64,000 nucleotides of DNA from an uncultured delta proteobacterium. GTDB lineage: Bacteria > Desulfobacterota > Binatia > Binatales > Binataceae. The translations under genes were made by a program, and so were the position numbers. The stretch lies in the NCBI GenBank assembly GCA_963810495.1, contig CAWENP010000001.1, positions 72,990-136,989 of the forward strand. The letters are read 5' to 3'. Below the pieces are notes generated by a model. It made no database searches, was not told where the DNA came from, and saw nothing but the letters and a program-made list of their open reading frames with translations. Every line of letters begins with the position of its first letter. Positions within the stretch are counted from its first letter, which is position 1. Below, piece by piece: positions 1 to 64,000 of the stretch.

Positions 1-10
1 AAAGAGCACG

Positions 11-1069
11 GTGAGCTGCGCCGGACAGCAGGCGGACGCATACACCGCAAGCGATGGGAGCATTCACGTTTGGGTAAGAGGTCCCACCGGTTGGTTCGCC
101 CTGCACTTTCATCCCCTGGGCGACCGCGGACAGGCCGCTCCCGTTTTTCGGCACATTCTTGCAACCTTTGCCTTTATTCCGTTTGCCACATCGCAGAACG
201 CTTATCCGCCGGAAACCGCCCTATTCGAGGGCCTCGCCCATTGGATGCGCCATGAGAGCGGCACAGGATATTTCGGCTGTGAGGATGTGTGCAAGCAGCG
301 GCCTAAGCGTTATCGCCTGTTCAGGATGGAGGCCGACAGCAACGTCGAGTCTCGTAACCCATCCAACGTCGACTACATGAAACAGTTGTCGGAAAAGGTG
401 GTTGCGGTCCTAAACGCAAATGGCTGGAAAAAGTGCAAATCGGTATACGACGACAGCAGCGGTGCCATCACGGACACATATTCAAAGGACGACAGCTTTA
501 TCACAGTCGCGACTGCTTGCTCGCATATCGGAGGTTGCGCAGTAAATATTGCGATGAGCACATCGCGACTGCCGGAAGATCGGACACCGACCCCTAATCC
601 CTCCGTAGCGATAACGCCTAACTGGAAAACCTACAGAAACGACTCGCTTGGGTTCGAAGTAAGCTACCCGCCCAACTGGAAGGTTGTGTGGGTGCAAGCA
701 GGACGCGGAGCGATCACGACCATCGGACAATGCAGCTCTAGAAACTGCCTCAGAATGCGACTCGGTGTTGACCAATACACGGGTGATGCCTTCTATGTTG
801 TGATCACTCCAAAGGAGGACTTCGAGGATACTTGGACGAGGGGCACCGTGGCGAGTTACCGCATAGGTCAATATCCCACGCGTGAAGTGCAGGGCCAAAA
901 CTCACTATGGTCGCTGTGCGGCAGAGGGGTGACGTTGCTAACCACAGAAGGCGGTTATCGATATCAATTTGAACCGCTCGGATCGCCCTTTGTTGACGAT
1001 TCTTTTCGACTCAGAGACGTTTTCTTGAAAATTCTCTCAACGGTCAAAATTAATTCGGTGAACCAATAG
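11..1069 (+). CDS. hypothetical protein; GC drops to ~50% from ~300 onward; true start may be the internal Met near 326
   Basis: 352-aa ORF in track; no recognisable motif; compositional shift relative to flanks. Confidence 0.3.
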   Translation: MSCAGQQADAYTASDGSIHVWVRGPTGWFALHFHPLGDRGQAAPVFRHILATFAFIPFATSQNAYPPETALFEGLAHWMRHESGTGYFGCEDVCKQRPKRYRLFRMEADSNVESRNPSNVDYMKQLSEKVVAVLNANGWKKCKSVYDDSSGAITDTYSKDDSFITVATACSHIGGCAVNIAMSTSRLPEDRTPTPNPSVAITPNWKTYRNDSLGFEVSYPPNWKVVWVQAGRGAITTIGQCSSRNCLRMRLGVDQYTGDAFYVVITPKEDFEDTWTRGTVASYRIGQYPTREVQGQNSLWSLCGRGVTLLTTEGGYRYQFEPLGSPFVDDSFRLRDVFLKILSTVKINSVNQ

Positions 1070-1375
1070 ACCTGCCTTCTCATGTGGCTAGGGCTGAAGC
1101 CAAAGCTTCGGATGGGGCAACGTGATGCGGTCGGCACCAAAATCCACCGGCTCGTCGACCACGAAAGACCAATTGAAACAGCCGCGGCCCTCGACCATTT
1201 ACCTTCCGCGGATCGGCTCGCCGGCTTCGAGCAGGCGCACGAGTGGAGGAGTAGCCAGGATCCCATGTTGGTCCAGGATGCTGTCACAGTGCTCACCAAC
1301 ATCGGTGGATACAAATCAGACTTGCGCGCGGCCGAGGCAGCGCCTAAAGCCGCGCAGGACCGCGAAAGCAACTCT

Positions 1376-1990
1376 TTACGCTGAGCCCAGGAGTACACTT
1401 GCGACAGTACATATCTCGTGCAGGAGCGTCGCGTAAAATTCTTCGGCCGTCGTGAACAGTTCTCGCGGCGGCATCGTCACGCGATCGGTGAGCGAGCTGT
1501 AGAATGCCTTCGAACCTGCGGTTTCGAGTTCCGGACGCTGCGGCATGTTGGCGACAATCAATTCCGCCGCGTCGATCGGATCATGCTCGTGCGCCTCGAT
1601 CTTCGGCAGTTTGTCGATCACACCCTGCGGCAGGTCGCATTGTTCGAGATTGAAAACGCGGTAATGGCGTAGAAGAAACCGGCGCTGGGCTTCTTCGTTT
1701 CCGGCGTCGTCGGTCTCGTCTTCCTTCTGGTCAATCCTCCAGAAAACGATGACGGTGCTTTGCTCGCCCCTGCGGACGCTTCCGCCAAGCTCGTTCGCTT
1801 GTCTGATCGTTAACCAGAGCGGCGAGACATACTTGCTCGCGGATAACAAAAAGTGGTTGATGCCCCGATAGGGCTTTTTCGTAACGAGATTGCGCGGCAG
1901 TCCGCCAGAGGTCCAAGGCCTACGCCACGGCACAACGCCAGCCTCCAGCATGGCAACGATCTTGTCGGTTACGATTTGGTACACGTCCAT
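1376..1990 (-). CDS. ardC: ArdC-like antirestriction protein, N-terminal ssDNA-binding domain (DUF1738); C-terminal metalloprotease part lost after the LLHE motif (frameshift/truncation)
   Basis: MDVYQIVTDKIVAMLEAGVVPWRRPW...YRGINHFLL matches the ArdC_N signature; the ORF ends at FYATLLHE, where ArdC normally continues with HExxH... Confidence 0.55.
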   Translation of the reverse strand: MDVYQIVTDKIVAMLEAGVVPWRRPWTSGGLPRNLVTKKPYRGINHFLLSASKYVSPLWLTIRQANELGGSVRRGEQSTVIVFWRIDQKEDETDDAGNEEAQRRFLLRHYRVFNLEQCDLPQGVIDKLPKIEAHEHDPIDAAELIVANMPQRPELETAGSKAFYSSLTDRVTMPPRELFTTAEEFYATLLHEICTVASVLLGSA

Positions 1991-2252
1991 TTTGTCTCTC
2001 CTGTCCCTAAAAAGGGAATTTTTCCGTCGTCCCTCTCACAACAGGACCGAGGGCGACGAAAAATTCGGAAATCAGGAATCTTGGACTGCGACGGCGCAAA
2101 GCTTCGCGGACGCAGGCGAGGACGCTTTCACCTGGCCGAGGCCGCGCGGCGCGACAAGCCACAATGAGTTATTGTTCGTTGCTACTTTGGGGGTGGGCGA
2201 CTAGGCGAAAAAAAGGAGAGATGCCTCGCGTGGTGGAAGCCCTCGGATTCAG

Positions 2253-2830
2253 ATGGTTCATTCCGACATGCGGCAAATAGGGGGTCCATTGCGCCGCCGA
2301 AAAAAGCCTTTCGAGTCAAAAGCGTGCACGAACGTCGCGTTTGCAACCACGAACCGTCGGAGCTGGCCGACCTCTTACAAATGGAAGTCGAAGTACGGCG
2401 GGTTGGAGATCTTGCACGCGAAGCAGCTCAAGGCGCTGGAGGATGAGAATCGGTAATTGAAGCGGCTGTTGGCGGACTCGCTCCTGGACAACGCAACGCT
2501 CAAGGGCCTGCTCGGAAGAAACGTCTGAAGCCTGCGGCGCGGCGAGTAGCCGTGATTCGGGTGATGGAGCGTCACGGGCTGAGTCAGCGGCATGCGTACG
2601 AATTGGTGGGGCTGGATCGTGCGACTCTGCGCTACCGGTGCAGACGACCGGACGACTCGGCAGTGAGGCAACGACTCCGAGAGCTGGCCTCGGGGCGGGG
2701 GCGCTTCGGGAATCGGCGATTTGGGGTGGATGCCGGCGCGGGAAGGTCGCGCACTGAATCACAAGAAACTCTATCGACTGTACGGCGAGGAGCGGCTGAT
2801 GGTGCGCCGACGCAGGTCGTTTCTGTAGCG
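2253..2830 (+). mobile_element. IS3-family insertion sequence remnant (OrfA C-terminal leucine-zipper fragment plus ~90 codons of the OrfB N-terminus, with stop and frameshift; truncated at both ends)
   Basis: KWKSKYGGLEILHAKQLKALEDENR*LKRLLADSLLDNATLKGLL (OrfA-like); ERHGLSQRHAYELVGLDRATLRYR...LRELASGRGRFGNRRF then EGRALNHKKLYRLYGEERLMVRRRRSF in the next frame (OrfB start). Confidence 0.55.
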
Positions 2831-2950
2831 GAGGGCGCGACGCGAATGCGCTTACCAGCCGGCAAGGATCGCTCGTTCCGGCGCCGTGCGCGCTTCGCCT
2901 TCAGTTCGTTTAGTCATATAGCGCCGTGCATAGCTGCAGCCGGACGAGGT

Positions 2951-3811
2951 TCAGCGGAGCGAATCGCATGTGCTTAGCGCCTTAGTCGCGGTTCGTCGCG
3001 CGTAATCGAGCTGCCGCCTGAACGCGCCTTTTTTTGATAGGTCGCGGGCAGTCAGTATTTCGTCCCTGATTTGTTGTTCTGAGAGGCCGCGGCTTGCGGC
3101 GTATAGAGCCCACGCCATGTCAGCGCAATGCAGATCCCCGCTGTATCGAGGATCCGAGTGGAACTCAGTGAGGGGCCGTATCGAATCTTCGGTCGAAGTC
3201 CAACGTGAGATCGTCCACTCCGCGCGTTCGGCACGGGCCTTCTCTTCGAGCGATTTCACTTCCTCGAGAAATTCGCGCGCTGCGCTGTAAGAGCGGCCCT
3301 CGCATTCATGCAATCGTACGAATGGTTGGAGACCATTGCTCAAGCGCCGCTTCGGCTTCTGGTTCGTGAAACCGGCGAGCCGACCAAAGTGGCGCCAATC
3401 GGCGCTGGAAGGATCGCCTCCGAAGCGACGGGCCAATTCCTTAGCTGCTTGGGTGCTGAACGTGTGATCGGAGAGCACTCGTCCGTGGTTGACCCATACC
3501 TGAAAGTTGCCGGACGAAGTCTCTACGACGACAGCTGGCTGAAAGCCCGCCTCTTTCATCGCAGCGATCGCTTCAGCGCTGACATCATCGACCACGCTGA
3601 GAGCATGAGCGCCGTGTGGGCGGACGAAGATGTGCGCACCGTGTGCATTTTCCCGTCTGAACCAGCTGATTGCCGCGTCGACCTGCTCGGCATTCCAACG
3701 CTCGCGCAGCAACATGCGTCCGTTGCGATGAAAGATGCCAACGTCGAATCGTTGGCATCCCATCGCGGAGAGCTGCTTAGCGACGATCGATCGTGCGATT
3801 GAAGCGCTCAT
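2951..3811 (-). CDS. RepB'-type DNA primase domain protein (RSF1010 RepB' / conjugative primase family)
   Basis: C-terminal 286 aa of the 707-aa ORF: AHGAHIFVRPHGAHALSVVDDV...GFQPAVVVETSSGNFQVWVNH...GGDPSSADWRHFGRLAGFTNQKP; ATG at 3811. Confidence 0.55.
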   Translation of the reverse strand: MSASIARSIVAKQLSAMGCQRFDVGIFHRNGRMLLRERWNAEQVDAAISWFRRENAHGAHIFVRPHGAHALSVVDDVSAEAIAAMKEAGFQPAVVVETSSGNFQVWVNHGRVLSDHTFSTQAAKELARRFGGDPSSADWRHFGRLAGFTNQKPKRRLSNGLQPFVRLHECEGRSYSAAREFLEEVKSLEEKARAERAEWTISRWTSTEDSIRPLTEFHSDPRYSGDLHCADMAWALYAASRGLSEQQIRDEILTARDLSKKGAFRRQLDYARRTATKALSTCDSLR

Positions 3812-3849
3812 TGACACTGCTTTAGGCGGCGCCGTTGGCGGAGAAATTC

Positions 3850-5074
3850 CGCTCAGATTTTGCTGGTCGCTTTTCCCATCGTCGTTGTGCTGTTGCCGTT
3901 CCCATAGCGCGCTGTGCCTGGATTTATCGCCGTTGTATTTGGGGCGCGCGACGGCATGACCGACGTGCCGCGAACATCCTTGGGTGCCGGCACGCGCTGT
4001 CCGCTGTCGGGACCAAGATTGCTCAGTTGTTGCGTTTGCCGACCAAAGTCCATTGCGTTGACCCAGCCGGCGCGCTTCGCTGCTATTGCCCGCGCTGCCG
4101 CTGCCGAGTTGCGCGGCCTTGTTGAATCCGGTCTGGAGCGCGCTTGTGATCGGCCGAATGACGGTTTGAGCGATAAATGCAGCTTCGAAAGCATGGCTCA
4201 GAGCGAGGCCGACTGTGCCGCCGGCAATACTGGCCGCCATGTGTACGGAACAGCAATGCTTACGATCATGAAGACAATGGCACCCGCCGTGTAGTTGAGC
4301 ATTGCCGATACCGGTATGGCTTCCCGAACAAACTGTCGTAACGATTGAGCTGGGCGGAACTCCGTAAGTGGTCCACCAAGGCAGAGTCGCGGGAATTGGT
4401 TTGCAGGCAGCGATCAACGCGGCGCTCCATTGGTTGGCCATCTGCACTCCGATCGCCAGAACGAGATAGAAGAAGAGAAGTCTGACGCCGACACGGATGA
4501 CGTAGCCGAAGTAGCCTTCTGCTGCCGGAGCCGTGAAGCGGTTTGCGCCAAAGCCCAAGCAGGATGCACTCCACCGCCCACGACCAGATAAGATTCGATC
4601 AGGGTGAGCAGCAGCATCGCCGCCGTGATCACGAATGAGAGAAGGACGACGAAGGCGGATATGCTTTGAACGATTGCGAGCTCGAAGTTCGTCATCATGC
4701 TGGCGTTTGCCGGAGAGTTGAAAATCGTGTTGGCCATGTTGGCGCCGATATGCGAGCACGGTCTGTGGACTGAGGGCGGGTAGACCGGTGATAGATGCAC
4801 CGATGGCGGAGAAGCTCTTGAGCACAGCATTCATCCACGAGAATGCGTTGACGATCATCAAGTAGACGAACCCACCGCTCAGCACTTGTTTGATGAGCCG
4901 GCCTAGGAAATGTGGTGCGTCAAGCTGACCTTCGGCGGTGAATTGAATCCAGGTTACGAGGATGTCGATCAGCAGAAGCGCGATAAAGAGCTTGAGCGCA
5001 TAGGGTTGGATGGCAGCGCTGTAATTGAGGCCTGCGTTGTAATATTGGGCTGCAATTGCATCGAAGCCGCTCAT
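3850..5074 (-). pseudogene. trbL: TrbL/VirB6 conjugal transfer protein, reading frame switches at least twice (around 4740 and 4560)
   Basis: TrbL-like N-terminus MSGFDAIAAQYYNAGLNYSAAIQPYALKLFIALLLIDILVTW in one frame; hydrophobic continuation ELAIVQSISAFVVLLSFVITAAMLLLTLIESYLVVGGG in ORF 4414..4830; the middle of the 707-aa ORF is R/H-rich out-of-frame text. Confidence 0.5.
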
Positions 5075-5328
5075 GATTGTGGACCTCCAAAAGAAGTCTT
5101 CTTTTATGGCTGTGGCGGTGGTGCCCCGGCGTAGCGTTGAGAAAGTCGGGAAGGCCCGAGGGTGCGGGCGCGCTAAAGATCTGAGCGTGCTTGTTCTTCA
5201 GCGACCTGTCGCTGATAGAGATGCCAGACGCCGTAAAGCGACTGCGCATACTCCGATGATCGCCAAGACCAAGATCGACGGGTTCTTCTGCCTTTGATTC
5301 ATTCTCTTACGACTGCTCGCATCAATTG

Positions 5329-6048
5329 CTAAGGTTGCGGCGGCGGTGGTCGCGAGCCGCAGCAGTGCAAAGAGTCCGGAGTGCCGGCCGGCGCAGGCGC
5401 AGAGAATAATGCTTGCGCCGCAAGATTGCTTTGCACCTGATTGTTGACCTGGTTCGCCGCCGCGACGTTCTGCGAATTCATCTCGGCCATCACGAGCTGG
5501 CGGAGCATCTGAACCTGCTGTACCTGCGCGAGCGCGATTTCGTTGCTGACCTGAACCGCCTGCAGATTACCTATCGCCGTTTGGTTCTTGAGCTCAAGGG
5601 TTTGCAGCGTGGCTTGTTCGGCCTGGAAGTTCTGGGCCTGCGCCTGCGCTGAAGCGAGCGCACCGTTGAGCGTGTTCAGCGTGGTATCGATCGTCGTTTG
5701 CGGACTCTGGACTCCTGCGGTCGAGGCAGCGTTGAAGCCCGGATAGAGTTGCTGGAACTGCTGCGTCAGGCCCTGAAAGGTGTACGAAAGCCCTTCCTGC
5801 TGATTGATCAGATTGCCGAGGTTCGTGAGCAGATTCTGGTTCGACTGCCAGACCCCTGCGCCGCCGCCGGTCGTGTTCTTGATCGCGTACTGAAGTTGCT
5901 GCGCGAGGTTCGTGACGGTAGCGGTTTCCTGCTGAAGCTGCTGGAGCTGGCGGGCGAACATATTCGGGTCGAAGACAATCTGCGTGCCGCCTCCGAACTG
6001 GGCGCGGGCAGGAACGGACCTTCCGAACAGACAAACCAACGCGGCCAC
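5329..6048 (-). CDS. trbJ: TrbJ/VirB5-like conjugal transfer protein; the signal-peptide N-terminus (MKCTK.. at 6088) is in a different frame, implying a frameshift near an A-run
   Basis: IVFDPNMFARQLQQLQQETATVTNLAQQLQ and a Q/N-rich coiled coil typical of TrbJ; upstream in-frame text reads KALAHFLAIVAALVCLFGRSVPARAQ (signal peptide) but hits a stop at 6085. Confidence 0.65.
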   Translation of the reverse strand: MAALVCLFGRSVPARAQFGGGTQIVFDPNMFARQLQQLQQETATVTNLAQQLQYAIKNTTGGGAGVWQSNQNLLTNLGNLINQQEGLSYTFQGLTQQFQQLYPGFNAASTAGVQSPQTTIDTTLNTLNGALASAQAQAQNFQAEQATLQTLELKNQTAIGNLQAVQVSNEIALAQVQQVQMLRQLVMAEMNSQNVAAANQVNNQVQSNLAAQALFSAPAPAGTPDSLHCCGSRPPPPQP

Positions 6049-6268
6049 GATCGCGAGGAAATGCGCGAGAGCTTTTCGTGCACTTCATTGATGTATCTCC
6101 CTTTGATTGAGCTTCCCGTTGGTATGGAACGGAATTCCCGTTCACTCCGATGATCGCTTCTAACGGGCGTCTCGACATGACCGTGGAGTTTGTCGAGGTA
6201 CTCCGCCCAGTCGTGCAATCCGCGCGCGCGAAGCCATTCGACGGTCCAGCGATCGCCGTGCTGTTCGA

Positions 6269-8500
6269 TCATCCGTCGCGCGGCGAGTACATCGTCCTTC
6301 GATCCCGCGCCGATAAAGGCGAGCGCCGCAGGACCGAGCGAGAACTGGAACAGCCGCCGCCCGAGCGGCGAAACGTAATAGTAGTGCCGCTTGGGAGTGG
6401 CATCGGCGACGATGTCGATCTGCCGATCGGAAAGTCCGAATCGTCGGTACATCTCCGGCTCGCGGTGTTCTTCGCCTCGGGATTCGGCAGATAGAGCTTC
6501 GTCGGACAGGACTCGAGAATCACGTCGCGATGAGGCGAATTGGCAATTTCGCTCAGGCTCTGCGTCGCGAGCACCACCGCGGCGTTCTTCTTGCGCAGCG
6601 TGCGAAGCCACTCCTCGATCTTCGCGCCAAAGACGCTGTTGGTGAGCATGATCCACGCTTCATCGAGGATGATGAGCGTGGGTCTGCCGTCGAGGCGCTG
6701 ATCGATGCGGTGGAAGAGATAAGTGGCGACGGGCACGACGACCTTCGGCCCCATCGCCATCAACGTTTCGAGCTCGAAGGTGACGAAGCGCCCTTCGAGC
6801 AGAACGTCATGGTCGGCGTCAAGGAAGCGCCCGAGCGGACCCGCGAGCGAAAAGGCGCTCAGCCCGTCGCGCACGACATTGTCCTGCACCTGGGTGACGA
6901 GGTTGCTGATGGTGCGCTGCTCCGGCGGACCTTCCGCGACCAGTTCAAGCGCGCGCCACAGCGCCTTGCGCTGATTCGGAACGAGTCGAACGCCCTGAAG
7001 TTCGAGCCAGTCTTCGAGCAGTCCCTGCAGCTTCATCCGGTCGGTCTCGTCGTCGATGCGCGCGAGCGGTTGCAGCGGAACCTCGTCCTCTCCGAGATCG
7101 AGATGCTGTCCGCCGAGAGCCTTGGTCAGAACGTAGGCAGAGTAGCCCTTGTCGAAGAAGAAGACCTGCCCGTCAGGAACTGCACGGAAGTTCGCCGCGA
7201 TCGTGCCGAGCGCGACGCTCTTGCCGCTCCCCGTTGGACCGTAGATGCCGGTATGACCGGTATCGCCAACATGCAGGTTTAGCCGGAAGGGCGTGCTGCC
7301 CGTGGTCGCGCCGTAGCAAAGCGCCGGCGTGTTCTTCGGATAGTAGGGGCACGGGTTGGTCGCGAGCCCCGCCCAGATGCTCGTTAGCGGCAGAATGTCG
7401 GCGAGGTTCTGAGTGTTAACCAGCGGGCGGCGCACGTCGTACCAGCCGTGTCCCGGGAGCGAACCGAGCCACGCTTCGACTGCGTTGATGGTTTCGATGC
7501 GCGGATCGAAGCCCATGTTCTGGCAGACCTTGAAGACCAGCTGCGCGTTCTCATCGGCAACGTCGGCCCGGTCTTCGGTGATGATCACCTTTGGCGTGAC
7601 GTAGCAATATCGAACCGCGCCGCCCTCGGCCTCGGTGATCGCCTCGTCGGCGTCAGCCGCCATCTTGAGCGCATGCTGGTTCTGAAAAGCTGCTCCCGCG
7701 CCGGAGCCGAAATGTTCGCTGATGATGCCGCGCAGTCCGAGTCGCTTCTGGAACCAGTTGCGCCGATACACGGTCAGCTGGCTGATCGCCGTCCGCGGGC
7801 CTACGGGAATCCCGCGCGTTGAGTAGCGATAAGAGATCGGCAGTTCGCTCAGGAACGCGGCCATCTCCGCGTAGGAGAAGGGCGGGAACCCGGCCAGCGC
7901 GACGACGCGGATGTGCCTGCCGCCGATGCGCGGTTTGAATCCCGCGATCAAATCCTGATTGCCGAGAACCGCGTCCAGATAGGTTGGCGTTCTCGGCGCG
8001 GCGATTTCGCACATCCGCCCGTTGATGCAGCTCGCGAGATGCGAAAGCAAAGCATCCATCCGGAGCGGAGTCAGTTTCCAGACCGGGCTGATCGCATCTT
8101 CAAACTCGCGGAGTCTCTGCTTGAACCATCCGAGCTGTCGCCGCCAGTCGGCACGCTTCGGCGTGCCCGAGAGGAAGACGCCGGCGATCCGCGTTTGCGC
8201 GTCGGCCGGCGGGCGATACGTGATCGTGAGAACGCATCTTGTCTCGAAGTGCTGGCCCTCCTCCGAATATTGAATCTCCCGCTCGCGATCGAGCGTCGCG
8301 CTGACCGGATCGGGAAACGTTCGGCTCGGGTATTCAACGCTCGGATGACGGATGAGGTCGACGTTGTACATGAAGCCGTCGTCCAGACGCGCAAGTGCGC
8401 GATTGGCCTGCGCGCGATGGGCGTCGAGTTCTTCGACGCTCGCAGAATTGAGGTCGAGCCCCGAGCACTCGAAGGCCGACAGGAACGCGCCGTCCTTCAT
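6269..8500 (-). CDS. trbE: TrbE/VirB4 conjugal transfer ATPase; N-terminus (8501-8606) and C-terminus (~6164-6480) lie in other frames, so at least 2 frameshifts
   Basis: Walker A GPTGSGKS; MFLKEFKDLRRKRDKLLGLPDQLNYAIP (TrbE N-terminus) in ORF 8334..8606; C-terminal ATPKRHYYYVSPLGRRLF...WLRARGLHDWAEYL in ORF 5808..6656. Confidence 0.75.
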   Translation of the reverse strand: MKDGAFLSAFECSGLDLNSASVEELDAHRAQANRALARLDDGFMYNVDLIRHPSVEYPSRTFPDPVSATLDREREIQYSEEGQHFETRCVLTITYRPPADAQTRIAGVFLSGTPKRADWRRQLGWFKQRLREFEDAISPVWKLTPLRMDALLSHLASCINGRMCEIAAPRTPTYLDAVLGNQDLIAGFKPRIGGRHIRVVALAGFPPFSYAEMAAFLSELPISYRYSTRGIPVGPRTAISQLTVYRRNWFQKRLGLRGIISEHFGSGAGAAFQNQHALKMAADADEAITEAEGGAVRYCYVTPKVIITEDRADVADENAQLVFKVCQNMGFDPRIETINAVEAWLGSLPGHGWYDVRRPLVNTQNLADILPLTSIWAGLATNPCPYYPKNTPALCYGATTGSTPFRLNLHVGDTGHTGIYGPTGSGKSVALGTIAANFRAVPDGQVFFFDKGYSAYVLTKALGGQHLDLGEDEVPLQPLARIDDETDRMKLQGLLEDWLELQGVRLVPNQRKALWRALELVAEGPPEQRTISNLVTQVQDNVVRDGLSAFSLAGPLGRFLDADHDVLLEGRFVTFELETLMAMGPKVVVPVATYLFHRIDQRLDGRPTLIILDEAWIMLTNSVFGAKIEEWLRTLRKKNAAVVLATQSLSEIANSPHRDVILESCPTKLYLPNPEAKNTASRRCTDDSDFPIGRSTSSPMPLPSGTTITFRRSGGGCSSSRSVLRRSPLSARDRRTMYSPRDG

Positions 8501-8624
8501 CGCGATTGTGTAGTCGTCGATCGGGAATTGCGTAGTTGAGCTGGTCGGGCAGCCCGAGCAGCTTGTCGCGCTTTCGTCTTAAATCCTTGAACTCTTTGAG
8601 AAACATATTCCCACCTCTCCACCA

Positions 8625-8966
8625 TTACGCGCGCATCTCCTTCGGTGTCGGTACAGACGGCCGGATTCGGGGTGGCGACGCAGAGATTGAGGCGCGAGCC
8701 GGATAGTAGTCCTGGTAGCGGACGTGCCGGACGTAGACCCGGCTGAGCTGGGGATCGAACTTCGCCGCCTGAACCAGCGCCCAATGCCCGACCGTCAGCA
8801 GGAACGCTCCCATGGCGATCGTGTACCAGTGGAGTCCGCCGCCAAGGATCAAGGCGGCGGCGGTGATCCAGTTTGCGATCGCCAGAGGACGTTCCGCTCC
8901 CGCCAGAAGAATTGGCTGGGTGAGCGATTGATGAATCGCGCTTACCCGCCGCTCGCTTTCCGCCAT
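8625..8966 (-). CDS. trbD: TrbD/VirB3 conjugal transfer protein
   Basis: 113-aa membrane protein between TrbC and TrbE; LLAGAERPLAIANWITAAALIL is VirB3-like. Confidence 0.65.
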   Translation of the reverse strand: MAESERRVSAIHQSLTQPILLAGAERPLAIANWITAAALILGGGLHWYTIAMGAFLLTVGHWALVQAAKFDPQLSRVYVRHVRYQDYYPARASISASPPRIRPSVPTPKEMRA

Positions 8967-8979
8967 CGGCCCATCCTCC

Positions 8980-9363
8980 CTAAAAGAGCGCTCCGCCGAG
9001 CGGAAACAGCGTCGTCATCAGCTGCGTCGCGCCCAGCGCGCACGAGCCGCCGAAGGCGAGCGACGACATCTTCCGCACGCCGGTTCCGTGTTCGCTGACC
9101 GACCACATGATCCCGGTACCGATGATCGCGGCGGTGGTGATCGCGTGAGCGACCGGACCCTGCAGGTCGTTCTGCAGAGTCGTGAGTGGCGCGTCCCACG
9201 GCAGTGCGCCGCCAGCCACCGCGGCGAACGCTCGCGCAGGCCAGGCAACGGTCAGAACGCCGAAGGCGTACGTGACCATTGATGCCCACTTTGCCAACAA
9301 ACCTTTCATCTCTTTCAAACGCTTCATTTTGCGAACCTCCTTGGTTGATTGAATAAACCTCAA
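8980..9363 (-). CDS. trbC: TrbC/VirB2 pilin
   Basis: Small protein with signal peptide and two hydrophobic segments, immediately downstream of trbB and overlapping its stop. Confidence 0.65.
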   Translation of the reverse strand: MRFIQSTKEVRKMKRLKEMKGLLAKWASMVTYAFGVLTVAWPARAFAAVAGGALPWDAPLTTLQNDLQGPVAHAITTAAIIGTGIMWSVSEHGTGVRKMSSLAFGGSCALGATQLMTTLFPLGGALF

Positions 9364-10265
9364 GCTCTGATGGCTTCGAGTCCTTGATCCGGCTTCACTG
9401 GGGTTAGTGAGAATCCGTCGCCCGCGTTGTATCCGGCGACGCGGACAAGTTCCGTGACTCGTCGTCCTGCAGGCGTGCGGACGATGAAGACGAGCAGATT
9501 GATCGTTTCGGCGATTAGCTCTGGCTGAGGCGGAACGCCGGCCTCCTGCACAAGGCTCGAAAGCCTCGTCAGCGCGGCCTTCGCGCTGTTGGCGTGGATC
9601 GTCGTAACGCCTCCCGGATGGCCGGTGTTCCAGGCTTTCAGCAACGCGAGAGCTTCCGCGCCGCGCACCTCGCCGATGATGATGCGATCGGGGCGAAGCC
9701 GCATCGTCGTCCGGACGAGACGCGTCATATCGGCGCTTTCAGCCGTGTGAAGTTGAGCGAGATTATGGGCGCGGCACTGGATTTCGAGGGTGTCTTCGAT
9801 AATCACGTAGCGTTCGTTCGGGTCGGAGCGCTCGACCATTTCATTGATCATCGCGCCGGCAAGCGTCGTCTTGCCGGAGCCGGTGCCTCCGGCGACGACG
9901 ATATTCAGACGCTGGTCAATTGCTTCGCGCAAAACCTCGGCATGTGTCTTGTCGAGAATGCCATCGCGAATGTAATCGTCGAGCGTGTAAAGCACATGCG
10001 CAGGCTTGCGCATCACGCAGCAGGGCTTTCTTGCGACTGGTGGTAGGAGGCCTTCGAAGCGAATGCCATCGATTAGCAGTTCACCCTCTATGATCGGACT
10101 GTTCGTGTTCGCCACGGTTCCAAGCGACGCCGCGACGGTTCCGATAAGGCTCTCGACCTGCGAGGCTGCGAGCCGCAGGCCGGCTTCGTGCATACCTTTG
10201 CCGTAGGATTCGAACCAGACGCGGCCGTCCTCGTTGATGATGATCTCGGTGATCTGCGGGATCGC
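9360..10265 (-). CDS. trbB: TrbB/VirB11 conjugal transfer ATPase; first ~25 codons missing (in-frame stop at 10266), suggesting an N-terminal frameshift
   Basis: Walker [12 protein letters not shown]; RFEGLLPP...[12 protein letters not shown]; upstream in-frame [18 protein letters not shown] matches TrbB but ends at a stop codon. Confidence 0.75.
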
Positions 10266-10346
10266 CTATCGCCGCCAGAATTCTTGTCCCGAGTTGGCGT
10301 CTGAGGAGTTCGTCCAGGCGTCGTTCCTGAAGCTGCTGCGCCGAAA

Positions 10347-10791
10347 TCATGCCGACTCTCCGTTCCGGCTCGCGCCGCTCTTCGGCGCTGGCGCTGACTG
10401 TTCCATCCGTTTCAGCGTCTCCTCGACCTCTGCGCGCCATCCGCGATGGCGGCGCTGGCCGGAAGCGAGGGCTTGCTTGCGTTGCGCTTCGGGGATTTCC
10501 GCCAGATGGCTCAACATGCTCAGAGCGAACTGATCGATCATGGCAAGCAGCGTGGTGAGCTGGTGGGCGACCGGTTTCAGGGTTTCCGCACGCGGAAACA
10601 CGACTGGCCTGGATGATTCGCTTTTCAGCTGAGGCGAGCGCGGCGTCCGAGAAAGTCAGCCCCGAACCGCCATCAGCTTGAAAGAGACGCTCCTTCACGT
10701 ATCGCGACAGCGTGATGCCGCGCTCGTCGGCTTCGTCGCGCAGCCGATGAAATTCTTCTTCGCTCAGGTAAGCGGTGAGTTGTCGCCTCAC
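10347..10791 (-). CDS. ribbon-helix-helix (CopG-family) protein of the transfer operon; body continues in a second frame (frameshift ~10580-10605)
   Basis: MRRQLTAYLSEEEFHRLRDEADERGITLSRYVKERL (RHH) in one frame; plausible continuation KPVAHQLTTLLAMIDQFALSMLSHLAEIPEAQRKQ in ORF 10347..10601. Confidence 0.45.
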
Positions 10792-11022
10792 AGTAGTCTC
10801 TCCTTGGCGTCCTGGCTGCTCGCCCTATCGTCGGAGCCGTCTTTGTTTTCGATAGCGAATCTAAGGAACGAGAGTTGCTTGCCGGGTTGCGATTTTGCGG
10901 CGGGTTCCTTCGCAGCAATCACCGCCGGCGCGAGCGTCTCGGGAATGGTCGTTGCGCCTTCGCTCTGCGGCTCGACTTGTGCGACGGTCTCGACCTCCGG
11001 CTCTTTGTCGCGCTCGATTCGA

Positions 11023-12885
11023 TCACTCGCGTCGGGCGGCTTGATTGCCGACAGCCGTCTGAAGTACCGCTGCTTGTGGTATGTGAGCAACGGCGCTCGG
11101 ATGGGGTGCTGGCCGCGCGCGAAAATCAGCACCTCGTCCACGGCCATGCATCGCGCCTCGTCCGGGGTCATCAAGGGCCGCGCCCGTCTCCGGTTCCGAG
11201 ATGCTGGCGCCGCCCCCGGATTGTGTGCGATACGCGTGGCGAACGCTGGTCTGGCCGACCAGCCGGGAAATCTCTTCGGCACTGTCGATGTTGTTGGGCG
11301 TGAACCTGACCATGCTGTCGCAGTTGTCGGTGATCGACTCGTTGGTGCCGTAAAACTTGTAGATCTGGCTCAGGCTCTGCACCGCCAGGCAGGCACGCAC
11401 GCCGAATCCGGCCATGTGGCTCATCGCCTCGGCAAACGGCTCGAAGTGCTGGAGCAAGGCGAACTCGTCGAGCATCAGGAGCATCGGGCGGCGGTGCGGC
11501 GACACGGGGCGGCCGTCTTTGTACGCGAGCTTTGCCGTCAGCCGCCCAACGATCTGATTGATCATCAGTCTCATCAGGGGCCTGAGCCGGTTGCGGTGTT
11601 CGTGAGGCACGTTCAGGTAGAGCGATGCCGGGTGCTGGTGATTAACAAGATCATCGATCCTGAACTCTGAATACTCGGTTGCGGCGGCAATGAGCGGGTC
11701 GCGGTACAGCGGCAGCCGCCTGACTACTTCGCCCACCACGCCGCTTCGCTCTTTTTCGGCTTTGTTCAGCACCTCTCTCATGCTCTCGGCGACGCTCGGA
11801 TGGGTACGAGTCGGCTCGCCGCGCGAGGTCCGCCAGCCCATCGCCCCGGCAGGATCGTGCTCCGCCGTCATCATCCGGTTGATGGTCTCGTCGATGGGCG
11901 AGGATGGATCGCTCAAAAGCCCGACGAGGCCGCGCAGAGTCTTGGCTGGCTCGACATACAGGATGTGGAGGATGGCTCCGGTTAGGAGCGCCATACCGGC
12001 CGCGACCCAGTAATTGTCGTTTCCGAAGCCGCGGCCATCGGGGTCGACCAGCATCTGCACGATGTTCTGCACGTCGGCGGTTTCATACGGGGTCCTGAGG
12101 CGCACCTCTTCCAGCGGGTTGTACTTGACGCCGGGATCGTCCGGATTGGTCGGATTGAATCTGAAGCACAGATGGCCCATCCGTTTGCGCGCCCCGGCGG
12201 TCACCTTCCAGAGTTCTTCCTTGAAGTCGTGGACGAGCGCCGAGTGTCGCCACGTGAGCAGGGTTGGAACCATCGTGTTGACGCCCTTGCCGGCGCGGGT
12301 CGGCGCCTCGATCAGGACGTGTCCGGGGCCGCAGTCGCGCAGATAATGGAGTCTGCCGTGAACGCGCCACGCGCCCAGATAGATTCCGTCGCGAGGTTCG
12401 AGCGGCTTGAGCTTGCCCGCGTGTTCCAGCCGTTCGGCGAAGCCAGCGCGGCAGGTAACTCGGCGGAGCCAGGAACCCGGTCGCGCGCACGTCGCGTGTG
12501 TTGGCCCATCGCGCCGAACCATGCAGGTCGGGCGTGCTATCGGCGAGCCACCACGCGCGAGGTTGATTGCGCCCGCCGCGATCGCGGCGGCCACGAGCAA
12601 CGGTAGCGCCGCCTCGCGCGCGCACAGATCCCAAACCGGTTGCAGCTGCATCGCGCCGTGCCATCGCGTCCACCAGACGATCCATTCCCATGGAGCGTAT
12701 AACCTGCCGGCAAGATTTGGCCCGAGCGCCCGCGCATAACCAAGCATCCGCGCGGCGCGCTCTGTCACCCACCAGTTGATGACCAGCGCCGCCGCCGCGA
12801 AGCTCGCTACGCTGATGAACTTGACCTGGTCGAGGCGCGCCTTCGCGGACCTGTTCGCGACCCGGTAGGGACGATATTCCGCCAT
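11023..12885 (-). CDS. traG: TraG/VirD4 type IV coupling protein; the conserved HGSARWA motif sits in an alternate frame (12487-12538), implying two compensating frameshifts
   Basis: IYLGAWRVHGRLHYLRDCGPGHVLIEAPTRAGKGVNTMVPTLLTW and LLMLDEFALL in the main frame; TPDLHGSARWANTRDVRATGFLAP in ORF 12083..12772. Confidence 0.8.
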   Translation of the reverse strand: MAEYRPYRVANRSAKARLDQVKFISVASFAAAALVINWWVTERAARMLGYARALGPNLAGRLYAPWEWIVWWTRWHGAMQLQPVWDLCAREAALPLLVAAAIAAGAINLARGGSPIARPTCMVRRDGPTHATCARPGSWLRRVTCRAGFAERLEHAGKLKPLEPRDGIYLGAWRVHGRLHYLRDCGPGHVLIEAPTRAGKGVNTMVPTLLTWRHSALVHDFKEELWKVTAGARKRMGHLCFRFNPTNPDDPGVKYNPLEEVRLRTPYETADVQNIVQMLVDPDGRGFGNDNYWVAAGMALLTGAILHILYVEPAKTLRGLVGLLSDPSSPIDETINRMMTAEHDPAGAMGWRTSRGEPTRTHPSVAESMREVLNKAEKERSGVVGEVVRRLPLYRDPLIAAATEYSEFRIDDLVNHQHPASLYLNVPHEHRNRLRPLMRLMINQIVGRLTAKLAYKDGRPVSPHRRPMLLMLDEFALLQHFEPFAEAMSHMAGFGVRACLAVQSLSQIYKFYGTNESITDNCDSMVRFTPNNIDSAEEISRLVGQTSVRHAYRTQSGGGASISEPETGAALDDPGRGAMHGRGRGADFRARPAPHPSAVAHIPQAAVLQTAVGNQAARRE

Positions 12886-12890
12886 GACGA

Positions 12891-13901
12891 CTACCTCTCC
12901 AGCCCGCGCTCTACGCTCATTTGCCGCTGGCGGTCGCGGGCGCGGGTCTTGATCACGTCATTGGATTGCTGGCGGTCGCGAAGCTCGCGCTCATGGTTTT
13001 CGGAAAGCTGCCATGACCGTTCGTCGATCCGCTGCGCCAGTCCGAGCCCGGTGAGGTAATTGAGCCGATCTATCTCCTGCTCGGCTCGAATCCGAGGCCC
13101 CTCATTGAGTGGTTGGAACTGGTCGTATGTGACGATGCCGTTCGCATCAGCCTTTCTCTGCAAGGCGCGGTCGATCTCGGTCCACTGCTCGCGTCTGACC
13201 ACGCGTTCACGTGCCCGCAGCATCTCCGGCTCCAGACGCGGACCCAGTTCGCGCGTCGCGATCTCCTGGCTGCGGATACGAATGCCCGAGCGCAAATACT
13301 CGCGGTTGATCTCCAGTGGCCTGCCATTCTCCCGAACGCCACGGACCAGCAGATGAACATGCGCGTCGTCCGTGTTGTGATGATCGATCGCGACCCACTC
13401 CAACTTTGTGTCGAGGTCGCGTCCCATCCGACTAACCAGTTCCCGCACATGTTCGCGAAGGTTTAGACGGTCCGCGTCTTCGGGGGACACAATGAAGCGC
13501 CACATCAGCTCGTCGCTCTTTTCCCAGTCTCTGACTGTGGCGAGCATGTCGATTTCCTCGCGCTCCGCGTCGAACCCCAACCCCTTGGCAAATTCCTGTT
13601 GAGCGCCGGGGCGCGCGAGGTAGCGAGCGTGCGCTGCCCACGCACCGCTGCGGCGGTTGCGCGAGAATGACGCCTTGACCACGCTGCGCCGCGCGTATGC
13701 CGGTGGTTCTGAGACGCGAACTCGCGCCGCGCGCATCCCGCTCAGACTTCCGCTCGGCTGCTGATGGCGGAGACCCCGTCGCATGCCCATCCGCCCCAGT
13801 GCGCGCGCCCACCACGGCACGAGTTTGCGCGGACGCTCCGCATGCTCGTGGCGAAGCTTGATATCCACCTCCCTCTGTCGCAGGAACCTAGGCCGTTTCA
13901 T
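12891..13901 (-). CDS. conjugative relaxase (HUH relaxase/mobilisation nuclease, VirD2-like, DUF3363-type N-terminus); 336 aa, possibly C-terminally short
   Basis: AHARYLARPG...LEWVAIDHHNTDDAHVHLLVRG (HUH motif)...REYLRSGIRIRSQEIATRELGP; directly upstream of traG. Confidence 0.7.
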   Translation of the reverse strand: MKRPRFLRQREVDIKLRHEHAERPRKLVPWWARALGRMGMRRGLRHQQPSGSLSGMRAARVRVSEPPAYARRSVVKASFSRNRRSGAWAAHARYLARPGAQQEFAKGLGFDAEREEIDMLATVRDWEKSDELMWRFIVSPEDADRLNLREHVRELVSRMGRDLDTKLEWVAIDHHNTDDAHVHLLVRGVRENGRPLEINREYLRSGIRIRSQEIATRELGPRLEPEMLRARERVVRREQWTEIDRALQRKADANGIVTYDQFQPLNEGPRIRAEQEIDRLNYLTGLGLAQRIDERSWQLSENHERELRDRQQSNDVIKTRARDRQRQMSVERGLER

Positions 13902-14298
13902 CGCACACCTCGGTCAATGCCTCGCTGAGGGCTAGTACCAGCTTGGTCGGATTCTCCGGTGTCTGTCCGCCAAGCGCCTCGATGATCTCGCGCACCTGCC
14001 CGCTGCTGAGCGTGATCGCATGGAGATCCTGTGCGCGCCGCCATGACTTCCACGCGCGCTTGCCGGTCGCCCGTTCGTCGAGTTTCTTGCGCCCGATTGT
14101 CGCAACGAGTGCGCGCTGCGAAGTCGTAAGTTTGGTGGCTTCCTGCGCGACGCTCAGTAATGCGCCCAGCAAAAAGTCCGGCGGCTCCAGATCGAGCCCC
14201 GCCAGTGCGATCAGTCCACCGAGGTTGGCGAGATGATGCACACGGAGCCCTTGCTCAGGGCTGTGACTGTCGCCATTGCCGTTACCGTTGCTGCTCAT
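13888..14298 (-). CDS. hypothetical protein between traF and relaxase (candidate relaxosome accessory protein)
   Basis: ATG at 14298, 5 nt after the traF stop; 136 aa MSSNGNGNG...; no recognisable motif. Confidence 0.4.
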   Translation of the reverse strand: MSSNGNGNGDSHSPEQGLRVHHLANLGGLIALAGLDLEPPDFLLGALLSVAQEATKLTTSQRALVATIGRKKLDERATGKRAWKSWRRAQDLHAITLSSGQVREIIEALGGQTPENPTKLVLALSEALTEVCDETA

Positions 14299-14303
14299 GG
14301 CAT

Positions 14304-14909
14304 TCACCACACGACGACCGGTTTGATCTCGCCGCGTACGTTGGCGAGCGGAACCGGGCCGAAGTAGCGCGAGTCCCAACTCCGGCGATCGTTAAAACCG
14401 AACAACCACACCTGGCCAACCGCGACTCGATGGCTGCCCCACGCGACATGAGGAAGTGGACGGCCCGCGCTGTCGTGCGTTGCGACGGCGCAGCGTTTGA
14501 AACGCACGCCGTTGACTGCGACCCATCCGGGTTGGATCACGACAACGTCCCCGGCAAGAGCGCCTACGATCTTGCCAACCGGCTCCGCGTTACCAACGCA
14601 CGCGCCGGTGCGCAGATATCCGTGGGCCAGACCTTCCTGGGCGAGCGCAATCGGCAGGCAGGCAACGACCAGATCGCCACGTTGGAATTTCCCGGAGACA
14701 ACGCGATAGACCCCGACGGGAGCGGCACTGTCGGTGTCCGAAATCAGCACGCCGAACGCATTGCCGACCGCGATCAGGACCGCTACTGCAATCGCAATTC
14801 CGGCCATCGCCCCGATGGGTCCGCGCGCACCTTCCAGACGCTGTAAATGCAGGCGCTGAGCAAGCGATCCGGCGGGGTTTTCTGCCGTGCTGCACAGTGT
14901 GCCGCTCAT
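14304..14909 (-). CDS. traF: TraF-type conjugative signal peptidase (S26 family)
   Basis: Signal-peptidase I-like WDSRYFGP motif; N-terminal TM segment; position next to the relaxase as in Ti/ICE tra modules. Confidence 0.7.
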   Translation of the reverse strand: MSGTLCSTAENPAGSLAQRLHLQRLEGARGPIGAMAGIAIAVAVLIAVGNAFGVLISDTDSAAPVGVYRVVSGKFQRGDLVVACLPIALAQEGLAHGYLRTGACVGNAEPVGKIVGALAGDVVVIQPGWVAVNGVRFKRCAVATHDSAGRPLPHVAWGSHRVAVGQVWLFGFNDRRSWDSRYFGPVPLANVRGEIKPVVVW

Positions 14910-15087
14910 GACCGCCTCCGAGGGGGAAAGGCCGCGAGTTCGTTGGAGAATCCGCCGAAAATGCCGCGCCGTACCGCAGGTCCTTTATCTTGCTCTACGA
15001 ACGACCGGCCTTCCCCCCTCTCCAACTCGACCTCCAAATCCCCTCTTTCCGCGCGCCGCAAAGCGGCGGAGAAATTCCCGAAAATCC

Positions 15088-15333
15088 TCACTGCACTTTC
15101 TCCGCAGAAGGCTCGCTTGCGCGGCCATTCAGTTTCCGGCCCGGACGAGGCGCACCTTCGAGCTCGGCCTTGATCTGTTTGCAGAGCCGCCACATCGCCG
15201 CCGTAATCGTCTCGCCCAGATCGAAGCCGGCGTCTTCGGCCCGGCTGCGTAGTTGGTCGATCTCCCGTTTGAGCGCAGCTGGCAGCTTGAAGGTGATCGC
15301 TTCGCTTTCCTGTTTGCGTTTGAGAACTCCCAT
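15088..15333 (-). CDS. small ribbon-helix-helix-like DNA-binding protein
   Basis: 81 aa MGVLKRKQESEAITFKLPAALKREIDQLRSRAEDAGFDLGETITAAMWRL (beta-strand, two helices); ATG at 15333. Confidence 0.4.
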   Translation of the reverse strand: MGVLKRKQESEAITFKLPAALKREIDQLRSRAEDAGFDLGETITAAMWRLCKQIKAELEGAPRPGRKLNGRASEPSAEKVQ

Positions 15334-15365
15334 CGCACTTCTCCTTGAAAAATTGGATTGCGGAT

Positions 15366-16502
15366 TTACTTCCCGTAGGGGCCGGGGAATACGAGGTCCT
15401 GGGTGATCATCACGTCGAACTGATAGCCCGGCCGGATTTCGATCGTTGGCGGCCGATTCAATCCCTGCCCCATCATCTGCTGACCCAGCGCACCGAATTG
15501 TCCCGAGGCGGCTGAACCCGCCGTCTGGCTCGCCATCGCCCACTGATTCGGTTGGTAGTAACCGTACGGTCCGTATGTGCCACCGCCTCCGAGCGTCGCC
15601 ATCTGGCCGACCGCCTGTCCGGCGCTGATCAGGCTCATCACGGCGGCAGTTCCAAACGTTGCAAGGTAATGGTGGTCGACCTGATCGGAGAAGCCGGCGT
15701 AACCGCTCTGATCGGCCCCCGGCATCATTGGCAGATTCATGCTGGCGGTGTTGGGAAAGATGAGACGCTGCCACGCGATCTGAACGCGCTGCTGGCCGTA
15801 TGAAGACGCGTTCTGATAGGCGCCGATGAGGCGACTCCCCTGCGGGATCAGAACCGATCTGCCGGTCGCGCTGTCGAGAACGTTCTGGCTGACCTGCGCG
15901 AGAATCGGTCCGGGCAGATCCGAATTGATGCCGCTGATCAGGACTGCCGGAAGAATGCTTCCCGCCATCACCGTATACGGCGAAGCTGCGGGATGAACGC
16001 TTATCGCCGGGTTGTTCTGATCACCGGAAATATACGAGTCGGCCTGTTGTCCTTTAGCGCTCGCGATCTCGAGTGTTCCGCCACTATGAAACGCCTGCAC
16101 CATCTCCGGCGATTCGAGCGCCTTCATGTACTTCTCTTCGGCCCATTGCGCATACCGGCTGGGAGGCTTCGGCGCGCTCGGCTGAACCGGCGCCTGGGAG
16201 ATCGGCAGGGCCGGTATCGGCATGACCGTCGGTGCCGCGTGGGGCAGTGCGCCATGAGCCGCGAGGTCCTCGATTTCGCCGCGATCTCGGGCTGCCGAGC
16301 CTGGGTCATCCGCCAATTTCTGGGAAGCGGAACTTTGACTGTTTCCCGAGGACTGGACACCGAGTGCAAGCGCCACTCCTCCGACCATCGCGACCGCGAC
16401 GAAAACAACGCCGAGAAGGCGATTGAACCGGCCGCCCCCGAGGTGCTCCTGTTCCTGCTCTTCCTGTTCCTGAATCACTTCTGCGGTTGCCATGGCTGTC
16501 AC
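15366..16502 (-). CDS. trbI: TrbI/VirB10 conjugal transfer protein
   Basis: N-terminal TM, Pro-rich linker, C-terminal IPQGSRLIGAY...RVQIAWQRLIFPN...GYQFDVMITQDLVF (VirB10 signature). Confidence 0.8.
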   Translation of the reverse strand: MTAMATAEVIQEQEEQEQEHLGGGRFNRLLGVVFVAVAMVGGVALALGVQSSGNSQSSASQKLADDPGSAARDRGEIEDLAAHGALPHAAPTVMPIPALPISQAPVQPSAPKPPSRYAQWAEEKYMKALESPEMVQAFHSGGTLEIASAKGQQADSYISGDQNNPAISVHPAASPYTVMAGSILPAVLISGINSDLPGPILAQVSQNVLDSATGRSVLIPQGSRLIGAYQNASSYGQQRVQIAWQRLIFPNTASMNLPMMPGADQSGYAGFSDQVDHHYLATFGTAAVMSLISAGQAVGQMATLGGGGTYGPYGYYQPNQWAMASQTAGSAASGQFGALGQQMMGQGLNRPPTIEIRPGYQFDVMITQDLVFPGPYGK

Positions 16503-17446
16503 CTCGCTCCGCCCGCATAGGAGATGGTCACGCGGTCCTGATCGCGGCCGACGCCCGAGACCAAAATCGCGTCGCTGAAGAGCCGGTCGACGACGTAGTA
16601 ATTTCCCTTGACCCGGTAGTTCACCATCTGGGTTCCGCTGCCTGCGTTGATGAGCAGCGCGGGAGCTTCGCTCGACTTCATTCCGGCCGGCATCTGCACA
16701 TACACGTGAGAGCCGTCATCGAAGGCACGAATCGGCTTCCACGGAATGTTTGGCCCTGCGACGGTGTAGGCGAAGTTGAGCTGTGCCGGATCGACCGCTG
16801 CGACCTTCACGACGTTGTCGGAATCACCCGGCGGATCGACCGCTTCCTGCTTGGCCCTCGATGCGGCTGCGTCGGTAGCTTCCATCGCCGTGGTCAGCTC
16901 CTCGGGGTAGTAGAACTCCACCTCCTGCATCGCGCGTCCGCGCGACCGGAGCAGCAGGTGGTAAATGTGCTTCGTCGTGTAGATCGTCAGGTTGGTTTCG
17001 ATACCGGGAATCTGCGGCTTCACCGCCAGGTGAGGGACGGCATTGCGCGGGTCGCCAGAGGCGGCCGGCGTCGCCATCCAGCGTTCCGTATCTCCCAGCG
17101 CAACATCGGTAATCGTCTCTCCCGGCTGCAGCTGGATGTCGGTGGTGCGCAGTGGCGCGCAATCGACCGCCGGCTCCGGTTTTTGGTTGTAGGGATAGAG
17201 CGTGTACTCGGCCGTTCGGTAGACCGGCCATTTGCCGCCTTGCTGATGCTCCTTGATCGCAGCCTGCACCTCGGCTGGCTGCTGGGCGAGCAGTTGCGCT
17301 CCGGTCGGCGGTGGTGGCGTCGCGGACGACTCCGCCGGGGCCTCTGTTACGATTTTCAGTGGCGGCGGCGTGGATGCTTGTTGCTGACTCGCGCATGCAC
17401 TCAAGAAGAGTGCGAACGTCATCGTGGCAGCTGCCATAAGCTTCAT
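16499..17446 (-). CDS. trbG: TrbG/VirB9 conjugal transfer protein
   Basis: Signal peptide/lipobox (LSACAS), VirB9-like beta-rich body; overlaps the trbI start by 4 nt. Confidence 0.8.
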   Translation of the reverse strand: MKLMAAATMTFALFLSACASQQQASTPPPLKIVTEAPAESSATPPPPTGAQLLAQQPAEVQAAIKEHQQGGKWPVYRTAEYTLYPYNQKPEPAVDCAPLRTTDIQLQPGETITDVALGDTERWMATPAASGDPRNAVPHLAVKPQIPGIETNLTIYTTKHIYHLLLRSRGRAMQEVEFYYPEELTTAMEATDAAASRAKQEAVDPPGDSDNVVKVAAVDPAQLNFAYTVAGPNIPWKPIRAFDDGSHVYVQMPAGMKSSEAPALLINAGSGTQMVNYRVKGNYYVVDRLFSDAILVSGVGRDQDRVTISYAGGAR

Positions 17447-17470
17447 CGCTCTTCCTCCCTTGTGGCCGGA

Positions 17471-18139
17471 CTATCCCTGCTGCTCGGTCCAGCTGATTTG
17501 CGTCACGTAAAATCCGAGCGGATTGCTGATGATCGCGGCGTCGGAATTGGGCGGGACGATCTGCGTCTGGAGTACCGCCTCCCAGTGCGTGGGCGCTCCG
17601 ATAACGACTCCGTTGAGATCGCGTTGCTGCTCCGACCAGCGCACCTGGTAGCTGCTGGGCGAGAGCTGAAGGATCGAATCGATCTGGATCGAAACGGTCT
17701 GCTTCTCCGCGAGCTTGAAGGGGTTACGAGTGAAGCCGTCGGAGTGGTAGTAGGCGTCGAGAAATCTGTCCGCCGCGCCGCGCGCATGCGCGAGCAGCGA
17801 ATTGAGCATCTGATGTTCGACCTGCGAATCGCTGGTGACCGATCGTGCATTGCGAATAAAGGCCGCGACCTCGTAACGCTGCATTCGCGCGGTTACATCG
17901 GGCACGGACGTGGGAGTGAGCGGCTGGGGAACGGTCAGCGCATATCCGAGTTTGTCGACTTCGACGACATAGGGAATGTAGCGGCTTCGGCTGATGAGCC
18001 AGACCATCCCGCTGGCGAGAATCAGCGAGAGCAGAAGCAGCCCGCCGGCCGCTATCTGCCAGTTGCGTTTGCCGAGAACGAGATCGGCGTAACGCTCATC
18101 CCATTCACGACGCGCTTCGACGTAAGGATTTGCGGCCAT
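17471..18139 (-). CDS. trbF: TrbF/VirB8 conjugal transfer protein
   Basis: MAANPYVEARREWDERYADLVLGKRNWQIAA..TM..NTF2-like body typical of TrbF. Confidence 0.75.
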   Translation of the reverse strand: MAANPYVEARREWDERYADLVLGKRNWQIAAGGLLLLSLILASGMVWLISRSRYIPYVVEVDKLGYALTVPQPLTPTSVPDVTARMQRYEVAAFIRNARSVTSDSQVEHQMLNSLLAHARGAADRFLDAYYHSDGFTRNPFKLAEKQTVSIQIDSILQLSPSSYQVRWSEQQRDLNGVVIGAPTHWEAVLQTQIVPPNSDAAIISNPLGFYVTQISWTEQQG

Positions 18140-18330
18140 ACGACGAACACTCCTCGGACGGCCCAGTGACGGCCCGTCCTCTGTCCGTAGATTGTCCGCA
18201 CTTTGTCCGAGAACTCTTCGCGACAGGTTCCAAAAGACCCCGAAGCGAAGTGCGCGAAATCTTGATATTTATTGGGGATTCTCGGTTTGGCTTGGAGCCT
18301 GTGGCAGCATGGAACCGAATGGCATTCAGG

Positions 18331-18363
18331 AGGTCGCGCGTTCGATCCGCGTCAGCTCCACCA
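18331..18363 (+). other. tRNA 3'-end-like fragment (variable loop AGGTC, T-arm GCGCG-TTCGATC-CGCGT, acceptor 3' strand, discriminator, CCA); a 5' half could not be folded, so a candidate att-site remnant rather than a tRNA gene
   Basis: aggtcgcgcgttcgatccgcgtcagctccacca; opposite-strand translation gives the tell-tale LVELTRIERATS. Confidence 0.35.
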
Positions 18364-18645
18364 ATAAAATCAGGCATTTACGGCGATTTGAGGGCGACCG
18401 AAATCGGTTAGAAATGCAAGATGTATGCAGGCGACGACCCCCAGTCGCGTCGCCTTTAGCTCCGTAATTGAGCCTCCGTCTATGCCGGCTATGCCGGTGC
18501 CACGATTTCCCAAAGCCCAAAGTTCTACTGCTGGGGCTCGTCGAGCAAATCGTCTATCGCTACAAAACAGACCGACAAGACCGAGTGCGAAACAATACGT
18601 TCCACCTATCGCGAGTATTCACGGCACAGACGGAAATAGCCAAGT

Positions 18646-18960
18646 ATGAGAATGTCGCGCTATTGGAATCGTCTTAAGAGATGGTGGTACCGACAATCCG
18701 GCTCAGAAAGGTTGATGGTCAGTTTTCAGGCTGTCATCGCCTTGGCGACCATTGTCGCTCTTCTTCAATGGAGTGCGTTGCGTAAAGCCAACGATCTGGC
18801 GCGACGGAACTTCGAGGCGAGTGAACGGGCCGCTGTCAATCTTGGCGGCCCTGACGGAACGCTTGCGGAGTTGAAAGAACAGGATGGAGAGAAAGCAATC
18901 TTGCTTCACTTTTTCAATTCCGGCAAGAGCGTAGCAAAACGCGTGTCGATTAATGCTTAG
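18646..18960 (+). CDS. hypothetical small membrane protein (low-GC island)
   Basis: 104-aa ORF with one TM segment; ~50% GC. Confidence 0.3.
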   Translation: MRMSRYWNRLKRWWYRQSGSERLMVSFQAVIALATIVALLQWSALRKANDLARRNFEASERAAVNLGGPDGTLAELKEQDGEKAILLHFFNSGKSVAKRVSINA

Positions 18961-19153
18961 ACCGATCCACAACACCCACCTCCCCTGCAACATCTGAGCA
19001 GATATCAAGTCACGATGGTTCCACCGGGTATGAATGCTGTGGTCAGCAATCCAGTCTCATTCGAAATGGAGTTGAAGTAAAAGTTGTGGTCAGTTTTCCT
19101 ACATTGACGAAGTTCCCGAATATCGACTTCCATCTGCCGACCGCCTTGCGGCA

Positions 19154-19546
19154 ATGATAAAGCCGCCCAAGGGACCACCGGGACCGCTCCCGGAACGGCT
19201 CGAAGTAGACGGCGAAATCGAGTATTGTGATCTTTTCGGTGAATATCACTGCGAAGCATTCACACTACAGTATATACTGCCTCCAGTCGGTCGCTTTCTT
19301 CAAGCAGTGAACATTGGGCACTGTGGACTGGACGCGCCCATCTGGAAAAGCACTCCGCAAGGCGGAGCCGCTATTAGAGCTTTCATGGCAAAATTCGGCA
19401 ATGTAACATTCCAAGCCCCCATTGCTCGGTGTCCTCGGCCCGGTGATTTAGACGAGCAATGGGAAGAACAAGAGGGCCCATATCAAATAACGCCCTCTTT
19501 CCCGTTTCCATTCAGGCCCTCCGCCACTAAAAAGGGTTCCGACTGA
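19154..19546 (+). CDS. hypothetical protein (low-GC island)
   Basis: 130-aa ORF, Cys/His-containing, no recognisable family. Confidence 0.3.
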   Translation: MIKPPKGPPGPLPERLEVDGEIEYCDLFGEYHCEAFTLQYILPPVGRFLQAVNIGHCGLDAPIWKSTPQGGAAIRAFMAKFGNVTFQAPIARCPRPGDLDEQWEEQEGPYQITPSFPFPFRPSATKKGSD

Positions 19547-19967
19547 ATCCGACCTGTCACACAGATCATGCTCACATCGAGAAGCAGTCGCCCCGCGACG
19601 CTCAGCGGCTCGCCCAGAATGTCCGTGAAAGCCAACGTCTCAAGACAGCACGAGGATCGAGACGACGCGGCGGCTGCGTTCACGCGAACGGAAACGACTC
19701 GACCCTGTAGTTGAGACTCGGCGCGGGCGTTAAGCCGCCAGGCTGCAAGCGCCAAAGCCAATTCGGGCAAGGTGGAAGCGGCGGAAGGCGGGACGCTCTT
19801 GCTCTGCTGACTCGGGTGTTTCAACCGACGTTGGTTTATCTGTTCCGTCGGCCGCTCGGCCTGACCGACAAGCACGGAGGCCAGCAGGCATCGGTAGGCG
19901 CGAATCTTGCCCATGAATAATCTTGCGGATGATTGAATTGGTGCCCCACAAAAAAAAGCTCGGCGCC

Positions 19968-20750
19968 TTAGAACGTCCACCCGACAATCGACTTGAGAAA
20001 CACCCCGTCACTCGCGCGCGTCACTCCCAATCCGACGCCGAGATTCAGCTCGAGTTGCGGAATGAAATAGAAGTTCAGGGCCGGCACGATGAAATGCTGC
20101 TGCTCCTGCACCTTTTCCAGCGGCTGAATAGGCCCCATGTCGCCATAGTACTCAAGTGCCGGCGAAACCCAGCGGCTCAAATCATAGAGTAGCTCGCCCG
20201 ACGGCTCGAATTGAAACCCGCGATGCGTCTGCGGGCCGCTGAACGGCTTTATAAGCGGAAAGTCCGCGACCACGCGAAATGGCTTGTAGGTCGCGCCGAC
20301 GATCGGCCGCAACTCGAGCGTCAGAGGATTTTCCTCAGCCGCGCGCCGCATGTAGTCGAGCTCAATATTGCCGCCGAACTGCACCGGCCATTCGAAGGTC
20401 TGCGGAATGCCGAAGTGAACCTTCGTGCGCGAACCCGAGTATTCGTAATGTCCGTTCGAGAGCTTCGCCGTGGCGAAATACTGGCCGACCTCGAGCCAGC
20501 GCAGGACGCCATAGGTGGCCTCGAGCGTCTCGTGTATCTGATGCACATCCATCTGGCTCTTCGCCAACTCTCCGGTCGCGGTCGAGGTCGTATTGGAATG
20601 GAGTTCGAGCGTCAGATGACCGACCGGCGCGGTGTCGGTATCGTAAATCTGGATTTCGTAGAAGTCGATCGCGTGCGATGGGCGCGCGGCCGCCAGCATC
20701 GCGAGGATGCACACCGCGAGCGCGAAAACATAATGGGAAAATTTCGTCAC
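19968..20750 (-). CDS. outer-membrane beta-barrel protein of the transporter / MetA-pathway (phenol degradation)-like OMP family
   Basis: Signal peptide VTKFSHYVFALAVCILAMLAAARPSHA (GTG at 20750), alternating beta-strand pattern, C-terminal aromatic ...GWTF. Confidence 0.5.
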   Translation of the reverse strand: MTKFSHYVFALAVCILAMLAAARPSHAIDFYEIQIYDTDTAPVGHLTLELHSNTTSTATGELAKSQMDVHQIHETLEATYGVLRWLEVGQYFATAKLSNGHYEYSGSRTKVHFGIPQTFEWPVQFGGNIELDYMRRAAEENPLTLELRPIVGATYKPFRVVADFPLIKPFSGPQTHRGFQFEPSGELLYDLSRWVSPALEYYGDMGPIQPLEKVQEQQHFIVPALNFYFIPQLELNLGVGLGVTRASDGVFLKSIVGWTF

Positions 20751-21548
20751 GCGCGTCACGCAGGAAATTCTCGGCGCGATTCCTTGAATTTTGTGTCGTC
20801 GGCCGATTCCAGAACGATAGCGGACCAACCTATGTCGGCGCGTCCCCTCTCGTAAAATGGTGAGGCCGTACTCGCGCGGTTGTCAAGATATTCGGCTACG
20901 GTGATCGATCGGGAAAGTCTCAGACTTCTCGCCGCATGCGGAATTTTAAACGCGCACAAGGTGAGAGGTCGACCTGCCGGGCTCTGGCCGGCGCCTCGGT
21001 GGTCAGTGGCATCGCGACCCTGCTGGTCTGCGCGACGGGCCGGCAGACGGCGCTGGGCATGCTCGCCGCCACATTGATCGCTAAACCGCCTCCGACCGCG
21101 TTTGAAATCGGGCTGCGCGGGTTCAGCGTGCTGTTCGTGCTGACCGAGAGCCTGTGGTTTCATCGCGGCTGGCTTGAATCTCTTCTCCGCTTGCAATTGA
21201 GCCTTCGAACGAGCAGACTGCGTCGCGAGGCGTTTTGCGGAAACGCTTCTACGTGCAGCAGAAGAGGGGAGCTGCAAGATGCGCAATCGGGACCAATACC
21301 GCTGCGATCGCAAATATCCAAACGGCTTCGAATTTCGGGCTAGCGGCCTCGTGAGAGATTTCATCACCGTGCACACCTTCGGCGGGCGCGGCTCGCCCTC
21401 GTTCTAGACCTCCCGGCAAAAGAGTGGTCAGACGCTGCGATGCGTGCTGACCTTTGCGGGCCTTCGGAATTCCGTCCCCTGACGGGTGTTCTGTTGGATC
21501 GCAAAACCATAGAAATCCGACGCTAGCCGGCGGACTGGAGAGCCTTGC

Positions 21549-21635
21549 GGCTCCTCCAATCGATAGTCATCCACGGCTAGAGGACAGTCCAAGCTCTATC
21601 TACCTTAAGTGGTGGAGAGGTTGAGATCTGCCCTG
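21549..21635 (+). promoter_or_regulatory. conserved 5' leader element of DUF1111 gene copy 1 (ggctcctcca..atagtcatccacggc..gtggtggagaggttgagatctgcc)
   Basis: Shares two conserved blocks with 23313..23400 although the downstream coding regions have very different codon usage. Confidence 0.45.
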
Positions 21636-21697
21636 ACCCCCCGTCGCCGTCTGTTCAAATACAGACAAGCAGCGGGCAGATTCTAAGGAAGACAAAC

Positions 21698-23185
21698 ATG
21701 AAATATGGTATCAAGATACCAGTAGCAGTAGGACTCATCTTGCTTTTGTGTGTAGGTTCTGCTCGTTCGCAAACTCACTTTAGGAATCACACCGCCGGCT
21801 ATTCCGGAATGGGAGACCCACTTCCGGAAATAACAAACAATCCAACTGACCTGATAAACTTCGTCAATGGTCAGTTGAATATGAAAGAAATCGAGACCTT
21901 GAATCCGGCAACTAACCCCACCGGTCCAGCTGGTCAATTAGGGCCTTTATTCAATAATACATCCTGTGCAGCTTGTCATAGTAACCCTGCAATGGGAGGG
22001 GGCGGACTGAATCTATTTGAGCAACGCCTATCAACCGGAGGACCTCCAGTAAGAATCTTTGCTGTAGACAACATGCTCATGGGAGGTCCAATAATGGAGG
22101 ATACGACTGTGATCTTTCCATATGGGACAGCGGCTGCCACACTCGGTGGACAGATAGGATTGATGGATAATTCGGCCTCTACTTGTCAACAAGTTGAATT
22201 GGCGAGAGGATTTTCCTTTAAATTGCCAATTTGTATTCCAGGAACTTCTAATGATACGGGATTAACTGGAAGGCCAACTTGCATTGCTCACCGTGAGGCA
22301 TTGCCAATATTCGGAGATGGCTTGGTTGAAGCAACTGCCGATGCAACCTTTGAGCAAATCGCAGCTAGCCAGGATCCATCGATTCGCGGATCGACTCGGA
22401 TGATTGTCGAGACGAACCAGAATGGACCACCTACATCTGAAGTGTCACCAACCACTTTGGCAGCGCTAGCAGCTGCTCATGTTGGCAGATTTGGATGGAA
22501 AGATGAGCATTCTAGTCTGCTGGCTTTTGCCGGCGACGCCTATTTGAACGAAATTGGCATTACTAATGATTTGAATAAGAATCCAAACACAACTTGTGCA
22601 ATGGGTGTCACTCAGTTTGGAGTAGTCCTGCAGTCGCCTGACGACCCGGAAGATACCGTTGATTCGACCGGACGTGCAGATTTAGATCGCTTTACTGATT
22701 TCATGCGCGGATTACAGCCTCCACCCGAAGCTCCACAAACTGCTGATACCGAGGCCGGACAGCAATTATTTGAACAAATAAATTGCTCAGGTTGTCATGT
22801 CGAGTCGATTACGACTGCATCTAATCCATCTGCATTCATTCCACCGACAATCGATGGCAAGCCTCTTACTTCGACCCTTAATTCGGCGTTAACCAACGTG
22901 ACCTATCACCCATATAGCGATTTTCTGATGCACGATATGGGCAGCATGGGAGATGGAGTTAACGATAATGAATCACCTACGGATATGGGTGGACCAACTA
23001 TGATGCGTACTATGCCATTGTGGGGAATACGTGCTCGTGAAGTCTTTTTACATGATGGTCGTGCTGCCGACATAGCTACCGCGATAGTGTTGCACGACGG
23101 GCAAGGTAAGGCTGCATCGCAAGCGTTTCAGGCCTTAAGCCCTAGCGAGCAACAGCAGATTGTGGATTTTATCGAAACTCTATAA
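21698..23185 (+). CDS. di-heme cytochrome c peroxidase-like oxidoreductase (DUF1111 family), AT-rich paralog
   Basis: Signal peptide; two CxxCH motifs (CAACH, CSGCH); FGDGLVEA, GRFGWK, PLWGIRAREVFLHDGRA blocks. Confidence 0.75.
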   Translation: MKYGIKIPVAVGLILLLCVGSARSQTHFRNHTAGYSGMGDPLPEITNNPTDLINFVNGQLNMKEIETLNPATNPTGPAGQLGPLFNNTSCAACHSNPAMGGGGLNLFEQRLSTGGPPVRIFAVDNMLMGGPIMEDTTVIFPYGTAAATLGGQIGLMDNSASTCQQVELARGFSFKLPICIPGTSNDTGLTGRPTCIAHREALPIFGDGLVEATADATFEQIAASQDPSIRGSTRMIVETNQNGPPTSEVSPTTLAALAAAHVGRFGWKDEHSSLLAFAGDAYLNEIGITNDLNKNPNTTCAMGVTQFGVVLQSPDDPEDTVDSTGRADLDRFTDFMRGLQPPPEAPQTADTEAGQQLFEQINCSGCHVESITTASNPSAFIPPTIDGKPLTSTLNSALTNVTYHPYSDFLMHDMGSMGDGVNDNESPTDMGGPTMMRTMPLWGIRAREVFLHDGRAADIATAIVLHDGQGKAASQAFQALSPSEQQQIVDFIETL

Positions 23186-23312
23186 GCGCTGCGACCGTGG
23201 GTTGGGGGCATCCCACGCTAAAGCTCGGAACCCCCTTCACGCCGGAGCATCACCGTCAGACGCCGGTAGCAATCAGGTTGAAGGACCGAACATCATAGCC
23301 TGCCCCGTCTGA

Positions 23313-23400
23313 GGCTCCTCCAGTTAATAGTCATCCACGGCAAAAGCGTTCCGATCGCTACTACCACTCATACGTAGTGGAGAGGTTGGAGTCTGCCTTG
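23313..23400 (+). promoter_or_regulatory. conserved 5' leader element of DUF1111 gene copy 2
   Basis: ggctcctccagttaatagtcatccacggc ... gtagtggagaggttggagtctgcc, homologous to 21549..21635. Confidence 0.45.
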
Positions 23401-23435
23401 GGGTCGCCCTGGTGTCGATTTAATCGAACACGAAA

Positions 23436-24869
23436 TTGCAGAGAAAGAATCATATGGTTAGTCGATTGATTTTACTGTTGATCGGTATGTTGTGTATTTG
23501 GACGCAAGTCGCAAACGCGGGACCGGCCAATCGAAGAGCCAGTTCAACAACAGGAAGCCAGGCGAGCGTGCCGATAAATCTGGACGGTTTCGGTTCTCCA
23601 CTACCCGCAGTGGCGCAAAACGGATCGGATCTGACGGTCTTCGCGACCGGACAAGTGAACTTCAAGGAAGTCGAGACGCTGCCACAGGTAGGACCGATCA
23701 TGAATCGCGTATCTTGCGCGGGGTGTCATTCGCAGCCGGCGATCGGCGGCGGCGGATTGTTTATCAACGAGATCCGGGTGCGCAACAATACTCAGGCGGG
23801 TCCGGTACATATCTTCGCAGTGGACAATTTCGTGCGCAATGGGCCGCAGACCCAGGGTAACACGGCGATTTGTACGCAGGGTATCGAGGGCGAGCCGCTC
23901 GGTTGCCAAATAACCGTTCCTGGATGCTAATTATCGCCCTGTCAGCAGGAGGAGGCGGCGAAGACCACCTTTAGTACGGACCTTGGCGTCTGCGATCCGA
24001 CGAGCGTCGAATTCCACAGCGGCGGCAATTGCGTAGTGGGGCGCGCGGCGCTGGCGCTCTTCGGTGACGGCCTGATCGAAGCGGTCCCGGATCAGACCCT
24101 CGAGCAAATCGCAGAGAGCGAGCCACCTGAGATTCAGGGCACTGTGAAAATGGTGACCGAGAATTTCACCAAGGTTGCGCATGTCGGACGCTTCGGATGG
24201 AAAAATGACCACGCATTGCTGCGCGGCTTTGCCGGCGACGCCTACCTGAACGAGATGGGTATAACCAACCCTGACAACCAGGACGAAGTGAGCCAATGCG
24301 CCATCAACGAGAAGGCCTATGGGCTGGAGCTCGAGGACACGGGGGTCGAGGACACCATCGATCCGGATGGGCGCGCGGACATCGATCGTTTCTCGGACTT
24401 CATGCGCGGGCTGGCGCCGCCGCCGACCCTGCCTCAAAGCGCGTCGGCCCAAAACGGATCGAAGCTATTCACCAGCATGGGCTGCGGAGGCTGCCGTACC
24501 GAGAGCATGACCACCGCGTCAAATCCGGCATCGTTCATTCCGGCGTCCACGGGCGGCGTCTCGATCAGCCAGACGTTGAACGACACGCTCGCCAACCAGA
24601 CGTTTCATCCATATTCGGACTTTCTGCTGGACGACATGGGATCGCTCGGCGACGGCATCAGCTCGGGTGCCGCGGGACCGACCATGATGCGGACGGTGCC
24701 GCCGTGGGGCTTTCGCGCGAAGTCGCAATTCCTGCACGACGGTCGCGCGGCTGACGTCCCGACCGCAATCAAGCTGCATGACGGGCAGGGCAAGCCGGCA
24801 GCGCAGGCCTTCGAGGCGCTCAGCGCACAACAACAGTTGGACGTTGTGAATTTTCTCAATACACTGTGA
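23436..24869 (+). pseudogene. di-heme cytochrome c peroxidase-like (DUF1111) GC-rich paralog interrupted by an in-frame TAA at 23928-23930 (ORFs 23436..23930 and 24036..24869 share one frame)
   Basis: CAGCH and CGGCR(T) heme motifs; ALALFGDGLIEA, GRFGWKNDH, PPWGFRAKSQFLHDGRA; the frame is continuous apart from a single stop codon. Confidence 0.6.
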
Positions 24870-25094
24870 CGGGACGCGCAGGCGCATCGCCTGACCGGAG
24901 CGACGTCGGCGCCGAGGTTCAATAGCGAGAGTCAACCTGGCGGGCGGCGGCCGTTCAATGGCCGTCGCCCGCAGCAGAAGTCGCGCATCATGCGCTGCGG
25001 CAAAAGATTTCGCGTCAAGCCCGGACACACGGTCGAGCTCGCCGACATTGATCCCGGCTTCCAGTCCACGCTTGAAGGCGAGGCGGCGGCGTGA
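24770..25094 (+). repeat. direct repeat copy A: DUF1111 3' end + PPK2 5' end (with an extra ~85-nt intergenic piece)
   Basis: catgacgggcagggcaagccggc...gtgaattttctcaatacact and atgcgctgcggcaaaagatttcgcgtcaagcccggacac... recur at 26735..26955. Confidence 0.6.
24990..25094 (+). pseudogene. polyphosphate kinase 2 N-terminal fragment (34 codons, MRCGKRFRVKPGHTVELADIDPGFQSTLEGEAAA*)
   Basis: Near-identical to the start of the intact PPK2 at 26851 (MRYSNRFRVTPGHKVKLADIDPGFHSTHEDEAAA...). Confidence 0.5.
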
Positions 25095-25157
25095 ACTACG
25101 AGTTTTCGATCATCCCGAAGCTTCTTCATGCGCTTTGGAGAAAAATGGAGGTCTGCG

Positions 25158-25598
25158 ATGCGTGAACTCAAGCTTGACGAAGTGCGCAGGATGCTCGAGG
25201 CATCCGGACGCGAGGCCCAGCGATGCGGTAAGCCCAGCACCACGGCGGTCGTCGATTTCGGCGGCCATCTGCGGGGAATGGAGCGGCCCGAAGGCGGCCG
25301 GATCGCCAACGTCGATATCGCAATCAAAAAGGCGTGGACGGCGATCGCGTTCAAGCGACCTACCGCGATGGTGCGAGCGGTGATGATGCCCGAGGCGATG
25401 GGTTACGGATTGCAGCATACCGATGCGCGCATCTGCATGGTCGCCGGTGGTCTGCCGATCGTGGAAAACGGCGAATTCCTGGGCGCCGTCGGCGTCAGCG
25501 GCGGCACCATCGACGAGGACATCACCTGCTGCCTCGAGGCGCTCAAGGCGTGCAACTTTGCCACAGAATTCGCCGATCCGCTGAAGGCCGCCAGATAG
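25158..25598 (+). CDS. GlcG/HbpS-like heme-binding protein (DUF336 family)
   Basis: MRELKLDEVRRMLEASGREAQRCGKPSTTAVVDFGGHL...GGLPIVENGEFLGAVGVSGGTIDED; RBS ggag 8 nt upstream of the ATG at 25158. Confidence 0.65.
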   Translation: MRELKLDEVRRMLEASGREAQRCGKPSTTAVVDFGGHLRGMERPEGGRIANVDIAIKKAWTAIAFKRPTAMVRAVMMPEAMGYGLQHTDARICMVAGGLPIVENGEFLGAVGVSGGTIDEDITCCLEALKACNFATEFADPLKAAR

Positions 25599-25732
25599 GA
25601 AGCCCCGGATTCCCACTCATGCGGAACCCGAGACAGACTAAGCCAGGATCGGTCCGAAGCAATAGCAAGCGCCTAACGAAAATGACCACATCAAGCTAAA
25701 AAGAGCAGGCTGAAGCCACTGGCCAGGAGAGT

Positions 25733-26101
25733 TTAGTGGTGGCCACCCCCTCCATGGCCACCTCCTGCATGTCCACCAGAGCCGCCCGTATGCCCACCGG
25801 AGCCCCCACTACGGGCAAAGGAATGCCCACCACCCGCTGAGGAATGGTAGAAGCTCTCACTGTGGCCGGGGCCATGATGCTCCTCCCAGGAATGATGCAC
25901 GGCGAAGTTCGGTGAGTAGCCACGGGCATATATCGGCCAGCCATAGGAGTAGGGCGAGTAGCCGTAGCCCGGATAGCCGTAGGTAGGGCCGTAGTCGGGG
26001 CCCACGCATCCACCCAGCCCACACAGCGAACTCAGTATCAAGATGATTTGGATTAAGCGCAGCACGGCTAAAAATACCTCCCGGTAACATGCGTCTGCCA
26101 T
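25733..26101 (-). CDS. small secreted/lipoprotein-like Gly/Tyr/His-rich protein with a His-rich C-terminal tail (putative metal-binding)
   Basis: Hydrophobic N-terminus ...ILILSSLCGLGGC (lipobox-like), YGYPGYGYSPYSYGW repeats, C-terminus GGHTGGSGGHAGGGHGGGGHH. Confidence 0.4.
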   Translation of the reverse strand: MADACYREVFLAVLRLIQIILILSSLCGLGGCVGPDYGPTYGYPGYGYSPYSYGWPIYARGYSPNFAVHHSWEEHHGPGHSESFYHSSAGGGHSFARSGGSGGHTGGSGGHAGGGHGGGGHH

Positions 26102-26110
26102 GCGCTTCGC

Positions 26111-26611
26111 TTAGGGAGCACCCCAAGCCGGTTTGCCGTCGGGATGGTAGAAGGCCAGGCCGGGAGTCTCAGCGGCAGGAACATCAAGGCTGGTGCGCAA
26201 CTTGCCGCTTGGATCGTAAAGCCCCAGGCCTGGTGTTCCCACCGGTCCCAGCGCGAGCGTCGCACGCATCCTGCCGCTCTCGTCATAGAGATCGACCCCG
26301 GGTGATCCATTGGCGGCAAGATCAATCGTGATCCGCGTCTGGCCCTTGGCGTCGTTTAGGTTGATCCCCACCGCGCCATTGTCCCCGATACCCATCGCAC
26401 CTCTTACTTTGCCGTCGCTGCCGCGCAGCACAAACTGCTCGGCCTCAAGGCTCTGGGTCGGCGCCGTTTGGCCCATAAGGACCGCCGCACCCGTCAACAG
26501 TACTAGAGCGCCGGTCACCAGCCGCAGCCGCCGATTGGCGCGTCGAAGCTCGGCCTGTTGATCCTCCAGCCGCGCCATCCGTTCGATCAATTCGCCTGTG
26601 GGTTGTTCCAT
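26111..26611 (-). CDS. membrane-anchored protein with N-terminal coiled coil and degenerate G..G(L/I)..D..GK.R..L repeats
   Basis: LEDQQAELRRANRRL, TM segment LVTGALVLLTGAAVLMG, three repeat units (GINLNDAKGQTRITI / GVDLYDESGRMRATL / GLGLYDPSGKLRTSL). Confidence 0.4.
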   Translation of the reverse strand: MEQPTGELIERMARLEDQQAELRRANRRLRLVTGALVLLTGAAVLMGQTAPTQSLEAEQFVLRGSDGKVRGAMGIGDNGAVGINLNDAKGQTRITIDLAANGSPGVDLYDESGRMRATLALGPVGTPGLGLYDPSGKLRTSLDVPAAETPGLAFYHPDGKPAWGAP

Positions 26612-26734
26612 GTCACTTTTCTCATCAGGTCATTGAGATCATTTTCATAAGTTCGGAAGGACCGACTAACTAGTTCATCTTACCAAATGTGTGGGCAAAG
26701 CCGCCAACTGCCCGTGCGGGCGACAGCGCTCGCG

Positions 26735-26955
26735 CGGCATGACGGGCAGGGCAAGCCGGCTGCGCAGGCCTTCAGCGCGCCAAGCGCGCAACAACGGTTG
26801 GAGGTTGTGAATTTTCCCAATACACTTTGCCGCAGCGGAAGTCTCGCATCATGCGCTACAGCAACAGATTTCGCGTCACGCCCGGACACAAGGTCAAGCT
26901 CGCCGATATTGATCCCGGCTTTCACTCCACGCATGAAGACGAGGCGGCGGCCAAG
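26735..26955 (+). repeat. direct repeat copy B: DUF1111 3' end fragment (pseudogene piece) fused to the PPK2 5' end
   Basis: Aligns with 24770..24868 and 24975..25090; translation HDGQGKPAAQAF..SAQQ.L.VVNF.NTL matches the copy 2 C-terminus. Confidence 0.6.
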
Positions 26956-27696
26956 GGTGAGATCGTGACGAACCTCGAGAAGCTGCGCGCCTTGCAGTAT
27001 TTGATGTATGCCGAGAACAAGCGATCGCTCCTGGTCTGCCTGCAAGCGATGGATGCCGGCGGCAAGGACGGCACTATCGAGCACGTCATGGGCGCGATGA
27101 ACCCGCAGGGCTGCCGGGTGCAGGCGTTCAAGACGCCTTCCGCCGAAGAGGCCGCTCATGATTTCCTGTGGCGCGTACACAAGGCCGTCGGGGGCAAGGG
27201 AACGGTGACCGTTTTCAACCGATCACATTACGAGGACGTGCTGGTCGTGCGAGTGCATAAGCTGGTTCCGAAAGAGGTATGGTCCCGGCGCTACGATCTT
27301 ATCAACGACTTCGAAAAAGAGCTGACTGACGGCGGCACGCATATCCTCAAATTCTTTCTGCACATCAGCAAGGAGGAGCAGCTCGCTCGATTCAAGGACC
27401 GGCTCAACGATCCGACCAAGCAATGGAAGATCAGTGAGAGTGACTACCGGGAACGCGAGTTCTGGGATGACTACATGAAAGCCTATGAGGACGTCTTGCG
27501 AGAGTGCAGCACCGACGATGCGCCCTGGTTCATCATTCCGTCCAACCACAAGTGGTTCCGCAATCTTGCGGTTTCACAGATCCTCGTGGAGCATCTCGAG
27601 GCTTTGAAAATGGAATTCCCCAAGCCCACGGCCGATCTCAAACAGATCGAACGCCGGTATCACCGCGCGGAAAGGGAAGCGCACAAGCGCCGGTAA
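26851..27696 (+). CDS. ppk2: polyphosphate kinase 2 (PPK2 family polyphosphate:nucleotide phosphotransferase)
   Basis: LLVCLQAMDAGGKDGTI (Walker A-like), VFNRSHYEDVLVVRVH, FLHISKEEQLARFKDR, PWFIIPSNHKWFRNLAVSQIL. Confidence 0.8.
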   Translation: MRYSNRFRVTPGHKVKLADIDPGFHSTHEDEAAAKGEIVTNLEKLRALQYLMYAENKRSLLVCLQAMDAGGKDGTIEHVMGAMNPQGCRVQAFKTPSAEEAAHDFLWRVHKAVGGKGTVTVFNRSHYEDVLVVRVHKLVPKEVWSRRYDLINDFEKELTDGGTHILKFFLHISKEEQLARFKDRLNDPTKQWKISESDYREREFWDDYMKAYEDVLRECSTDDAPWFIIPSNHKWFRNLAVSQILVEHLEALKMEFPKPTADLKQIERRYHRAEREAHKRR

Positions 27697-28013
27697 AAAC
27701 TGGCCCAACGTTGGACGCTTCGCGCGCGGCGGTTACCGCTCGGGCTCGCTGAAACTGTCCGGCGTCAGCCTGAGCGGATTTGCGGCAGGATTTCATCGAA
27801 CTTGGCAGCGGAATTCAGAGACTTGGGGGTCATATCAGCGCAGCGCGACGTTGCGGTTCAGCGACGGCGGTTACGTAGGCGATCCCACCGTGCAAGGCTA
27901 GGCCCGAAATAGCAGTTCTATGCGTCACGAGACGCTGTTGGCACGTCTCGTGCCTAAGAAGGTTCCTATTTGGGCATTTTCGACGTCAGCAGGGAAGTAA
28001 GGACGGTTCGAGC

Positions 28014-28226
28014 GTGAGTCTGAAAAGCAGAATCCGCGAAGCACAGCGCGAGGCGGCCAAACGCATGAAGCGTGATACTCGGCGCAACGCCAGCGACAAG
28101 GACGGCGCTCCTATCTTCGGTTCAAAAGACGGCGTTGAAGACGAAATGAGGGAAGCGATGCCCACGGTCGAGGAAATCAGGATCGCGCTGTTGCGCAAAT
28201 CCACCAACGGAAAGAACACGCAGTGA
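28014..28226 (+). CDS. hypothetical small charged protein
   Basis: 70-aa ORF; weak. Confidence 0.2.
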   Translation: MSLKSRIREAQREAAKRMKRDTRRNASDKDGAPIFGSKDGVEDEMREAMPTVEEIRIALLRKSTNGKNTQ

Positions 28227-28254
28227 AGCATCGCCACGCCCTCGGGACTCGCTT

Positions 28255-28509
28255 GTGAGTATCATGCTCCGATTTTTTTTCCTGGTCGGCCTGCTCGGGT
28301 TTGCAGCCGTATTTCGATTGCCCGAAACCCGGCTGCTAGGCCTGATAGTGATGGACTATGCCAGCTTCTCCGTCCTCTATCGCCTCGCGCAAAGATCGCA
28401 CGCCCGAAGCTTCGCGAAAGACTGCCGGGAGCTCATCGAGACCTACAACGTCGGCGACGAACTCGCGAAAAAGCTGACCAGCTATTGGGCCAACGAGCGC
28501 CGGCAGTGA
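28255..28509 (+). CDS. hypothetical small membrane protein
   Basis: 84-aa ORF with two hydrophobic segments. Confidence 0.25.
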   Translation: MSIMLRFFFLVGLLGFAAVFRLPETRLLGLIVMDYASFSVLYRLAQRSHARSFAKDCRELIETYNVGDELAKKLTSYWANERRQ

Positions 28510-28608
28510 AGCCGGCCTCGATCGCGCTCGCGCAATGACGGCCGCCGCGGACGGATTTTTTCCGAAGCTCATGGTCCGGTTCCTCAAGTGACGCGGGCCT
28601 CCCACGAA

Positions 28609-29582
28609 CTAGAACTGCAGCTGCAACTCGCTTAACAGCACGCTTTCATCGGGGCGGTCATGGCCGTTCGCAGCGCCGTAGCGAAAACCGGTATGCGCGT
28701 AGTCGAACTGCATCTTCACGTTGGGATTCAAATACCAGTTGACGCCGAGCGTCCATTCGAAAGCCTCGAGCGCCGAGGTCGACGAACTGGCAAACCCGTA
28801 GTTGTAGACATCACGATCGATCAGCAGCTGGTCGATTCGCGCCGCCAACTCCCAGGCGCCGTCTTGTAAGTGCTGTCGATGGTCGTCGACCACTCGTCAC
28901 CATAGGTGCCAGCGATGCCGAAGCCGAGCTGGCGGACGTACTCCAGCGAGGTGTCGGCGAAGGGATGGACGAAGATACGGCCGGCGAAGTCCTTGCCGTC
29001 GTTGTTGTCGCTATCGGCAGTGGCGGTATTGTCCGGCGTGCCGTTGAAGAGCCCCAACGCGTAGTCGACCCGCTGGCAAACAGATTGCCGTGAAGGTCAA
29101 AGCCCAGGTCCCGGTCGGGCACGAGGTCGGACGGCAGTGCGCGCTCGACAAACTTGAGCGCACGGTCCTCTTCCAATCTTTCGAGGCCCACGGGTTCCCT
29201 GAATTTACCCACAAGGAGCTGAAATTCTTGCCAGTAATGAATGTCGGCGTAGGCGTCCTCCAGTGTGGTAGTACCCTGACCGAAATCCATCATGAAGCGA
29301 AAGTCATAGTACTTGGCGACCGTGCCTTAGAAGTACGGGCGCAGACGGCGAATTAGAAATTCACTGCCGCTTGGCTTCGGCTCTGAAAGATAGAAACGCC
29401 CGTCGGCCTGCATATAGCCGCCGATACGTCTCCAGCGCTTCGACTTTCTGCTTTAGCTGACCGATCTCCTTCCGGAGCTCGGCTTGCGACTCTATTTTCG
29501 ATTGCGCCAATACCGTACGTGATCCAAGTAACCCGATCCCGGCCGCCGCTCTGAGCGAGTATTTGGATTTCTGCGTAAGCAT
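28609..29582 (-). pseudogene. phosphate-selective porin O/P family gene broken into at least 3 frames
   Basis: N-terminal signal/coiled coil (29361..29582), middle (28811..29293) and C-terminal ...FDYAHTGFRYGAANGHDRPDESVLLSELQLQF (28609..28893) in different frames. Confidence 0.55.
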
Positions 29583-29766
29583 CTTTCGCGACCGCGGTCG
29601 GTATCGGTGCGGCGCTGAGTCAAACCATCGCCGGAGCCATCGTTCATCATTTCGGCGATCGGGCCGGATTCTTGTTCCTGGCCTCCGTGGCCGCAGCGGC
29701 CCTGCTGATGTTGTGGTTGTTTATGCCTGAAACCCTCAAATGAAAGGCGGCCGTAGATGTTACTGG

Positions 29767-30752
29767 TCAGCGTATAAAAGGATCCCGCGCACGGGCAGCA
29801 CGCTGAATCCCAGGAGCAGCAACGGTTTTCTGCCCCAGGTGCCCGCGGTGCGGCCAGCCCACGCGGCGATTTAGGGTGATCGTGAACTGCGTGGTCACAA
29901 CGCAGGCCGACATGAACATCATCGAACTGCGGCCCCTGCCCTTCGCCAGCATCTCGCCGAGCAGCGGCAGCATCGCCGCGTTGGCGAAGTGAAACAGCAC
30001 CGCGCAGCAGAGAAAGATTACGAGCGGACGATCGCGCAGCAGATACCGGATGCTGGCGCGCCGATCATCGTCGTCCGCGCCGGCGCCTCGCGCGAGTTCG
30101 TAGTCGATCTCGTCGGGCCGGATGAGCGTCAGCGACAGGATCGTCGGAATCGCGAGCAGTGCGACAAAGAAAAGACCGCGCGGTTGGAGATGAAATATCC
30201 GACGAGCCCGATCGTCACGGCGGCGGCCACGTTGCCGGCCGAATTGAAGGTCTGATTTCGGCCCTGGCGGCGATTGAACAGCCTGTGCCCCACCAGGCCG
30301 AGCGAGATCACCGCGATGGCGGGCATGAAGAAGCTGGACATCGCGCCGATGAGCGCCTGGGTCGTCATCACGGTCCAGAACGACGGAAAGAACGCGATTA
30401 GGAGCGCTCCGAGCGCCAACGCGCACACGCCCAACGCGACGAGCGCTCTCTTGGACCTGAGCCGGTCCACCAAACCGCCCGCTGGAGTTTGCGACACGAT
30501 ACCGGCAATTCCGCCGATCATGAGCGCCAGCCCGACGCGCTGTTCGTTCCAACCATAGCCGGCAAGATAGATCGCGAGGAACGGCCCGACGCCTGACTGG
30601 ACGTCGGCAAGCAGAAAATTGAGCCAGTCGAGTCCGCGCAGGCTGCGGGCGGAAGGCCGCCTTTCTTCGTTCAAGCCGGCCCCGGCAAGCGCCTTGTCAC
30701 CCGTCTCCAGCCCGCTCGCGGAAAAACCCGTCTCTCGCTGCGTCATTCGCAA
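29767..30752 (-). pseudogene. MFS transporter split by a frameshift (N-half 30129..30752, C-half 29767..30552); an additional plus-strand MFS C-terminal fragment at ~29583-29752
   Basis: Multiple TM helices with an MFS-like pattern in two overlapping ORFs. Confidence 0.5.
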
Positions 30753-30994
30753 GGATCCTCAAGTCGGCGCAGTTCCAACTTGCCCGCCGATCTTTACAGA
30801 TTAGCGCGGCAGTGGATGATCAAGCATGCGTGGTTGCTTCGTCTTGATGCAACGCACTAAATCGATTCGGCAATCTTGTGCCGACCCGCGATTCAATTCC
30901 TCGAGCGCGCGCCCACTTTGAAACAGGAGCCGCGCCGCCAAGGCCGGCGGCGCGGCTCCACGTATCGCATCGTCATTTCCCGGCAGCGGAATTT

Positions 30995-31399
30995 CTACGC
31001 GGGCTTCGGCAGGTCCTCCAGATGAAAGTCGCCATGCCGGCCAAGATAGATGGTCCGCCAGCGGTTGAGGAATACCACGTAACTCGCGCTGCCGGCTGCG
31101 ATGGCGCGGCGCAGAAACTCCGGGTAGTCGATCTCCCGACGCTGGACCGCCAGCAGCGCCGCCTTCAGGTCGTCCACGGCGAAACGATCGGCGACCCTTC
31201 CTGAGTCGGTCAGCGGCAGCGGTTCGACCTGGGCCTCCCCCGACGCCGTGTAGAAGGTTTTGCAAAGGCGCACCAGGTCCGCTTCGTAGCGTTCGATCCC
31301 GTCAGCGGCCAGCCTTCTGACCTCCTGCGGGAAGCTCGTCCTGCCCGCGAACGAATCCTGAATGCATTCCCTGATCATCGCGACCTTCGACGCATCCAT
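30995..31399 (-). CDS. DUF1398-like protein
   Basis: MIRECIQDSFAGRTSFPQEVRRLAADGIERYEADLVRL...YPEFLRRAIAAG pattern. Confidence 0.4.
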   Translation of the reverse strand: MDASKVAMIRECIQDSFAGRTSFPQEVRRLAADGIERYEADLVRLCKTFYTASGEAQVEPLPLTDSGRVADRFAVDDLKAALLAVQRREIDYPEFLRRAIAAGSASYVVFLNRWRTIYLGRHGDFHLEDLPKPA

Positions 31400-31426
31400 T
31401 TGCGATCCTCCTTGGCGCTGCCGCGT

Positions 31427-31804
31427 CTATTCCTTGCGGCCGCAGTACGCTTCGATCCGGTTGCCGTCAGGATCGGTGACGAAAGCGGCGTAGTAGTTTT
31501 CGCCGTAGTCGGCACGCAGTCCCGGCTTGCCATTGTCGCGGCCACCCGAATGGACGGCGGCCGCATGAAAGGCGTCCACCGCGGCGCGCCGCCCGGCCTC
31601 GAGGCAGATGTGCAGGCCCGCGATGTCGCGCGGCACCTTCCCCCCCGCCGCGAGCAGCCACAATCGCGGCCCGTCGCCACCGCCATAGCCGAGCGCGCTT
31701 GCGTCCTCGCTCAGGCACTTGGCGCCAAGAGGCGCCAGAGCCGCATCGTAGAACCGCCGCGCCTTGGCGATATCACTTACCCCAATCGAAACGTGATGAA
31801 TCAT
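31427..31804 (-). CDS. VOC family protein (glyoxalase/bleomycin-resistance fold)
   Basis: MIHHVSIGVSDIAKARRFYDAALAPLG...HICLEA...AFVTDPDGNRIEA. Confidence 0.7.
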   Translation of the reverse strand: MIHHVSIGVSDIAKARRFYDAALAPLGAKCLSEDASALGYGGGDGPRLWLLAAGGKVPRDIAGLHICLEAGRRAAVDAFHAAAVHSGGRDNGKPGLRADYGENYYAAFVTDPDGNRIEAYCGRKE

Positions 31805-31951
31805 GACCCTGCTCCTTTTTTGTGACCGGAGCGCCGCTCGCTTTCCGGTCTTCTAACTGGTTAGCTGGTTGAAACAAACCAGCATGATGGTTAGATAGAT
31901 CATTGGTAGGTGATTGTCAACCCTCATGGCGGTTAGTATGGTGAAGACCAG

Positions 31952-32593
31952 GTGACGACTCCACGACGCATCGGGCGGGCGGGAGCTTTGGTTTTGGCTC
32001 CCCGCCGCGATCTCTGCCTCGATTTCGCGAACACGCTCGCTTGGCGCGGCAGCGCGCCAAGCGAAAGCCTGCACGGGTTGCCGGATCTCGTGCAGTGGTG
32101 CGCCTCCTCGGGCAGCGTGTTGGCGGGCGCGATCGCGGGTAGCGGGACGAACGGGATTTGGGCCGAGCGCCATCCGGCACAGGCGGCGGCGATTTTTCTC
32201 CGCTCAATCGCGATCCGGGAGACGACCTACCGCATCTTTCATGCGGTCGCGAGCGGCAACGCGCCGGCCGACGGCGATCTGTCGGAGCTTAACCGCGCAT
32301 TGAAGGAAACCCCGGCGCGTAGCGCCGTTCAGCGTATCGGCGCGGGCTTCGGCTGGCGAGTCGAGGGAAACCCGCTCGTGACCGCCTCGGCGCTGCTGGC
32401 CCCGGTGCTATGGTCGGCGGGCGATTTGCTGACCGGGCCGCAACTGGCCCGGGTGCGCGAGTGCGCGAACGGCAAGTGCCTGTGGCTATTCCTGGACGAG
32501 AGCAAGAACGGCACCCGGCGCTGGTGCTCGATGAGCGCGTGCGGAAACCGCGCGAAGGCGCATCGCCACTACGCTCGCCTCAAGGGCGGTTGA
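31952..32593 (+). CDS. ABATE/CGNR zinc-finger domain protein
   Basis: LCLDFANT... and C-terminal RWCSMSACGNRAKAHRHYAR (CGNR zinc finger). Confidence 0.7.
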   Translation: MTTPRRIGRAGALVLAPRRDLCLDFANTLAWRGSAPSESLHGLPDLVQWCASSGSVLAGAIAGSGTNGIWAERHPAQAAAIFLRSIAIRETTYRIFHAVASGNAPADGDLSELNRALKETPARSAVQRIGAGFGWRVEGNPLVTASALLAPVLWSAGDLLTGPQLARVRECANGKCLWLFLDESKNGTRRWCSMSACGNRAKAHRHYARLKGG

Positions 32594-32681
32594 ACCGCCG
32601 ATTCGCCGCGCGACCGGAAGCGCGCAACGTCACGCCATCGAAGAGCCGCAGGCGCCGCGGCGCAGGCGCCACTTTTCACTT

Positions 32682-33233
32682 TTACTTCTCGTCCAGCTTC
32701 TTGATCCAGTCGTCGGTGCCCATCACCTTGCTGAACATCGAGGCCTGCGTGACCAGCACCGAGTTGTGCAGGTCCTTGTCGGCAACCTTGCCCGAGTTGT
32801 TGCCGACGGTCAGCGTGCCGGTTGCGTCGGAGAGAAATTCCACCTTGTAGCCGCGATGGAAGCCGTCGCGCGCAGTACTGTCGCAGCACATCTGCGTCAT
32901 GTACCCGCTCACGGTCAGAGTATCGATCTGGTTCTCGCGCAGCCACTTCTCCAGGTCGGTCCCGGCGAAGCTCGAGGGCAGGTTCTTATCGACCAGCAAA
33001 TCGGCGGGGCGGGCCGCGATGTCCTTGTGCAGGTTCCATTCCTCGGTTCCGGCCTTGAACACTCCGCGATCGCCCTTCGCCTCATGGCGCACCACGACTA
33101 CCGGGACATGGTGCGCGCGCGCCGAATCCATCGCCTTCAGGATGTTGTCGAGCGAGCCGGGCGGATAGCTGACCGGCATTTTGCCGGTGAAATACTCATT
33201 CTGTACGTCGATGACCAGGAGCGCGCGTTTCAT
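32682..33233 (-). CDS. isochorismatase-family cysteine hydrolase
   Basis: [15 protein letters not shown]...VVVVRHE...[20 protein letters not shown]. Confidence 0.75.
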
Positions 33234-33287
33234 AGTGTGAATTCCTCTTTCTGTTTCAGATCGCCGGGCCGCGCGACGCGCGAGCGG

Positions 33288-35570
33288 CTACTTCATCACG
33301 CGACGGGCGAAGCCTCTGCGCCGCCGCCGGGTCTTTTCCTCTTCCTTCTCGCGCTTTTCGACGACGTCGATCATTGCGAGCTGGCAGTTGTTCTTCCGAT
33401 CGCCGGGCAGCCGCACGTAGCTGCCATCGGAACGCATCTCCCACGCCGCGTGATTGGGCTTGAGCTGCAGGTCGAACACCGCCCGCAGTTCCTTGCGCAG
33501 CGTCGGGTCCTCGACCGGCGCCACAGCCTCGACCCGGCTCTCCAGGTTGCGTTTCATGCAATCGGCCGAGCCGATGAAATATTCCTCCGCGCCGCCGTTG
33601 CGAAAATAGTAGATGCGCCCGTGCTCGAGGAAGCGCCCGACGACGCTCACCACGCGCACGCTTTCTGAGAGGCCGGGGATTCCCGGGCGCAACCGGCAGG
33701 TGTCGCGTACGATCAGATCGATCTTCACTCCGGCCTGCGCGGCGCGGTAGAGCGCGCGCGTGATGTCGACGTCCTCGAGCGCGTTCATCTTCATCTGGAT
33801 CAGGCCCGGCGAGCCGGATCGCTGGAGTTTGACCTCGCGATCGATCTTCTCGAGCAGGGCCCGCTTGAGCAGGGCCGGCGCCGGCAGAATTTTTCTGAAC
33901 GTGCGGCCGGCGCGATAGCCGGTGGTGAGAAAATTGAACAGCTGCGTAAGGTCGGCTCCGATCGCGTCGTCGTTGGTCAGCAATCCGAAGTCGGCGTACA
34001 GGCGCGCGGTGCCCGCGTGATAGTTGCCGGTGCCGATATGCGCGTAGCGGCGCAGCCCGTTGTAATCCTGGCGCACCACCAGGATCACCTTGCAATGAGT
34101 CTTGAGTCCCACCACGCCGTAGGTGACGTGGATGCCGTATTCCTCGAGCTGCTCGGCGAACTGGATGTTGGCGGCTTCGTCGAAGCGCGCCTTGAGCTCG
34201 ACCACCACGGCAACCTGCTTGCCGTTGCGCGCCGCGTCGCACAGATATCCGATCACTTCCGAATCGCTCGAGGTGCGGTAGAGCGTCATCTTGATCGCCC
34301 GCACCTTGGGGTCCTCGCTGGCCTCGCGCAGAAAGCGTCCGACCGAGGTCGGAAACGATTCGTACGGATGCATCAGCAGAATCGAGCCGGCCTCGCGAAT
34401 CACGTGAAAGATGTTGCGCGAGGGCGCGAGACGCGCGTGGTCGGCCGGATGGTGGGGTGGATCGTGCAGCGCCGGGTTATCGACGGAGGTCAATTCCATA
34501 AGATCGCGCATCGCCAGCATCCCCGCGTCGATCTCGAACACGTCGTCGTGCTCGTCCAGGCCAAGCTCGGCCGCGAGCATCCCGCGATGCGCGGGATTCA
34601 TGCCGCGCACGGCCTCCATCCGGACGATCGGCGCGAAGCGACGGTCGCGCAGCTCGGACTCGATTAGCGCCAGCAGATCGTCGGCCTCGTCCTCGTCGCG
34701 CTCCGTGTTGGCGTTGCGGGTGACGCGGAAAAATTCGTAGCCGTCGATCTTCGCCTCGGGAAAGAGCAGGTCGAGGGTGTGCGCGACCACGTCCTCGAGT
34801 GGGACGAAGCGCCGGGTGCCGTCGACCCGCAGAAAGCGCGGGATGCCGAGCCCGACCGGCACCTTGACCCGCGCCAGCGACGGCTCGGTGTCGTCGGGGG
34901 CGCGCAACGTGACCAGCAGATTCAGCGAGAGGTTGGAGATGAACGGGAACGGATGCGCCGGGTCCATCGCCTGCGGCGTCATCAGGGGAAAAATGTTGCG
35001 CAGATAGTACTCGCGGATGGCGGCCTGCTCGGCCGGGCTGAGCTGGTCGAAGGCGAGTATGTGGATGTCGGCTTCGGCAAGCCGCTTGAGCAGATCGGGC
35101 AGCAGCGCGCGCTGCTCCGCCTCGAAGGCACGCACCTCGGCCAGGCACTCCGCGATCTGCTGCTGCGGCGTGCGCCCATCGTCGGTCAGCTCCTGCATCC
35201 CGGCGATCGCCTGCTGCTTGAGGCCGCCGATCCGCTTCATGAAAAATTCGTCGAGGTTCGACGCGGTGATGGCCAGGAACTTCACCCGCTCGAGCAGCGG
35301 ATTGCCCTCGTCGAGCGCCTCGGCAAAAACGCGCCGGTTGAACGCGAGCCAGGTGAGTTCGCGATTGAGGAACAGTTCGGGCGCTTTGAGATCGGCGTCG
35401 ATGCGGACCGCTGCCGCCGCACCGCCATTGACGCCGTGGGCCTCCGTGAGAGGCCCGTCACCGTTGGCTACCTCGACGCCGGCCGCCGGAACGACGGCCG
35501 CCTCGCGCGCCATCGACGGTTCGAGTGAGAGCGACTGGAGCGGCTGAAAGGGCTCTGTTTGACTCGCCAT
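33288..35570 (-). CDS. ppk: polyphosphate kinase 1 (start probably downstream of the first listed Met)
   Basis: FLNRELTWLAFNRRVFAEA...KFLAITASNLDEFFMKR...; two PLD-like HxK regions; 760-aa intact ORF. Confidence 0.9.
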   Translation of the reverse strand: MASQTEPFQPLQSLSLEPSMAREAAVVPAAGVEVANGDGPLTEAHGVNGGAAAAVRIDADLKAPELFLNRELTWLAFNRRVFAEALDEGNPLLERVKFLAITASNLDEFFMKRIGGLKQQAIAGMQELTDDGRTPQQQIAECLAEVRAFEAEQRALLPDLLKRLAEADIHILAFDQLSPAEQAAIREYYLRNIFPLMTPQAMDPAHPFPFISNLSLNLLVTLRAPDDTEPSLARVKVPVGLGIPRFLRVDGTRRFVPLEDVVAHTLDLLFPEAKIDGYEFFRVTRNANTERDEDEADDLLALIESELRDRRFAPIVRMEAVRGMNPAHRGMLAAELGLDEHDDVFEIDAGMLAMRDLMELTSVDNPALHDPPHHPADHARLAPSRNIFHVIREAGSILLMHPYESFPTSVGRFLREASEDPKVRAIKMTLYRTSSDSEVIGYLCDAARNGKQVAVVVELKARFDEAANIQFAEQLEEYGIHVTYGVVGLKTHCKVILVVRQDYNGLRRYAHIGTGNYHAGTARLYADFGLLTNDDAIGADLTQLFNFLTTGYRAGRTFRKILPAPALLKRALLEKIDREVKLQRSGSPGLIQMKMNALEDVDITRALYRAAQAGVKIDLIVRDTCRLRPGIPGLSESVRVVSVVGRFLEHGRIYYFRNGGAEEYFIGSADCMKRNLESRVEAVAPVEDPTLRKELRAVFDLQLKPNHAAWEMRSDGSYVRLPGDRKNNCQLAMIDVVEKREKEEEKTRRRRRGFARRVMK

Positions 35571-35790
35571 AGGTGCAGTCTACGTCAATTCGACCCCGCT
35601 TCGGAATGAGGGTAGCCCGGACCCGCTGGAGGCTGCAATCGGGGAGTGTTACGGCCGGTTTACGGTTGTTAGACCCAAGTTTGCCCCGCCCACACGGCTG
35701 TTTTCGCGAACCGGGCGGTTATTTTGCGCCCGGCGTTGGACCTCCCGGCCCGGTCGCACTAGAGATGTTCCGGGGAACGAGGTCATCGCC

Positions 35791-37146
35791 ATGGCTTTTC
35801 TGTCATTCACGCTTCGCGTGCTCTTGACGCTCGCACTCGCGAGCGCACTCCGCATCGCGATTTCCGATAGCGCGGCCGCCGCCGCGGAGAGCGCTCCCGC
35901 GCCCGCGGTCACGATACCCGCGGGCACCGTCATAACCGCGGCGAACTGGCAGCGGTACTCGAGCTTCATGCCCGTCGGGATGCAGGCGATCTTCGCCGGC
36001 GATCATTTCTGGCGGATGCCGCCCGACGTGCAGATCGAGATCGGGCCCACCATCCCGATCGCATTGCCTCGTCGATATCTCGATGACACCGCCAATTACG
36101 CGAAGCAAGTGACGCTCACGCACGCAGCGGACGGCGGCTACGTCCCGGCCGGGTACGTAGCCGGTATTCCATTCCCGCAGCCGGACAAGGATCCGGTGCT
36201 GGCGCCCTACGAAATTTTCTACGACGCCTACTATCACTACGCGCCACGGGTGCAACGGAATTTTTCCTGCAACTACATCTCCGATTCCTACGGAAACTTC
36301 ACCCAGTCCGAGACCGCCGACTCGATCTATTCGCAACTCACGCATCTGAGCGACGCCGGTTTTCCGCAGACCGTGCCGGATTCGAGCGGATACTTCCTGA
36401 CCAAATACTACCAGCAAATCACGCCCGAGCAGGGAAAATATAGTACCACCCTCGACATCAGCTATGCCGACGTGACGCGGCTCGATGATATCTACATATA
36501 CCTTCCCTCGACTCGCAGGCCGCTTCGCATGTCGGAGGCGTCACGCTGCGCGCCGCTTCCGGGCGGCGACTTCACCTTCGAGGAATCCAACAACGGACCG
36601 CCCTCGTTGCCGCAGAAATACAAAATCGTCAACGGCGGCGTGCGGCGAATGATGGTCCTTGCGCACGCCGATCCGAAATCGTTCGAAAGCTGCGGCTCCG
36701 CGACGGGCCTTCTATCCGACTACTTTTACCCGAGCGACAAGGGCGTATTGCCGTGGCCGCGGCCGGCGCTGGGCAAGTGGGAAATGCGCGAAGTGTATGT
36801 GATCGAGATGCGCCGGCTGCCGGCCTACGCTAGTGGCTATTGCTACAGCCGACGAGTGATCTACGTGGACAAGGAGACACTCTTTCCACTGGCTATCGAC
36901 CTGTACGATTCGGCCGGCGCCTTGTACAAGTTCTGGGTGGGGTTTGAAACTCCGCTGCGCGTGCCCAACACCGGGACGGCCCTCGGCGTGAACGGCGCCA
37001 CCGATTTGCTGATCGTAAATTTCAAGGACAAGCACATGACCGCAGCGACCGCGGCGAGTCCGTGCTTCAACACCGACTGTAACGCGCAGTACCTTGATGC
37101 GAGCCGCTACGCGAGCCCCGAAGGGCTGAGCAAGATCGCGCAGTGA
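35791..37146 (+). CDS. secreted DUF1329-like protein (paralog 1)
   Basis: Signal peptide; similar size and organisation to the downstream DUF1329 protein. Confidence 0.45.
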   Translation: MAFLSFTLRVLLTLALASALRIAISDSAAAAAESAPAPAVTIPAGTVITAANWQRYSSFMPVGMQAIFAGDHFWRMPPDVQIEIGPTIPIALPRRYLDDTANYAKQVTLTHAADGGYVPAGYVAGIPFPQPDKDPVLAPYEIFYDAYYHYAPRVQRNFSCNYISDSYGNFTQSETADSIYSQLTHLSDAGFPQTVPDSSGYFLTKYYQQITPEQGKYSTTLDISYADVTRLDDIYIYLPSTRRPLRMSEASRCAPLPGGDFTFEESNNGPPSLPQKYKIVNGGVRRMMVLAHADPKSFESCGSATGLLSDYFYPSDKGVLPWPRPALGKWEMREVYVIEMRRLPAYASGYCYSRRVIYVDKETLFPLAIDLYDSAGALYKFWVGFETPLRVPNTGTALGVNGATDLLIVNFKDKHMTAATAASPCFNTDCNAQYLDASRYASPEGLSKIAQ

Positions 37147-37235
37147 GGTTCCGCGCCGGTTGCGCGCGGAGACGGGGCTATTGCAAGATGGCCTGATGGC
37201 AACCTGGGCCCGGTGCCAATCTGAGGAGAAAACGA

Positions 37236-38699
37236 GTGAGACAGAGTTTCAGAAACCGCAGATGGGAGCGAGTGATCGTGCTCCCGTCGATGTTCGCCGC
37301 AGTCATCGCAGTTATCGCGGCAGTGGTCGCACTCGGCGCCTCTCGCGCCGCGGCGCAGAACGTCAAGACCTACACGCGGGCGAACGTCGACCAATGGATG
37401 AGCAAGTACGCCGACGCCAAACCCGACTTCAAGCCGGGAGACGTCCTAGGCAGCAAGGACCTCGAGCGGATTCGCCCGTTCGTGCCGCCCGGATGGTTCG
37501 ATCAGCTCAACTTCCCGGAATTCAAGATGGAGATCATGGCGGCGCGCAGCCACATGCCGCGCAAGGACTTTCAGGAATGCACCGAGAAATACCAGGCGCA
37601 GGTCAAGCTCAACCCTGACGGCTCACTGGCCAACTACGTTTGCGGGCAGCCGTTTCCTAACGCCTCGCTCAGCACTTCGGATGCGCTCTCGGGAATCAAA
37701 GCAGCCTGGAATTTCGATTATCGATGGCAGAACTACGGCGAGTTCTCGCTTAACTATCTTTTCATCGTCTCCCAGTTCGGCGGCAATCACGACGGCGACG
37801 CGCCCAAATTGATCGAGTCGCCGCCCTCGAACTGGGTCGGGGGTGTCGAGTATCATAGCAAGCTGCCCACGGATGCGAGCAAGTTTTTCGGCGGCGGCGG
37901 GAGCTTCGCCCGCACCTTGAGCAGTTTCTACCGGCGGGTTTATTTCAGCCATCTCGCCCAGCGCGCGGACCAGAAGGGATTGCTGGGCACGCCCGACTCG
38001 GGGCAATTCCTGTGGAAGGAATTCACCGGCTTCTTTTCGCCCTACGACGTGCGCGGGCAGGTGTTCATCACCTACCGCTATGCCGATCCTCATCGCGCCG
38101 ACGACGCCTGGGCCTACGATCCGCAGTCGCGCCGCGTCCGGCGCGTCTCGGTCGAGGTCAAATCCGACTCGGTCGAAGGCACCGACACCACGCAGGAAGA
38201 TTTCTACACTTTCTCGGGCCGCGAGCTGCACTGGCACTGGAAGTTCCTCGGCTGGAAGGACGTGCTGGCAGTTCTCGACTCGCGCGACGATTACGCTCAC
38301 CTGTTTGGCCCCAACGGCGAAATTCCCAACGACCGCTGGTCGTTGCGGCGCTTCGCGGTGGTCGAACGTACTCCTGTCGAGGCTCATCATCCCTACAGCA
38401 ATGTGGTGATGTTCTGGGACGCCGAGAACTGGCATCCGTGGATGGCGCTCGCGTTCAACCGCGACGGCAAACTATGGAAGCTGTGGGAACTCCAATGCCG
38501 CTGGACCGAGGACTTCCACAGTTTCGCCGAGATCAATCATGGCGTGGAGTCGACCATGTTGATCGGAGAGGATGTCGTCGATCTGCAAAACGACCGCGCC
38601 ACGATATTCGCAGGGTTCGGCAGTGGCTATCCCGACGCGGTACCGGCCAACGTCACCCAACTCTACGACATCAGCAAATTGGAGGAGATGCATCGCTGA
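37236..38699 (+). CDS. secreted DUF1329 family protein (paralog 2)
   Basis: Signal peptide; AYDPQSRRVRRVSVEVKSDSVEGTD and NWVGGVEYH blocks reminiscent of DUF1329. Confidence 0.55.
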   Translation: MRQSFRNRRWERVIVLPSMFAAVIAVIAAVVALGASRAAAQNVKTYTRANVDQWMSKYADAKPDFKPGDVLGSKDLERIRPFVPPGWFDQLNFPEFKMEIMAARSHMPRKDFQECTEKYQAQVKLNPDGSLANYVCGQPFPNASLSTSDALSGIKAAWNFDYRWQNYGEFSLNYLFIVSQFGGNHDGDAPKLIESPPSNWVGGVEYHSKLPTDASKFFGGGGSFARTLSSFYRRVYFSHLAQRADQKGLLGTPDSGQFLWKEFTGFFSPYDVRGQVFITYRYADPHRADDAWAYDPQSRRVRRVSVEVKSDSVEGTDTTQEDFYTFSGRELHWHWKFLGWKDVLAVLDSRDDYAHLFGPNGEIPNDRWSLRRFAVVERTPVEAHHPYSNVVMFWDAENWHPWMALAFNRDGKLWKLWELQCRWTEDFHSFAEINHGVESTMLIGEDVVDLQNDRATIFAGFGSGYPDAVPANVTQLYDISKLEEMHR

Positions 38700-38748
38700 C
38701 GCGGCACGCCCCATCGGCGTATGCTGCTGCCCCGGCGGCGGGCGCGTC

Positions 38749-39765
38749 CTAATCCTGGCTTTTGGCCGTATCCTTGGTCGTGGTTGCGGCCGCGCTCCAT
38801 ATAGCGGTCTTCGGATGAAACGCCGCCCACGCGAACCAGTAGCCATTGTAGATCGGGACGCGCTCGCCTGACACGCTTGCGGTGACCGCGCCGGAGTCCG
38901 CGTCATAGGCAATAGTCAGATCCGCGCCGCCCAGTTGAACCCGAAGCGGCATCGGTGCCTCACTGAGCTTTGACAGCGGAAACGCTTCGTCCTGGCCGCC
39001 CGCCGATAGGCCCAGGACCAGTTCATGAGCGGAGAGCCGCTCGTCGAGATGCGTGACCGGCGACACTACCTGATCGCCGTGCTCATATCCCCAGTACGGA
39101 TCGACTCCATAGTCGCGCGTATAGCCAGTATTGATACTAAGTACGTCGGTCGAGGGATGTTTCTTTTGCCAGGCCTCCCAGGTCATGATCGTGCTCGGTA
39201 TCGCCGTCAGCTTCTGACCCGCCATCGGTCCGGCCAACGCCTGACCCTCGAGCTGCGACCACAGGCTCTGCGTGCCCTCATCGTAGAGCACCAGGTTGCT
39301 CTGGTAGAGCTTGCCCGATACGGCGAAGGTGAGCGTCTTGCCGCCGGCGTCGCGGCTGTACACGGCGGCGCCCTGGACCAACGGGCAGAAGGTCACCGCG
39401 AGCGGCGTCCCTGCGATCGAATCGTCGACGACCTCGTGCCAATTGAGAATCTTGATCGGATAGGCGCGCGCCCGCCCTTGGACGACCACGCCGATCACCT
39501 TGTCGTTGGATTCGAGAAACGTTGCGTGATCGGCCTTGACGAATTGCGGCTCCAGCACGGCCGGAATCGCGTCCTTCGCCGGGCCGCCGTCGCGAATCTC
39601 TGCGGGCGGCACCACGTGATGGCTAAGGTCGAAGCCGCTTAAGACCGGATAAATCGCAACCGCGGCGGCAATCGCCAGCGCGCGGCCGAATCGCTTGCGG
39701 CGCGGAGGCTGCCCTCGCCTATTTATCGTAGCACCTGGCATTGCACCTCGCATCACATCCCGCAT
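38749..39765 (-). CDS. DUF3179 family protein
   Basis: ARAYPIKILNWHEVVDDSIAGTPLAVTFCPLVQG...SGKLYQSNLVLYDEGTQSLWSQ. Confidence 0.55.
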   Translation of the reverse strand: MRDVMRGAMPGATINRRGQPPRRKRFGRALAIAAAVAIYPVLSGFDLSHHVVPPAEIRDGGPAKDAIPAVLEPQFVKADHATFLESNDKVIGVVVQGRARAYPIKILNWHEVVDDSIAGTPLAVTFCPLVQGAAVYSRDAGGKTLTFAVSGKLYQSNLVLYDEGTQSLWSQLEGQALAGPMAGQKLTAIPSTIMTWEAWQKKHPSTDVLSINTGYTRDYGVDPYWGYEHGDQVVSPVTHLDERLSAHELVLGLSAGGQDEAFPLSKLSEAPMPLRVQLGGADLTIAYDADSGAVTASVSGERVPIYNGYWFAWAAFHPKTAIWSAAATTTKDTAKSQD

Positions 39766-39835
39766 CGAATGCTCTCGCCCGTTGCCTCGTCCCGTCTCTA
39801 TTCAATGCGGCCGGCCGCCCGCGGGTTCCCCGGAC

Positions 39836-40828
39836 CTAACTGGAGAGCCGGGCACGATCGTGCGGCGCGCCGAAATCGATCGCCGGGCCCTTGGGCACGA
39901 TGCGAGTCGGGTTGATCATCGCGTGACTTGCATAATAGTGACGCTTGATATGCGCGAGGCTGACCGTCTCGGCGACACCGGGCACCTGGTAGAGATCACG
40001 CGTGTAACCCCATAGATTCGAGTAGTCAATGATGCGGCGCAAGTTGCATTTGAAGTGGCTATAGTAAACCGCGTCGAAACGCACCAGCGTGGGGAACAGC
40101 CGCCAGTCGGCCTCGGTCGCGCGACCGCCGAAGAGGTAGCGCTGGCGCGCCAGGCGCTGCTCGAGCCGATCGAGCGTCTCGAACAGCGGGTCGAAAACCG
40201 CCTCGTAGGCCTCCTGCGTTTTGGCGAAGCCGCACTTGTATACACCGTTGTTGACGGTGTCGTAAATGACAGCGTTGAGTTCGTCGATCTCCGCGCGCTG
40301 CGCCTGCGGATAGAGATCGTCGCCCGCGGCGCCCAGCGCGTTGAAGGCCGAATTGAACATCCGGATTATCTCGGACGACTCGTTGCTGACGATGGTCCCG
40401 GTCTCGCGGTCCCATAACACCGGCACCGTGACGCGTCCCGTGTAGTCGCGCCGAGCCTTGGTATAAACCTCGTGCAGGTAGCGCGCGCCGTTCAGATCAT
40501 CGCGCGTCGCGCCGGGTGTGAGCGACCCGTCCGGCGCGCTGAAGGCCCATCCGTCATCGCCCATGAACGGATCGACCACCGACACCGTGATCGCGTCGTC
40601 GAGCTTCTTCAGCTTGCGCACGATGAGCGTGCGATGGGCCCACGGGCAGGCGAGCGATACGTACAAGTGGTAGCGCCCGCGTTCGGCCTTGAAGCCGCCC
40701 TCCCCGCTCGGCCCGGGGCGGCCGTCGGCCGTCACCCAATTCCTGAACACGGTCTGCGGACGGACGAAATGGGCCCCCGCCGAGCGAAGGTCATCGCGCT
40801 GCCATTGGCCGTCGAGCATCATACCCAT
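39836..40828 (-). CDS. glutathionyl-hydroquinone reductase (YqjG/Xi-class GST)
   Basis: CPWAHRTLIVRKLKKL active-site motif; ~330 aa; start at MGMMLDGQWQ. Confidence 0.75.
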   Translation of the reverse strand: MGMMLDGQWQRDDLRSAGAHFVRPQTVFRNWVTADGRPGPSGEGGFKAERGRYHLYVSLACPWAHRTLIVRKLKKLDDAITVSVVDPFMGDDGWAFSAPDGSLTPGATRDDLNGARYLHEVYTKARRDYTGRVTVPVLWDRETGTIVSNESSEIIRMFNSAFNALGAAGDDLYPQAQRAEIDELNAVIYDTVNNGVYKCGFAKTQEAYEAVFDPLFETLDRLEQRLARQRYLFGGRATEADWRLFPTLVRFDAVYYSHFKCNLRRIIDYSNLWGYTRDLYQVPGVAETVSLAHIKRHYYASHAMINPTRIVPKGPAIDFGAPHDRARLSS

Positions 40829-40874
40829 CGCTGACTCCTTGCGTACGCCCCAGGAATCCTCCGATGATATTCCG

Positions 40875-41762
40875 ATGGGCCAAAGTCTCACAAACCCCGG
40901 CCTCGCAGGGCTGCAAGCGCTGCTCTACCGGCTGATCACGGCGCCCGAGGGCGTAGCCGCCGGTCTCGCCGCCGAACGCCCCGAGGTGCGCGCCGATTTG
41001 GACCATTTTATTGAGAGCGATGATCGCCTCTCCGCGACCGAGCGTCTCGAGATTTACGCCAACGCCTACTTCTACCGCATCCTGGACTGCCTGAAGGAGG
41101 ATTTCCCGGCGACGCTCGCAACGCTCGGCGCCGACGACTTCCACAACCTGGTCACCGGCTACCTGATCGAGTATCCGCCGACCGAACCTTCTATCTCTTA
41201 CGCCGGCCGCCATCTGGCCGAGTTCCTGCGCCACGATTCGATGCGGGCGATGATCGAACGATGGCCGTTCATCGCCGAGCTGGCGCGGCTGGAGCGGACG
41301 TTGATCGAGGTTTTCCATGCTGCGGAGGCCGAACCGTTGAACGCCGAAGCGATGCGTTCGGTCGCGCCTGAGGATTGGCCGGCGCTCGCGATGCGCACGC
41401 ATCCGGCGCTTGCGATCGTCGATTGCGAATGGCGCGTGGACGAGCTATTGCGCGAAGTCGAAGCCGCCGCGGGCGAAAGCGATCAAACCCATGACACGCC
41501 CGCGCATGCTCGTGGCGCGCCCACGCATGCGCCGGTCAGCGTGCTGGTGTGGCGGCACAACTCGCGTGTCCATTACCGCGCGTTGGAGCGCCCGGAGCGC
41601 GCGGCGCTCGAAGTCGCGAGCGCCGGCGCAAGTTTCGCGACGATATGCGAGACGGTTGCCGCGGCATGCGGCCAGGACGAAATGATTGCGCCGGTTGCGC
41701 TTATCAACCGGTTGCTTGAGCAATGGATCGCGGCGGGCCTGCTCGTCCTGGCGGACAAGTGA
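40875..41762 (+). CDS. DUF2063 domain protein (putative DNA-binding)
   Basis: ERLEIYANAYFYRILDCL...; first 62 codons of the ORF overlap the convergent GS-HQR gene, so start taken at the Met at 40875. Confidence 0.55.
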   Translation: MGQSLTNPGLAGLQALLYRLITAPEGVAAGLAAERPEVRADLDHFIESDDRLSATERLEIYANAYFYRILDCLKEDFPATLATLGADDFHNLVTGYLIEYPPTEPSISYAGRHLAEFLRHDSMRAMIERWPFIAELARLERTLIEVFHAAEAEPLNAEAMRSVAPEDWPALAMRTHPALAIVDCEWRVDELLREVEAAAGESDQTHDTPAHARGAPTHAPVSVLVWRHNSRVHYRALERPERAALEVASAGASFATICETVAAACGQDEMIAPVALINRLLEQWIAAGLLVLADK

Positions 41763-41820
41763 CCGGGCTGACTTAGCTGCGGAGCGCGCGGCTTCGCTAC
41801 GAGCGCTCCAGGAGCGCCCT

Positions 41821-42075
41821 CTAAACCGAATCTTCCCGCAGTTGCGGATGCTCCAGAAGCTTGTAGCTGACGAGAGCCGTCGGCGTACCCTCCTCAATAT
41901 TGCGCAGGCGGAAGTACGGCGCGTCCATCCCTCCGCCCGACTTGAGGCTGACCACCTCGTGAAGCCTGCCGCGGAAGATCACGCGGCTCCCCGGCAGCAT
42001 CCTTATCGCTGTGCGCTTCTCCATCGTGGCTAACTCCTCCACCCCCTTGAGCTCACCGCCACCCAGCCTCGTCAT
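41821..42075 (-). CDS. hypothetical small protein
   Basis: 84-aa ORF only. Confidence 0.2.
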   Translation of the reverse strand: MTRLGGGELKGVEELATMEKRTAIRMLPGSRVIFRGRLHEVVSLKSGGGMDAPYFRLRNIEEGTPTALVSYKLLEHPQLREDSV

Positions 42076-42207
42076 GTGATGATCAGCAACTATTGCACCT
42101 GCTCTCGCATGTCAAGGCTCGCGATCCCAGGATGAGCGTGCGCTTGACAGGGCGGCGGCTCTGTTGCTCCAACCATTCCCGAGGCCAACGAGGAGAGCTT
42201 TACCGAT

Positions 42208-43839
42208 ATGGCAATCGTGAGGGGCGAGCAGATAATCGCACGCTGCTTAAGCAACGAAAAAGTCGACACGATCTTTTTCATGATGGGCGGACCGACCAGC
42301 GGCACCGCGGGCGCGTGCCTCGACCTCGGGATGAAGGGCATCTACGTACGCCACGAGCAGGCGGCGGCGATGATGGCGCACGCCTACGCGCGCGTCACGG
42401 GCAAACCGGGCGTCTGCATCACGCCGTCGGGACCCGGCACGGCCAACGCGCTCACGGGGCTCGCCAACGCGTGGGCCGACGCCACGCCGATAATCGCGAT
42501 TGGCGGTTCGGCGCCGATGCGCGCGACCACGCTCGACGCCTTCCAGGAGATGGACCAGGTCGCGATCATGAAGCCGGTGGTCAAGGCGGCCTACCGGGTC
42601 GACATGGCAAGCCGCATCCCGGAGTACATCAGCGTCGCGTTTCGTGAGGCGCTCGACGCCAAGAAGGGGCCGGTCTACCTCGACCTGCCCGGCGACATTC
42701 TAAATCACAAGGTCGACGACGAAAAACTCCTGTTCCCCGCCAACTACCGCGTCGAGAGCCGCCCCGCCGGCGACCCTGTGCAGGTGGAATGCGCAATCGA
42801 GTTGCTCGCCGGGGCCGAACGCCCGATCGTGGTTACCGGCAGCGGAGTGTTATGGTCGGGCGCGTCCGCCGAACTGCGCGACTTCATCGACAGCACCGGG
42901 TTGCCGTTTTACACCACGCCGCAGGGCCGCGGCGTGATACCCGAAGACCATCAGCGTTCGTTCCCGGGCGCGCGCTCGATGGCGTTTCGCGAGGCCGACG
43001 TGGTGCTGGTGGTGGGCGCGCGGGCGAATTCGATGCTCTCGTTTCTGCGCGCGCCGCGCTTTTCGCCCGGGGCCCGCTTCATCAGCGTCAACCTCGACGG
43101 CCGCGAGATCGGCCACAACCGCGGCGTCGAGGTCGGGATCATCGGCGACGCCAAGCTGGTTCTGCGCCAGTTGACGGAGGAGGCGGACGGCCGCTTCGAG
43201 GCGCATCGTGAGAGCGCGTGGGTCGCGCAGCTTAGCGCGAAGCATCGCTCCAACCAGGAGCGCTCGACGCCGTTGCTCCATTCCGACGCCGTGCCGATCC
43301 ATCCGCTGCGCCTGTGCCGCGAGGTTCGCGATCTGATCTCGCGCGACACCATCCTCATCGTCGACGGCCACGAGATTCTGAACTTCGCGCGCCAGTCGAT
43401 TCCGATCTACCAGGCCGGATGCAGCCTCAACGCGGGACCGCACGGATGTATGGGCGTCGGCGTGCCGTTCGGAATCGGCGCCAAGGTCGCCAGGCCCGAA
43501 GCGCCGGTGCTGGTGCTCTCGGGCGACGGCGCATTTGGATGGAACGGGATGGAGATGGACACGGCGATTCGCCATCAACTGCCGATTGTGGTGGTGATCT
43601 CGAACAACGCCGGCTTCACCTCGCGCAAGACCGGCGGCACGGTCGGGCGTGAGCTGGGATGGCAGCGCTACGACAAGATGGTCGAGGCGCTGGGCGGATA
43701 CGGCGAGTTCGTCGAGAAGCCCGAGGGCATCCGCGGCGCGATCGAGCGCGCGTTCAAAACCGGCAAGCCCGCGCTGGTCAACGTCTGCACCGACCCCGAG
43801 GCTCAGGCGACCACGGACATGGGGTTTGCGGGTTACTGA
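42208..43839 (+). CDS. thiamine-diphosphate-dependent enzyme (oxalyl-CoA decarboxylase / 2-hydroxyacyl-CoA lyase / acetolactate synthase-like)
   Basis: N-terminal Pyr domain (GVCITPSGPGTANALTGLANAWAD), C-terminal TPP-binding GDGAFGWNGMEMDTA...NN. Confidence 0.8.
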   Translation: MAIVRGEQIIARCLSNEKVDTIFFMMGGPTSGTAGACLDLGMKGIYVRHEQAAAMMAHAYARVTGKPGVCITPSGPGTANALTGLANAWADATPIIAIGGSAPMRATTLDAFQEMDQVAIMKPVVKAAYRVDMASRIPEYISVAFREALDAKKGPVYLDLPGDILNHKVDDEKLLFPANYRVESRPAGDPVQVECAIELLAGAERPIVVTGSGVLWSGASAELRDFIDSTGLPFYTTPQGRGVIPEDHQRSFPGARSMAFREADVVLVVGARANSMLSFLRAPRFSPGARFISVNLDGREIGHNRGVEVGIIGDAKLVLRQLTEEADGRFEAHRESAWVAQLSAKHRSNQERSTPLLHSDAVPIHPLRLCREVRDLISRDTILIVDGHEILNFARQSIPIYQAGCSLNAGPHGCMGVGVPFGIGAKVARPEAPVLVLSGDGAFGWNGMEMDTAIRHQLPIVVVISNNAGFTSRKTGGTVGRELGWQRYDKMVEALGGYGEFVEKPEGIRGAIERAFKTGKPALVNVCTDPEAQATTDMGFAGY

Positions 43840-43924
43840 GGCTGGTCACGCGATGAACTGAGAGGCGCGCGGGCAAATTCTGAACCCCTCGTGTTTTGGG
43901 GGGGGGTTAAAGTGGAGGTCAATC

Positions 43925-43962
43925 GAGGAAGCGCCATTTTCTAATTCCCGCGGCGCTTCCTC
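43925..43962. terminator. perfect 11-bp inverted repeat (gaggaagcgcc / ggcgcttcctc, 16-nt loop) between convergent genes, a candidate bidirectional terminator; a G9 homopolymer lies just upstream (43897-43905)
   Basis: Seen directly; no flanking U-run. Confidence 0.35.
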
Positions 43963-44002
43963 GAATCCTTTCACCGCAGTGCAGTCGCAATCGTTTACGA
44001 AC

Positions 44003-44893
44003 TCATCGCGCGCCCGTGCGGCGAGCCACCTCGAGCACGCGGCGCGCGCGCGTCAGATGCGGCACGTCGACCATCTCGCCGCGAAACGTGAACGCCATCC
44101 GCCCGGCCTTGCTGTTTTCCTCAAACGCCGCGAGCAGTTCCTCGGCGTCCGCGATCTCCTGCTTCGAGGGCGAAAAAACCTCGTTGACGATTTCGATCTG
44201 GCTTGGATGGATCGTAATTTTGCCGGTGAAACCCATCCAGGCGCCCTCGATACAATCGCGGCGGCATCCGTCGGGATCCTTGATATTGACAAACACGGTA
44301 TCGATCGGCTGCACCGCGGCCGCGGTGGCCGCGAGCAGCGTCATGATCCGCGCGTAGCGGAATACTTCGAGGAATTCGCCGCGTTCGTCGCGATTGCGCC
44401 GCGCGCCGATCGCCGCCGAAAGGTCCTCGGCGCCCCAGGACATGCTGTCGACGCGCGGATGCAGCCCGAGGTCCTTGATGTTGAGCAGACCCTGCGGCGT
44501 CTCGGTCGCAAGCAGCAGCAGCTTGACGCTGCGCTCGGGATAGCCGTACTGCTTCTCGAGGCCGCTCAGAATCGAATCGATCTTTTCCACGTCGGCGAAG
44601 GTCCGCACCTTGGGCACCATGTAGGAATCCGGCCGCCCCGCCATCGTGGCCTCGAGGTCGGCGACTCCCCACGGCGTCTCCAGCGGATTCATCCGCACCA
44701 TCCGCTCGCGCCCCTTGAAGTCGACCTTCTGCAGCCACTCGGTGACCGTCTTGCGCGCGGAGGCCTTGTTGTCGGGCGTGACCGAGTCCTCGAGGTCGAG
44801 CACCAGCGCGTCGGCCGGGAGATCGATCGACTTGGCCAGCATCTTGTCGTTGGCGCCGGGCACGAAATGCACGGCGCGGCGCAGCGTCTCCAT
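44003..44893 (-). CDS. HpcH/HpaI aldolase / citrate-lyase beta (CitE)-like acyl-CoA lyase (malyl/citramalyl-CoA lyase-like)
   Basis: VPGANDKMLAKSIDLPADALVLDLEDSV...; EGAWMGFTGKITIHPSQIEIVN. Confidence 0.75.
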   Translation of the reverse strand: METLRRAVHFVPGANDKMLAKSIDLPADALVLDLEDSVTPDNKASARKTVTEWLQKVDFKGRERMVRMNPLETPWGVADLEATMAGRPDSYMVPKVRTFADVEKIDSILSGLEKQYGYPERSVKLLLLATETPQGLLNIKDLGLHPRVDSMSWGAEDLSAAIGARRNRDERGEFLEVFRYARIMTLLAATAAAVQPIDTVFVNIKDPDGCRRDCIEGAWMGFTGKITIHPSQIEIVNEVFSPSKQEIADAEELLAAFEENSKAGRMAFTFRGEMVDVPHLTRARRVLEVARRTGAR

Positions 44894-44928
44894 AGTCGGC
44901 TACTCCAGATGTTCGCTTCGGCGCGCGG

Positions 44929-45396
44929 CTACTTGTTGGGCTTGCGCAGCATCATCGCTGCCCGCTTGCAGCGCATCACGGTCTCATTGCGCTGGTTGCG
45001 CGCGCGATGCTCGAGGATGACGATGCCCCAGTTGGGATGCGATTTCGACGGCCGCACCTCCAGCACTTCGCTCTCGGCGTAGAGCGTGTCGCCGATGAAT
45101 ACCGGTTTGGGAAATTCAACCTTCTCGAACCCCAGATTGCCGACCGTGGTGCCGAGCGTGAGGTCGCCGACCGAAAGGCCGACCGCCAGCCCGAGGGTGA
45201 AGATCGAGTTGACGAGGCGCTGGCCGAATTCGGCCTTTTTGCCGAACTCGGCGTCCAGATGCAGCGGCTGCACGTTCATTGTGAGCGTCGTGATCAGCAG
45301 GTTGTCGGTCTCGGTGACTGTGCGGCCGGGCTGATGCTGAAACGTTTCGCCGACTTTGAACTCTTCGAAATACTTGCCCATCGTGATCGCTCCCAA
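44929..45396 (-). CDS. MaoC-like (R)-specific enoyl-CoA hydratase/dehydratase
   Basis: Hot-dog fold MaoC pattern [33 protein letters not shown]. Confidence 0.75.
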
Positions 45397-45492
45397 CGCG
45401 AATATGCGCGAGTTTTTGCGTGCGCCGCCTGGCGCAGGCGCTCCGAATCATAGTCCAGGTGCGCGCCCGCAACCAGCCGCGCGCGAGTATGC

Positions 45493-47502
<2,010 letters not shown>

Positions 47503-47518
47503 GGCGATAGCCTGGGCG

Positions 47519-48370
47519 CTACACCTTGTCGATTATCTCAGCACGGAAGCGCTCGAGCTCCGAGCCCTCGAGCGCCTTGATCGGAAGCCCGGCAAGCGTG
47601 CGATCCACGCCGAGCTCGGCCATCCGGCGCACGTCGTCGGCCGTGAGCGGCTTGCCGGTGCGCAGGCTGAGCGTGATCTCGATCGGCCGCGTGCGCTCCG
47701 CCGCGCGCGCGTACTCACGCAGGCGCGAAATCAGCGTCCCCGCCTCGTCCAGGCTGTGCGCGATCCCGTACCATCCGTCGCCCAGCCGAACGGTGCGCTT
47801 GAGCGCGGGCTCGCTGGTGCCGCCGAAGACGATGGGTGGATGCGGCTGCTGGACGGTTTTGGGCATGAACTTCATCCCCTGGGTCGCAACCGTCTTGCCC
47901 TTGTAAAGCGGATCGCTCTTGCTCCACAGCTCGATCATCACCTCCAAGTACTCGCGAGTGCGCAGCGCGCGATCCTCGAACTTCATCCCCACCGCCTCGA
48001 ACTCCTCCTTGAGCCATCCGATACCGACGCCGAAGATGACGCGGCCCTGGCTCAGTTGGTCGAGCGTGGCGATCGCCTTGGCGGTGGCAAAGGCGTTGCG
48101 CAGCGGCACCACGAAGATGCCGGTGGCGAGGCGAATCTTCGTGGTCAGCGCGGCGACGTAGGCGAGCGTAAGCAGCGGATCGTGAAACGGCGCGTCAGGC
48201 GGCACGAGAAAGCGGCCGTCGGGCGTGTACGGATAGGCCGAGGTCTGCTTCACCGGCATGATCAGGTGCTCGGCGATCCAGGCCGACTCGAAACCGAGCT
48301 GCTCGGCCTGGCGCACGTCGGCGGCGATCGCCTCGCCGCGCTGCTTGGTGATGAAGGTGCCGAATTTCAT
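47519..48370 (-). CDS. LLM-class flavin/F420-dependent oxidoreductase
   Basis: MKFGTFI...[15 protein letters not shown]...VPL luciferase-like pattern. Confidence 0.7.
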
Positions 48371-48408
48371 GAGCGCGTACCTCGCCGCAAACTCGTCATG
48401 TAAATTGG

Positions 48409-49689
48409 CTAATAAATCGGCCCGAAAGCCGCGCGCGCATGGCGCTCGAGCGGCTCGCGAAAGTCCGGATGCGCGATCGCGATCAGCCGCCGCGCGCGTT
48501 CCTCCAGGCTCATGCCGCGCAGATGCGCCGCACCGTACTCGGTCGCCACGATATCGACGTCGGAGCGCGCCGTGGTCACGATCGGATCGTTCAGCGACGC
48601 CACGATCCGGCTGACCTTGCCGCTGCGCGCCGTCGCCGGCAGCGCGATTATCGATTTCCCGCCGCGCGAGCGCCGCGCCGCGCGCACATAGTCGACCTGG
48701 CCGCCGACCGCGCCGATATACGTTCCGCCGGCGACTTCGGCGTTGACCTGGCCGCTTAGGTCGACCTCGATCGCGGAATTGAGCGAGACGAATCCGTCGA
48801 TTCGCGCCAGTAGCTCGATCTTGTGCGTGACGCTGAGCGGCACGAGGCGCAAGGCGCGGTTGCGATGGGCGAAGTCGTACAGCTTTCGCGTGCCCAGCAG
48901 CGTCCCGGTGATGCTTGCGTCGCGATCGAACGGCTTGGTCTCGTTGGTCACCGCCCCCGACTTAATCAGATCCACCACGGCGTCGCTGAGCATCCCCGAG
49001 TGCAGCCCGAGCCGGCGATGGCTATGCAGGGCGTCGAGGATCGCGCACGGCATCGCACCGATTCCCATCTGGATTACCGCGCCGTCGGGCACCAACTCCG
49101 CGACCCCCCGCGCGATCCTTTTATCGATCTCGCTCGGCTCGCGCGTGGAATGCTCCAGCGGCGGACGCGAGCTGCGCACGAGATAGTCGACCCGCGCCAT
49201 ATCGAGCGGCTCGTCGGAGTAAGTCCACGGCAGTTGATCGTTGACCTGGGCAATCACCGTGCGCGCGCGGCGCATCGCGATTTTCAGATAGTCGTTAACA
49301 AGCCCCATGCTGTATTCGCCGGCACCATCGGCGGGCGGGCTCAGATGGAGCATCACTACGTCGGCTTTGAGGATGCCGCTATCGAACAGCGACTCGACGT
49401 CGGAAAGCTGGCAGGGGATGAGACGCAGCACGCCCGCGTCGACCAGGCGACGCCGGGTCCCTATAGCGCTCATCCCGAGAAACGTGAGGCAATCAGCATG
49501 CTCCGGTTGAAGCGTCTCCGAATATCCCGGCCCGAGAAATAGCGTGATCGGACCGATCGCGTGGCGCTGCGCGACCAGCGTCTCTGAGAGCGTCAGCGGC
49601 TCGGCCGCCCCTTGCGCCCAGACCACGGTGTCGCCGCGCCGGATATAGCGCGCAAGCTCAAGTTCTTCGGCTCGCAGTTCGATAGTCAT
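48409..49689 (-). CDS. acetyl-CoA hydrolase/transferase family protein (Ach1/Cat1-like CoA-transferase)
   Basis: Start MTIELRAEEL at 49689; two-domain CoA-transferase pattern. Confidence 0.7.
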   Translation of the reverse strand: MTIELRAEELELARYIRRGDTVVWAQGAAEPLTLSETLVAQRHAIGPITLFLGPGYSETLQPEHADCLTFLGMSAIGTRRRLVDAGVLRLIPCQLSDVESLFDSGILKADVVMLHLSPPADGAGEYSMGLVNDYLKIAMRRARTVIAQVNDQLPWTYSDEPLDMARVDYLVRSSRPPLEHSTREPSEIDKRIARGVAELVPDGAVIQMGIGAMPCAILDALHSHRRLGLHSGMLSDAVVDLIKSGAVTNETKPFDRDASITGTLLGTRKLYDFAHRNRALRLVPLSVTHKIELLARIDGFVSLNSAIEVDLSGQVNAEVAGGTYIGAVGGQVDYVRAARRSRGGKSIIALPATARSGKVSRIVASLNDPIVTTARSDVDIVATEYGAAHLRGMSLEERARRLIAIAHPDFREPLERHARAAFGPIY

Positions 49690-49795
49690 CGTGAAAAGTG
49701 AAAAGCGGCGTGGCAACGGCTGGACGAGAGGCTCCTGCGAGAGGTCCGGTGTTTCGCGATAAGTTCTAACCGATGCGCTTGCTCGGCCAGCGGCG

Positions 49796-50233
49796 CTAAC
49801 CGGCGGACGAGGTCGCGGTCCGCTTGCGGCGGTCGGGCCGGCGACGCGGCCGTGCGGAAATCGCCCGCTGGGGTATCCGCAACGGACGCGTCTGGCGCTC
49901 AACCGGTATTCCGGGCGTTGGCGGAGGCGGCGCGGGTGGCGGATCCAACCGCGCCTCGTCCTGCATCAAGAGAAAGAAGAACATGTTGGCGAGCACGATC
50001 TTGGTGAGTCCGATAACCGATACCAGCGCCGCCACCAGCACCCACTTCGAGGAGTCGTGGCCGAGCCATCCAGTCTTCACCCCGACACCCAGCGTCGCAA
50101 CGGCCGCCACGATGATGACGCCCATCCCGATCGACGCCGGCACCATCGATTTGCGCCAGAACGCCTCGGCCGAGTACGGATTAACCGCGGCGTTTAGCGG
50201 TCGCCGGCGCTGGAGCGGAATGACGATTGCCAC
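49796..50233 (-). CDS. hypothetical small membrane protein with Pro-rich tail
   Basis: 145-aa ORF with 2 TM segments. Confidence 0.25.
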   Translation of the reverse strand: MAIVIPLQRRRPLNAAVNPYSAEAFWRKSMVPASIGMGVIIVAAVATLGVGVKTGWLGHDSSKWVLVAALVSVIGLTKIVLANMFFFLLMQDEARLDPPPAPPPPTPGIPVERQTRPLRIPQRAISARPRRRPDRRKRTATSSAG

Positions 50234-50445
50234 GTTCTACCCCGTCGATGTTTTATGCTCCACTGCGCGGCGAGGCGCAAGCGGCGGGATGGGATTCGTC
50301 GCCGCAGGACTGAAGCGCTCCACAGGCTCGCCGCTGGGTGAAAAAGCCTTTGCCTCCTCGCGCAATAAAGTCTAGACAGGATGCGGGGTGAATTCAGTGA
50401 ATCCATAGACCCGCGACCGGGGAGTCCGAAACGGAGGGCAGTACG

Positions 50446-51468
50446 ATGAAGTTCGGTGTGATGTACGACTTTCGTAATCCGAAACAGTGGCGGCGTCCCT
50501 TTCCGGAATTGTACGCAACGATGATCGATCAGGCCGCGATGCTCGACGAACTCGGCTATGACAACGTGTGGCTGACCGAGCATCATTTCGTCGACGACGG
50601 CTACAATCCGGCGGTGCTGCCAACGGCCGCGGCGATCGCCGCGCGCACCAAAAAAATCCGCATCGGGACGTTCGTGCTGCTACTGCCGTTCCATAACCCG
50701 GTGCGCGTCGCCGAAGACGCCACCTGCGTCGACATTATCTCCAACGGACGCTTCGACCTTGGTATCGGACAGGGTTACCGTGCCGAGGAGTTTGCGGCGT
50801 TCAAGCAGCCGCGGCCCGAGCGCTCGGCCCGCCTGGCCGAGGGCGTCGAGCTTATCCGCCGGCTGTGGACCGAGGAGCGGGTCACCTTCGAAGGCAAGTT
50901 CAATCACGTTGAAGCGATGGAGTTATATCCCAAGCCCGTGCAGCAGCCGCACATACCGATCTGGATCGGCGCGCGGACCGACAAGGCCGCCCGCCGCGCC
51001 GCCCGGCTGGGCCATCATCTGCTCGCCACGATCGGGCCCGATCCCGCGATCCCGTATCGCGACGAACTCAAGCTGCTCGGCCGCGACCCGGCGAAATTTT
51101 CGATCGCGCAATTGCGGGTCGTTTACGTCGCCGAATCGGCCGACCGCGCCTGGCGCGACGTCCAGGATCATCTGAACTACATGATGGGCGAGTACGCGAT
51201 GTGGCTGGGCGAAGCCAACGACGTGGCCGGCGACAAGACGGTATGGGAGCTGAAGCGTCCCGAGGACCTGCGCACGTCGCCGTATGCCGAGCACATGATG
51301 GTCGGTACGCCTTCGGAGTGTATCGCGAAGTTCAAGGCCTTCAGCCGCCAGTACGCCTGCACGCATTTCATCATGGCGACGCCGCTGCCCGGGATGGACC
51401 CGGCCAAGGCGCGCCGTTCGCTGGAGATGTTCGCGCGCGAAGTGCGCCCCCATCTGGAGGGACTCTGA
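50446..51468 (+). CDS. LLM-class flavin-dependent oxidoreductase (luciferase-like monooxygenase)
   Basis: MKFGVMYDF...LGYDNVWLTEHHF... Confidence 0.75.
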   Translation: MKFGVMYDFRNPKQWRRPFPELYATMIDQAAMLDELGYDNVWLTEHHFVDDGYNPAVLPTAAAIAARTKKIRIGTFVLLLPFHNPVRVAEDATCVDIISNGRFDLGIGQGYRAEEFAAFKQPRPERSARLAEGVELIRRLWTEERVTFEGKFNHVEAMELYPKPVQQPHIPIWIGARTDKAARRAARLGHHLLATIGPDPAIPYRDELKLLGRDPAKFSIAQLRVVYVAESADRAWRDVQDHLNYMMGEYAMWLGEANDVAGDKTVWELKRPEDLRTSPYAEHMMVGTPSECIAKFKAFSRQYACTHFIMATPLPGMDPAKARRSLEMFAREVRPHLEGL

Positions 51469-51526
51469 TTTCGCCGCTCATGTTGGAAACCGATTTGCCT
51501 CAATTTCAACCCTGACGAGGTACCAG

Positions 51527-52594
51527 ATGGATTTCGGATGTGTGTTCTTCGCCAGCCCCGAGGCTTACAAGGATGCCGCGCTGGCCGAGCGGCTGGGCTT
51601 CTCGCACGGCTGGCTTTACGATTCGCAGATGCTCGGCAGCGACGTGTATGCGGCGCTCGCACTGTGCGCGGTCAATACGCGCCGGCTCATCATCGGCCCG
51701 GGCGTGACCAATCCGCTCTCGCGGATCGCGCCGGTCACCGCCTGCGCGATCGCGACGATCAACGCGCTCGCGCCCGGCCGCGTGGTGCTCGGAATCGGCA
51801 CCGGCAACACGGCCCGGCGCACGCTTGGGATGCCGGCCGCGCGGGTCGACCAGATGCGCGAACATATCGAGATCTGCCGCGGCCTGCTGAAGGGCGAAAC
51901 CGTCCCCTACCAGGAAGGCGAGCGGCATCGGATGATCAAGTTTCTCAATCCCGGCGGCGGCTATATCAACATCCGCAAGAAGGTGCCGATTTACGTCGCC
52001 GCGAGCGGGACGCGCAGTCTGGAGATGGCGGGTGAAATCGCGGACGGCGTGATCCTGTTCGGCGCCGTGGGGCCGAGCCTGATCAACTTCGTGATGGACC
52101 GCGTGCGCGTCGGAGCCGAGCGCGCGGGACGCAAACTCTCGAGCATCTACACGCTCTGCATGACCGCCTTTCATCTGACGCGCCCCGGCCAGAAACTCGA
52201 ATCGACGCAGGTGCGGCGCGCCGTGGGGCCGTTTGTCGCATCATCGTCGAACATCTTCGCGCTGGCCGCGCCCGACAAGAGCGATCTGCCCTCGGACCTG
52301 CGCGACGACATCACCAAGTTCGCCGCCGCCTACAAGGTCGAGAACGAGCCCGCCGAGACGCGCCATCTCAAGCTCTACGCGGGCTACCTGCGCGGCTTCC
52401 GCAAGGAACACGAGGCGCTGGTGACGGAGCGGATGATTCGCGCGACCACGCTTACCGGAACGCGCGAGGAGATCGTCGATTCGATCTGCGCGATGAAGAA
52501 GGCGGGCATCCGCCAGGTCGCGATCCAGCCGATCGTGGACAATCGCACGACGCTGCAGACTTTCTCGCGCGAGATTATCAAGGCGATGCGCTAG
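51527..52594 (+). CDS. LLM-class F420/flavin-dependent oxidoreductase (methylene-H4MPT reductase-like)
   Basis: MDFGCVFFASPEAYKDAALAERLGFSHGWLYDSQML... Confidence 0.75.
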   Translation: MDFGCVFFASPEAYKDAALAERLGFSHGWLYDSQMLGSDVYAALALCAVNTRRLIIGPGVTNPLSRIAPVTACAIATINALAPGRVVLGIGTGNTARRTLGMPAARVDQMREHIEICRGLLKGETVPYQEGERHRMIKFLNPGGGYINIRKKVPIYVAASGTRSLEMAGEIADGVILFGAVGPSLINFVMDRVRVGAERAGRKLSSIYTLCMTAFHLTRPGQKLESTQVRRAVGPFVASSSNIFALAAPDKSDLPSDLRDDITKFAAAYKVENEPAETRHLKLYAGYLRGFRKEHEALVTERMIRATTLTGTREEIVDSICAMKKAGIRQVAIQPIVDNRTTLQTFSREIIKAMR

Positions 52595-52881
52595 TGTAAC
52601 GCCTCATTAATAAGTTGCATAAGAAGACTTGTGATCCTGCGCGAAGGGGCAGCCTCGGTTCAGGATGACGGAGCACGGCCGGTACGAAATGGCCTCCGCC
52701 GGACCGCCGCGGCTCCGACATGCTTTTGCCCCGCAGCGGCAAAAATCTGTCTCTGCGGCGAGTCACCCCACACCTGCGCCCAAATAGAGCCGCTTCTGAA
52801 GTGAGTTTCCCGATTTTGCAGGTCTAGCCCGAGAGCGGTCTGAAAGTTGCTCCTGTTGTGAGACAGGGACGGAATCTCCGT

Positions 52882-54366
52882 ATGCATCGAATATTGATCG
52901 TTGAGGACAATCCGGTCGACCAGCGGCTGTTCGAGCAGGCGCTCAGCGACCCTACGCGCGAAATCGAAATCTGCAGCGACGGGCGCGAGGCGCTGGCCGC
53001 CTTCGAGCGCCGCGCCGCCGACCTGGTGATCTCGGACATCATGATGCCCAACATGGAGGGCAACGAGCTGCTCACCGAGCTGCATCGCCGGGTGCCCGGC
53101 CTGCCGATCATCCTGGTCACCCGCTTCGGCAGTATCTCGGCGGCGGTGTCGGCAATGCAGGCCGGCGCGTTTGACTACGTCACCAAGCCGGTGGAGGTGT
53201 TCGAGTTACAGACCCGGGTGAAGCGGGCGCTCGAGCTGGACCAGCTCCATCACGAAAATGACACTCTGCGCCAGGAGCTCGCCGGGCGCTTCGGCCCCGA
53301 CTCGGTGGTCGCCGAAAGTATCGAGAGCCGCAAGCTGATGGAACTGGTGCGGCGGATCGCGGCCAGCCATTCCACGGTGCTGATCCAGGGTGAGAGCGGC
53401 ACGGGCAAGGAGCTGGTCGCGCGGCTGGTGCATTATTGGAGCGACCGGGTTGGCCGTCCGTTTGTCGCGGTCAATTGCAAGGCCTTCGCCGAGAGCGTGC
53501 TCGAGAGCGAACTGTTCGGCCATGAGAAAGGCGCCTTCACCGGCGCTATCGCGGCGCGCCAGGGATGCTTCGAGCGGGCCTCGGGCGGCACGCTGCTGCT
53601 CGACGAGATCGGGGATATCAGCCCCGAATTCCAAGCCAAGCTGCTGCGCGTGCTGCAGGAGGGCGAAGTGCTGCGGGTCGGCGGTTCCGAGCCGCGGCGG
53701 ATCAACGTGCGCGTGGTGGCGGCGACCAACAGCTCGCTCCAGGACAAGGTCGCGGCGGGCCGCTTTCGCGAGGACCTTTATTTCCGGCTCAACGTCATTC
53801 CGATCCAGCTCCTGCCGCTGCGCGAGCGGCGCGAGGACATCCTGGCGCTGGCGCGCAATTTTCTGGCCCGGATGGCGGCCGAGGCCGGGCGTCATATGAC
53901 GCTCGACTCGGAGGCTGCGGAGATGCTGCTTCGGCACTCGTGGCCAGGCAACGTGCGGGAGCTCGAAAACGCGATCGAACGGGCCGTGGTTCTCACCCGC
54001 GCCGACGCTATCACCGCCGCGGACCTGATGCTTGATCGGGTCGGCGGATCGCCGCCGGCTTCTGCGGCAAGCAGCGTGCCCGCCGACAATTCCGCTCTCG
54101 CGCCGGCGCCGGAGATAAACGAGGCGGACTTGCGGGCTCGCCGCGCGACCGCATTGGAGGAAAGCGGAGACGTCGGGCTTAGCGAATATCTCGACAAGGC
54201 GGCCGGCGAGCGAATCGCGCGCGCGCTGGCCAAGGCCAAGGGCAATCGAGCCGAGGCCGCACGCAGCCTCAGGATCGGCCGCGCGACGCTGTACCGCTTC
54301 ATGCGGCGGCTGGGTAACGAATCCATCGGCGAGCGGCGCGCGCATGAGCCGGGGGAACAGCAATAG
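52882..54366 (+). CDS. sigma-54-dependent response regulator (NtrC family: receiver + AAA+ + HTH)
   Basis: Receiver D residue context (LVISDIMMPNMEG), GESGTGKE Walker A, GAFTGA sigma54-interaction motif, ESELFGHEKGAFTGA, C-terminal HTH. Confidence 0.85.
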   Translation: MHRILIVEDNPVDQRLFEQALSDPTREIEICSDGREALAAFERRAADLVISDIMMPNMEGNELLTELHRRVPGLPIILVTRFGSISAAVSAMQAGAFDYVTKPVEVFELQTRVKRALELDQLHHENDTLRQELAGRFGPDSVVAESIESRKLMELVRRIAASHSTVLIQGESGTGKELVARLVHYWSDRVGRPFVAVNCKAFAESVLESELFGHEKGAFTGAIAARQGCFERASGGTLLLDEIGDISPEFQAKLLRVLQEGEVLRVGGSEPRRINVRVVAATNSSLQDKVAAGRFREDLYFRLNVIPIQLLPLRERREDILALARNFLARMAAEAGRHMTLDSEAAEMLLRHSWPGNVRELENAIERAVVLTRADAITAADLMLDRVGGSPPASAASSVPADNSALAPAPEINEADLRARRATALEESGDVGLSEYLDKAAGERIARALAKAKGNRAEAARSLRIGRATLYRFMRRLGNESIGERRAHEPGEQQ

Positions 54367-54874
54367 CTCGCGCGCGACCTCGGGCGCCACGCCCGAGACA
54401 GGCGAAGAAAAAGTCACGGAGCAAATTACGGAGCAAATTACGGATGACGGCCCTGTCAGCGAAGGCACTGTCAGCCGCGCCCGGATCGATCGCTTGCGCA
54501 ACTCGATGCCCGGCAAGGACGCCCTTATCGACGAGTTGATCGATCTCTTTGTCGCCGACCTGCCCAGACGGCTCGGCGCGATCACACAGGCCATCGAGCG
54601 CGCCGACGCGCCGGCCCTTGCGCTGCAAGCCCATGCGTTGCGCGGCGGCGCGGCCAACTTCGGCGCCGGCCGTCTCGACGAGCTATGCGGCAAGCTCGAA
54701 GAGATCGGAGTGCGCGGCACACTCGCGGAGGCGGCTGCGATGCTCGACGCGCTCGAGCGCGAAAGCGCGCGGGTGCGCGACGCGCTGCTGGCGCTTAGGT
54801 CGCAACATCCCGCTACGCCGCCGGGCGCGCGCCGCGGCGCTCAGAAGTCCAGCGGCAGCTCGAGAAAGTTGTGA
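54344..54874 (+). CDS. Hpt (histidine phosphotransfer) domain protein; start uncertain (possibly the Met at 54506)
   Basis: LQAHALRGGAANFGAGRL is a classic Hpt motif; overlaps the end of the regulator. Confidence 0.5.
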   Translation: MSRGNSNSSRATSGATPETGEEKVTEQITEQITDDGPVSEGTVSRARIDRLRNSMPGKDALIDELIDLFVADLPRRLGAITQAIERADAPALALQAHALRGGAANFGAGRLDELCGKLEEIGVRGTLAEAAAMLDALERESARVRDALLALRSQHPATPPGARRGAQKSSGSSRKL

Positions 54875-55614
54875 TAGATGAAGTCGCGATGCTCGAGCAG
54901 GATGGGCGCGGTGGCGCCCTTGATCGTCGGATCCGTGTTCGTGTACACGCTCCTGAACCCCGGCGCCATTGGACATAGCTCGTCGGGCAGCGGGTTGTTC
55001 ATCGCTGCGAAGGTCGCCCAATAGATGTCGAGCGCGGTGAGCGCGTCGCCGATGAAAAACCGGCTGCCGCGCTTGCGCTGCGCTTCCAGCCGGGCGGTGA
55101 GCGCGTGCAGAATTCCCGCGATCCGCGCCGGTGCGGCCTCGGCTGCCGTCTTGTCATAGCCGTACTTGTTGGCCAGGTAGTTGAAGAGCCGGCGCCCGGC
55201 CTCGTTGGGATTCCCGAGGCCATCGCGGATGATCATCAGCCGCTTCGACCATCCGAATCCGTTCGCGCCGCATATTTCGTTGGCGTAGCCGAACATCAGG
55301 ACGCGATCCTCGAGGTTGGCCGGAACCAGCGGCGGATTGGACTGGAGCCGCTCGGCCAGGTTGAGTTGGTCGTTCCAGAGACTGCGCGGCCATTCTTCGT
55401 TCCAGACCATGACGGGAGCGCTCGCCTGCGCGGTCCACTCCAGCAGCGCGCGATTCTCGCCGCCCAACTCCTGGCGCACCTTCACATAGGGGAGTTTCTT
55501 GACGTGAAGCACGCCCTTGGCCGCCTCGCTCCATGGTCCCGGCACTCCGGGCGTCAGCACCAACCGCAGGCCCGACATCGCACGCGCCCGCTCTACTTCG
55601 ATATATTCCGCCAT
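54841..55614 (-). CDS. glutathione S-transferase-like family protein
   Basis: Thioredoxin-like N-terminus LVLTPGVPGPWSEAAKGVLHVKKLPYVKV; weak. Confidence 0.4.
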   Translation of the reverse strand: MAEYIEVERARAMSGLRLVLTPGVPGPWSEAAKGVLHVKKLPYVKVRQELGGENRALLEWTAQASAPVMVWNEEWPRSLWNDQLNLAERLQSNPPLVPANLEDRVLMFGYANEICGANGFGWSKRLMIIRDGLGNPNEAGRRLFNYLANKYGYDKTAAEAAPARIAGILHALTARLEAQRKRGSRFFIGDALTALDIYWATFAAMNNPLPDELCPMAPGFRSVYTNTDPTIKGATAPILLEHRDFIYHNFLELPLDF

Positions 55615-55793
55615 GACGTCACTCTCCCCTGCATGGATTATGGGCCGGCCGGCGCCTGTCCTCCGCCGATGGCCGGCGGGCGTTACAAAGGCCGCACCTT
55701 CGAATCAAGTTTGTCGCAGAAAAGGGCTCAAAAAGAAAAGCCCTCGAGAGCGTCGCCGCTTTCGAGGGCGCAAACGCAGCCGGCCGCGCTCAG

Positions 55794-56282
55794 CTAGTAG
55801 CTGATCACCATCTGTGCCGAACTCGAGAGCGGCAGGGTCACCGAGGCAAACGGATAAAACGGATGATAGCTATACGCGACACTGACGCTCACCACTTGTC
55901 CGGGTGCGTTATTTCCGGTTGGGCCGGGACATTGGTTGGGCGGAGTTTGGGGATTCCAGCAGGAGGTAACGGTTATCGAGCTGGGATTAAGGCCCTGCGC
56001 TTCGTTGCGCACGTAGGTCTGGATGTCGTCCGAGCTGGCCGGCGACGTGCTCTTGGAGCCGTGGACAATCGCGTAGCGGACGGCGTCGCGCGCGGCGTTG
56101 GAGAGAAAGCTCCAGGTATAAATCGTCATCGCGAAACTGATGATGCCGAATATGAGCGACAGCGCCGGCAGCACCACCATCATGAATTCGGCGAAGGTCT
56201 GTCCGCGCGACCATCCGATCCAGGAGCGTGTCGGACGAACGTGGCGCGACGCACTCCGCAACATTTTATCGTGTGACTTCAC
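55794..56282 (-). CDS. TadE-like pilus assembly protein
   Basis: GQTFAEFMMVVLPALSLIFGIISF N-terminal motif. Confidence 0.65.
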   Translation of the reverse strand: MKSHDKMLRSASRHVRPTRSWIGWSRGQTFAEFMMVVLPALSLIFGIISFAMTIYTWSFLSNAARDAVRYAIVHGSKSTSPASSDDIQTYVRNEAQGLNPSSITVTSCWNPQTPPNQCPGPTGNNAPGQVVSVSVAYSYHPFYPFASVTLPLSSSAQMVISY

Positions 56283-56749
56283 GACGTTCCCTTCTGCGCT
56301 TGCATCACCGCGACGGAACTCAGCGGGATGTTATTGGGGAGGCCCCAGATCAACCCGGTTTGGAAGGTCGCGCTGGTCGTAACCTTGACGAAGACCTTGG
56401 GTTCGGTGCAAGTCGAGGGCGGCGCGGCGCAGGAGACGACACAGGCGGACGCCTGCGCGGGACTGCATTGCGCGCCGTCGCACATGCAGAAGTGCGTCGG
56501 GGTGACCGAGAGCCCGCTGATATTTTTACCGTCGTTGTCCGCGGCCAGAGTCATGCCGGAGTTGTCGATCGCCTTTACGTAGCTCTGCGCTCCGTACTGA
56601 ACCCCGGCCCGCGCGGCGCTGGCAACGCCCATCGCTACGTAAAACACGCGCGCAAACTCACAAACCACGAACAGCAGAACCGCGAGAAATGGCAGCCCTA
56701 AAGCCAACTCGACCGCGCTTTGCCCCCTCGCCATTTTCCGTAAAGTCAT
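56279..56749 (-). CDS. TadE-like pilus assembly protein
   Basis: ARGQSAVELALGLPFLAVLLFVVCEFARVFY N-terminal motif. Confidence 0.65.
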   Translation of the reverse strand: MTLRKMARGQSAVELALGLPFLAVLLFVVCEFARVFYVAMGVASAARAGVQYGAQSYVKAIDNSGMTLAADNDGKNISGLSVTPTHFCMCDGAQCSPAQASACVVSCAAPPSTCTEPKVFVKVTTSATFQTGLIWGLPNNIPLSSVAVMQAQKGTS

Positions 56750-56768
56750 ACCCGTATATTCCTCCCTC

Positions 56769-58055
56769 TTATTCGACCAGCGCCGCGTCCTTGATCAGCG
56801 ACCCGTTGGCAAGACAACTGAAGTTGTTACCGACGGTGGAATTGCCGAGGAAACTCAGCGTATCGGAGACCAGCAGCGTGAACATGTTGGCGGTGGTGTT
56901 CCCGGCGTACGAGAGAGAGGTCGTCGGAAAATAGATCGCACCGCCGAAGGTCGACCCCGCCCCGCCGTTGATTGTGCTTCCGTTGTTGGCCGTCGCCGTT
57001 ATGGAGCGGTCTTGAAAGAACAGCATCCCCGCGATGCTGCCGCCCGAGGAGGTGCATGGCGAACTCAGGTTCACGGTTGCATTGCTGTTGATTGTGAGCC
57101 CGCCATAGCCTGAGTTGCCGTTTCCGTTGGTACCGGTCAGGTAGAAGGTCACATCGCTGCCAGAGACGGTGCCGCTGTTGATTTGAATTCCACCGCCGTC
57201 GATGACGTACAGGCCGCGGCTAAAGGTAACCGTGTTCCCGCCTGTAATCTGGATGCCCCCGCAATACGTTTGGGGGCTTTGGGCTCCACTGAGCTTCTGG
57301 CCGCTAAACTTGGTACAAGGGCTAAACGTCGGAGCCGGAATGTAGGCCAGCGGATCGCCGAACTGCGCGATACCCGTCGAGGGAGGCGAACTGCCGCCGC
57401 CGGCGATGGTCGTTCCACCGACCACACCGACCAGCGGCGCGGTAATGGCTCCCCCGCCGTGAACTATCAGCGCCGAGGAACTATCCGAATTGACGTACAG
57501 GCCGCACGCCGAACTGACGCTCGCGGTACCGCCCACGTCCACCGCTCCCGACACCGACGGATCAAGCGAGTATATGCACGAGCCCGATCCGAGCGTCACC
57601 GCGACCGCGGCGGTGGAAACCGGGACCGCCTGCCATCCGAGCACCTTCATGAAATAAGTGGGCTGGCTCTGCGAGACGTCGACCTCGACCGCGTTGGAAT
57701 TGGCGGCAAAGGGTCCGGACGTGGGAGGATTGTGGACCGCCACGGTTATAGTGTTCGAGGTGCCCGGACGAGTGCCGCCGTCGGCGAAGCCGTTGTGCGA
57801 AGCGGCATCCTTGGCGGCTGCGGTTATGGCGGTGCTGCTGCCCCCGATTGCGATTTCGTCGGCTCCGGCCACCGCCCCTGCGTCCGCCGCGCTTTGCATC
57901 AGCCGCCTGGTGGTCCAAAGGTCTCCGACATCAACCGCCAGGGCGGCCATCCCGAGCAGCACGACAAGAGCGATACTCAGCAGCAGGAATGTCTGGCCGC
58001 AGCGCTGGCGCGCAAGCCGCCGTGGCAGAGATGCAACATCGATGCGCCAAGTCAT
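56769..58055 (-). CDS. TadG-like (Tad N-terminal domain) pilus assembly protein with a long Gly/Ser/Thr-rich beta-repeat body
   Basis: GQTFLLLSIALVVLLGMAALAVDVGDLW...SAADAGAVAGA; ATG at 58055. Confidence 0.65.
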   Translation of the reverse strand: MTWRIDVASLPRRLARQRCGQTFLLLSIALVVLLGMAALAVDVGDLWTTRRLMQSAADAGAVAGADEIAIGGSSTAITAAAKDAASHNGFADGGTRPGTSNTITVAVHNPPTSGPFAANSNAVEVDVSQSQPTYFMKVLGWQAVPVSTAAVAVTLGSGSCIYSLDPSVSGAVDVGGTASVSSACGLYVNSDSSSALIVHGGGAITAPLVGVVGGTTIAGGGSSPPSTGIAQFGDPLAYIPAPTFSPCTKFSGQKLSGAQSPQTYCGGIQITGGNTVTFSRGLYVIDGGGIQINSGTVSGSDVTFYLTGTNGNGNSGYGGLTINSNATVNLSSPCTSSGGSIAGMLFFQDRSITATANNGSTINGGAGSTFGGAIYFPTTSLSYAGNTTANMFTLLVSDTLSFLGNSTVGNNFSCLANGSLIKDAALVE

Positions 58056-58341
58056 GCGTTTCCCCTCCGCTGATCGAAATGATGCGTCGCTAATGCCAAC
58101 GTTAGAAGAGCGTAGCGAATTCGAAAGCCATGTCGCAGACAGTGTTGAGCAAAAACCAAGCCGCGCGCGCCAACGAATCAAAGAGGGTCGAAAAACAGCC
58201 AAAGATTACCTTCAACCTTTTGACGCGCGGCTCCGCTTGTCCTCGGCTTTGGCGAGACCAAACGAATCAATTTGCCTTTTCACCGCATTTGCAGTTATTG
58301 ACGCACAGGCGCGCGAAAACCACCTTCGAGGAGACCGAGCG

Positions 58342-58788
58342 ATGAAGCAGATCATCTACGCGATGCAGTTCAAGGGACAGGGCGGCCCCGGCGGATCGCC
58401 AAATGTGCTCAAGGCTATGACGAGTTCTCCGAGCTGCACGCTCACCACCGTGATCGGTTCCGAAGGTGTGCACGGCAGCGTGCAGCCGGCGGCCGGCGGC
58501 AAGGCGGCGTTCGAGTCGGAAGTGACCGTCACCGGCGAGACGTCATTCCTTGAGTCGGGCAGTATCCGCTTCGGCGACGGCAACCATCGCCTGCGCTTCA
58601 GCACGGTGGGACAGGGTTATCTCGCCGACAGCCCGGAGCCGAAGCTCAAGTCGGGGGCCGTGATGTGGCGGATCGATAGCGGTGAGGGGCAGTTTGCCGG
58701 CGCCAGCGGCTACATCACGTCGAACTTCACGATGGACGAAGCGGGCCACGTGACCGACAACCAGTTCGGCGTGATCTACATCAAATAG
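58342..58788 (+). CDS. hypothetical protein (146 aa)
   Basis: ATG at 58342 with GAGGAG 8 nt upstream; the rest of the 376-aa ORF is antisense to tadG. Confidence 0.4.
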   Translation: MKQIIYAMQFKGQGGPGGSPNVLKAMTSSPSCTLTTVIGSEGVHGSVQPAAGGKAAFESEVTVTGETSFLESGSIRFGDGNHRLRFSTVGQGYLADSPEPKLKSGAVMWRIDSGEGQFAGASGYITSNFTMDEAGHVTDNQFGVIYIK

Positions 58789-58876
58789 AGGAGGGCGCCG
58801 GAACGAATCGCGCCGGCTGGCGCACTCGCATTCACAGATGCGGAAAGGGTACGGAGGATGCTGGTGCCGAGCGCGC

Positions 58877-59935
58877 TCAGTGTTCGAGCAGGCGCGAGAG
58901 CGCGCGGGCGGTATAGTCGACGAGCGGAATGACCCGCTCGTAGTCCATCCGCACCGGACCGACGATCGCGACGCTCCCGAGCGGCATCGCGCCACTCTGG
59001 TAGGACGCCGCGACCACGCTGAGACTCGCCAGGCGCGCGTCGAAATTCTCCGAGCCGATCGACACCGTGAGCCCGCTATGCGCGACGCTGCGCTCGAGCA
59101 GGTCGAGCAGCGCGCTGCGGTCCTCGAGCGCATGGAGCAGTTCGCGCAGCCGGTTATGGTCGGCGAACTCCGGCTGGTCGGCGACCTTGGCGCTGCCTTC
59201 GACATAGACCTCGGACGAGCCGGCGCGCTCGGCCAGCGCGCCGCCGAGCGCCAATGCGGCGCGCATGAAGCGGTCGTAGCGGGCGCGATCCTCGCGCTGG
59301 CGCTCCTCGATCCATTCGCGCGCCTCTTCCAACGTGCGCCCGTGCAGCGCTTCGTTGAGGTAGCGCGCCATGCGGTCGAGTTCCTCCTGGCCGTGGTCGC
59401 TCTCGGTCTGGACCAGCCGGTTATGCACCCCGCCGGCGGCGGCGACGAAAATCGCCAGCACTTCGCGTTCGCGCAAACGCATGAAGCTCACGCGTTCGAA
59501 CTTGATCGACTCCAGCCGCGGCGCCATCACCAGCGCCGCCTGCCCGGTCAGCAGTGCGAGCAGGCGCGAGGTCTCGCGCATCACCTCGCCCAGCTCGCGC
59601 GGCCCAGCCGAATAGCACAGCTCGATTTGCGAGCGGTCCTCGAACCCGATATGCCGCACCGGCATCACGTGGTCAACGTAGTGGCGAAAGGCGCGGTCGG
59701 TCGGGACGCGGCCGGCCGAGGTGTGCGGCTGGCGCAGGTAGCCCGTGCTCTCCAGTTCGGCCATCAGGTTACGGACCATCGCGGCGCGCACGCCGAGCGG
59801 ATAGCGCGCGGCGATCTGCTGCGAGCCGACCGGCTCGGCGGTCGCGATGAACTCCTGCACTGTGGCGAGCAGCACTGAATGCTGGCGGTGGGATAGTTCG
59901 CCCTGTGCCGTTGGAGTTTCCATCGTGTCCGACAA
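58877..59935 (-). CDS. hrcA: heat-inducible transcription repressor HrcA
   Basis: LSHRQHSVLLATVQEFIATAEPVGSQ...RNLMAELESTGYLRQPHTSAGRVPTD. Confidence 0.85.
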   Translation of the reverse strand: MSDTMETPTAQGELSHRQHSVLLATVQEFIATAEPVGSQQIAARYPLGVRAAMVRNLMAELESTGYLRQPHTSAGRVPTDRAFRHYVDHVMPVRHIGFEDRSQIELCYSAGPRELGEVMRETSRLLALLTGQAALVMAPRLESIKFERVSFMRLREREVLAIFVAAAGGVHNRLVQTESDHGQEELDRMARYLNEALHGRTLEEAREWIEERQREDRARYDRFMRAALALGGALAERAGSSEVYVEGSAKVADQPEFADHNRLRELLHALEDRSALLDLLERSVAHSGLTVSIGSENFDARLASLSVVAASYQSGAMPLGSVAIVGPVRMDYERVIPLVDYTARALSRLLEH

Positions 59936-60060
59936 TACTGGTTCGAGCAGAGGGCGCCGCGCAAGGGCTCGGCGCCTTCGCTACTATGCATTTTAGCACA
60001 GCCGAGCCTCCTGATAGGCTCTATCAGTAGGCGCGTCGTGACGCGCCTGCACTCTCTCTG

Positions 60061-61645
60061 ATGGCAAAAAAGGCAGCCAAACCTCGGCGCTTGTATATCC
60101 CGGTCGTGCCGGCCGGCGCGTCGTGGATCGAAAGCGACAGCTACGATCGCCGCGCCTGGAGCGATATCGGGCTGGGCGCGCCGGCGATCGGCGAGCTGGT
60201 CGAGGCCGGCCGCCGCCTCGTGCCGCATTTCGACGCGCTGCTCGGCGACCTGTTTTTCGCGCTGTTCAAGTACAACCTGGTCTGGCTCAAAACCGACGCG
60301 GTGCGCAAAAGCGCGATCCTCAATCACACCATCCTCGATCGCCTGGTCGCGTCGCCCGCCTTCGAGGCGCTCAAGGGCCGCACGCTGCTCGAGGAGGACA
60401 AGGCCGCGATAGCCGCGCTCGCGCTCGCCGAACAGGCGCTCGAGCTCGTGCGCTCCGAGCGCCTGCTCAACCGCCGCGAACTGCTCGACCTTTGGGATTT
60501 GCATCATCAGGAAGAGGACCTGGGCGAGCGCGCCGACGAATTGAAGGCGATGGCGGAGGCGGGCGCGCCGGCCGACGGCGAGCCCCAGCCCGACCACGAG
60601 CTCAAAAAAAAGATCGAGAAGCTCAAAGAGGCGGCCGCGCGCGCCGTTCAGGTCTCCGAGGCGCGGCTCAACCAGAAGGCGCGCCAGGTGACCGAGCAGA
60701 TCGGCCATGCCGACCAGAGCGAGCTGCGCCGGATGGAAGCCAAGAGTCTCGGATTGGCGCAAGAGATCGATCGCGTCGCGCAGGACAGCCATGACTTCAG
60801 CCTGGAGTTCGGCCAGGGCGGCCGGCTCTCGGCCGGGGAGCGGCTGGAGCTCGGGCGTCATCTCGCGCGCAACCGCAAGCTCGGCGAGCTGGCGCGGCTG
60901 GTCGGCCGCTTCAAGCAGGACGCGCGCGCGCTGCAGGCGCAAAACGATGGAGCGCGGCGTGGCCGAGGCTTACGACATCGAACGCGGCTCGGAGCTGGGG
61001 CGGCTGATCCCGGCCGAGCTGCTCGCGATGCATCATCCGGGGCTGCGGCGCGACTTCGGCCGCCGTCTGCTCGAAGGCGAGCTGCTTCAGTACCGCCTGC
61101 GCGAGGAGGAGCAGAAGGGCAAGGGCCCGATGGTCGTGTGCATCGACGTTAGCTCCTCGATGCAAGGCGACAAGGAGCTGTGGGCCAAGGCGGTGAGCCT
61201 GACCCTGATGGATATAGCGCGCCGTCAACGCCGGCTGTTCCGCGCCGTGCTGTTTTCCTCGGGTCCCGGCAGCCTCAAGGTGCTCGACCTCAACCAGGAG
61301 CGCCGCTATCAGCCGGAGCTCGGCAAGGTGATGGAGCTGGCGGAGTATTTTCCGGGCGGCGGCACGGATTTCCAGCAGCCGATCGACGCGGCGATGGAGC
61401 TGATCGAACACAAGCGGCTGCGCCGCGCCGACATCGTGATCATCACCGACGGCGAGTGCCAGGTAGCCCCGGAATGGCTGGCCGAACTGCGCCGGCGCAA
61501 GGACGAGTTGCAATTCTCGATCTTCGCGGTGCTGGTCGACGTCGGTTCGAGCGACCTTTCGACGTTGGCCCAGATGAGCGACCGCGTCACTTCGGTCAAG
61601 AAGCTGAGCGCCGAGAGCACCCGCGAGATTTTCCTGAAGATGTAG
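60061..61645 (+). CDS. VWA domain-containing protein (CoxE-like) split by a frameshift near 60935-60950 (ORFs 60061..61152 and 60707..61645)
   Basis: N-part in frame 1 up to ...ARALQAQNDG; VWA part in frame 2: MVVCIDVSSSMQG...GGGTDF...ADIVIITDGE. Confidence 0.6.
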
Positions 61646-61677
61646 TCACGCTGGAGGTGGCGTGGTCGCCCACTTAA

Positions 61678-62460
61678 CTAGGGGTTGGAGCTGGAGCCTT
61701 CCGGAATCACCGGAGCCGTGGGCTGCACGAAGTCCGGGTTCACATTGCAGCACAGAACGTAGCTGGTCCCGGCGCGCGGCTCGGCCTCGTAGCCGTCGAG
61801 CGAGCCGTCCGCCTCAACCCGCACGGCCTCGTAGCTCAAGGTCCCCGAGGCGCGCTGGGCGGTGAAGATGTAGTAGTGGCCGACTTCGAGCGGCTCGGGC
61901 GGACCGCTATCCGGCGTCAGCTGCGCGAAATGCACGGGCAGCTTGCCGTAGGTGACGGACTTGGCGGCGAACTTGTCCCCCGAGCCCACCACTGGCAGCT
62001 TCGAGAACACTCCGGTGTCCGCGTGGATCTCCCAGACCGTCACTCCGCCGTCGAAGCGGATGATCGACGCGACGTGCTGCGCGTCGATGTTGCGCGATTC
62101 GACCATTTCCGTGCCGTTGAATTTCGACACGCTGAGCGAAGCCAGGTAGTCGCCCCTATGCGCGTAGGAAATGGCGACCGTGGCGCCGGGCGGAGGCGAA
62201 TTTGGCTCGCCCGCGCCGCTCTCGGCGGGCGCGCCCTCAGCTGGAGTACCGTCTGCCGGACTGCTCTCGGCGGCGGGCGCCCCTTCTGCCGGACTGCTCT
62301 CGGCCGACGGAGAGGCCTCGGAAGAAGCTTCGGCAGACGCCTGGGCGGAGGGCTCGGCCGGCACGCCGGCGTTGGCCGGCTGGCCGCGATGCAGCATCGA
62401 GCACGCAGCGAACACGAGCGCCGCGCCGAGCACCATCAAGCGCCCAAGCACGCGCCGCAT
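61678..62460 (-). CDS. lipoprotein with an Ala/Glu/Ser/Pro low-complexity linker and a C-terminal beta-rich domain
   Basis: MRRVLGRLMVLGAALVFAACS signal/lipobox, then AEPSAQASAEASSEASPSAESSPAEG...; ATG at 62460. Confidence 0.45.
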   Translation of the reverse strand: MRRVLGRLMVLGAALVFAACSMLHRGQPANAGVPAEPSAQASAEASSEASPSAESSPAEGAPAAESSPADGTPAEGAPAESGAGEPNSPPPGATVAISYAHRGDYLASLSVSKFNGTEMVESRNIDAQHVASIIRFDGGVTVWEIHADTGVFSKLPVVGSGDKFAAKSVTYGKLPVHFAQLTPDSGPPEPLEVGHYYIFTAQRASGTLSYEAVRVEADGSLDGYEAEPRAGTSYVLCCNVNPDFVQPTAPVIPEGSSSNP

Positions 62461-62531
62461 GGCCAGGCCCTCAGACCGCAAGCGCATCGTCTCGTCCGGC
62501 TTCCCGGCAGAATACAACATCATCCATCGAT

Positions 62532-63041
62532 CTACTGGCTGAACTCGATCGGCTGGCCGCACGCGTAGCCACCGGCATTGTAGTCGTAAACCATCCGGCC
62601 GCCGTAATCGGCGCCCTTGGCGATAAGCGCCGCCACCACCACCAGCATCGCGAGAAACACTTTGCGGCCCCGCGCCGGCGTCGGCCGCGCCGCGATCGCC
62701 CACAACGCCAGCACCACGCTCAGTATCGTCACCGCGATCATCAGCCGCTTGTGGTTCGCCAGCAGCACCGTCTTGACCGACGGCGCAAGCATCACGCCGG
62801 GCGCGGCATAAAGTCCGGTGGCGGTGGCCGCCGCCGCGCCGAGCGCGCCGAGCACCAGCATCCACAAGCCGCTCCATTGCCATGCTTCGCGCCGCGCAAA
62901 AACTCCCAACCAGTAAATCAGCGTCGCCGCGAACAGCAATGCGATTGGGAAGTGGACGACCAGCGGATGGATGTTCTGCAGATGCTGCGCGCCAGGAAAC
63001 GAAAACAGATGCGCCGCCGCCCGGAACAGATCGCCTAGCAC
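62532..63041 (-). CDS. DUF2231 domain membrane protein
   Basis: HPLVVHFPIALLFAATLIYWL... four TM helices. Confidence 0.5.
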   Translation of the reverse strand: MLGDLFRAAAHLFSFPGAQHLQNIHPLVVHFPIALLFAATLIYWLGVFARREAWQWSGLWMLVLGALGAAAATATGLYAAPGVMLAPSVKTVLLANHKRLMIAVTILSVVLALWAIAARPTPARGRKVFLAMLVVVAALIAKGADYGGRMVYDYNAGGYACGQPIEFSQ

Positions 63042-63045
63042 CGGA

Positions 63046-63423
63046 TCATTTCACCGATTCGACGGTCAGAAACTCGACCCCGCCTTTGGAGTACGACTTG
63101 CCGGTGACCGTGACTTCCTTCTCCATGTTCTTCAGCACGTCGTCGGGCATCGCCTCCTCGTTCTTGGGCGGCAGCAGGATGTACATCTTCTCGGTCCCCT
63201 TTTCGACCAGGCCGACCGGGATGCCTTTCTGTGCGCACTTGAGCGCGCACTGCGCGTGGCCCGCACCGTGCGCGCCAACCACGTTGTAACAGAACGTGTC
63301 CTCCAGGTTGCCCGTGACCGACTTTTGCGTGTCAGCCGCGATCCCCAGGCCGGCAATTCCGATAGCCAGCATCGCGCCCAGTCCGACAAGAGCAGCAAGA
63401 CCGGCAATCATTGTTTTTCGCAT
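63046..63423 (-). CDS. small secreted protein with a CxxxC motif (possible metal/redox partner of DUF2231)
   Basis: Signal peptide; GAHGAGHAQCALKCAQKG. Confidence 0.4.
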   Translation of the reverse strand: MRKTMIAGLAALVGLGAMLAIGIAGLGIAADTQKSVTGNLEDTFCYNVVGAHGAGHAQCALKCAQKGIPVGLVEKGTEKMYILLPPKNEEAMPDDVLKNMEKEVTVTGKSYSKGGVEFLTVESVK

Positions 63424-63614
63424 AGACCCCTACTCCGTAGTTGCATTAACAAGCAATCGTTGCCCCAGCCATCAATCGCTCTCCACTATTCTCCATACCT
63501 TGCGCTCATCTCAAGAGTTACGATCACTGAAGGAGCGGGAGTACGCGAAATCCGGGACACGCGGGATAAGAATAGGCGTTGATTCTTCGACTGCCGAGGC
63601 GCCCGGCAGGCGAG

Positions 63615-64000
63615 CTACCGGCGGGCCGAGCGCGCTTCGACCGGAGAGGCGACGGTGCCGAACTCCTCGTCCCACCGCGCGCGCCGGCGCGGACGCACCG
63701 GTCCGCCGAGTTGCTTCAGATGGCGCTCCAGGACGTCGTGCAACTGCTGATCGAGCCTATCGAGGTCGGCCTCCTCGGGAAGCCGGGGCCGTTCCTGGTC
63801 CTCGGAGATGCCGCGCCGCCGCCGCCCATAGAGCTCCTGCATGCGCAACTCGGCCTTGGCCAACACTGCTCTATAGCGCTGGTCGAGCCGGCGGAGCGAT
63901 TCGTTGAGCTCGGCAATGGCGATAAAGCGCCGACGCAGCAGGAACCATTCGAGCACCGCCAGCGCCGCTACGCCGAGCAGCAGCAGCGCTGCGATGACTG
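63615..64000 (-). CDS. hypothetical protein, partial (start beyond window end), coiled-coil / Arg-rich
   Basis: ORF runs off the window; LxxxQ-rich. Confidence 0.25.
   Translation of the reverse strand, partial: VIAALLLLGVAALAVLEWFLLRRRFIAIAELNESLRRLDQRYRAVLAKAELRMQELYGRRRRGISEDQERPRLPEEADLDRLDQQLHDVLERHLKQLGGPVRPRRRARWDEEFGTVASPVEARSARR

Follow-up and report, generated by a model that had tools for sequence, protein, structure and literature searches.

Transfer systems of the Ti and P type (MPF-T) are built from the genes trbBCDEJKLFGHI together with traG, traF and traD, and their trb genes follow the canonical order trbB-C-D-E-J-(K)-L-F-G-(H)-I. In the ICEMlSymR7A and Tn4371 families, the order is traG-trbBCDEJLFGI. 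Members of these families integrate at a tRNA gene, and besides a trb-type type IV secretion system they encode TraF and TraG. The window, by which we mean the whole 64,000-nucleotide stretch of DNA analysed here, begins with an element that has the same component set as the Ti/P-type systems but arranges it differently, and several of whose genes are split by short indels. Uncorrected metagenome assemblies produced with Nanopore reads, Flye and Medaka likewise contain single-base indels that split well-conserved genes; these differ between independent assemblies, and contig ends and variable regions suffer most. We put the probability at roughly 80% that the element is an ordinary ICE of a known kind, most of whose indels are consensus errors of a long-read metagenome rather than signs of decay.

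The transfer genes and their order

Searches with Pfam and NCBIfam profiles recover a complete P-type transfer gene set, on the minus strand throughout, which bears out the co-directional minus-strand array described in the first-pass annotation. On that strand the order is trbF-G-I, traF, a traD-like gene, the relaxase gene, traG, orf166, trbB-C-D-E-J-L, a primase gene and ArdC. The first three genes are intact and free of frameshifts: trbF (VirB8; 17471..18139; PF04335, 6e-43), which aligns to all 222 residues of TrbF from the intact relative L010; trbG (VirB9/CagX; 16499..17446; PF03524, 8e-50); and trbI (VirB10; 15366..16502; PF03743, 7e-60). There follows a small conserved predicted ORF (15088..15345; orf81 or orf99 in relatives), which is kept in L003, L004, L010, L012 and L021. 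The next gene, traF, encodes a pilin-processing S26 peptidase (14304..14909; PF10502), and is intact. A pair of N-terminal frameshifts at 15029 and 14922, called in the alignment of TraF to L010, was rejected as alignment noise, because conservation is poor here, the sister L021 agrees with the window, and both yield a gene of 201 aa. A small Ti-type TraD-like protein (13888..14298; PF06412) is likewise frameshift-free.

The relaxase gene (12891..13901; PF03432) is intact and encodes 336 aa, which align to the L010 and L004 proteins over their full length, without frameshifts, at 65–71% identity. It had at first been called a DUF3363-type relaxase, but there is no DUF3363 match in Pfam. Instead, its N-terminal domain matches the RlxS model (E=2e-60), a likeness to the ICEMlSymR7A and Tn4371 families that does not extend to the whole protein: at 336–343 aa, these relaxases are short compared with the 654 positions of NF041267 (relax_RlxS), only positions 69–323 of that model are matched, and the score is 205 bits against a cut-off of 850. 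Thus, the C-terminal half of a full-length RlxS is missing.

The remaining genes are traG, for the coupling protein (10788..12885; PF02534, 6e-71), whose C-terminal part lies in a different frame; orf166 (10350..10791), with a weak RHH/NikA-like N-terminus; trbB, for the ATPase (9360..10350; PF00437); trbC, for the pilin (8980..9327; PF04956), intact and encoding the same protein as the sister contig; trbD (VirB3; 8625..8966; PF05101), intact and 92% identical to L010 TrbD; trbE (VirB4; 6085..8606); trbJ (5329..6088); a small ORF at approximately 5100..5310 (orf62 or orf64 in relatives), which is called as a gene in L011, L012 and L013; trbL (VirB6; 3853..5074); and an intact RepB-type primase gene (2951..3716, start approximate), which matches PF16793 and PF22448 in a single frame. 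A predicted ORF between primase and ArdC (2316..2762) has no match in a Pfam search, and it differs from the sister by 0–1 mismatches per 500 nt. The last recognised gene is an N-terminal fragment of ArdC (1376..1990; PF08401 and partial PF18818), with the ssDNA-binding domain and the beginning of the metallopeptidase domain. Beyond it the element extends as far as the window edge (1..1375), and this stretch contains a predicted plus-strand ORF of 352 aa (11–1069); homology to the sister contig_19695 reaches window position 1, and that contig extends more than 6 kb further. By homology to P-type ICEs, the relaxase would nick oriT, TraG would link the relaxosome to the Trb channel, TraF would mature the TrbC pilin, and the primase and ArdC would work in the recipient.

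The homologs of VirB2/3/6/8/9/10/11 (TrbC, D, L, F, G, I and B) all have Pfam matches. TrbJ is the sole core gene that is Pfam-negative, and its L010 homolog matches TIGR02780. The L010 homologs of TrbB and TraF pass the curated cut-offs for TrbB_P and TraF_Ti (TIGR02771). The models for TrbE, TrbJ_Ti, TrbL_P and TraG of the IncP/Ti type clearly match best (for example, NF010447 for L010 TrbE, E=4e-231), although TrbE, TrbJ and TrbL fall below the curated cut-offs. Neither trbK nor trbH was recognised in the element.

The gene order differs from that of the Ti/P-type systems in two respects. The genes trbFGI do not follow trbL but lie upstream of those for DNA processing; and traF, traD, the relaxase gene and traG stand between trbI and trbB, all in a single co-directional array. 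This arrangement also departs from the order in the ICEMlSymR7A and Tn4371 families. The upstream placement of trbFGI, already remarked upon in the first-pass annotation, is real: all relatives whose sequence extends across the junctions (L001–L004, L010, L012 and L021), fully intact short-read assemblies among them, share this gene order, trbFGI never follow trbL in L010–L013, and the canonical order is found neither here nor in any relative. As a sign of rearrangement or decay, on the other hand, the order fails, for it is a conserved family trait. Judged by these comparisons of sequence, trbFGI-first is the normal architecture of a large and mostly uncharacterised soil family, in which the genes beyond trbL are variable cargo, rather than a rearrangement of this copy. 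The source names of its members mention Binataceae, Verrucomicrobiia and delta proteobacterium. Searches against plasmids gave no close annotated relative: megablast with the whole region returned only short trbB matches (72–83% identity), and tblastn with TraG returned nothing above about 45% identity. The trbFGI-first order and the short RlxS-like relaxase together mark a widespread, uncharacterised family of soil ICEs that integrate in tRNA-Ala.

Integration site and mobility

An attR core lies on the plus strand at 18316..18372, 180 bp upstream of trbF, and consists of the 3' 48 nt of a tRNA-Ala(GGC) gene together with 9 nt. The core sequence is common to the window, L021 and L022, with different flanks in each. 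The corresponding empty site in the sister strain L023 holds a complete tRNA-Ala(GGC), and attL is outside the window. A tRNA search of the window by ARAGORN found none; Rfam reports a tRNA-like 3' end at the att fragment, weakly labelled as the 3' end of a tmRNA, an identity that is overruled by the empty site in L023.

The locus thus presents a relaxase, a type IV coupling protein and a type IV secretion system, along with a boundary att repeat and an unoccupied site. We therefore read window positions 1–18372 as the right-hand part of an ICE with predicted MPF-T type IV secretion, inserted in a tRNA-Ala(GGC) gene. The presence and absence of the element is polymorphic within one species-level population, and the empty site in the sister strain argues for recent mobility of the element. 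No integrase of the element was found within 1–18372, nor by Pfam in the ORFs at 18.7–21.4 kb. The element runs off the start of the window; in L021, an integrase adjoins the core but sits beyond it, and so probably belongs to a second, tandem element.

Number, type and distribution of the indels

We mapped frame switches by frameshift-aware alignment of protein to DNA, with the intact relative L010 as the reference. Approximately 16 frame-breaking indels of 1–2 nt were located in traG, orf166, trbB, trbE, trbJ and trbL. The frame switching that had been reported for TraG, TrbE, TrbL, TrbB, TrbJ and the RHH protein (orf166) is thus recovered by alignment. For ArdC, however, it is not: the gene is truncated rather than frameshifted, at about residue 194 of 289, as it is in the sister. 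That is, in the window and in L021 alike, the alignment to homologs of 287–294 aa ends at residue 194–198, and no other frame holds a continuation.

From the comparison with the sister, the indels private to the window in traG are at 12554 (-1), 12432 (+1) and 11181 (+1). Single window-private insertions occur in orf166 (+1 at 10592), in trbB (+1 at 10261), in trbJ (+1 at 6065) and in the small ORF between trbJ and trbL (+1 at 5239). Across its frameshift TrbB is 84.8% identical to L010 TrbB, and TrbJ is 86% identical to its L010 counterpart. In trbE, the indels are at 8521 (+1), 6456 (-1), 6161 (+1) and 6132 (-2), of which the +1 at 6161 is also in the sister; at 6132 the sister has lost three bases against two in the window. 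When frameshifts are allowed, TrbE is 93.5% identical to the intact 840-aa P0001/L010 TrbE over all 840 residues, with no stop codon. The most heavily affected gene is trbL, with insertions at 4753, 4566, 4560, about 4325, 4245 (+2) and 4074; given these six shifts, TrbL is 80% identical to L010 TrbL over 404 residues. The trbL insertions also explain the long ORF that runs in one frame through trbL and the primase gene (2951–5197). A TrbL-primase fusion protein was rejected, as homology to TrbL stops at 3856.

The indels are not spread evenly along the window, as the first-pass annotation had proposed: 16 window-private indels in 17 kb of the element (0.94/kb) compare with 3 in 15.8 kb of chromosome (0.19/kb; p=0.004). 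The accompanying claim that the chromosomal genes are intact needs qualification, however, because although they have far fewer indels, there are window-private 1-nt indels at 42198, 30174 and 29779, the second of which splits an MFS gene remnant. Within the element, a 5-kb patch (3.5–8.5 kb) holds 11 of the 16, and the population carries two 10%-divergent alleles of this patch. There the rate reaches 2.2/kb; elsewhere in the element it is 0.42/kb, as against 0.19/kb for the chromosome. With respect to type, 23 of 28 small indels do not lengthen a base run, and the majority are single-base insertions. The extra base follows a CG dinucleotide in 9 of 28 cases, against a background of 12% (p=0.005).

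A reference-free plot of frame by codon usage was too noisy within the element to locate frameshifts. Overlapping pairs of chromosomal ORFs flagged by a GC3 screen of ORFs proved, by Pfam, to be separate normal genes.

Consensus error, decay and other possible origins of the indels

The region had been described as either a decaying, probably immobile element or one of locally low sequence quality, and the second description is the one we favour. Relaxed selection would bring dN/dS close to 1 and introduce nonsense codons, and here the outcome speaks against decay. The 2175 frame-corrected codons include no nonsense codon, and over them dN/dS between the window and its sister L014 is 0.094, compared with 0.09–0.17 among the intact relatives themselves. 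Nor does an independent assembly repeat the disruptions, except that ArdC is truncated there too and the +1 at 6161 recurs. The sister contig_19695 matches the window at 99.7–99.9% identity in chromosomal sequence and, apart from 3.5–8.5 kb, at more than 99% in the element. None of the window-private indels occurs in it, and it carries about 13 others at different positions, for example in the relaxase gene, in ArdC, and in the primase gene (+1 at the site equivalent to 3082). We also counted private substitutions, defined as changes in the window at sites that are invariant in five other sequences. The window has 16 (9 synonymous, 7 non-synonymous), and its private frameshift indels in these genes number about 13. 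In trbE there is a single such substitution against 3–4 indels; the intact relatives have 49–170 private substitutions and zero frameshifts. In spontaneous bacterial mutation, by contrast, indels are far rarer than substitutions, occur mostly in repeats and are biased towards deletion. A low dN/dS, near parity of private indels and substitutions, and a different set of indels in the sister together favour error over decay. We consider it unlikely, therefore, that the element has recently become a pseudogene cluster in earnest, for example once its integrase was lost or a first mutation had inactivated it, with the sister strain doing likewise independently. Such a history would suit the concentration of frameshifts in the element in both sister assemblies, the missing integrase, the truncated ArdC and the trbE +1 (6161) that window and sister have in common, and the degraded genes nearby. 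It sits poorly with indels that are mostly insertions outside base runs, with a family that is intact in short-read assemblies and broken in most long-read ones, and with the recent mobility to which the empty site points.

Consensus error, our preferred reading, would arise as follows. The assembly appears to be long-read and Flye-style, probably from Nanopore data; the Microflora Danica assemblies are Nanopore-only, assembled with Flye and given one round of Medaka polishing (PMC12313526). The element varies in the population, both in presence and absence and through at least two 10%-divergent trbE-trbL alleles, so that local read support would be thinner and mixed, and indels would accumulate there. 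Indel density does track population heterogeneity, and the short-read relatives are intact: genes are full-length in the short-read-style assemblies L004, L011, L012 and L013, with zero frameshifts in L012. Frameshifts are numerous in L001, L002 and L003, which are long-read relatives, and 14 of them lie in the final 1.2 kb of L003 before its contig end. Several observations count against this reading. The classic Nanopore error is a homopolymer deletion, unlike the mostly non-homopolymer insertions seen here, a difference that also sets the window, whose platform is deduced, apart from other uncorrected long-read metagenomes. L010 comes from a long-read assembly and is fully intact, so long-read technology alone does not force errors. 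Indels are denser in the element than in the chromosome in both sister assemblies, with two near-coincident sites (trbL at about 4325 and the shared +1 at 6161), which could reflect real mutations or a systematic effect of context. The ArdC truncation, the degraded MFS and porin genes and the lack of an integrase in the window weigh on the same side.

Somewhat less probable again than true pseudogenisation is a chimeric consensus, in which element copies of 80–95% identity were collapsed and the sequence at 3.5–8.5 kb is a blend that exists in no cell. The two divergent trbE-trbL alleles in one population and the crowding of indels into the patch would fit such a collapse, as would the multi-copy state of the family in at least one MAG (L001 and L002, each at a contig end) and the frequency with which its elements end contigs (L001–L003 and contig_19695). 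Yet the patch allele is coherent and shaped by selection, its TrbE protein being 93.5% identical to that of L010 and its private substitutions almost nil, and its mismatches against the sister are fairly even rather than block-like. A chimeric consensus is itself a special case of assembly artefact. Very improbable, in our judgement, is targeted mutagenesis, that is, double-strand breaks made repeatedly in the element by restriction or CRISPR systems and sealed by mutagenic Ku/LigD end joining with untemplated insertions of 1–2 nt. End joining might leave insertions like these, mostly of one base, non-templated in appearance and outside base runs, which are enriched in the mobile element of both sister assemblies and preceded by CG more often than expected; but unrelated long-read MAGs from other phyla show this pattern as well, worst at contig ends, which fits a technical origin, and it is wholly lacking in short-read relatives. 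Were the insertions end-joining scars after all, a slim prospect, the population would be inactivating its resident ICE by indel scarring far faster than by point mutation.

If consensus error is the correct reading, apparent decay of mobile elements in long-read MAGs can be an artefact concentrated in heterogeneous regions of a population, and counts of ICE pseudogenes and calls of mobility from such data therefore need checks at the level of reads. Not every irregularity here is of this kind. The altered C-terminus of trbB (the sister gene is intact and open, at 329 aa), the +1 near trbE residue 816 and the ArdC truncation are probably real variants of the lineage, because window and sister assembly have them in common. 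The adjacent chromosomal MFS and porin genes are truly degraded, reproducibly in three assemblies, and together with the true truncation of ArdC they indicate that the lineage tolerates pseudogenes.

Gene content and gene order

As the first-pass annotation had claimed, the element carries a complete P-type conjugation gene set on the minus strand, which Pfam recognises from 18.1 kb down to 1.4 kb of the window. The set comprises VirB8/TrbF, CagX/TrbG and TrbI; an S26 TraF peptidase and a Ti-type TraD-like protein; a MobA/VirD2-type relaxase and the TraG coupling protein; TrbB (T2SSE), the TrbC pilin and VirB3/TrbD; a VirB4-like TrbE and a fragment of TrbL; and a RepB-type primase together with the N-terminal domain of ArdC. 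NCBIfam, run on the intact homologs of one relative, additionally recognised TrbJ and TrbL. It also identified the N-terminal domain of the relaxase homolog as RlxS-like, although this protein has only 343 aa and its score is far under the RlxS cut-off. The earlier description of the relaxase as DUF3363-type does not hold: the window relaxase has no Pfam match to DUF3363, and we find a short RlxS-like protein instead.

We scanned species-representative genomes and obtained four relatives (L001 and L002, from the same MAG, L003 and L004). In all four, trbF-G-I, traF, traD, relaxase and traG are laid out as in the window, and the agreement extends further where the contig permits. Searching protein sequences with TrbE gave over 1200 homologs; many are 840 aa long with up to 93% identity, and several are labelled Candidatus Binataceae by their sources. 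The contigs of four such homologs (L010-L013) contain full-length genes throughout, and the two that extend upstream of traG (L010 and L012) have the gene order of the window: trbF, trbG, trbI, orf99, traF, traD, relaxase (343 aa), traG (702 aa), orf166, trbB, trbC, trbD, trbE (840 aa), trbJ, a small ORF and trbL (403-405 aa). The cargo after trbL varies among L010-L013 (LPD7 proteins, a sigma factor, IS21 or Fic), and trbFGI was never found there. Since the order is identical in intact relatives, and trbFGI never follows trbL, the non-canonical order previously reported is real, compatible with intact elements, and a conserved feature of the family. The element thereby joins the well-known P-type ICEs as a new member, one with a variant gene order and a short relaxase.

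Frame disruption in the window and in a sister assembly

We aligned 15 proteins of L010 to the window with a purpose-written protein-to-DNA aligner that permits frame shifts, and that reported zero shifts in the intact relative L012. TrbF, TrbG, TrbI, TraD, the relaxase, TrbC and TrbD each align in a single frame. The frame switches noted in the first-pass annotation are confirmed in six genes: three shifts are required in TraG (12554, 12432, 11181), one each in orf166 (10592), TrbB (10261) and TrbJ (6065), and six in TrbL (between 4753 and 4074), while all 840 residues of TrbE align, at 93.5% identity, only with shifts near 8521, 6456 and 6161/6132. None of the corrected alignments contains an in-frame stop codon. 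A long ORF at 2951-5197, an apparent TrbL-primase fusion, is a product of the shifts; TrbL homology stops at 3856.

ArdC, which had been listed among the frame-switched genes, is truncated rather than frameshifted. That is, its alignment to homologs of 287-294 aa ends at residue 194-198, and no continuation in another frame was found past that point. Most of the metallopeptidase domain is lost after about residue 194 in both sister assemblies (window 1376-1990; L021 17372-17947), and several further ArdC entries in the protein collection are likewise short (191-235 aa).

Through the closest ArdC homolog we reached contig_19695 (ENA assembly ERZ25039540; loci L014 and L021), a sister assembly of this element. 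Eight contigs of related assemblies, contig_19695 (L019) among them, encode a PPK1 protein identical to that of the window. The chromosome at 24.2-45.6 kb of the window is 99.7-99.9% identical to L019, and the element aligns with L021 from window 18380 to position 1. Window and sister element differ by 0-11 mismatches per 500 nt outside two patches, one at 3.5-8.5 kb (trbE to trbL), with ~10% divergence, and one at 1.4-1.9 kb, with ~5%. These patches (3500-8500 and 1400-1900), in elements otherwise more than 99% identical, look like allelic exchange between related ICEs. In trbE and trbJ, dS in divergent sequence is 0.43-0.48 and dN/dS 0.065-0.09; of the two alleles it is the sister's that diverges, its trbE carrying 199 private changes.

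The two copies of the element are separated by 32 gaps, 28 of which are of 1-2 nt. When window, sister and four intact relatives are compared in a six-way alignment, each assembly has a distinct set of private indels. In the window, single bases or pairs are inserted or missing at 12554, 12432, 11181, 10592, 10261, 8521, 6456, 6132, 6065, 5239, 4753, 4566, 4560, 4325, 4245 and 4074; the sister has its own indels in the TraD-like gene region, relaxase, traG, orf166, trbL, primase and ArdC. For example, trbB and the N-terminus of trbE are broken in the window and intact in the sister; conversely, the relaxase and primase are intact in the window and broken in the sister. The features common to both (the trbB C-terminus, +1 at 6161 and the ArdC truncation) are probably real differences. 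A 1091-aa TrbE-TrbJ fusion called in the sister (L014 3350-6625, equivalent to L021 10721-13996) is caused by a net +1 shift near TrbE residue 816; it is probably a further artefact, or else a C-terminal variant of the lineage.

Consensus error versus decay

The uneven density of disruption had been read as a sign of either a decaying element or a locally low-quality region. We favour the latter: the best explanation, to which we assign a probability of roughly 0.8, is long-read consensus error concentrated in a heterogeneous region, and true recent decay of the element, like more exotic readings, is improbable. The unevenness itself is upheld. The chromosome is not wholly spared: its five-way alignment (29754-45563) contains three window-private 1-nt indels, at 42198 (just upstream of the TPP-enzyme gene start), at 30174 (a deletion, which splits an MFS gene remnant) and at 29779. 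The indel rate is thus 0.94/kb in the element versus 0.19/kb in the chromosome (p=0.004). Eleven of the 16 element indels, however, fall within the 5-kb patch of allelic divergence (2.2/kb), and the remaining element, at 0.42/kb, does not differ significantly from the chromosome (p=0.23). Indel enrichment therefore tracks population heterogeneity rather than the element as such. Residual long-read consensus errors would gather where population alleles differ and read support is thin or mixed.

Decay is also opposed by the pattern of selection. Over 2175 codons defined by intact relatives, window and sister show 358 synonymous and 118 non-synonymous differences (dS 0.26, dN/dS 0.094) and no stop codons in either; dN/dS among the intact relatives is 0.09-0.17. 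Where the five other sequences do not vary, we counted only 16 substitutions private to the window (9 synonymous, 7 non-synonymous), versus ~13 private frame-breaking indels in the same genes; for the window's trbE the figures are one private substitution and three or four indels. Intact relatives, by contrast, show 49-170 private substitutions and zero frameshifts. In bacterial mutation spectra, substitutions far outnumber indels, and indels prefer repeats and deletions. Among the 28 small indels between window 1-18380 and L021, insertions dominate and only 5 extend a base run. The indel:substitution ratio of ~1:1, the dominance of insertions and the scarcity of base-run extensions therefore fit neutral decay poorly, and fit residual consensus errors. 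An extra base lies directly after a CG dinucleotide in 9 of the 28 (background 12%, p=0.005), and two pairs of independent window/sister insertions lie within 4-35 nt of each other (trbL ~4325; traG 11216/11181), which may reflect a context-specific basecalling or methylation effect.

Frameshifts occur in all three of L001-L003, which are Microflora Danica MAGs; those assemblies are Nanopore-only, built with Flye and one round of Medaka polishing (PMC12313526). The traG of L003 (9927-11171) has 14 frame shifts, crowded into the final 1.2 kb next to the contig end, and that of L002 (10001-12103) has 6. The element lies at most ~25 kb from a contig end in L001, L002, L003 and contig_19695. The k141 contigs L004 and L011 and the scaffold L012, which have short-read-style names, are intact, as is the JGI contig L013; L010 is likewise intact, though its contig name suggests a long-read assembly. 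For the window and the ERZ2503xxxx assemblies, we infer the platform from contig naming.

The MFS-Rrf2-porin O/P region (window 28600-30800) is rearranged and partly deleted in the window and in contigs L019 and L020, and intact in L017 and L018 (441-aa MFS, 474-aa porin). Three assemblies show this change, which is a real structural variant. Two di-haem oxidoreductase paralogs lie at 21698-23185 and 23931-24866; only the C-terminal half of the profile is matched by the second, whose length varies among sister assemblies (277-433 aa).

The tRNA-Ala site and mobility of the element

The window and L021 are homologous up to 18380, beyond which L021 carries a tyrosine integrase. The sister contig L022 matches window 18318-23326, with different genes on the far side. 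The three have in common only a core of ~57 bp (18316-18372), copies of which lie at L022 5410-5472 and L021 946-1008. In a further sister contig, L023, the tRNA-Ala(GGC) at the equivalent site (13612-13688) is complete, and ordinary genes of the chromosome come after it (NAD kinase, transglutaminases and a possible RecN with an SMC/AAA_23 domain). Because window homology to L023 ends inside the tRNA-Ala, the core consists of the 3' 48 nt of that gene plus 9 nt. The core is thus an attR repeat, and it lies 180 bp upstream of trbF. Where the intact tRNA has TTCAATC, the att copies have TTCGATC.

In this population the site is empty (L023), occupied by the element alone (window), by another island (L022), or by the element and then a second, integrase-bearing element of ~46 kb (contig_19695; size inferred from coordinates). 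The tRNA-Ala(GGC) gene is thus a hot spot for integration, and a single species-level population shows at least four states of it. Such variation between strains that are 97.5-99.9% identical speaks for recent mobility, and would explain why read support over the element might be thin or mixed. Neither attL nor an integrase of the element was found in the window; both would lie beyond its position 1.

Both L022 and L023 have ~1.2 kb of extra sequence at window 19654/19655, missing from the window. In the more distant relative L002, a complete tRNA-Thr(CGT) (3055-3130) lies 1.4 kb upstream of trbF and in the same direction; family members may integrate at different tRNA genes.

What the first reader, a model, noticed from the sequence alone, without database searches (positions are those of the whole stretch)
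12435..12545. TraG: the conserved HGSARWA motif is encoded in an alternate frame
The 620-aa traG frame reads SPIARPTCMVRRDGPTHATCARPGSWLRRVTCRAGFAERLEHAG at this point. The overlapping frame (ORF 12083..12772) reads STPDLHGSARWANTRDVRATGFLAP over the same DNA, which matches the universally conserved VirD4/TraG motif at the expected distance upstream of IYLGAW...APTRAGKG. This requires two compensating indels within ~90 nt.
Basis: seen in the sequence. Interest (0 to 1): 0.5.

Follow-up and report, generated by a model that had tools for sequence, protein, structure and literature searches.

The report
Single-base indels scramble a traG gene
The conjugation coupling-protein gene traG really does carry its conserved HGSARWA motif in another reading frame, but this is one of about fifteen single-base insertions or deletions scattered over the mobile-element half of the window. 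They look like assembly errors, or less likely very recent gene decay, and not a new coding mechanism.

Summary
On the minus strand, the traG/virD4 gene (12885 to 10788) leaves its frame for 40 codons (12553 to 12433). That stretch reads WWLADSTPDLHGSARWANTRDVRATGFLAPPSYLPRWLRR in the alternate frame.

This is 40/40 identical to an intact 698-aa TraG on a nearly identical contig (ENA ERZ25039507 contig_3535). The cause is a 1-nt deletion between 12554 and 12553 and a 1-nt insertion at 12432, about 121 nt apart rather than about 90.

It puts the last ~130 codons into a third frame, so the "620-aa traG" is a truncation artefact.

The same kind of lesion hits the 147-aa ORF after traG ("h147"), virB11, virB4, trbJ, trbL, a 299-aa ORF, a porin, an MFS transporter and one chromosomal VWA gene.

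Against the near-identical contig, with a more distant homologue as outgroup, the window's lineage has 5 indels but only 7 substitutions in 9.2 kb, and none in traG. The indels are not in homopolymers.

- Best explanation: consensus indel errors in an error-prone assembly, about 0.65.
- Rival: genuine, very recent decay of the conjugative element, about 0.3.
- Programmed recoding is not supported.

Interest is low.

The parts
10788..12885 (-). Complete traG/virD4 (type IV coupling protein) gene. It is 698 codons plus a stop once three single-base indels are corrected. As written it is split into a 620-aa ORF (11023..12885) and a 164-aa ORF (10788..11282).
   Evidence: tblastn of the 698-aa homologues gives two pieces in different frames. 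The corrected protein is 90.5% identical to P0001 and P0002 and differs at 3 residues from L015 TraG. Pfam PF02534, PF12696 and PF10412 all match.
12553..12554 (-). Site of the 1-nt deletion (first frameshift). On the minus strand the window reads CTCGCGCG^TGGTGG. Homologues have CGC or CGA (Arg) here, and L015 has an A.
   Evidence: DNA alignments. The change is window-derived with L001 as outgroup.
12433..12553 (-). The 40-codon stretch that is out of frame relative to the ATG at 12885. In its own frame it encodes WWLADSTPDLHGSARWANTRDVRATGFLAPPSYLPRWLRR, the conserved post-TM2 motif region.
   Evidence: 40/40 identical to L015 TraG. The motif is conserved in 116/120 homologues.
12432..12432 (-). 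The 1-nt insertion (second frameshift) that restores the original frame. On the minus strand the window reads GCCGAA[C]GGCTGG; L015 reads GCCGAA-GGCTGG.
   Evidence: Window-derived.
11182..11182 (-). Third, uncompensated 1-nt insertion. On the minus strand the window reads GACGGG[C]GCGGCC; L015 reads GACGGG-GCGGCC.
   Evidence: The metagenome relative L019 also has the shorter form.
10788..11181 (-). C-terminal ~130 codons of traG, now in a third frame (...GRPLMTPDEARCMAVDEVLIFARGQHPIRAPLL...).
   Evidence: The 164-aa ORF matches PF02534 profile positions 409-449. tblastn gives a second piece, 11183..10791.
10592..10592 (-). 1-nt insertion that frameshifts h147, the 147-aa ORF downstream of traG.
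10261..10261 (-). 1-nt insertion that frameshifts virB11/trbB (T2SSE ATPase).
6456..8527 (-). virB4/trbE carrying two single-base frameshifts: an insertion near 8521-8527 and a deletion at 6456.
   Evidence: tblastn shows three pieces in two frames. DNA alignments agree.
2951..5074 (-). A 707-aa ORF that is an artefactual fusion. trbL is frameshifted near 4074 and reads through into a RepB-primase-like gene.
   Evidence: Pfam TrbL and RepB_primase both match within one ORF. tblastn of the 404-aa TrbL proteins of L015 and L019 is split between two frames.

Best explanation
**What the gene is.** It is an ordinary traG/virD4 type IV coupling protein of a Trb/VirB-type conjugative element. The gene order on the minus strand is virB8-virB9-virB10-traF-traD-relaxase-traG-virB11-trbC-virB3-virB4-trbJ-trbL, followed by a RepB-like primase and ArdC. 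The element sits in a contig whose chromosomal genes resemble Candidatus Binataceae.

**What the sequence says.** As written, it carries three single-base indels: -1 at 12554/12553, +1 at 12432 and +1 at 11182. The first two cancel, so a long ORF survives with 40 scrambled codons where the HGSARWA motif should be. The third moves the C-terminus into another frame.

**Most likely cause.** These indels, and about a dozen like them in neighbouring genes, are consensus errors of an error-prone (long-read-type) assembly. They are concentrated in a mobile-element region that was probably covered thinly or heterogeneously. On this reading the organism's real traG is the intact 698-aa gene seen on ENA ERZ25039507 contig_3535.

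**Shown versus inferred.** The positions and nature of the indels, the intact near-identical copy, the excess of indels over substitutions and the spread to unrelated genes are shown. That the indels arose in sequencing or assembly rather than in the cell is inferred.
For: 1. A nearly identical independent contig is intact.
   - L015 encodes proteins 100% identical to the window's relaxase, TraD, TraF and the 81-aa ORF, and more than 99% identical for VirB9, VirB10, VirB11 and TrbC.
   - It also has intact TraG (698 aa), h147 and VirB11 (329 aa).
   - Window 9-17 kb differs from it by 0-11 mismatches per kb, yet carries the indels.
2. Polarised with L001 as outgroup, window 8980-18145 has 5 window-derived single-base indels against only 7 window-derived substitutions.
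   - None of those substitutions lies in traG, and all three amino-acid differences in TraG are derived in L015.
   - Bacterial mutation-accumulation studies give roughly 6-10 substitutions per indel (my knowledge), so neutral decay predicts far more substitutions. My binomial estimate for 5 or more indels among 12 events at p = 1/7 is about 0.02.
3. The ratio of lineage-specific nonsynonymous to synonymous codon changes in traG is 0.37. This equals the values for the intact homologues (0.37 and 0.53).
4. Almost all the indels are insertions or deletions of a base unlike its neighbours, not homopolymer slippage, and insertions are as common as deletions. That is atypical of spontaneous bacterial indels and of the deletional bias seen in pseudogenes (my knowledge).
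5. Unrelated genes are hit by the same lesion type.
   - Porin_O_P profile positions 4-110 and 295-370 fall in different frames.
   - An MFS transporter is split between frames.
   - A conserved chromosomal VWA gene has homologues that are single 527-531-aa proteins at up to 97% identity.
6. Related elements in Nanopore-only Microflora Danica MAGs (L006 and L007; the assembly method is in PMC12313526) are also riddled with frameshifts. Database protein P0007 has the same kind of out-of-frame TraG C-terminus.
Against: - The indel density is very uneven: at least 15 in 0-31 kb but only one in 31-64 kb.
  - Ten genes at 32.7-47.5 kb have end-to-end domain architectures.
  - In 50-64 kb, 14 of the 15 homologue proteins compared align in a single frame (the last gene is cut by the window end), and only the VWA gene is split.
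- Even within the near-identical part of the element, all five coding indels fall in 10.26-12.55 kb and none in the coding sequences between 12.9 and 18.1 kb. A uniform error rate does not predict this. Decay confined to a dead mobile element would explain the island-versus-chromosome contrast naturally.
- The origin and sequencing technology of the window are unknown, and no reads can be inspected.
- Non-homopolymer insertions are not the classic Nanopore error either.
- The window lineage also shows real-looking substitutions near 18.3-19.7 kb (8 in 1.3 kb).
Confidence: 0.65

Rival explanations
1. The indels are real. The conjugative element, with neighbouring cargo genes, is a recently immobilised, decaying island, and traG, h147, virB11, virB4, trbL, the porin and the MFS gene are true pseudogenes. 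The compensating pair in traG is a chance juxtaposition of two neutral indels.
For: - Frameshifts are more than 10 times denser in 0-31 kb, the mobile-element and low-GC side, than in the chromosomal 31-64 kb. This is what relaxed selection on a dead element predicts.
- All three T4SS ATPase genes are disabled.
- The window also has a 1.2-kb deletion at 19654|19655 relative to both L015 and L018, and window-specific substitutions nearby, which are real-looking differences.
- Decayed integrative elements are common (my knowledge).
Against: - There are no window-derived amino-acid replacements and no nonsense codons in traG despite three frameshifts.
- The window lineage shows 5 indels against 7 substitutions over 9.2 kb.
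- The nonsynonymous-to-synonymous ratio is unchanged relative to intact homologues.
- The indels are not homopolymer-associated and show no deletion bias.
- A conserved chromosomal gene (VWA) carries the same lesion.
- No independent assembly with the same indels was found.
Confidence: 0.3
2. Programmed recoding: the ribosome or RNA polymerase shifts frame at 12554/12553 and back at 12432 (and at 11182), so a full-length TraG is made from the sequence as written.
For: Only that the two shifts in the N-terminal region are compensating and that the alternate-frame peptide is perfectly conserved.
Against: - None of the homologues whose DNA was read has a frameshift at any of the three sites (L001, L005 and L015; L019 for 11182 only), and the 698-aa homologues are single ORFs. 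This includes the near-identical L015.
- 116 of 120 homologues carry the motif in frame.
- There is no slippery heptamer or known +1 shift signal at CUCGCGCGUGGUGG, CGCCGAACGGCUGG or GACGGGCGCGGCC (read directly).
- The same lesions occur in at least eight other, unrelated genes.
Confidence: 0.01
3. The 620-aa main-frame product is a genuine variant coupling protein, or a regulatory truncated form, that has replaced the HGSARWA region and its C-terminus.
For: A long ORF with an ATG, both transmembrane segments, Walker A (APTRAGKG) and Walker B (LLMLDEF) survives.
Against: - The replaced 40 residues and the last 46 residues have no homologue support.
- The lost C-terminus includes conserved PF02534 and TraG-D_C positions, which reappear in the other frame.
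- The partner genes virB4 and virB11 are disrupted too.
Confidence: 0.02

Closest known systems
TraG/VirD4 type IV coupling proteins (Pfam PF02534 T4SS-DNA_transf; NCBIfam NF010450 IncP-type TraG and NF010453 TraG)
   Same: After frame correction the protein is 698 aa. It has two N-terminal hydrophobic segments, the HGSARWA motif just after the second, Walker A APTRAGKG, Walker B LLMLDEF and a TraG-D_C domain. It lies directly downstream of a relaxase inside a VirB/Trb T4SS cluster. Its closest relatives are 698-aa proteins at 90.5% identity, and a near-identical one sits on ERZ25039507 contig_3535.
   Different: Scores are below the curated cut-offs of the IncP and Ti subfamily models (453 against 674 bits), so it is a divergent branch rather than an IncP or Ti TraG equivalog. 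As written in the window, the gene is interrupted by three single-base indels.
Indel (frameshift) errors in long-read-only genome and metagenome assemblies
   Same: - The lesions are single-base indels that split or scramble ORFs.
- They are absent from a near-identical independent contig.
- Indels are in excess over substitutions.
- Several unrelated genes are affected.
- Related contigs come from Flye/Medaka Nanopore metagenomes, in which residual indel errors are acknowledged (PMC12313526, PMC9262707).
   Different: The errors here are not homopolymer-linked and are strongly clustered in one half of the window. The technology behind the window is not known to me.
Pseudogenised (decaying) integrative conjugative elements
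   Same: There are multiple disabling frameshifts in transfer genes and neighbouring cargo, while the chromosomal genes nearby are intact.
   Different: There is no excess of amino-acid replacements, no nonsense codons in traG, no deletion bias and no homopolymer context. The divergence from an intact copy is only about 0.1%.

Membership tests
TraG/VirD4 type IV coupling protein (PF02534) | Significant match to the family profile over the nucleotide-binding and all-alpha domains | tested here: met
   For PF02534, the as-written ORF scores 240 bits (profile positions 36-394). The corrected protein scores 277 bits (profile 32-451). PF12696 and PF10412 also match.
TraG/VirD4 type IV coupling protein (PF02534) | Conserved [HY]G[ST]A.[WF] motif in frame just after the second N-terminal hydrophobic segment | tested here: not met
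   The motif is not in the frame of the annotatable 620-aa ORF. It is present only in the alternate frame (12553..12433) and is restored by undoing two 1-nt indels. It is in frame in 116/120 homologues.
TraG/VirD4 type IV coupling protein (PF02534) | Walker A and Walker B NTPase motifs | tested here: met
   APTRAGKGV and PMLLMLDEF are read directly in the main frame.
TraG/VirD4 type IV coupling protein (PF02534) | Genomic context with a relaxase and a T4SS mating-pair-formation cluster | tested here: met
   The relaxase lies immediately upstream. virB8-10, traF, traD, virB11, trbC, virB3, virB4, trbJ and trbL are all in the cluster.
IncP-type TraG (NCBIfam NF010450) / Ti-type TraG (TIGR02767) | Whole-protein score above the curated cut-off | tested here: not met
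   Scores are 453 bits against a cut-off of 674, and 70 bits against 686.
Programmed ribosomal frameshifting | Frameshift conserved in homologues, and a slippery or shift-prone site at the junction | tested here: not met
   The homologues whose DNA was read, and the near-identical L015, are single ORFs. No slippery heptamer is present at any of the three sites.
Assembly/sequencing indel artefact | Indels absent from an independent, near-identical sequence, and indels in excess over substitutions | tested here: met
   L015 lacks all of them. The window lineage has 5 indels against 7 substitutions in 9.2 kb, with 0 substitutions in traG.
Assembly/sequencing indel artefact | Lesions spread over unrelated genes of the same assembly | tested here: met
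   The porin, the MFS transporter, the VWA gene, h147, virB11, virB4, trbL and the 299-aa ORF are affected. The density is very uneven, however.
Assembly/sequencing indel artefact | Weak or mixed read support at the indel positions | not testable with these tools
   No reads and no source accession are available. The exact-protein look-up did not return the source contig.
Genuine pseudogene of a decaying mobile element | Relaxed selection (raised nonsynonymous rate, nonsense codons, larger deletions) accompanying the frameshifts | tested here: not met
   The nonsynonymous-to-synonymous ratio is 0.37, the same as in intact homologues. There are no stops in the corrected frame and no window-derived replacements in traG.
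Genuine pseudogene of a decaying mobile element | Same lesions seen in an independent assembly or sample | tested here: inconclusive
   No contig with the same indels was found. Near-identical relatives are very few, so absence is weak evidence.

The most novel reading that the evidence does not exclude
The indels are real and reflect an island-specific, indel-rich mutational process. One example would be error-prone repair after repeated host defence nicking or cleavage of a newly acquired conjugative element. Such a process would have disabled all three T4SS ATPase genes within about 0.1% sequence divergence from an intact copy, in an uncultured Binataceae-like host.
Probability: 0.04. Interest if true: 0.6.

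Novelty: not a real feature. Interest (0 to 1): 0.1.

Why it matters
The value is mainly practical. Anyone annotating this contig would call a 620-aa "TraG" that lacks its conserved motif and C-terminus, a TrbL-primase "fusion protein", and several split genes. All of these are most likely products of single-base consensus errors.

The intact 698-aa sequence is recoverable from the window by undoing three indels, and it matches an independent contig.

If the indels were shown to be real, the locus would be a clean snapshot of the very first steps of inactivation of a conjugative element. That is of modest interest, because decaying integrative elements are well known.

Tried and rejected
- **Plasmid collection.** Megablast of traG found no match, so it gave no annotated reference.
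- **Pfam on the alternate-frame ORF alone.** No hit. The motif region lies outside the locally aligned part of PF02534, so Pfam could not adjudicate the frame. NCBIfam full-length TraG models and direct homologue alignments did.
- **Finding the source.**
  - The exact-protein look-up of the 620-aa ORF and of a chromosomal 543-aa ORF found nothing on record, and PPK2 likewise.
  - The genome-contig scan returned only more distant relatives.
  - The source assembly and its technology therefore remain unknown.
- **Metagenome pattern scans across indel sites.**
  - The first scan found nothing. In hindsight its flank differed from L015 by one base.
  - The second found one roughly 80% relative carrying the intact form.
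- **A motif shared by the indel sites** (methylation motifs such as GATC or GANTC, or homopolymers). No consistent pattern emerged. Two insertions create GATC and one deletion lies in GAATC, which I judged to be coincidence.
- **Codon-usage Viterbi frame tracing**. It found the uncompensated shifts but was too coarse to see the 40-codon compensated one, so compensated pairs elsewhere could be undercounted.
- **Supplementary tables of the Microflora Danica paper.** They are not held, so ERZ25039507, ERZ25039590 and ERZ25039467 could not be tied to that project.
- **Not run.** Structure prediction and fold search, because the family assignment was never in doubt.
Full report
**1. The observation**

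On the minus strand the window has a 620-aa ORF (11023..12885). It matches the TraG/VirD4 coupling-protein families PF02534, PF12696 and PF10412. Between "AINLAR" and "LEHAGKLKPL" this frame reads GGSPIARPTCMVRRDGPTHATCARPGSWLRRVTCRAGFAER. The overlapping frame reads WWLADSTPDLHGSARWANTRDVRATGFLAPPSYLPRWLRR.

**2. Which frame is the homologous one**

A database search returned thousands of relatives. The closest are 698 aa long. At this point they read AINLARWWLNDSTPDLHGSARWENTRDVRATGFLAPPSYLPRWLRRRLERAGKLKPL, which is the alternate-frame peptide.

The motif [HY]G[ST]A.[WF] is in frame in 116 of the 120 best homologues. Three of the exceptions are partial proteins, and the fourth carries HGSARLM.

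DNA alignment with two intact homologues at about 90% nucleotide identity (L001 and L005) shows exactly three single-base differences in length:
- one base missing between 12554 and 12553;
- one extra base at 12432-12434;
- one extra base at 11181-11182.

Undoing them gives a 698-aa protein with no stop codon that is 90.5% identical to both homologues.

With the NCBIfam IncP-type TraG model, the corrected protein aligns over residues 21-627 (453 bits). The ORF as written aligns only over residues 162-553 (400 bits). Pfam PF02534 rises from 240 to 277 bits, and TraG-D_C now aligns over 1-124 of 126 profile positions instead of 1-95.

The stretch is 40 codons (12553..12433, about 121 nt), not about 90 nt.

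**3.

The third indel, at 11182, is not compensated. The last ~130 codons of traG, including GRPLMTPDEARCMAVDEVLIFARGQHPIRA, lie in the 164-aa ORF 10788..11282, which matches PF02534 profile positions 409-449. The "620-aa TraG" therefore ends in 46 residues of out-of-frame sequence.

**4. traG is not special**

Comparing the whole transfer cluster with intact relatives (L001, L015, L019) shows further single-base frameshifts:
- h147, the 147-aa ORF after traG, at 10592;
- virB11, at 10261;
- virB4, at about 8521-8527 and at 6456;
- the trbJ start region, at about 6065-6132;
- trbL, at about 4074;
- a 299-aa ORF, at 19058 and 19084.

The trbL shift makes the gene read through into a RepB-primase-like gene, giving a spurious 707-aa ORF.

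Outside the cluster:
- A phosphate-porin gene is split, with Porin_O_P profile positions 4-110 and 295-370 in different frames.
- An MFS transporter is split over frames.
- A conserved chromosomal VWA gene is shifted near 60933. Its homologues are single 527-531-aa proteins at up to 97% identity.

With 7 indels in the 6.1 kb from 6456 to 12554, the chance that some adjacent pair lies within 120 nt is about 0.58 (my calculation), and any adjacent pair cancels about half the time. The compensating pair needs no special explanation.

**5. A near-identical intact copy**

An exact-protein look-up with the intact relaxase found ENA ERZ25039507 contig_3535 (L015). It aligns to window 2883-19815. In window 9-17 kb there are only 0-11 mismatches per kb, and 0 and 2 in the two 1-kb bins from 11000 to 12999, which cover most of traG.

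Its relaxase, TraD, TraF and 81-aa protein are 100% identical to the window's. Its TraG (698 aa), h147 and VirB11 (329 aa) are intact. The 40 alternate-frame residues are 40/40 identical to L015 TraG.

Using L001 as outgroup for window 8980-18145:
- The window lineage has 5 single-base indels and 7 substitutions.
- None of those substitutions is in traG.
- L015 accounts for 30 substitutions and for all three amino-acid differences in TraG.

The ratio of lineage-specific nonsynonymous to synonymous codon changes in traG is 0.37, against 0.37 and 0.53 in the intact homologues.

The indels are almost all a base inserted or removed between unlike neighbours, for example GGG^GCGG to GGGCGCGG and CGA^CCC to CGATCCC. 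Insertions are about as frequent as deletions.

**6. Interpretation**

The following features are what consensus errors of an error-prone, long-read-type assembly look like:
- the excess of indels over substitutions;
- the absence of replacement or nonsense changes;
- the non-slippage contexts;
- the lack of deletion bias;
- the involvement of unrelated genes;
- the intact near-identical copy.

They are not what neutral decay looks like. From my knowledge of mutation-accumulation and pseudogene studies, neutral decay would bring roughly 6-10 substitutions per indel, mostly homopolymer indels and a deletion bias.

Related contigs carry Flye-style names. The related elements L006 and L007 come from a Microflora Danica Nanopore-only MAG, assembled with Flye and one round of Medaka (PMC12313526). 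They are also full of frameshifts, at different positions in two copies that are 96.6% identical. Database protein P0007 has a similar out-of-frame TraG C-terminus.

I put this explanation at about 0.65.

**7. The main rival**

The indels are very unevenly spread:
- There are at least 15 in 0-31 kb.
- There is one in 31-64 kb.
- Ten genes between 32.7 and 47.5 kb have complete domain architectures.
- In 50-64 kb, 14 of the 15 homologue proteins compared align in a single frame (the last gene is cut by the window end), and only the VWA gene is split.
- Even within the part nearly identical to L015, the coding indels cluster at 10.26-12.55 kb, and none lies in the coding sequences between 12.9 and 18.1 kb.

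A dead mobile element that is decaying would explain the island-versus-chromosome contrast directly. The artefact reading must assume thin or heterogeneous read support over the element. That is plausible for an element carried by a subpopulation or present as several variants, but it is untested.

The window also has real-looking differences. It lacks 1.2 kb at 19654|19655 that both L015 and L018 have, and it has 8 window-specific substitutions in 18.3-19.7 kb.

I give real, very recent decay about 0.3.

Programmed frameshifting is excluded for practical purposes. None of the homologues whose DNA was read shares a shift, there is no slippery site, and the same lesions occur in many unrelated genes.

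**8. What it is compared with what is known**

After correction, the gene is an ordinary member of the TraG/VirD4 coupling-protein family. It has the motif after the second hydrophobic segment, Walker A and Walker B motifs, a TraG-D_C domain, and the expected neighbours: a relaxase and a VirB/Trb cluster.

It does not reach the curated cut-offs of the IncP or Ti TraG models. It is therefore a divergent branch, shared with soil MAGs labelled Xanthobacteraceae, Binataceae and others.

The only solved structure detectable by sequence is the Helicobacter Cag5 VirD4-like protein, 8dol.

**9. Verdict**

- The biological significance is low. Most likely this is not a real feature of the organism. Otherwise it is a commonplace pseudogene.
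- Read pile-ups at the listed positions would settle the matter.

Noticed in passing
window 11182 (minus strand), ORF 10788..11282: A third, uncompensated 1-nt insertion in traG places the C-terminal ~130 codons in a separate 164-aa ORF. The 620-aa ORF therefore ends in 46 out-of-frame residues.
   Followed up: yes
window 2951..5074 (minus strand): A 707-aa ORF combines a TrbL/VirB6 match and a RepB-primase match. Comparison with the 404-aa TrbL proteins of L015 and L019 shows a frameshift near 4074 that fuses trbL to the downstream primase-like gene.
   Followed up: yes
window ~28600..29400 and ~29760..30700 (minus strand): A phosphate-selective porin (Porin_O_P) and an MFS transporter are each split over two or three reading frames, which implies at least two frameshifts in each.
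   Followed up: partly
window ~60933 (plus strand), ORFs 60061..61152 and 60707..61645: A conserved chromosomal VWA/CoxE-like gene is frameshifted. Its homologues are single 527-531-aa proteins at up to 97% identity, many of them labelled Candidatus Binataceae, which also suggests the host lineage.
   Followed up: yes
window 19654|19655: The window lacks a segment of about 1.2 kb, holding three small ORFs, that is present at this point in both near-identical contigs L015 and L018. There is no obvious direct repeat at the junction.
   Followed up: partly
window ~4000..9000 versus 9000..17000, relative to L015: The mosaic relationship changes sharply. There are about 80-125 mismatches per kb in 4-9 kb (virB4, trbJ, trbL) but 0-11 per kb in 9-17 kb. 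This suggests recombination between element variants, or a chimeric assembly.
   Followed up: no
window ~18318; locus L018 (ERZ25039467 contig_18519): In L018 the segment from the 299-aa ORF to the DHOR gene (window 18318-23326, more than 99% identical) is flanked by DHDPS, DAP-epimerase and cNMP-binding genes instead of the T4SS cluster. One end of the transfer module therefore lies near 18.3 kb.
   Followed up: partly
window 1376..1990 (minus strand): An ArdC-like ORF of 204 aa has a full ArdcN domain but only profile positions 12-53 of 126 of its metallopeptidase domain. This is probably another truncation.
   Followed up: no
window 23931..24866 (plus strand): A second DHOR (di-haem oxidoreductase) copy of 312 aa appears to lack the N-terminal portion present in the 495-aa copy at 21698..23185. 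The coding signal continues in the same frame to about 25590.
   Followed up: no
loci L006 and L007 (MAG MFD05705.bin.1.215), protein P0007: Two related T4SS clusters in one Nanopore MAG, 96.6% identical over 7.8 kb, each carry many frameshifts at different positions. There are five in the traG of L007. P0007 is a database TraG with an out-of-frame C-terminus like the window's.
   Followed up: partly

Follow-up and report, generated by a model that had tools for sequence, protein, structure and literature searches.

Beside a cluster of conjugation genes in an uncultured member of the Binatia, to our knowledge a phylum known only from metagenomes, lies the 3' end of a tRNA with no 5' part joined to it, and the question is whether this is a tRNA gene, a decayed copy of one, or the scar that an integrating element leaves at its boundary. 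The DNA analysed, referred to as the window, is a 64-kb stretch of a Binataceae genome, and its features are listed in Table 1. Coordinates are those of the window unless a locus is named; loci in other genomes carry L numbers.

Table 1. Features of the window at and around the tRNA fragment, from right to left.
Feature	Coordinates	Strand	Evidence or remark
Native chromosomal flank downstream of tRNA gene	18364..23326	.	L111 99-99.7%, L119 94.7-99.1%; collinear with T4SS-free strains
Shared ~16 nt past CCA, ATAAAATCAGGCATTT	18364..18379	+	Column conservation in intact and orphan copies from many genomes
Displaced 3' fragment of tRNA-Ala(GGC), G30-A76	18317..18363	+	100% over 47 nt; no tRNA called; L119 homology begins here
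Element-side arm (P arm) and 5' region of trbF	18140..18316	.	No L119 or L111 homology; homologous in L109 and L096
Three direct TGTCCG repeats, 11-bp phasing (18182, 18193, 18204)	18182..18209	+	Only occurrence in the window
trbF (VirB8 family), first gene of transfer cluster	17471-18139	-	Pfam VirB8 3e-43; NCBIfam TrbF
trbG	16499-17446	-	Pfam CagX; NCBIfam TrbG_Ti above cutoff
trbI	15366-16502	-	Pfam TrbI
ORF	15088-15774	-	No Pfam match
traF signal peptidase	14304-14909	-	Pfam/NCBIfam
TraD-like protein	13888-14379	-	Pfam/NCBIfam
RlxS-like relaxase	12891-13901	-	Best NCBIfam match RlxS
traG (TraG coupling protein)	11023-12885	-	Pfam/NCBIfam
ORF	10081-10791	-	Between traG and trbB
trbB	9360-10193	-	Pfam/NCBIfam
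trbC pilin	8980-9363	-	Pfam/NCBIfam
trbD/VirB3	8625-8966	-	Pfam/NCBIfam
trbE, split by frameshift	5808-8500	-	Pfam/NCBIfam
TrbL N-part fused to RepB-primase domain	2951-5074	-	Pfam/NCBIfam
IS3-family transposase remnant, frameshifted, truncated (OrfA-like frames)	2330-2815	-	Lies between TrbL-primase ORF and ArdC
ArdC-like anti-restriction gene, C-terminally short	1376-1990	-	Pfam ArdcN 1e-33 and partial MPTase-PolyVal

The fragment contains a 33-mer, AGGTCGCGCGTTCGATCCGCGTCAGCTCCACCA, that is present on the plus strand at 18331-18363, occurs once in the window and appeared in none of 100 dinucleotide-preserving shuffles. An earlier reading made from the sequence alone (the sequence-only reading) had described a tRNA 3' end with variable loop, T-arm, acceptor 3' strand and CCA, and all of these are indeed present and identical to tRNA-Ala(GGC), but the extent of 33 nt was too short; the tRNA-derived stretch is really 47 nt, and each of its positions matches linear nt 31-77 of the 77-nt Binataceae tRNA-Ala(GGC) consensus (canonical G30-A76). 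It opens with two nucleotides of the 5' anticodon stem, followed by the full loop ATGGCAT, in which 18321-18323 is the anticodon GGC, and by the 3' anticodon stem; then come the variable loop, T-arm, acceptor 3' strand, discriminator A and CCA. The acceptor 5' strand and the D-arm are lacking. Neither a D-arm nor an anticodon arm had been folded earlier; the D-arm is truly absent, but half of the anticodon arm is there from 18317 onward. The start formerly placed at 18291 has to be moved, as 18291-18316 is not tRNA-derived and is part of the element. A displaced 3' fragment identical to the 3' part of the cognate tRNA, one of the features looked for in tDNA islands, is thus present in 47 of 47 nt, and the junction reads ...GGCAGCATGGAACC-GAATGGCAT...CCA in the window. 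Matches of the window to tRNA loci by blastn extend beyond CCA to 18372-18380, and the shared segment at 18364-18379 probably belongs to the attB/attP identity block, as judged from its conservation among the copies.

ARAGORN, which had been suggested as the check, calls neither a tRNA nor a tmRNA in the whole 64-kb window, and Rfam gives no match at its gathering score, so the sequence is not a complete tRNA gene, as had been suspected; of the complete cloverleaf that a functional gene requires only nt G30-A76 are present. The MFE fold is no better than that of shuffles (z = 0.24). Nothing else in the window resembles a tRNA-Ala gene, and there is no second copy of the fragment and no intact tRNA-Ala within the 64 kb. 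The opposite strand had been said to give a translation typical of tRNA genes, and a minus-strand frame over the fragment does read ...LVELTRIERATS and then stops, but the 90-aa minus-strand ORF listed at 18105-18377 lies in a different frame.

Comparison with near-identical strains shows the state of the site before insertion. The right flank of the fragment, with a di-haem oxidoreductase gene and its neighbours, is present in contigs of very close relatives, among them L119 (ENA ERZ25039537 contig_34509, 335 kb), which was reached through the 263-aa protein of window 19971-20759. Contigs of sister strains reached through ppk and DHOR end before the site. L119 carries an intact tRNA-Ala(GGC) at 13612-13688. 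It aligns with window 18317-19654 at 99.1% identity, and the match stops exactly at 18317, such that the breakpoint in a close relative coincides with the fragment boundary as expected for an unoccupied tDNA site. Past the 5' half of its tRNA gene L119 encodes an N-formylglutamate amidohydrolase (FGase), two transglutaminase-domain proteins, recN-like SMC_N proteins and NAD kinase, with no transfer genes, and it represents the unoccupied attB. A third strain, L111, is 99-99.7% identical on the right side and has the same orphan fragment, with unrelated and partly decayed DNA to its left (dapA, cNMP-binding protein) and a break 1 nt further in. Left of 18317 the window has no homology to either L119 or L111. 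Empty, T4SS-occupied and otherwise-occupied states thus occur at one nucleotide position in near-isogenic strains, which matches the prediction of site-specific insertion. Homologues of the window's right-flank genes are also found downstream of intact tRNA-Ala genes in L028 and L030.

We note several small differences in this otherwise well-conserved region. Within the 99% identical stretch shared by L119 and the window, a single T-loop difference inside the tRNA is seen at 18344, where the intact L119 gene has A57 (TTCAATC) and the window and L111 orphans have G57 (TTCGATC). At 19654/19655 the window lacks 1213 bp, encoding three small ORFs, that are present in L111 (6746-7958) and L119 (11105-12317), and L118, a contig from another strain, begins close to this gap at window 19455. 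The window has two short ORFs (104 and 130 aa) at 18646-19546 where L111 has one 299-aa gene (5738-6637); either the window carries a disrupted form of this gene or its sequence contains indel errors.

The same tRNA position is used repeatedly in this family of bacteria. A 28-mer, GCGCGTTCGATCCGCGTCAGCTCCACCA, scanned in reference genomes (one per species), identifies 110 stretches, nearly all in Candidatus Binataceae/Binatus MAGs; ARAGORN finds complete tRNA-Ala(GGC) genes in most of them, and a minority are orphans like that of the window. The breakpoints of the non-intact copies are tightly clustered, with 18 of 22 starting in the 8 nt from linear nt 26 to 33, a span that runs along the 5' side of the anticodon stem and takes in the first base of the loop. 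They belong to the known class of tyrosine-integrase sites that are centred on the anticodon. Two of the orphans are flanked by relatives of the window's element that end at the same nucleotide: L109 (87% nucleotide identity to window 14499-18371) and L096 (81% to 17678-18380), with homology lost just past the fragment in both. An intact cognate tDNA upstream in the same orientation, a further feature of tDNA islands, is absent from the window and is seen in relatives. In JAJXYF010000035.1 the intact tRNA-Ala L005 lies 50 kb upstream of the L096 orphan in the same orientation, and four more contigs carry intact-then-orphan pairs 10-39 kb apart (L047/L037, L069/L068, L044/L072 and L015/L003). 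The same tRNA-Ala position also serves several small unrelated islands, each with an integrase of its own.

A second element family is also found at tRNA-Ala, represented by the orphans L041, L051, L062 and L070, in which TGTCCGAGA lies 8 nt left of the breakpoint; this motif is also in the arm of the T4SS element, and the two have nothing else in common. In OY970324.1 the orphan L041 (618 kb) is 60 kb upstream of the intact L019 (678 kb) with both on one strand, so that the expected order is inverted, and another variant tRNA-Ala copy may lie further upstream. The orphans L068 and L070 are followed by a further element-type module. L028 contains two complete tRNA-Ala(GGC) genes 4 kb apart (1588-1663 and 5649-5724), and the flank beyond the second one matches window 21298-22725.

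To the left of the fragment is a P-type Trb conjugation module recognised with Pfam and NCBIfam, in which all genes are transcribed on the minus strand. It has what is looked for in an MPF-T (Trb) ICE, namely T4SS genes, a coupling protein and a relaxase, with trbE frameshifted and TrbL partial and fused. The distance of about 190 nt from trbF noted earlier agrees with our measurements, there being 177 nt from the start codon at 18139 to the fragment and 191 nt to the 33-mer. The order trbF-G-I-x-traF-traD-like-relaxase-traG-x-trbB and the relaxase of about 340 aa recur in L124, L127, L129 and L141, and gene order and short relaxase are thus family traits and not damage. Mobile-element DNA extends leftwards at least as far as the ArdC-like gene, the window begins inside it, and the other end of the element is outside the window. 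Within the window no tRNA 5' half, conserved upstream flank, other T-arm and CCA fragment or sequence like the downstream module described below was found, and neither an integrase nor an excisionase was found at positions 1-18316, nor is an integrase present elsewhere in the 64 kb. A plasmid collection gave no megablast match to window 15000-21500. A match of window 2372-2815 to L039, beside an intact tRNA, was considered as the left element end and was rejected, reflecting instead a shared IS3-family transposase remnant; the remnant is 77% identical to L039 361-802, just downstream of the intact tRNA-Ala.

Several genes of the module have unusual structures. The ORF at 6269-8500 covers positions 32-712 of the TrbE model, and the last 100 residues are in the overlapping ORF 5808-6656, through either a real frameshift or an assembly indel. 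In the 707-aa product of the TrbL-primase ORF, part of the TrbL N-terminal region is joined to both the N- and the C-terminal RepB_primase domain, through either a genuine fusion or a deletion. Genes trbF-G-I normally follow trbL, and here they are at the opposite end of the cluster from the TrbL-primase ORF. TraG is only 50% identical between the window and L124 (15272-17383), whereas the flanking genes are 86-98% identical, and L141 has a TraG of the window type (85%); this pattern points to mosaic exchange of the coupling protein within the element family.

What the fragment is, where exactly it breaks, that a near-identical strain has an empty site and that related elements share this end are direct observations, and it is very probable that 18317-18363 is the attR junction between an ICE, with its P-type Trb T4SS, TraG and RlxS-like relaxase, and the Binataceae chromosome, formed by insertion at the anticodon loop of tRNA-Ala(GGC). 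The sequence-only reading had taken the fragment as the remnant of integration into a tRNA gene at the boundary of a transfer element, and the L119 empty site and the shared ends of L109 and L096 bear this out, as do the mostly intact tRNA-Ala(GGC) genes that carry the 28-mer and the conjugation module on the left flank. The probable scenario is that a tyrosine integrase recombined the element's attP with the chromosomal tRNA-Ala(GGC), the crossover being centred on the anticodon loop, and split the gene at about nt 29/30. The 5' part of the gene would then have joined an element-borne 3' copy at the far end (attL, outside the window) to regenerate a working gene, while the native 3' part, G30-A76, would have stayed with its native downstream flank as the orphan. 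Excision would rejoin both ends.

This arrangement matches described islands. Most islands in the Islander collection (3760 of 3919) leave a 3' fragment, and anticodon-centred insertions are the commonest class (2083 of 3919); by the published rule the regenerated gene and the displaced fragment mark the island ends (PMC4383910). As in Islander class A (Williams 2002; Hudson et al. 2015, PMC4383910), in which insertion of the tyrosine-integrase type splits a tRNA gene and the end of the island is marked by an equally oriented 3' fragment, the window's fragment begins in the anticodon stem/loop and extends through CCA. Unlike the described Islander cases, the target is tRNA-Ala(GGC) in an uncultured member of the Binatia, with the integrase and the regenerated gene outside the window.

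Among characterised systems, the RlxS/Trb ICE family comes closest; its type is ICEMlSymR7A of Mesorhizobium, which has an RlxS relaxase and a Trb T4SS, targets tRNA-Phe and uses IntS with five arm-type sites in a 283-bp attP (PMC11963761). Both elements have a P-type Trb system and a traF-x-relaxase cluster with RlxS as best NCBIfam match, both integrate into the 3' part of a tRNA gene, and in both short repeated motifs flank the core. They differ in several respects. The target is tRNA-Ala(GGC) in the window rather than tRNA-Phe (with IntS next to attL), trbF-G-I precede traF rather than following trbL, and the arm motif is TGTCCG rather than TGKTGGTATC. The relaxase of about 340 aa is much shorter than the 654-aa RlxS of ICEMlSymR7A; at 336 aa the window protein covers model positions 54-324 of 654 and scores 195.6 bits against NF041267, below the equivalog cutoff of 850. 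No HTH_17 or excisionase match was found upstream of traF that would correspond to rdfS, the first gene of the ICEMlSymR7A traF-msi107-rlxS operon, and Pfam gave no match for 15088-15774 or for the small ORFs in that stretch. By relaxase score, missing rdfS and target tRNA, the window's element falls outside the ICEMlSymR7A family.

In the arm between trbF and the fragment lies a triple TGTCCG pattern that none of 100 shuffles reproduced and that is the arm's best-conserved block in L109 and L096. The repeats are candidate arm-type sites for an integrase or excisionase, or alternatively a trb operator. Scanning metagenomes with TrbF yielded 80 relatives, the closest of which (e.g. L124, whose TrbF is 98% identical) depart from the window sequence immediately beyond the start of trbF. 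Their layout nonetheless follows one plan, with trbF, two to three (A/T)GTCCG repeats (one in two loci), about 100 nt, and then a tRNA 3' fragment beginning two bases into the anticodon stem. In L124 this fragment derives from tRNA-Thr(CGU); a reverse-transcriptase (RVT_1) gene at L124 7377-8339, and also an RND efflux operon, lie just past it. Whichever tRNA is involved, the T-arm of the fragment is 193-212 nt from trbF in 20 family members, with cores from Ala-GGC (eight loci, the window counted), Thr-CGU (seven), Lys-UUU (four) and Lys-CUU (one), and the TGTCCG repeats are kept in relatives with tRNA-Thr or tRNA-Lys cores. Fragments of Arg-CCU and of a class II tRNA are further from trbF and lack the repeats. 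The fixed distance and the repeats across different tRNAs indicate that the tRNA-derived core is built into the element family and has been swapped between tRNA targets. That the closest TrbF relatives are located at other tRNAs counts against the attR reading.

A possible counterpart of this arm is found on the other side of regenerated genes. In 22 of 114 tRNA-Ala copies CCA is followed by a module of about 76 nt, which starts ATAAAATCA..., contains two CGGACA and two TGTCCG motifs at +25 to +64 after the tRNA, and ends with TTGTCAAG, past which the loci diverge fully. Among the carriers are L005 and L081, which are the intact genes of the two genomes with T4SS relatives, and the module is missing from the window's native flank and from the empty-site strain L119. 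In L081, from the same MAG as L109, genes for a Phage_integrase and, beside it, an HTH_17 protein are 3.3-5 kb from the intact tRNA, and all loci with an L081-type tyrosine integrase or its remnants bear the module or a degenerate copy (L081, L028, L090, L080 and L121-123). L028 has the TGTCCG module and the C-terminal half of such an integrase between its two tRNA-Ala genes. Conversely, eight loci that have the module and 3 kb or more of sequence beyond it lack an L081-type integrase within 3-8 kb, and L157 has housekeeping genes directly after a degenerate module, showing that the module need not belong to a live element.

The integrase acting at the window junction would be a tyrosine recombinase, possibly of the L081 type, and the TGTCCG repeats would be arm-type protein-binding sites matched by the TGTCCG/CGGACA motifs in the module that follows the regenerated gene. 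The module and the repeats would fit an attP in two parts, its core flanked on either side by arm-type sites, an arrangement that ICEMlSymR7A also shows. The tie of the L081-type integrase to the T4SS element is circumstantial, through occurrence in the same MAG and the shared motif. The L081 integrase family is very large, and the contexts of its members gave no firm tie to a T4SS element.

Among alternative explanations, the one that survives best grants that the junction is genuine but takes it to be dead, the element being a truncated relic with attL lost or rearranged and the fragment a fossil scar incapable of excision. The disordered left part, with the frameshifted IS3-family remnant at 2330-2815, an ArdC cut short, a frameshifted trbE and TrbL fused to a primase domain, means that the element may be a non-mobile relic, and the 18.3 kb of element DNA without integrase or excisionase points the same way. 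However, the backbone from trbF to trbB consists of nine full-length genes, with order and lengths as in relatives, frameshifts are common in these long-read MAG assemblies (trbF and trbG of L109 are split into several frames), and the remainder of the element lies outside the window. We regard a dead relic as a possible but rather unlikely state of this element.

It is considerably less probable that the fragment came from a different, earlier island, as part of a tandem array or a replaced element, and that the T4SS element merely abuts it. The tRNA-Ala(GGC) gene is indeed a hot spot for several unrelated elements, L111 has other DNA at the same fragment, and the L068 and L070 orphans precede a further module; however, the elements in the window, L109 and L096 are three independent T4SS elements that have a common arm and join at the same nucleotide, and the fixed spacing to trbF in 20 members argues that the fragment is part of the element family's architecture. 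A decayed tRNA pseudogene or chance tRNA-like sequence, arising without site-specific recombination, would account for the missing 5' third and the silence of the tRNA finders but is barely credible, given an exact match over 47 nt, a sharp breakpoint common to about 18 orphans in different genomes and the intact gene at the empty site in L119, which refutes a pseudogene; a chance match of this kind is not expected. Finally, tmRNA genes are another common island target, and permissive Rfam searches give alignments with permuted tmRNA and with the 3' end of tmRNA, with an acceptor end, CAGCUCCACCA, resembling that of tmRNA, but scores of 8.4 and 11.7 bits (gathering score 47), the lack of an ARAGORN tmRNA call and exact identity to tRNA-Ala(GGC) through the anticodon loop led us to reject an ssrA 3' end, standard or permuted, which has almost no probability left.

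The attR reading, in which the transfer cluster begins beside the junction, raises a further question of how these genes are expressed. Neither a sigma-70-like promoter nor an intrinsic terminator was detected at 18050-18700, and since the cluster starts 177 nt from the junction behind an arm with no detected sigma-70-like promoter, it is perhaps transcribed only after excision. In Tn916, transfer-gene expression is said to depend on circularisation, a finding attributed to Celli and Trieu-Cuot in 1998. As in that element, the transfer cluster starts at one end and reads inward, and a circular form would be needed for transcription from the far end to run into it. Tn916 is a Gram-positive element that does not target a tRNA and whose T4SS is of another kind, and the coupling here is only possible, but circularisation may place integrase-end promoters upstream of trbF and so produce Tn916-like gating in a Trb-type ICE. 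A conjecture that combines these ideas, and that we consider unlikely to hold in full, is of a Binatia ICE family with a fixed arm carrying three TGTCCG sites and interchangeable tRNA 3'-half cores, in which the transfer cluster of about 15 kb is transcribed only after excision. Target specificity would then be re-set in modular fashion by exchange of Ala-GGC, Thr-CGU, Lys-UUU and Lys-CUU cores, and if the gating is true the TGTCCG sites would serve both recombination and transcriptional control.

Insertion by tyrosine integrases at tRNA anticodon loops is textbook biology, and the junction described here is well supported and ordinary in kind; its host is an uncultured soil bacterium of the Binatia. 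It fixes one boundary of a conjugative element in this group to the nucleotide, and identifies tRNA-Ala(GGC) as a busy integration hot spot in the Binatia. The new detail is the 177-nt arm with three helically phased TGTCCG repeats, and the succession of trbF, three TGTCCG repeats and a tRNA 3' half provides a signature by which related elements in MAGs can be delimited.

What the first reader, a model, noticed from the sequence alone, without database searches (positions are those of the whole stretch)
21481..24869. Tandem DUF1111 di-heme peroxidase paralogs with divergent codon usage but a conserved structured 5' leader
Copy 1 (AT-rich) and copy 2 (GC-rich) encode clearly homologous two-CxxCH proteins. 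Their coding DNA has diverged to very different base composition, yet ~90 nt upstream of each start retains near-identical blocks: GGCTCCTCCA-(4-5 nt)-ATAGTCATCCACGGC, a ~30-nt variable spacer, then GT(G/A)GTGGAGAGGTTG(A/G)(G/A)(A/T)TCTGCC. The CUCCUCCA and UGGAGAGG segments are partly complementary and could form a stem. Sequence conserved where the coding DNA is not implies selection on a cis-element, i.e. a candidate regulatory RNA or operator. ATAGTCAT loosely resembles half of a Fur-type box, and DUF1111 genes are iron-regulated in some bacteria.
Basis: seen in the sequence. Interest (0 to 1): 0.75.

Follow-up and report, generated by a model that had tools for sequence, protein, structure and literature searches.

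The report
Duplicated leader RNA domain flanking inserted gene
The two near-identical upstream elements are real, but they are two copies of one domain of a longer, previously undescribed structured mRNA leader that follows a conserved 42-codon mini-gene. The domain was duplicated when a foreign AT-rich di-haem gene recombined into the leader of the resident gene, which has since decayed into a pseudogene.

Summary
Elements at 21549-21632 and 23313-23397 share four identical blocks separated by unrelated spacers.

1. Copy 2 is a pseudogene. It has an in-frame TAA, a haem His changed to Arg, and other hits at invariant residues.
2. Sister strains (L020, L021) carry only the GC-rich gene behind one leader. 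The AT-rich gene plus its 3' flank (about 21578-23312) is an insertion whose ends lie inside the leader. This leaves a direct repeat of the distal leader domain, as in a Campbell-type integration.
3. The element does recur, in diverged form, in about 15 distinct metagenomic leaders. It always lies about 110 nt downstream of a conserved small ORF ending HTFGGRGSP(S)F*, within a roughly 290-nt leader whose helices show compensatory changes.
4. Block A instead pairs with an upstream UGGAG.
5. There is no Fur box. Nothing in Rfam reaches its threshold; the only similarity is a weak 20-bit match to DUF1874 RNA.

The best reading is a cis-acting leader RNA domain that works together with a small ORF resembling an arrest peptide. 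The signal it responds to is unknown. It is a new member of a known kind and moderately interesting.

The parts
21191..21219 (+). Sigma-70-like promoter of the leader transcript: TTGCAA (21191-96), 17-nt spacer, CAGACT (21214-19).
   Evidence: The two hexamers and their spacing are conserved in L020, L022, L013 (CATAAT), L001 and L012 (TATATG/TATATC). Activity is inferred. The tool's own promoter scan did not list it.
21279..21407 (+). Small ORF of 42 codons: MRNRDQYRCDRKYPNGFEFRASGLVRDFITVHTFGGRGSPSF*. It is preceded by the SD GGGGAG (within 21264-71).
   Evidence: The C-terminal HTFGGRGSP is invariant in more than 30 loci. The Pro and Ser codons vary at the third position. The N-terminal part varies freely, but frame and length are kept.
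21426..21512 (+). Proximal leader domain. It comprises hairpin H1 (21426-52), the long-range helix UUGC/GCAA, and a nested CGGAA..UUCUG / CCGUC..GACGG hairpin (21465-93).
   Evidence: RNAalifold and pair counts give 93% of cells paired, 7 pairs with compensatory change, and 0/500 shuffles reaching the observed covariation score. In the window this patch resembles type-1 leaders (L034, 78-88%) more than the sister strain L020 (62-70%).
21518..21633 (+). Distal leader domain, copy 1; this contains the finding's motif 1 at 21549-21632. P1 pairs 21534-44 (ACUGGAGAGCC) with block A (21549-58). The junction is AUCGAUAGUCAUCCACGGC. P3 pairs GUCCAA with UUGAGA. The P4 hairpin is UCUACC/GGUGGA.
   Evidence: (103.9 bits). 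Positions 21513-21577 are 95-100% identical to L020. The spacer 21578-21611 is of a different (L026/L050-like) type.
21625..21697 (+). Leader tail: helix AUCUGCCC (21625-32) / GGGCAGAU (21674-81), then SD UAAGGAAG (21684-91).
   Evidence: The helix appears in the MFE and centroid folds of the whole leader (z = -4.1). The same CUGCC..GGCAG arrangement is seen in L013, L026 and L050. Function is inferred.
21698..23185 (+). Copy 1: an intact DUF1111/DHOR di-haem protein of 495 aa, with a signal peptide and the motifs CAACH and CSGCH. GC is 47% and GC3 is 0.39. It is absent from the sister strain.
23186..23312 (+). Donor-derived 3' flank of copy 1. It includes the hairpin at 23196-23217. Positions 23260-23312 are a diverged leader-like segment (ACGCCGG..GGUUGAAGGACC). 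Strain L062 diverges from the window at 23259/60.
   Evidence: The flank is homologous to the 3' flanks of the type-1 genes in L034 and L013, up to GTCTGAGGC. It has no counterpart in L020. The covariance model hit starts at 23261.
23313..23397 (+). Distal leader domain, copy 2; this is the finding's motif 2. It is the resident leader's own copy, now cut off from the promoter, the small ORF and the native 5' strand of P1.
   Evidence: L020 4744-9447 matches window 23309-27999 at 97% identity. The spacer is identical in type to L020's. The covariance model scores it at 90.2 bits.
23454..24869 (+). Copy 2: a pseudogene of the resident type-2 DUF1111 gene. It has TAA at 23928-30 and the haem His changed to Arg at 24495-97.
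   Evidence: The intact ortholog P0074 is 96% identical. The same split gene (158 + 277 aa) is called in L063.
24942..24970 (+). Terminator-like hairpin GGGCGGCGGCC GUUCAAU GGCCGUCGCCC downstream of copy 2.
   Evidence: The same hairpin follows the solo type-1 genes in L013 and L034. This indicates that type-1 and type-2 genes occupy one orthologous slot.

Best explanation
The element is the distal domain (about 115 nt, helices P1, P3 and P4) of a structured mRNA leader of about 290 nt. The leader is transcribed from a promoter at about 21191-21219. It begins with a 42-codon small ORF whose C-terminus HTFGGRGSP(S)F is invariant, and it ends at the ribosome-binding site of a secreted DUF1111 di-haem oxidoreductase.

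The element occurs twice in this window because an AT-rich foreign type-1 DUF1111 gene, carried with a homologous leader, recombined into the resident leader. A single crossover within blocks A/B, of the Campbell type, would explain the pattern. The left copy consists of a resident 5' part followed by a donor 3' part. The right copy consists of a donor 5' part followed by a resident 3' part. The resident type-2 gene, now without promoter or small ORF, then became a pseudogene.

The mechanism is inferred and not shown. I propose that the small ORF acts as a regulatory leader peptide, with TnaC-like or arrest-peptide-like stalling at RGSP. In this model the downstream RNA domains, including this one, convert ribosome position and/or an unknown ligand or protein into transcription read-through or translation of the DUF1111 gene. 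The conserved unpaired stretch AUAGUCAUCCACGG and the GGAG-rich strands are the likely contact surfaces.
For: Insertion and duplication:
- The sister strains L020 and L021 have small ORF, one leader, an intact type-2 gene and the HbpS-like gene, with no copy 1.
- L020 4744-4821 matches both window motifs. The window segment from about 21623 to 23308 has no counterpart in L020.
- The identity profile is a mosaic: 100% to L020 at 21177-21431, 95-100% at 21513-21577, and foreign elsewhere.
- The 3' flank of copy 1 is homologous to type-1 flanks.
- Copy 1 has GC3 0.39, against 0.61-0.77 for copy 2.
- Copy 2 is damaged at invariant sites.
- L063 shows the same arrangement as the window, and L062 shows a third one.
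- A second insertion in the same locus is also flanked by a direct repeat.

Functional RNA:
- The motif is found in 18 distinct leader sequences (22 hits) by the covariance model, and only twice in the window.
- For P1/P3/P4 on a MAFFT alignment, 84% of cells pair, against 27-49% when the 3' partners are slid. Nine pairs show double changes. Nineteen cells show compensatory change, reached by 1 of 500 shuffles.
- On the model-fitted alignment, 14 pairs show double changes and 0/500 shuffles reach the observed values.
- The proximal domain is 93% paired, with 0/500 shuffles reaching the covariation score.
- The whole leader folds with z = -4.1.
- G-U pairs are frequent on the + strand.

Small ORF.
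Against: - No expression data exist for this uncultured lineage (Binatia). The promoter, translation of the small ORF and ribosome stalling are all inferred.
- The covariation rests on only 15-18 related sequences. The tool warns that related sequences can exceed the shuffles without any structure being present.
- The motif alone does not fold better than shuffled sequence.
- The closest solo type-1 leaders (L013, L034) lack block B and the inner hairpins and score only 25-28 bits. The domain is therefore dispensable for at least some DUF1111 genes.
- The foreign patch at 21432-21512 is not explained by a single crossover.
- The direction of the event is inferred from composition and pseudogenisation. 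An insertion here is favoured over a deletion in L020, but neither is proven.
Confidence: 0.6

Rival explanations
1. Two functional paralogs each keep their own regulatory leader. The element folds through the stem CUCCUCCA/UGGAGAGG, or it is a Fur/PerR-type operator responding to iron.
For: The blocks are identical while the coding DNA has diverged. Block A and block C can pair in 74% of cells. Two family members align weakly to Rfam DUF1874, whose outer stem corresponds to this pairing.
Against: Copy 2 is a pseudogene. Motif 2 owes its sequence to recent shared ancestry with L020. The stem shows 0 compensatory changes and is no better than shuffles. The best Fur-box match is 10/19, which equals background. 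The element lies about 350 nt downstream of the promoter.
Confidence: 0.07
2. The element is a DNA recombination site that folds as single-stranded DNA, like an unusual attC as suspected for the DUF1874 motif. Under this view it catalyses cassette-like insertion or exchange of DUF1111 genes, which is why it flanks the inserted gene.
For: The two copies bracket the foreign gene exactly. Type-1 and type-2 genes occupy the same slot, with shared 5' and 3' flanks. There is a weak match to RF02953, a motif noted for occurring in consecutive intergenic regions. Three arrangements of the locus exist among close strains.
Against: No integrase or recombinase is called within about 5 kb in L020, L021 or L062; only IS21 IstB lies farther away in L062. 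There are no RYYYAAC / GTTRRRY core sites (sequence). The Rfam score is 20 bits against a gathering score of 42. In about 15 other loci the element is single and keeps a fixed position in a leader. The mosaic of junctions fits homologous recombination. A second insertion in the locus is flanked by a repeat of ordinary coding DNA, not of this motif.
Confidence: 0.07
3. The blocks carry no function. Their identity within the window reflects recent duplication and gene conversion between the two copies, and the wider similarity reflects common descent of neutral leader DNA.
For: Blocks A and B of motif 1 are resident-type, so they are a true recent duplicate of motif 2. Across the family the blocks do vary; for example, L044, L057, L026 and L060 differ in block B. 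The solo type-1 leaders lack most of the domain.
Against: The element persists in leaders whose proteins are only 70-85% identical and whose spacers are unalignable. The pattern of change is compensatory in three helices. The positions of the indels respect the helices.
Confidence: 0.12
4. The element is a protein-binding or sRNA-binding site on the mRNA, for example for a translational repressor, rather than a ligand-sensing or ribosome-coupled switch.
For: A long conserved unpaired stretch (AUAGUCAUCCACGG) and GGAG-rich strands are typical of a binding surface. No alternative terminator or anti-terminator pairing is conserved.
Against: No candidate partner is encoded nearby. This cannot be separated from the main model with sequence data alone.
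Confidence: 0.14

Closest known systems
tnaC-tnaA leader (TnaC nascent-peptide stalling with Rho-dependent attenuation) and other arrest-peptide leaders (SecM, MifM, SpeFL). This comparison comes from my own knowledge.
   Same: A short upstream ORF in which only the C-terminal residues are conserved, including Arg-x-x-Pro near the stop. A long untranslated spacer (about 290 nt here, about 220 nt in tna) lies before the regulated gene. A C-rich, conserved stretch lies immediately after the stop codon.
   Different: There is no sequence similarity. The spacer here is highly structured, with covarying helices. The small ORF has no signal peptide or transmembrane segment, so force-sensing of the SecM/MifM type is unlikely. 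Stalling, Rho dependence and an effector are all untested.
Rfam RF02953, DUF1874 RNA (Weinberg et al. 2017, PMC5737381).
   Same: A multi-stem element with a conserved internal loop. The family consensus CAUCCAaGGuAAG compares with CAUCCACGGCAAAAG here. It is usually found in 5' UTRs and is noted for occurring in consecutive intergenic regions.
   Different: The score is only 20 bits (E of 1 to 9) against a gathering score of 42, for two of the sequences tested. The helices that model imposes are largely mismatched here, and its outer stem has no covariation support. The consecutive occurrence here has a specific recombinational explanation.
Orphan riboswitch-like leader motifs found by comparative genomics.
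   Same: A conserved structured 5' leader with covarying helices and conserved junction nucleotides, tied to a particular gene family.
   Different: It is coupled to a conserved translated small ORF. The distal domain is modular: it is present with type-2 genes and reduced with solo type-1 genes. No ligand can be guessed from a di-haem oxidoreductase of unknown function.
Campbell-type (single-crossover) or homology-facilitated integration of foreign DNA, followed by in situ displacement of the resident gene.
   Same: The foreign cargo is bracketed by a direct repeat of the homologous segment. Each repeat copy is a reciprocal resident/donor hybrid. The displaced resident gene has decayed.
   Different: The homologous segment is very short (blocks of 10-15 nt within about 115 nt of diverged leader). 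An extra foreign patch at 21432-21512 implies more than one recombination tract.

Membership tests
Pfam PF06537 DHOR (DUF1111 di-haem oxidoreductase) | The profile match is above the gathering score, and two CxxCH haem motifs are present. | tested here: met
   Copy 1 scores 115.8 bits against a cutoff of 22 and has CAACH and CSGCH. The C-terminal part of copy 2 scores 85.4 bits, but its second motif reads CGGCR and the frame holds a TAA, so it is a member only as a pseudogene.
Rfam RF02953 DUF1874 RNA | The covariance-model score is at or above the gathering score of 42 bits. | tested here: not met
   Window motif 2 scores 20.1 bits (E = 1) and L049 scores 20.0 bits (E = 8.9). Motif 1 and the other members give no hit.
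Any Rfam 15 family | A hit at the gathering threshold anywhere in the 64-kb window. | tested here: not met
   There were 0 hits.
Fur/PerR/Zur operator | A match to the 19-bp Fur consensus GATAATGATAATCATTATC that is better than background, located near a promoter. | tested here: not met
   The best match in both leaders is 10/19. Random 600-nt windows give 10-11 as a rule. The site is about 350 nt downstream of the promoter.
Integron attC site | Core sites RYYYAAC ... GTTRRRY, an imperfect palindrome, and a nearby tyrosine-recombinase integrase. | tested here: not met
   There is no RYYYAAC in or next to the element. GTTGAGA and GTTGGAG fail at the last position (sequence). No integrase is called in the flanks of L020, L021, L022 or L023.
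Structured cis-regulatory leader RNA (riboswitch-like) | It recurs upstream of homologous genes with compensatory base-pair changes, in a fixed orientation. | tested here: met
   Searches give the covariation. One search shows 18 distinct instances, all on the gene strand. The support is moderate because there are few sequences.
Structured cis-regulatory leader RNA (riboswitch-like) | Ligand- or signal-dependent switching between alternative structures. | not testable with these tools
   Block A can pair with either the upstream UGGAGAGCC or the downstream UGGAGAGG. Only the former pairing covaries.
Regulatory leader/arrest peptide (TnaC-like) | A conserved short ORF with its own SD, whose C-terminal residues are under peptide-level selection. 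| tested here: met
   HTFGGRGSP is invariant, and the Ser and Pro codons vary at the third position. The N-terminal part varies equally at all three codon positions (1144/1171/1215). The 42-codon length is kept in 12 of 14 distinct ORFs.
Regulatory leader/arrest peptide (TnaC-like) | Ribosome stalling at the motif, with an effect on downstream expression. | not testable with these tools
   This needs toeprinting or reporter assays.

The most novel reading that the evidence does not exclude
The small ORF ending HTFGGRGSP, together with its 290-nt multi-domain leader, is a new two-component sensor. In this reading a nascent-peptide arrest motif is coupled to an aptamer-like RNA domain (the element of this finding). 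The sensor would control secreted di-haem oxidoreductases and other exported proteins across the uncultured phylum Binatia. The conserved AUAGUCAUCCACGG junction would bind a small molecule such as a haem-, metal- or oxidant-related signal.
Probability: 0.25. Interest if true: 0.75.

Novelty: new member of a known kind. Interest (0 to 1): 0.55.

Why it matters
If the model is right, it gives a first regulatory handle on DUF1111/DHOR di-haem proteins, whose physiological role is still unclear. It does so in Binatia, a widespread soil phylum with no cultured members. It would add a new leader-peptide family and a new structured RNA to the catalogue; neither is in Rfam or in the searched literature.

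The locus is also a clean natural example of in situ gene displacement. A foreign homolog enters through homology in a regulatory leader, takes over the promoter and leader, and the resident gene decays.

There is a practical lesson as well. A sequence conserved upstream of two tandem paralogs can be the scar of integration and need not reflect independent selection, so sister-strain comparison is needed before inferring function.

Tried and rejected
- Rfam at gathering threshold on the whole window gave nothing.
- Permissive Rfam scans gave only the 20-bit DUF1874 match plus noise.
- Folding the motif alone, on either strand, was not better than shuffles.
- A scan of 185,579 species genomes for TCATCCACGG-N20-50-GTGGAGAGGTTG gave 5 hits. 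All lie in coding DNA or lack the other blocks, so they are chance matches.
- The upstream regions of six copy-1 orthologs (64-82% identical), and of P0057 (a type-2 ortholog, 51% identical to copy 1), show no full motif. Only L013, with L034 found later, carries a truncated version. This first looked like a refutation, until the copy-2 orthologs were examined.
- The Fur box was rejected.
- Coding potential of the motif was rejected. The 34 vs 35 nt spacers shift the frame, and L022 has a stop in the only shared frame.
- The promoter/terminator scan gave no convincing site inside the motif.
- A search for homologs of the small ORF in the protein database returned only 6 entries, because such short genes are rarely called.
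- Literature searches for FGGRGSP and for DUF1111 together with leader gave 0 papers.
- A conserved helix that sequesters the SD in the leader tail was not found for the type-2 leaders. Only a weak GAGGU/GCCUU hairpin appeared.


Full report
**1. What is in the sequence**

Copy 1 (21698-23185, + strand) is an intact 495-aa DUF1111/DHOR protein with a signal peptide and two CxxCH motifs. Copy 2 (23454-24869) lies in one reading frame throughout, but it carries several defects. It has an in-frame TAA at 23928-30. Its second haem motif reads CGGCR instead of CxxCH. It also has LDDMG in place of LHDMG and PPWG in place of PLWG, all at positions that are invariant in intact orthologs up to 96% identical. 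Copy 2 is therefore a pseudogene.

The two proteins are 48% identical. Copy 1 has 47% GC and GC3 of 0.39. Copy 2 has 56-62% GC, in a window that averages 62%.

The spacers between them are unrelated and measure 34 and 35 nt. Folded alone, neither copy is more stable than shuffled sequence. The window has no Rfam hit at threshold.

**2. Why there are two copies**

The closest orthologs of copy 1 (64-82% identical) lack the full motif. Copy 2, in contrast, has intact orthologs at 96% identity in sister strains (L020, L021). There the locus reads: two unknown genes on the minus strand, a small ORF, one leader with one motif, the type-2 gene, and an HbpS-like gene. There is no copy 1.

BLAST of L020 against the window gives two collinear blocks: L020 2969-4821 matches window 19800-21622, and L020 4744-9447 matches window 23309-27999. 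The 78 nt of L020 that hold the motif therefore match both window copies, and roughly 21623-23308 has no counterpart in L020.

A column-by-column comparison shows a mosaic:
- The window is 100% identical to L020 from 21177 to 21431. This covers the promoter, the small ORF and the first 25 nt after it.
- It is foreign and type-1-like from 21432 to 21512.
- It is again 95-100% identical from 21513 to 21577, which covers P1 and blocks A and B.
- It is foreign from 21578 onward.

Downstream of copy 1, positions 23186-23312 are homologous to the 3' flanks of solo type-1 genes (L034, L013) as far as GTCTGAGGC. The last 50 nt of that stretch also look like a diverged 5' part of the leader domain. Consistent with this, a covariance model of the domain aligns end to end at 23261-23398.

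The left copy therefore has a resident 5' part and a donor 3' part. The right copy has a donor 5' part and a resident 3' part. These reciprocal hybrids are what a single crossover within blocks A/B, between the chromosome and a circular donor fragment, would produce (Campbell-type integration). The extra foreign patch at 21432-21512 shows that more than one tract was involved.

Several observations point to acquisition here followed by decay of the displaced gene, rather than to loss of copy 1 in L020. The composition of copy 1 is foreign. Copy 2 has decayed. The single type-2 arrangement is present in many lineages (L022, L023, L025, L026 and others).

Other strains confirm and extend the picture. 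L063 has the same tandem arrangement with the same split pseudogene. L062 carries copy 1 but diverges from the window at 23259/60 into unrelated DNA near an IS21 gene.

A second event of the same style lies 1.5 kb downstream. The 3' end of the DUF1111 gene plus the start of the PPK2 gene (24753-25089) is repeated at 26720-26950, around the HbpS-like cargo.

**3. What the element is**

A metagenome scan with the DNA of the conserved small-ORF end returned 38 loci. In about 15 distinct leaders the motif recurs in diverged form. It always lies about 110 nt downstream of the small ORF stop and 55-70 nt upstream of the start codon. Most of these leaders precede type-2 DUF1111 genes; one (L060) precedes a different secreted protein. 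Solo type-1 leaders have a short version without block B and the inner hairpins (L013, L034), or none at all (L001, L012, L008). Across 292 kb of collected DNA, the covariance model finds only these instances, and exactly two of them are in the window.

The helices I derived by eye are:
- P1: the upstream UGGAG(AGCC) pairs with block A (GGCU)CUCCA.
- P3: YUCCNA in the "variable" spacer pairs with UNGGAG in the 3' part of block C.
- P4: the hairpin CCACU/AGUGG, nested within P3.

I tested them on an unbiased MAFFT alignment. There, 84% of cells pair, against 27-49% when the 3' partners are slid. Nine pairs show changes on both sides. Nineteen cells are compensatory, a value reached by 1 of 500 shuffles. 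The model-fitted alignment gives 14 such pairs, and 0 of 500 shuffles reach the observed values; that alignment leans toward the structure.

The proximal half of the leader is also supported. It comprises hairpin H1, a UUGC/GCAA long-range helix and a nested hairpin. Here 93% of cells pair, 7 pairs are compensatory, and 0 of 500 shuffles reach the covariation score. The whole 305-nt leader of copy 1 folds with z = -4.1 and reproduces H1, the long-range helix, P1, P4 and a terminal CUGCCC/GGGCAG helix. Abundant G-U pairs indicate an RNA of the + strand.

The best Fur-consensus match is 10/19, which is background level.

**4. The small ORF**

The ORF at 21279-21407 encodes MRNRDQYRCDRKYPNGFEFRASGLVRDFITVHTFGGRGSPSF. 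Across more than 30 loci the C-terminal HTFGGRGSP is invariant, with the Ser and Pro codons varying at the third position. The stop codon follows 0-2 codons later in most loci. The N-terminal two thirds vary equally at all three codon positions, yet frame and length are maintained. The ORF has an SD and a conserved promoter upstream.

This is the profile of a regulatory leader peptide whose last residues act inside the ribosome. The resemblance to TnaC or SecM-type R-x-x-P arrest motifs comes from my own knowledge and is not a tested membership. I found no literature on it.

**5. How it most likely works**

The following points are shown by the data:
- The repeat arose by recombination.
- The leader is a conserved, structured + strand RNA.
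- The small ORF is conserved at the peptide level.
- Copy 2 is a pseudogene.

The following points are inferred:
- One transcript runs from about 21225 through the small ORF and leader into the DUF1111 gene.
- Translation, and perhaps stalling, at the end of the small ORF, together with the folding of the downstream domains, sets read-through or translation initiation.
- The distal domain is an accessory sensor or binding module. It is found mainly with type-2 genes and was captured by the incoming type-1 gene in this strain.

The signal is unknown. Neighbouring genes (HbpS-like here; multicopper oxidase and CopB in L012) hint at haem, metal or oxidant stress.

**6. Comparison and novelty**

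The nearest named RNA is Rfam DUF1874. It shares a CAUCCA-GG-AAG loop and, interestingly, a habit of appearing in consecutive intergenic regions. However, the score is 20 bits against a required 42, and the helices that model imposes are not supported here, so the element is not a member. It is not an attC site: there are no core sites and no integrase nearby.

Functionally it belongs with leader-peptide and structured-leader regulators, as an undescribed family. I rate it a new member of a known kind, with interest 0.55. The strong claim in the original finding, independent conservation in front of two working paralogs, does not hold. Even so, following it led to a real, apparently new leader system and a neat case of gene displacement.

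Noticed in passing
window 21279-21407 (+); also L001, L008, L012, L013, L020-L026, L029-L035, L037-L040, L042-L060: A conserved 42-codon small ORF ends in the invariant HTFGGRGSP(S/L)(F/L)*. It lies upstream of DUF1111 type-1 and type-2 genes and of unrelated secreted proteins (beta-helix-like proteins, an HTH protein). Its N-terminal part is free to vary. It is absent from the searched literature. It is a candidate regulatory or arrest peptide.
   Followed up: partly
window 24753-25089 and 26720-26950: A second direct repeat (83-89% identical) exists in the same locus. The 3' end of the DUF1111 gene plus the first ~100 nt of the PPK2 gene is duplicated around the HbpS-like gene (25128-25598) and its neighbours. 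This leaves a truncated PPK2 start after copy 2 and a relic DUF1111 C-terminus (..HDGQGKPAAQAF..VVNF.NTL) fused in front of the intact PPK2 gene. It is the same integration signature as the leader duplication.
   Followed up: partly
L062 from position 5063 onward (corresponds to window 23259/23260): In another strain from sample ERZ25039509, the identical copy 1 is followed after 74 nt by unrelated DNA and an IS21 IstB gene instead of motif 2 and copy 2. This is a third arrangement of the locus. The same sample also holds the arrangement with a single type-2 gene (L021).
   Followed up: partly
window 21698-23185: Copy 1 has GC3 of 0.39 in a genome with GC3 of about 0.75. Its nearest relatives show a gradient: L034 0.51, L013 0.53, L001 0.73. 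The donor lineage and the reason for this drift toward AT are unknown.
   Followed up: partly
window 24942-24970; L013 and L034 3' flanks: The same terminator-like hairpin GGGCGGCGGCC..GGCCGUCGCCC follows the type-2 gene here and the solo type-1 genes elsewhere. Type-1 and type-2 DUF1111 genes therefore appear to be alternative occupants of one slot with shared 5' and 3' flanks.
   Followed up: partly
window 21432-21512: An 80-nt patch of the leader (H1 and the nested hairpin) is only 62-70% identical to the sister strain, although it is flanked by stretches of 100% identity. It resembles type-1 leaders (L034, 78-88%). A single crossover does not explain this extra recombination tract.
   Followed up: no
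window 19968-21376 (-): Two adjacent minus-strand ORFs (about 263-286 and 202-212 aa) lie just upstream of the leader promoter. They have no Pfam match and are conserved in L020, L021, L062 and L063. Their function is unknown.
   Followed up: no
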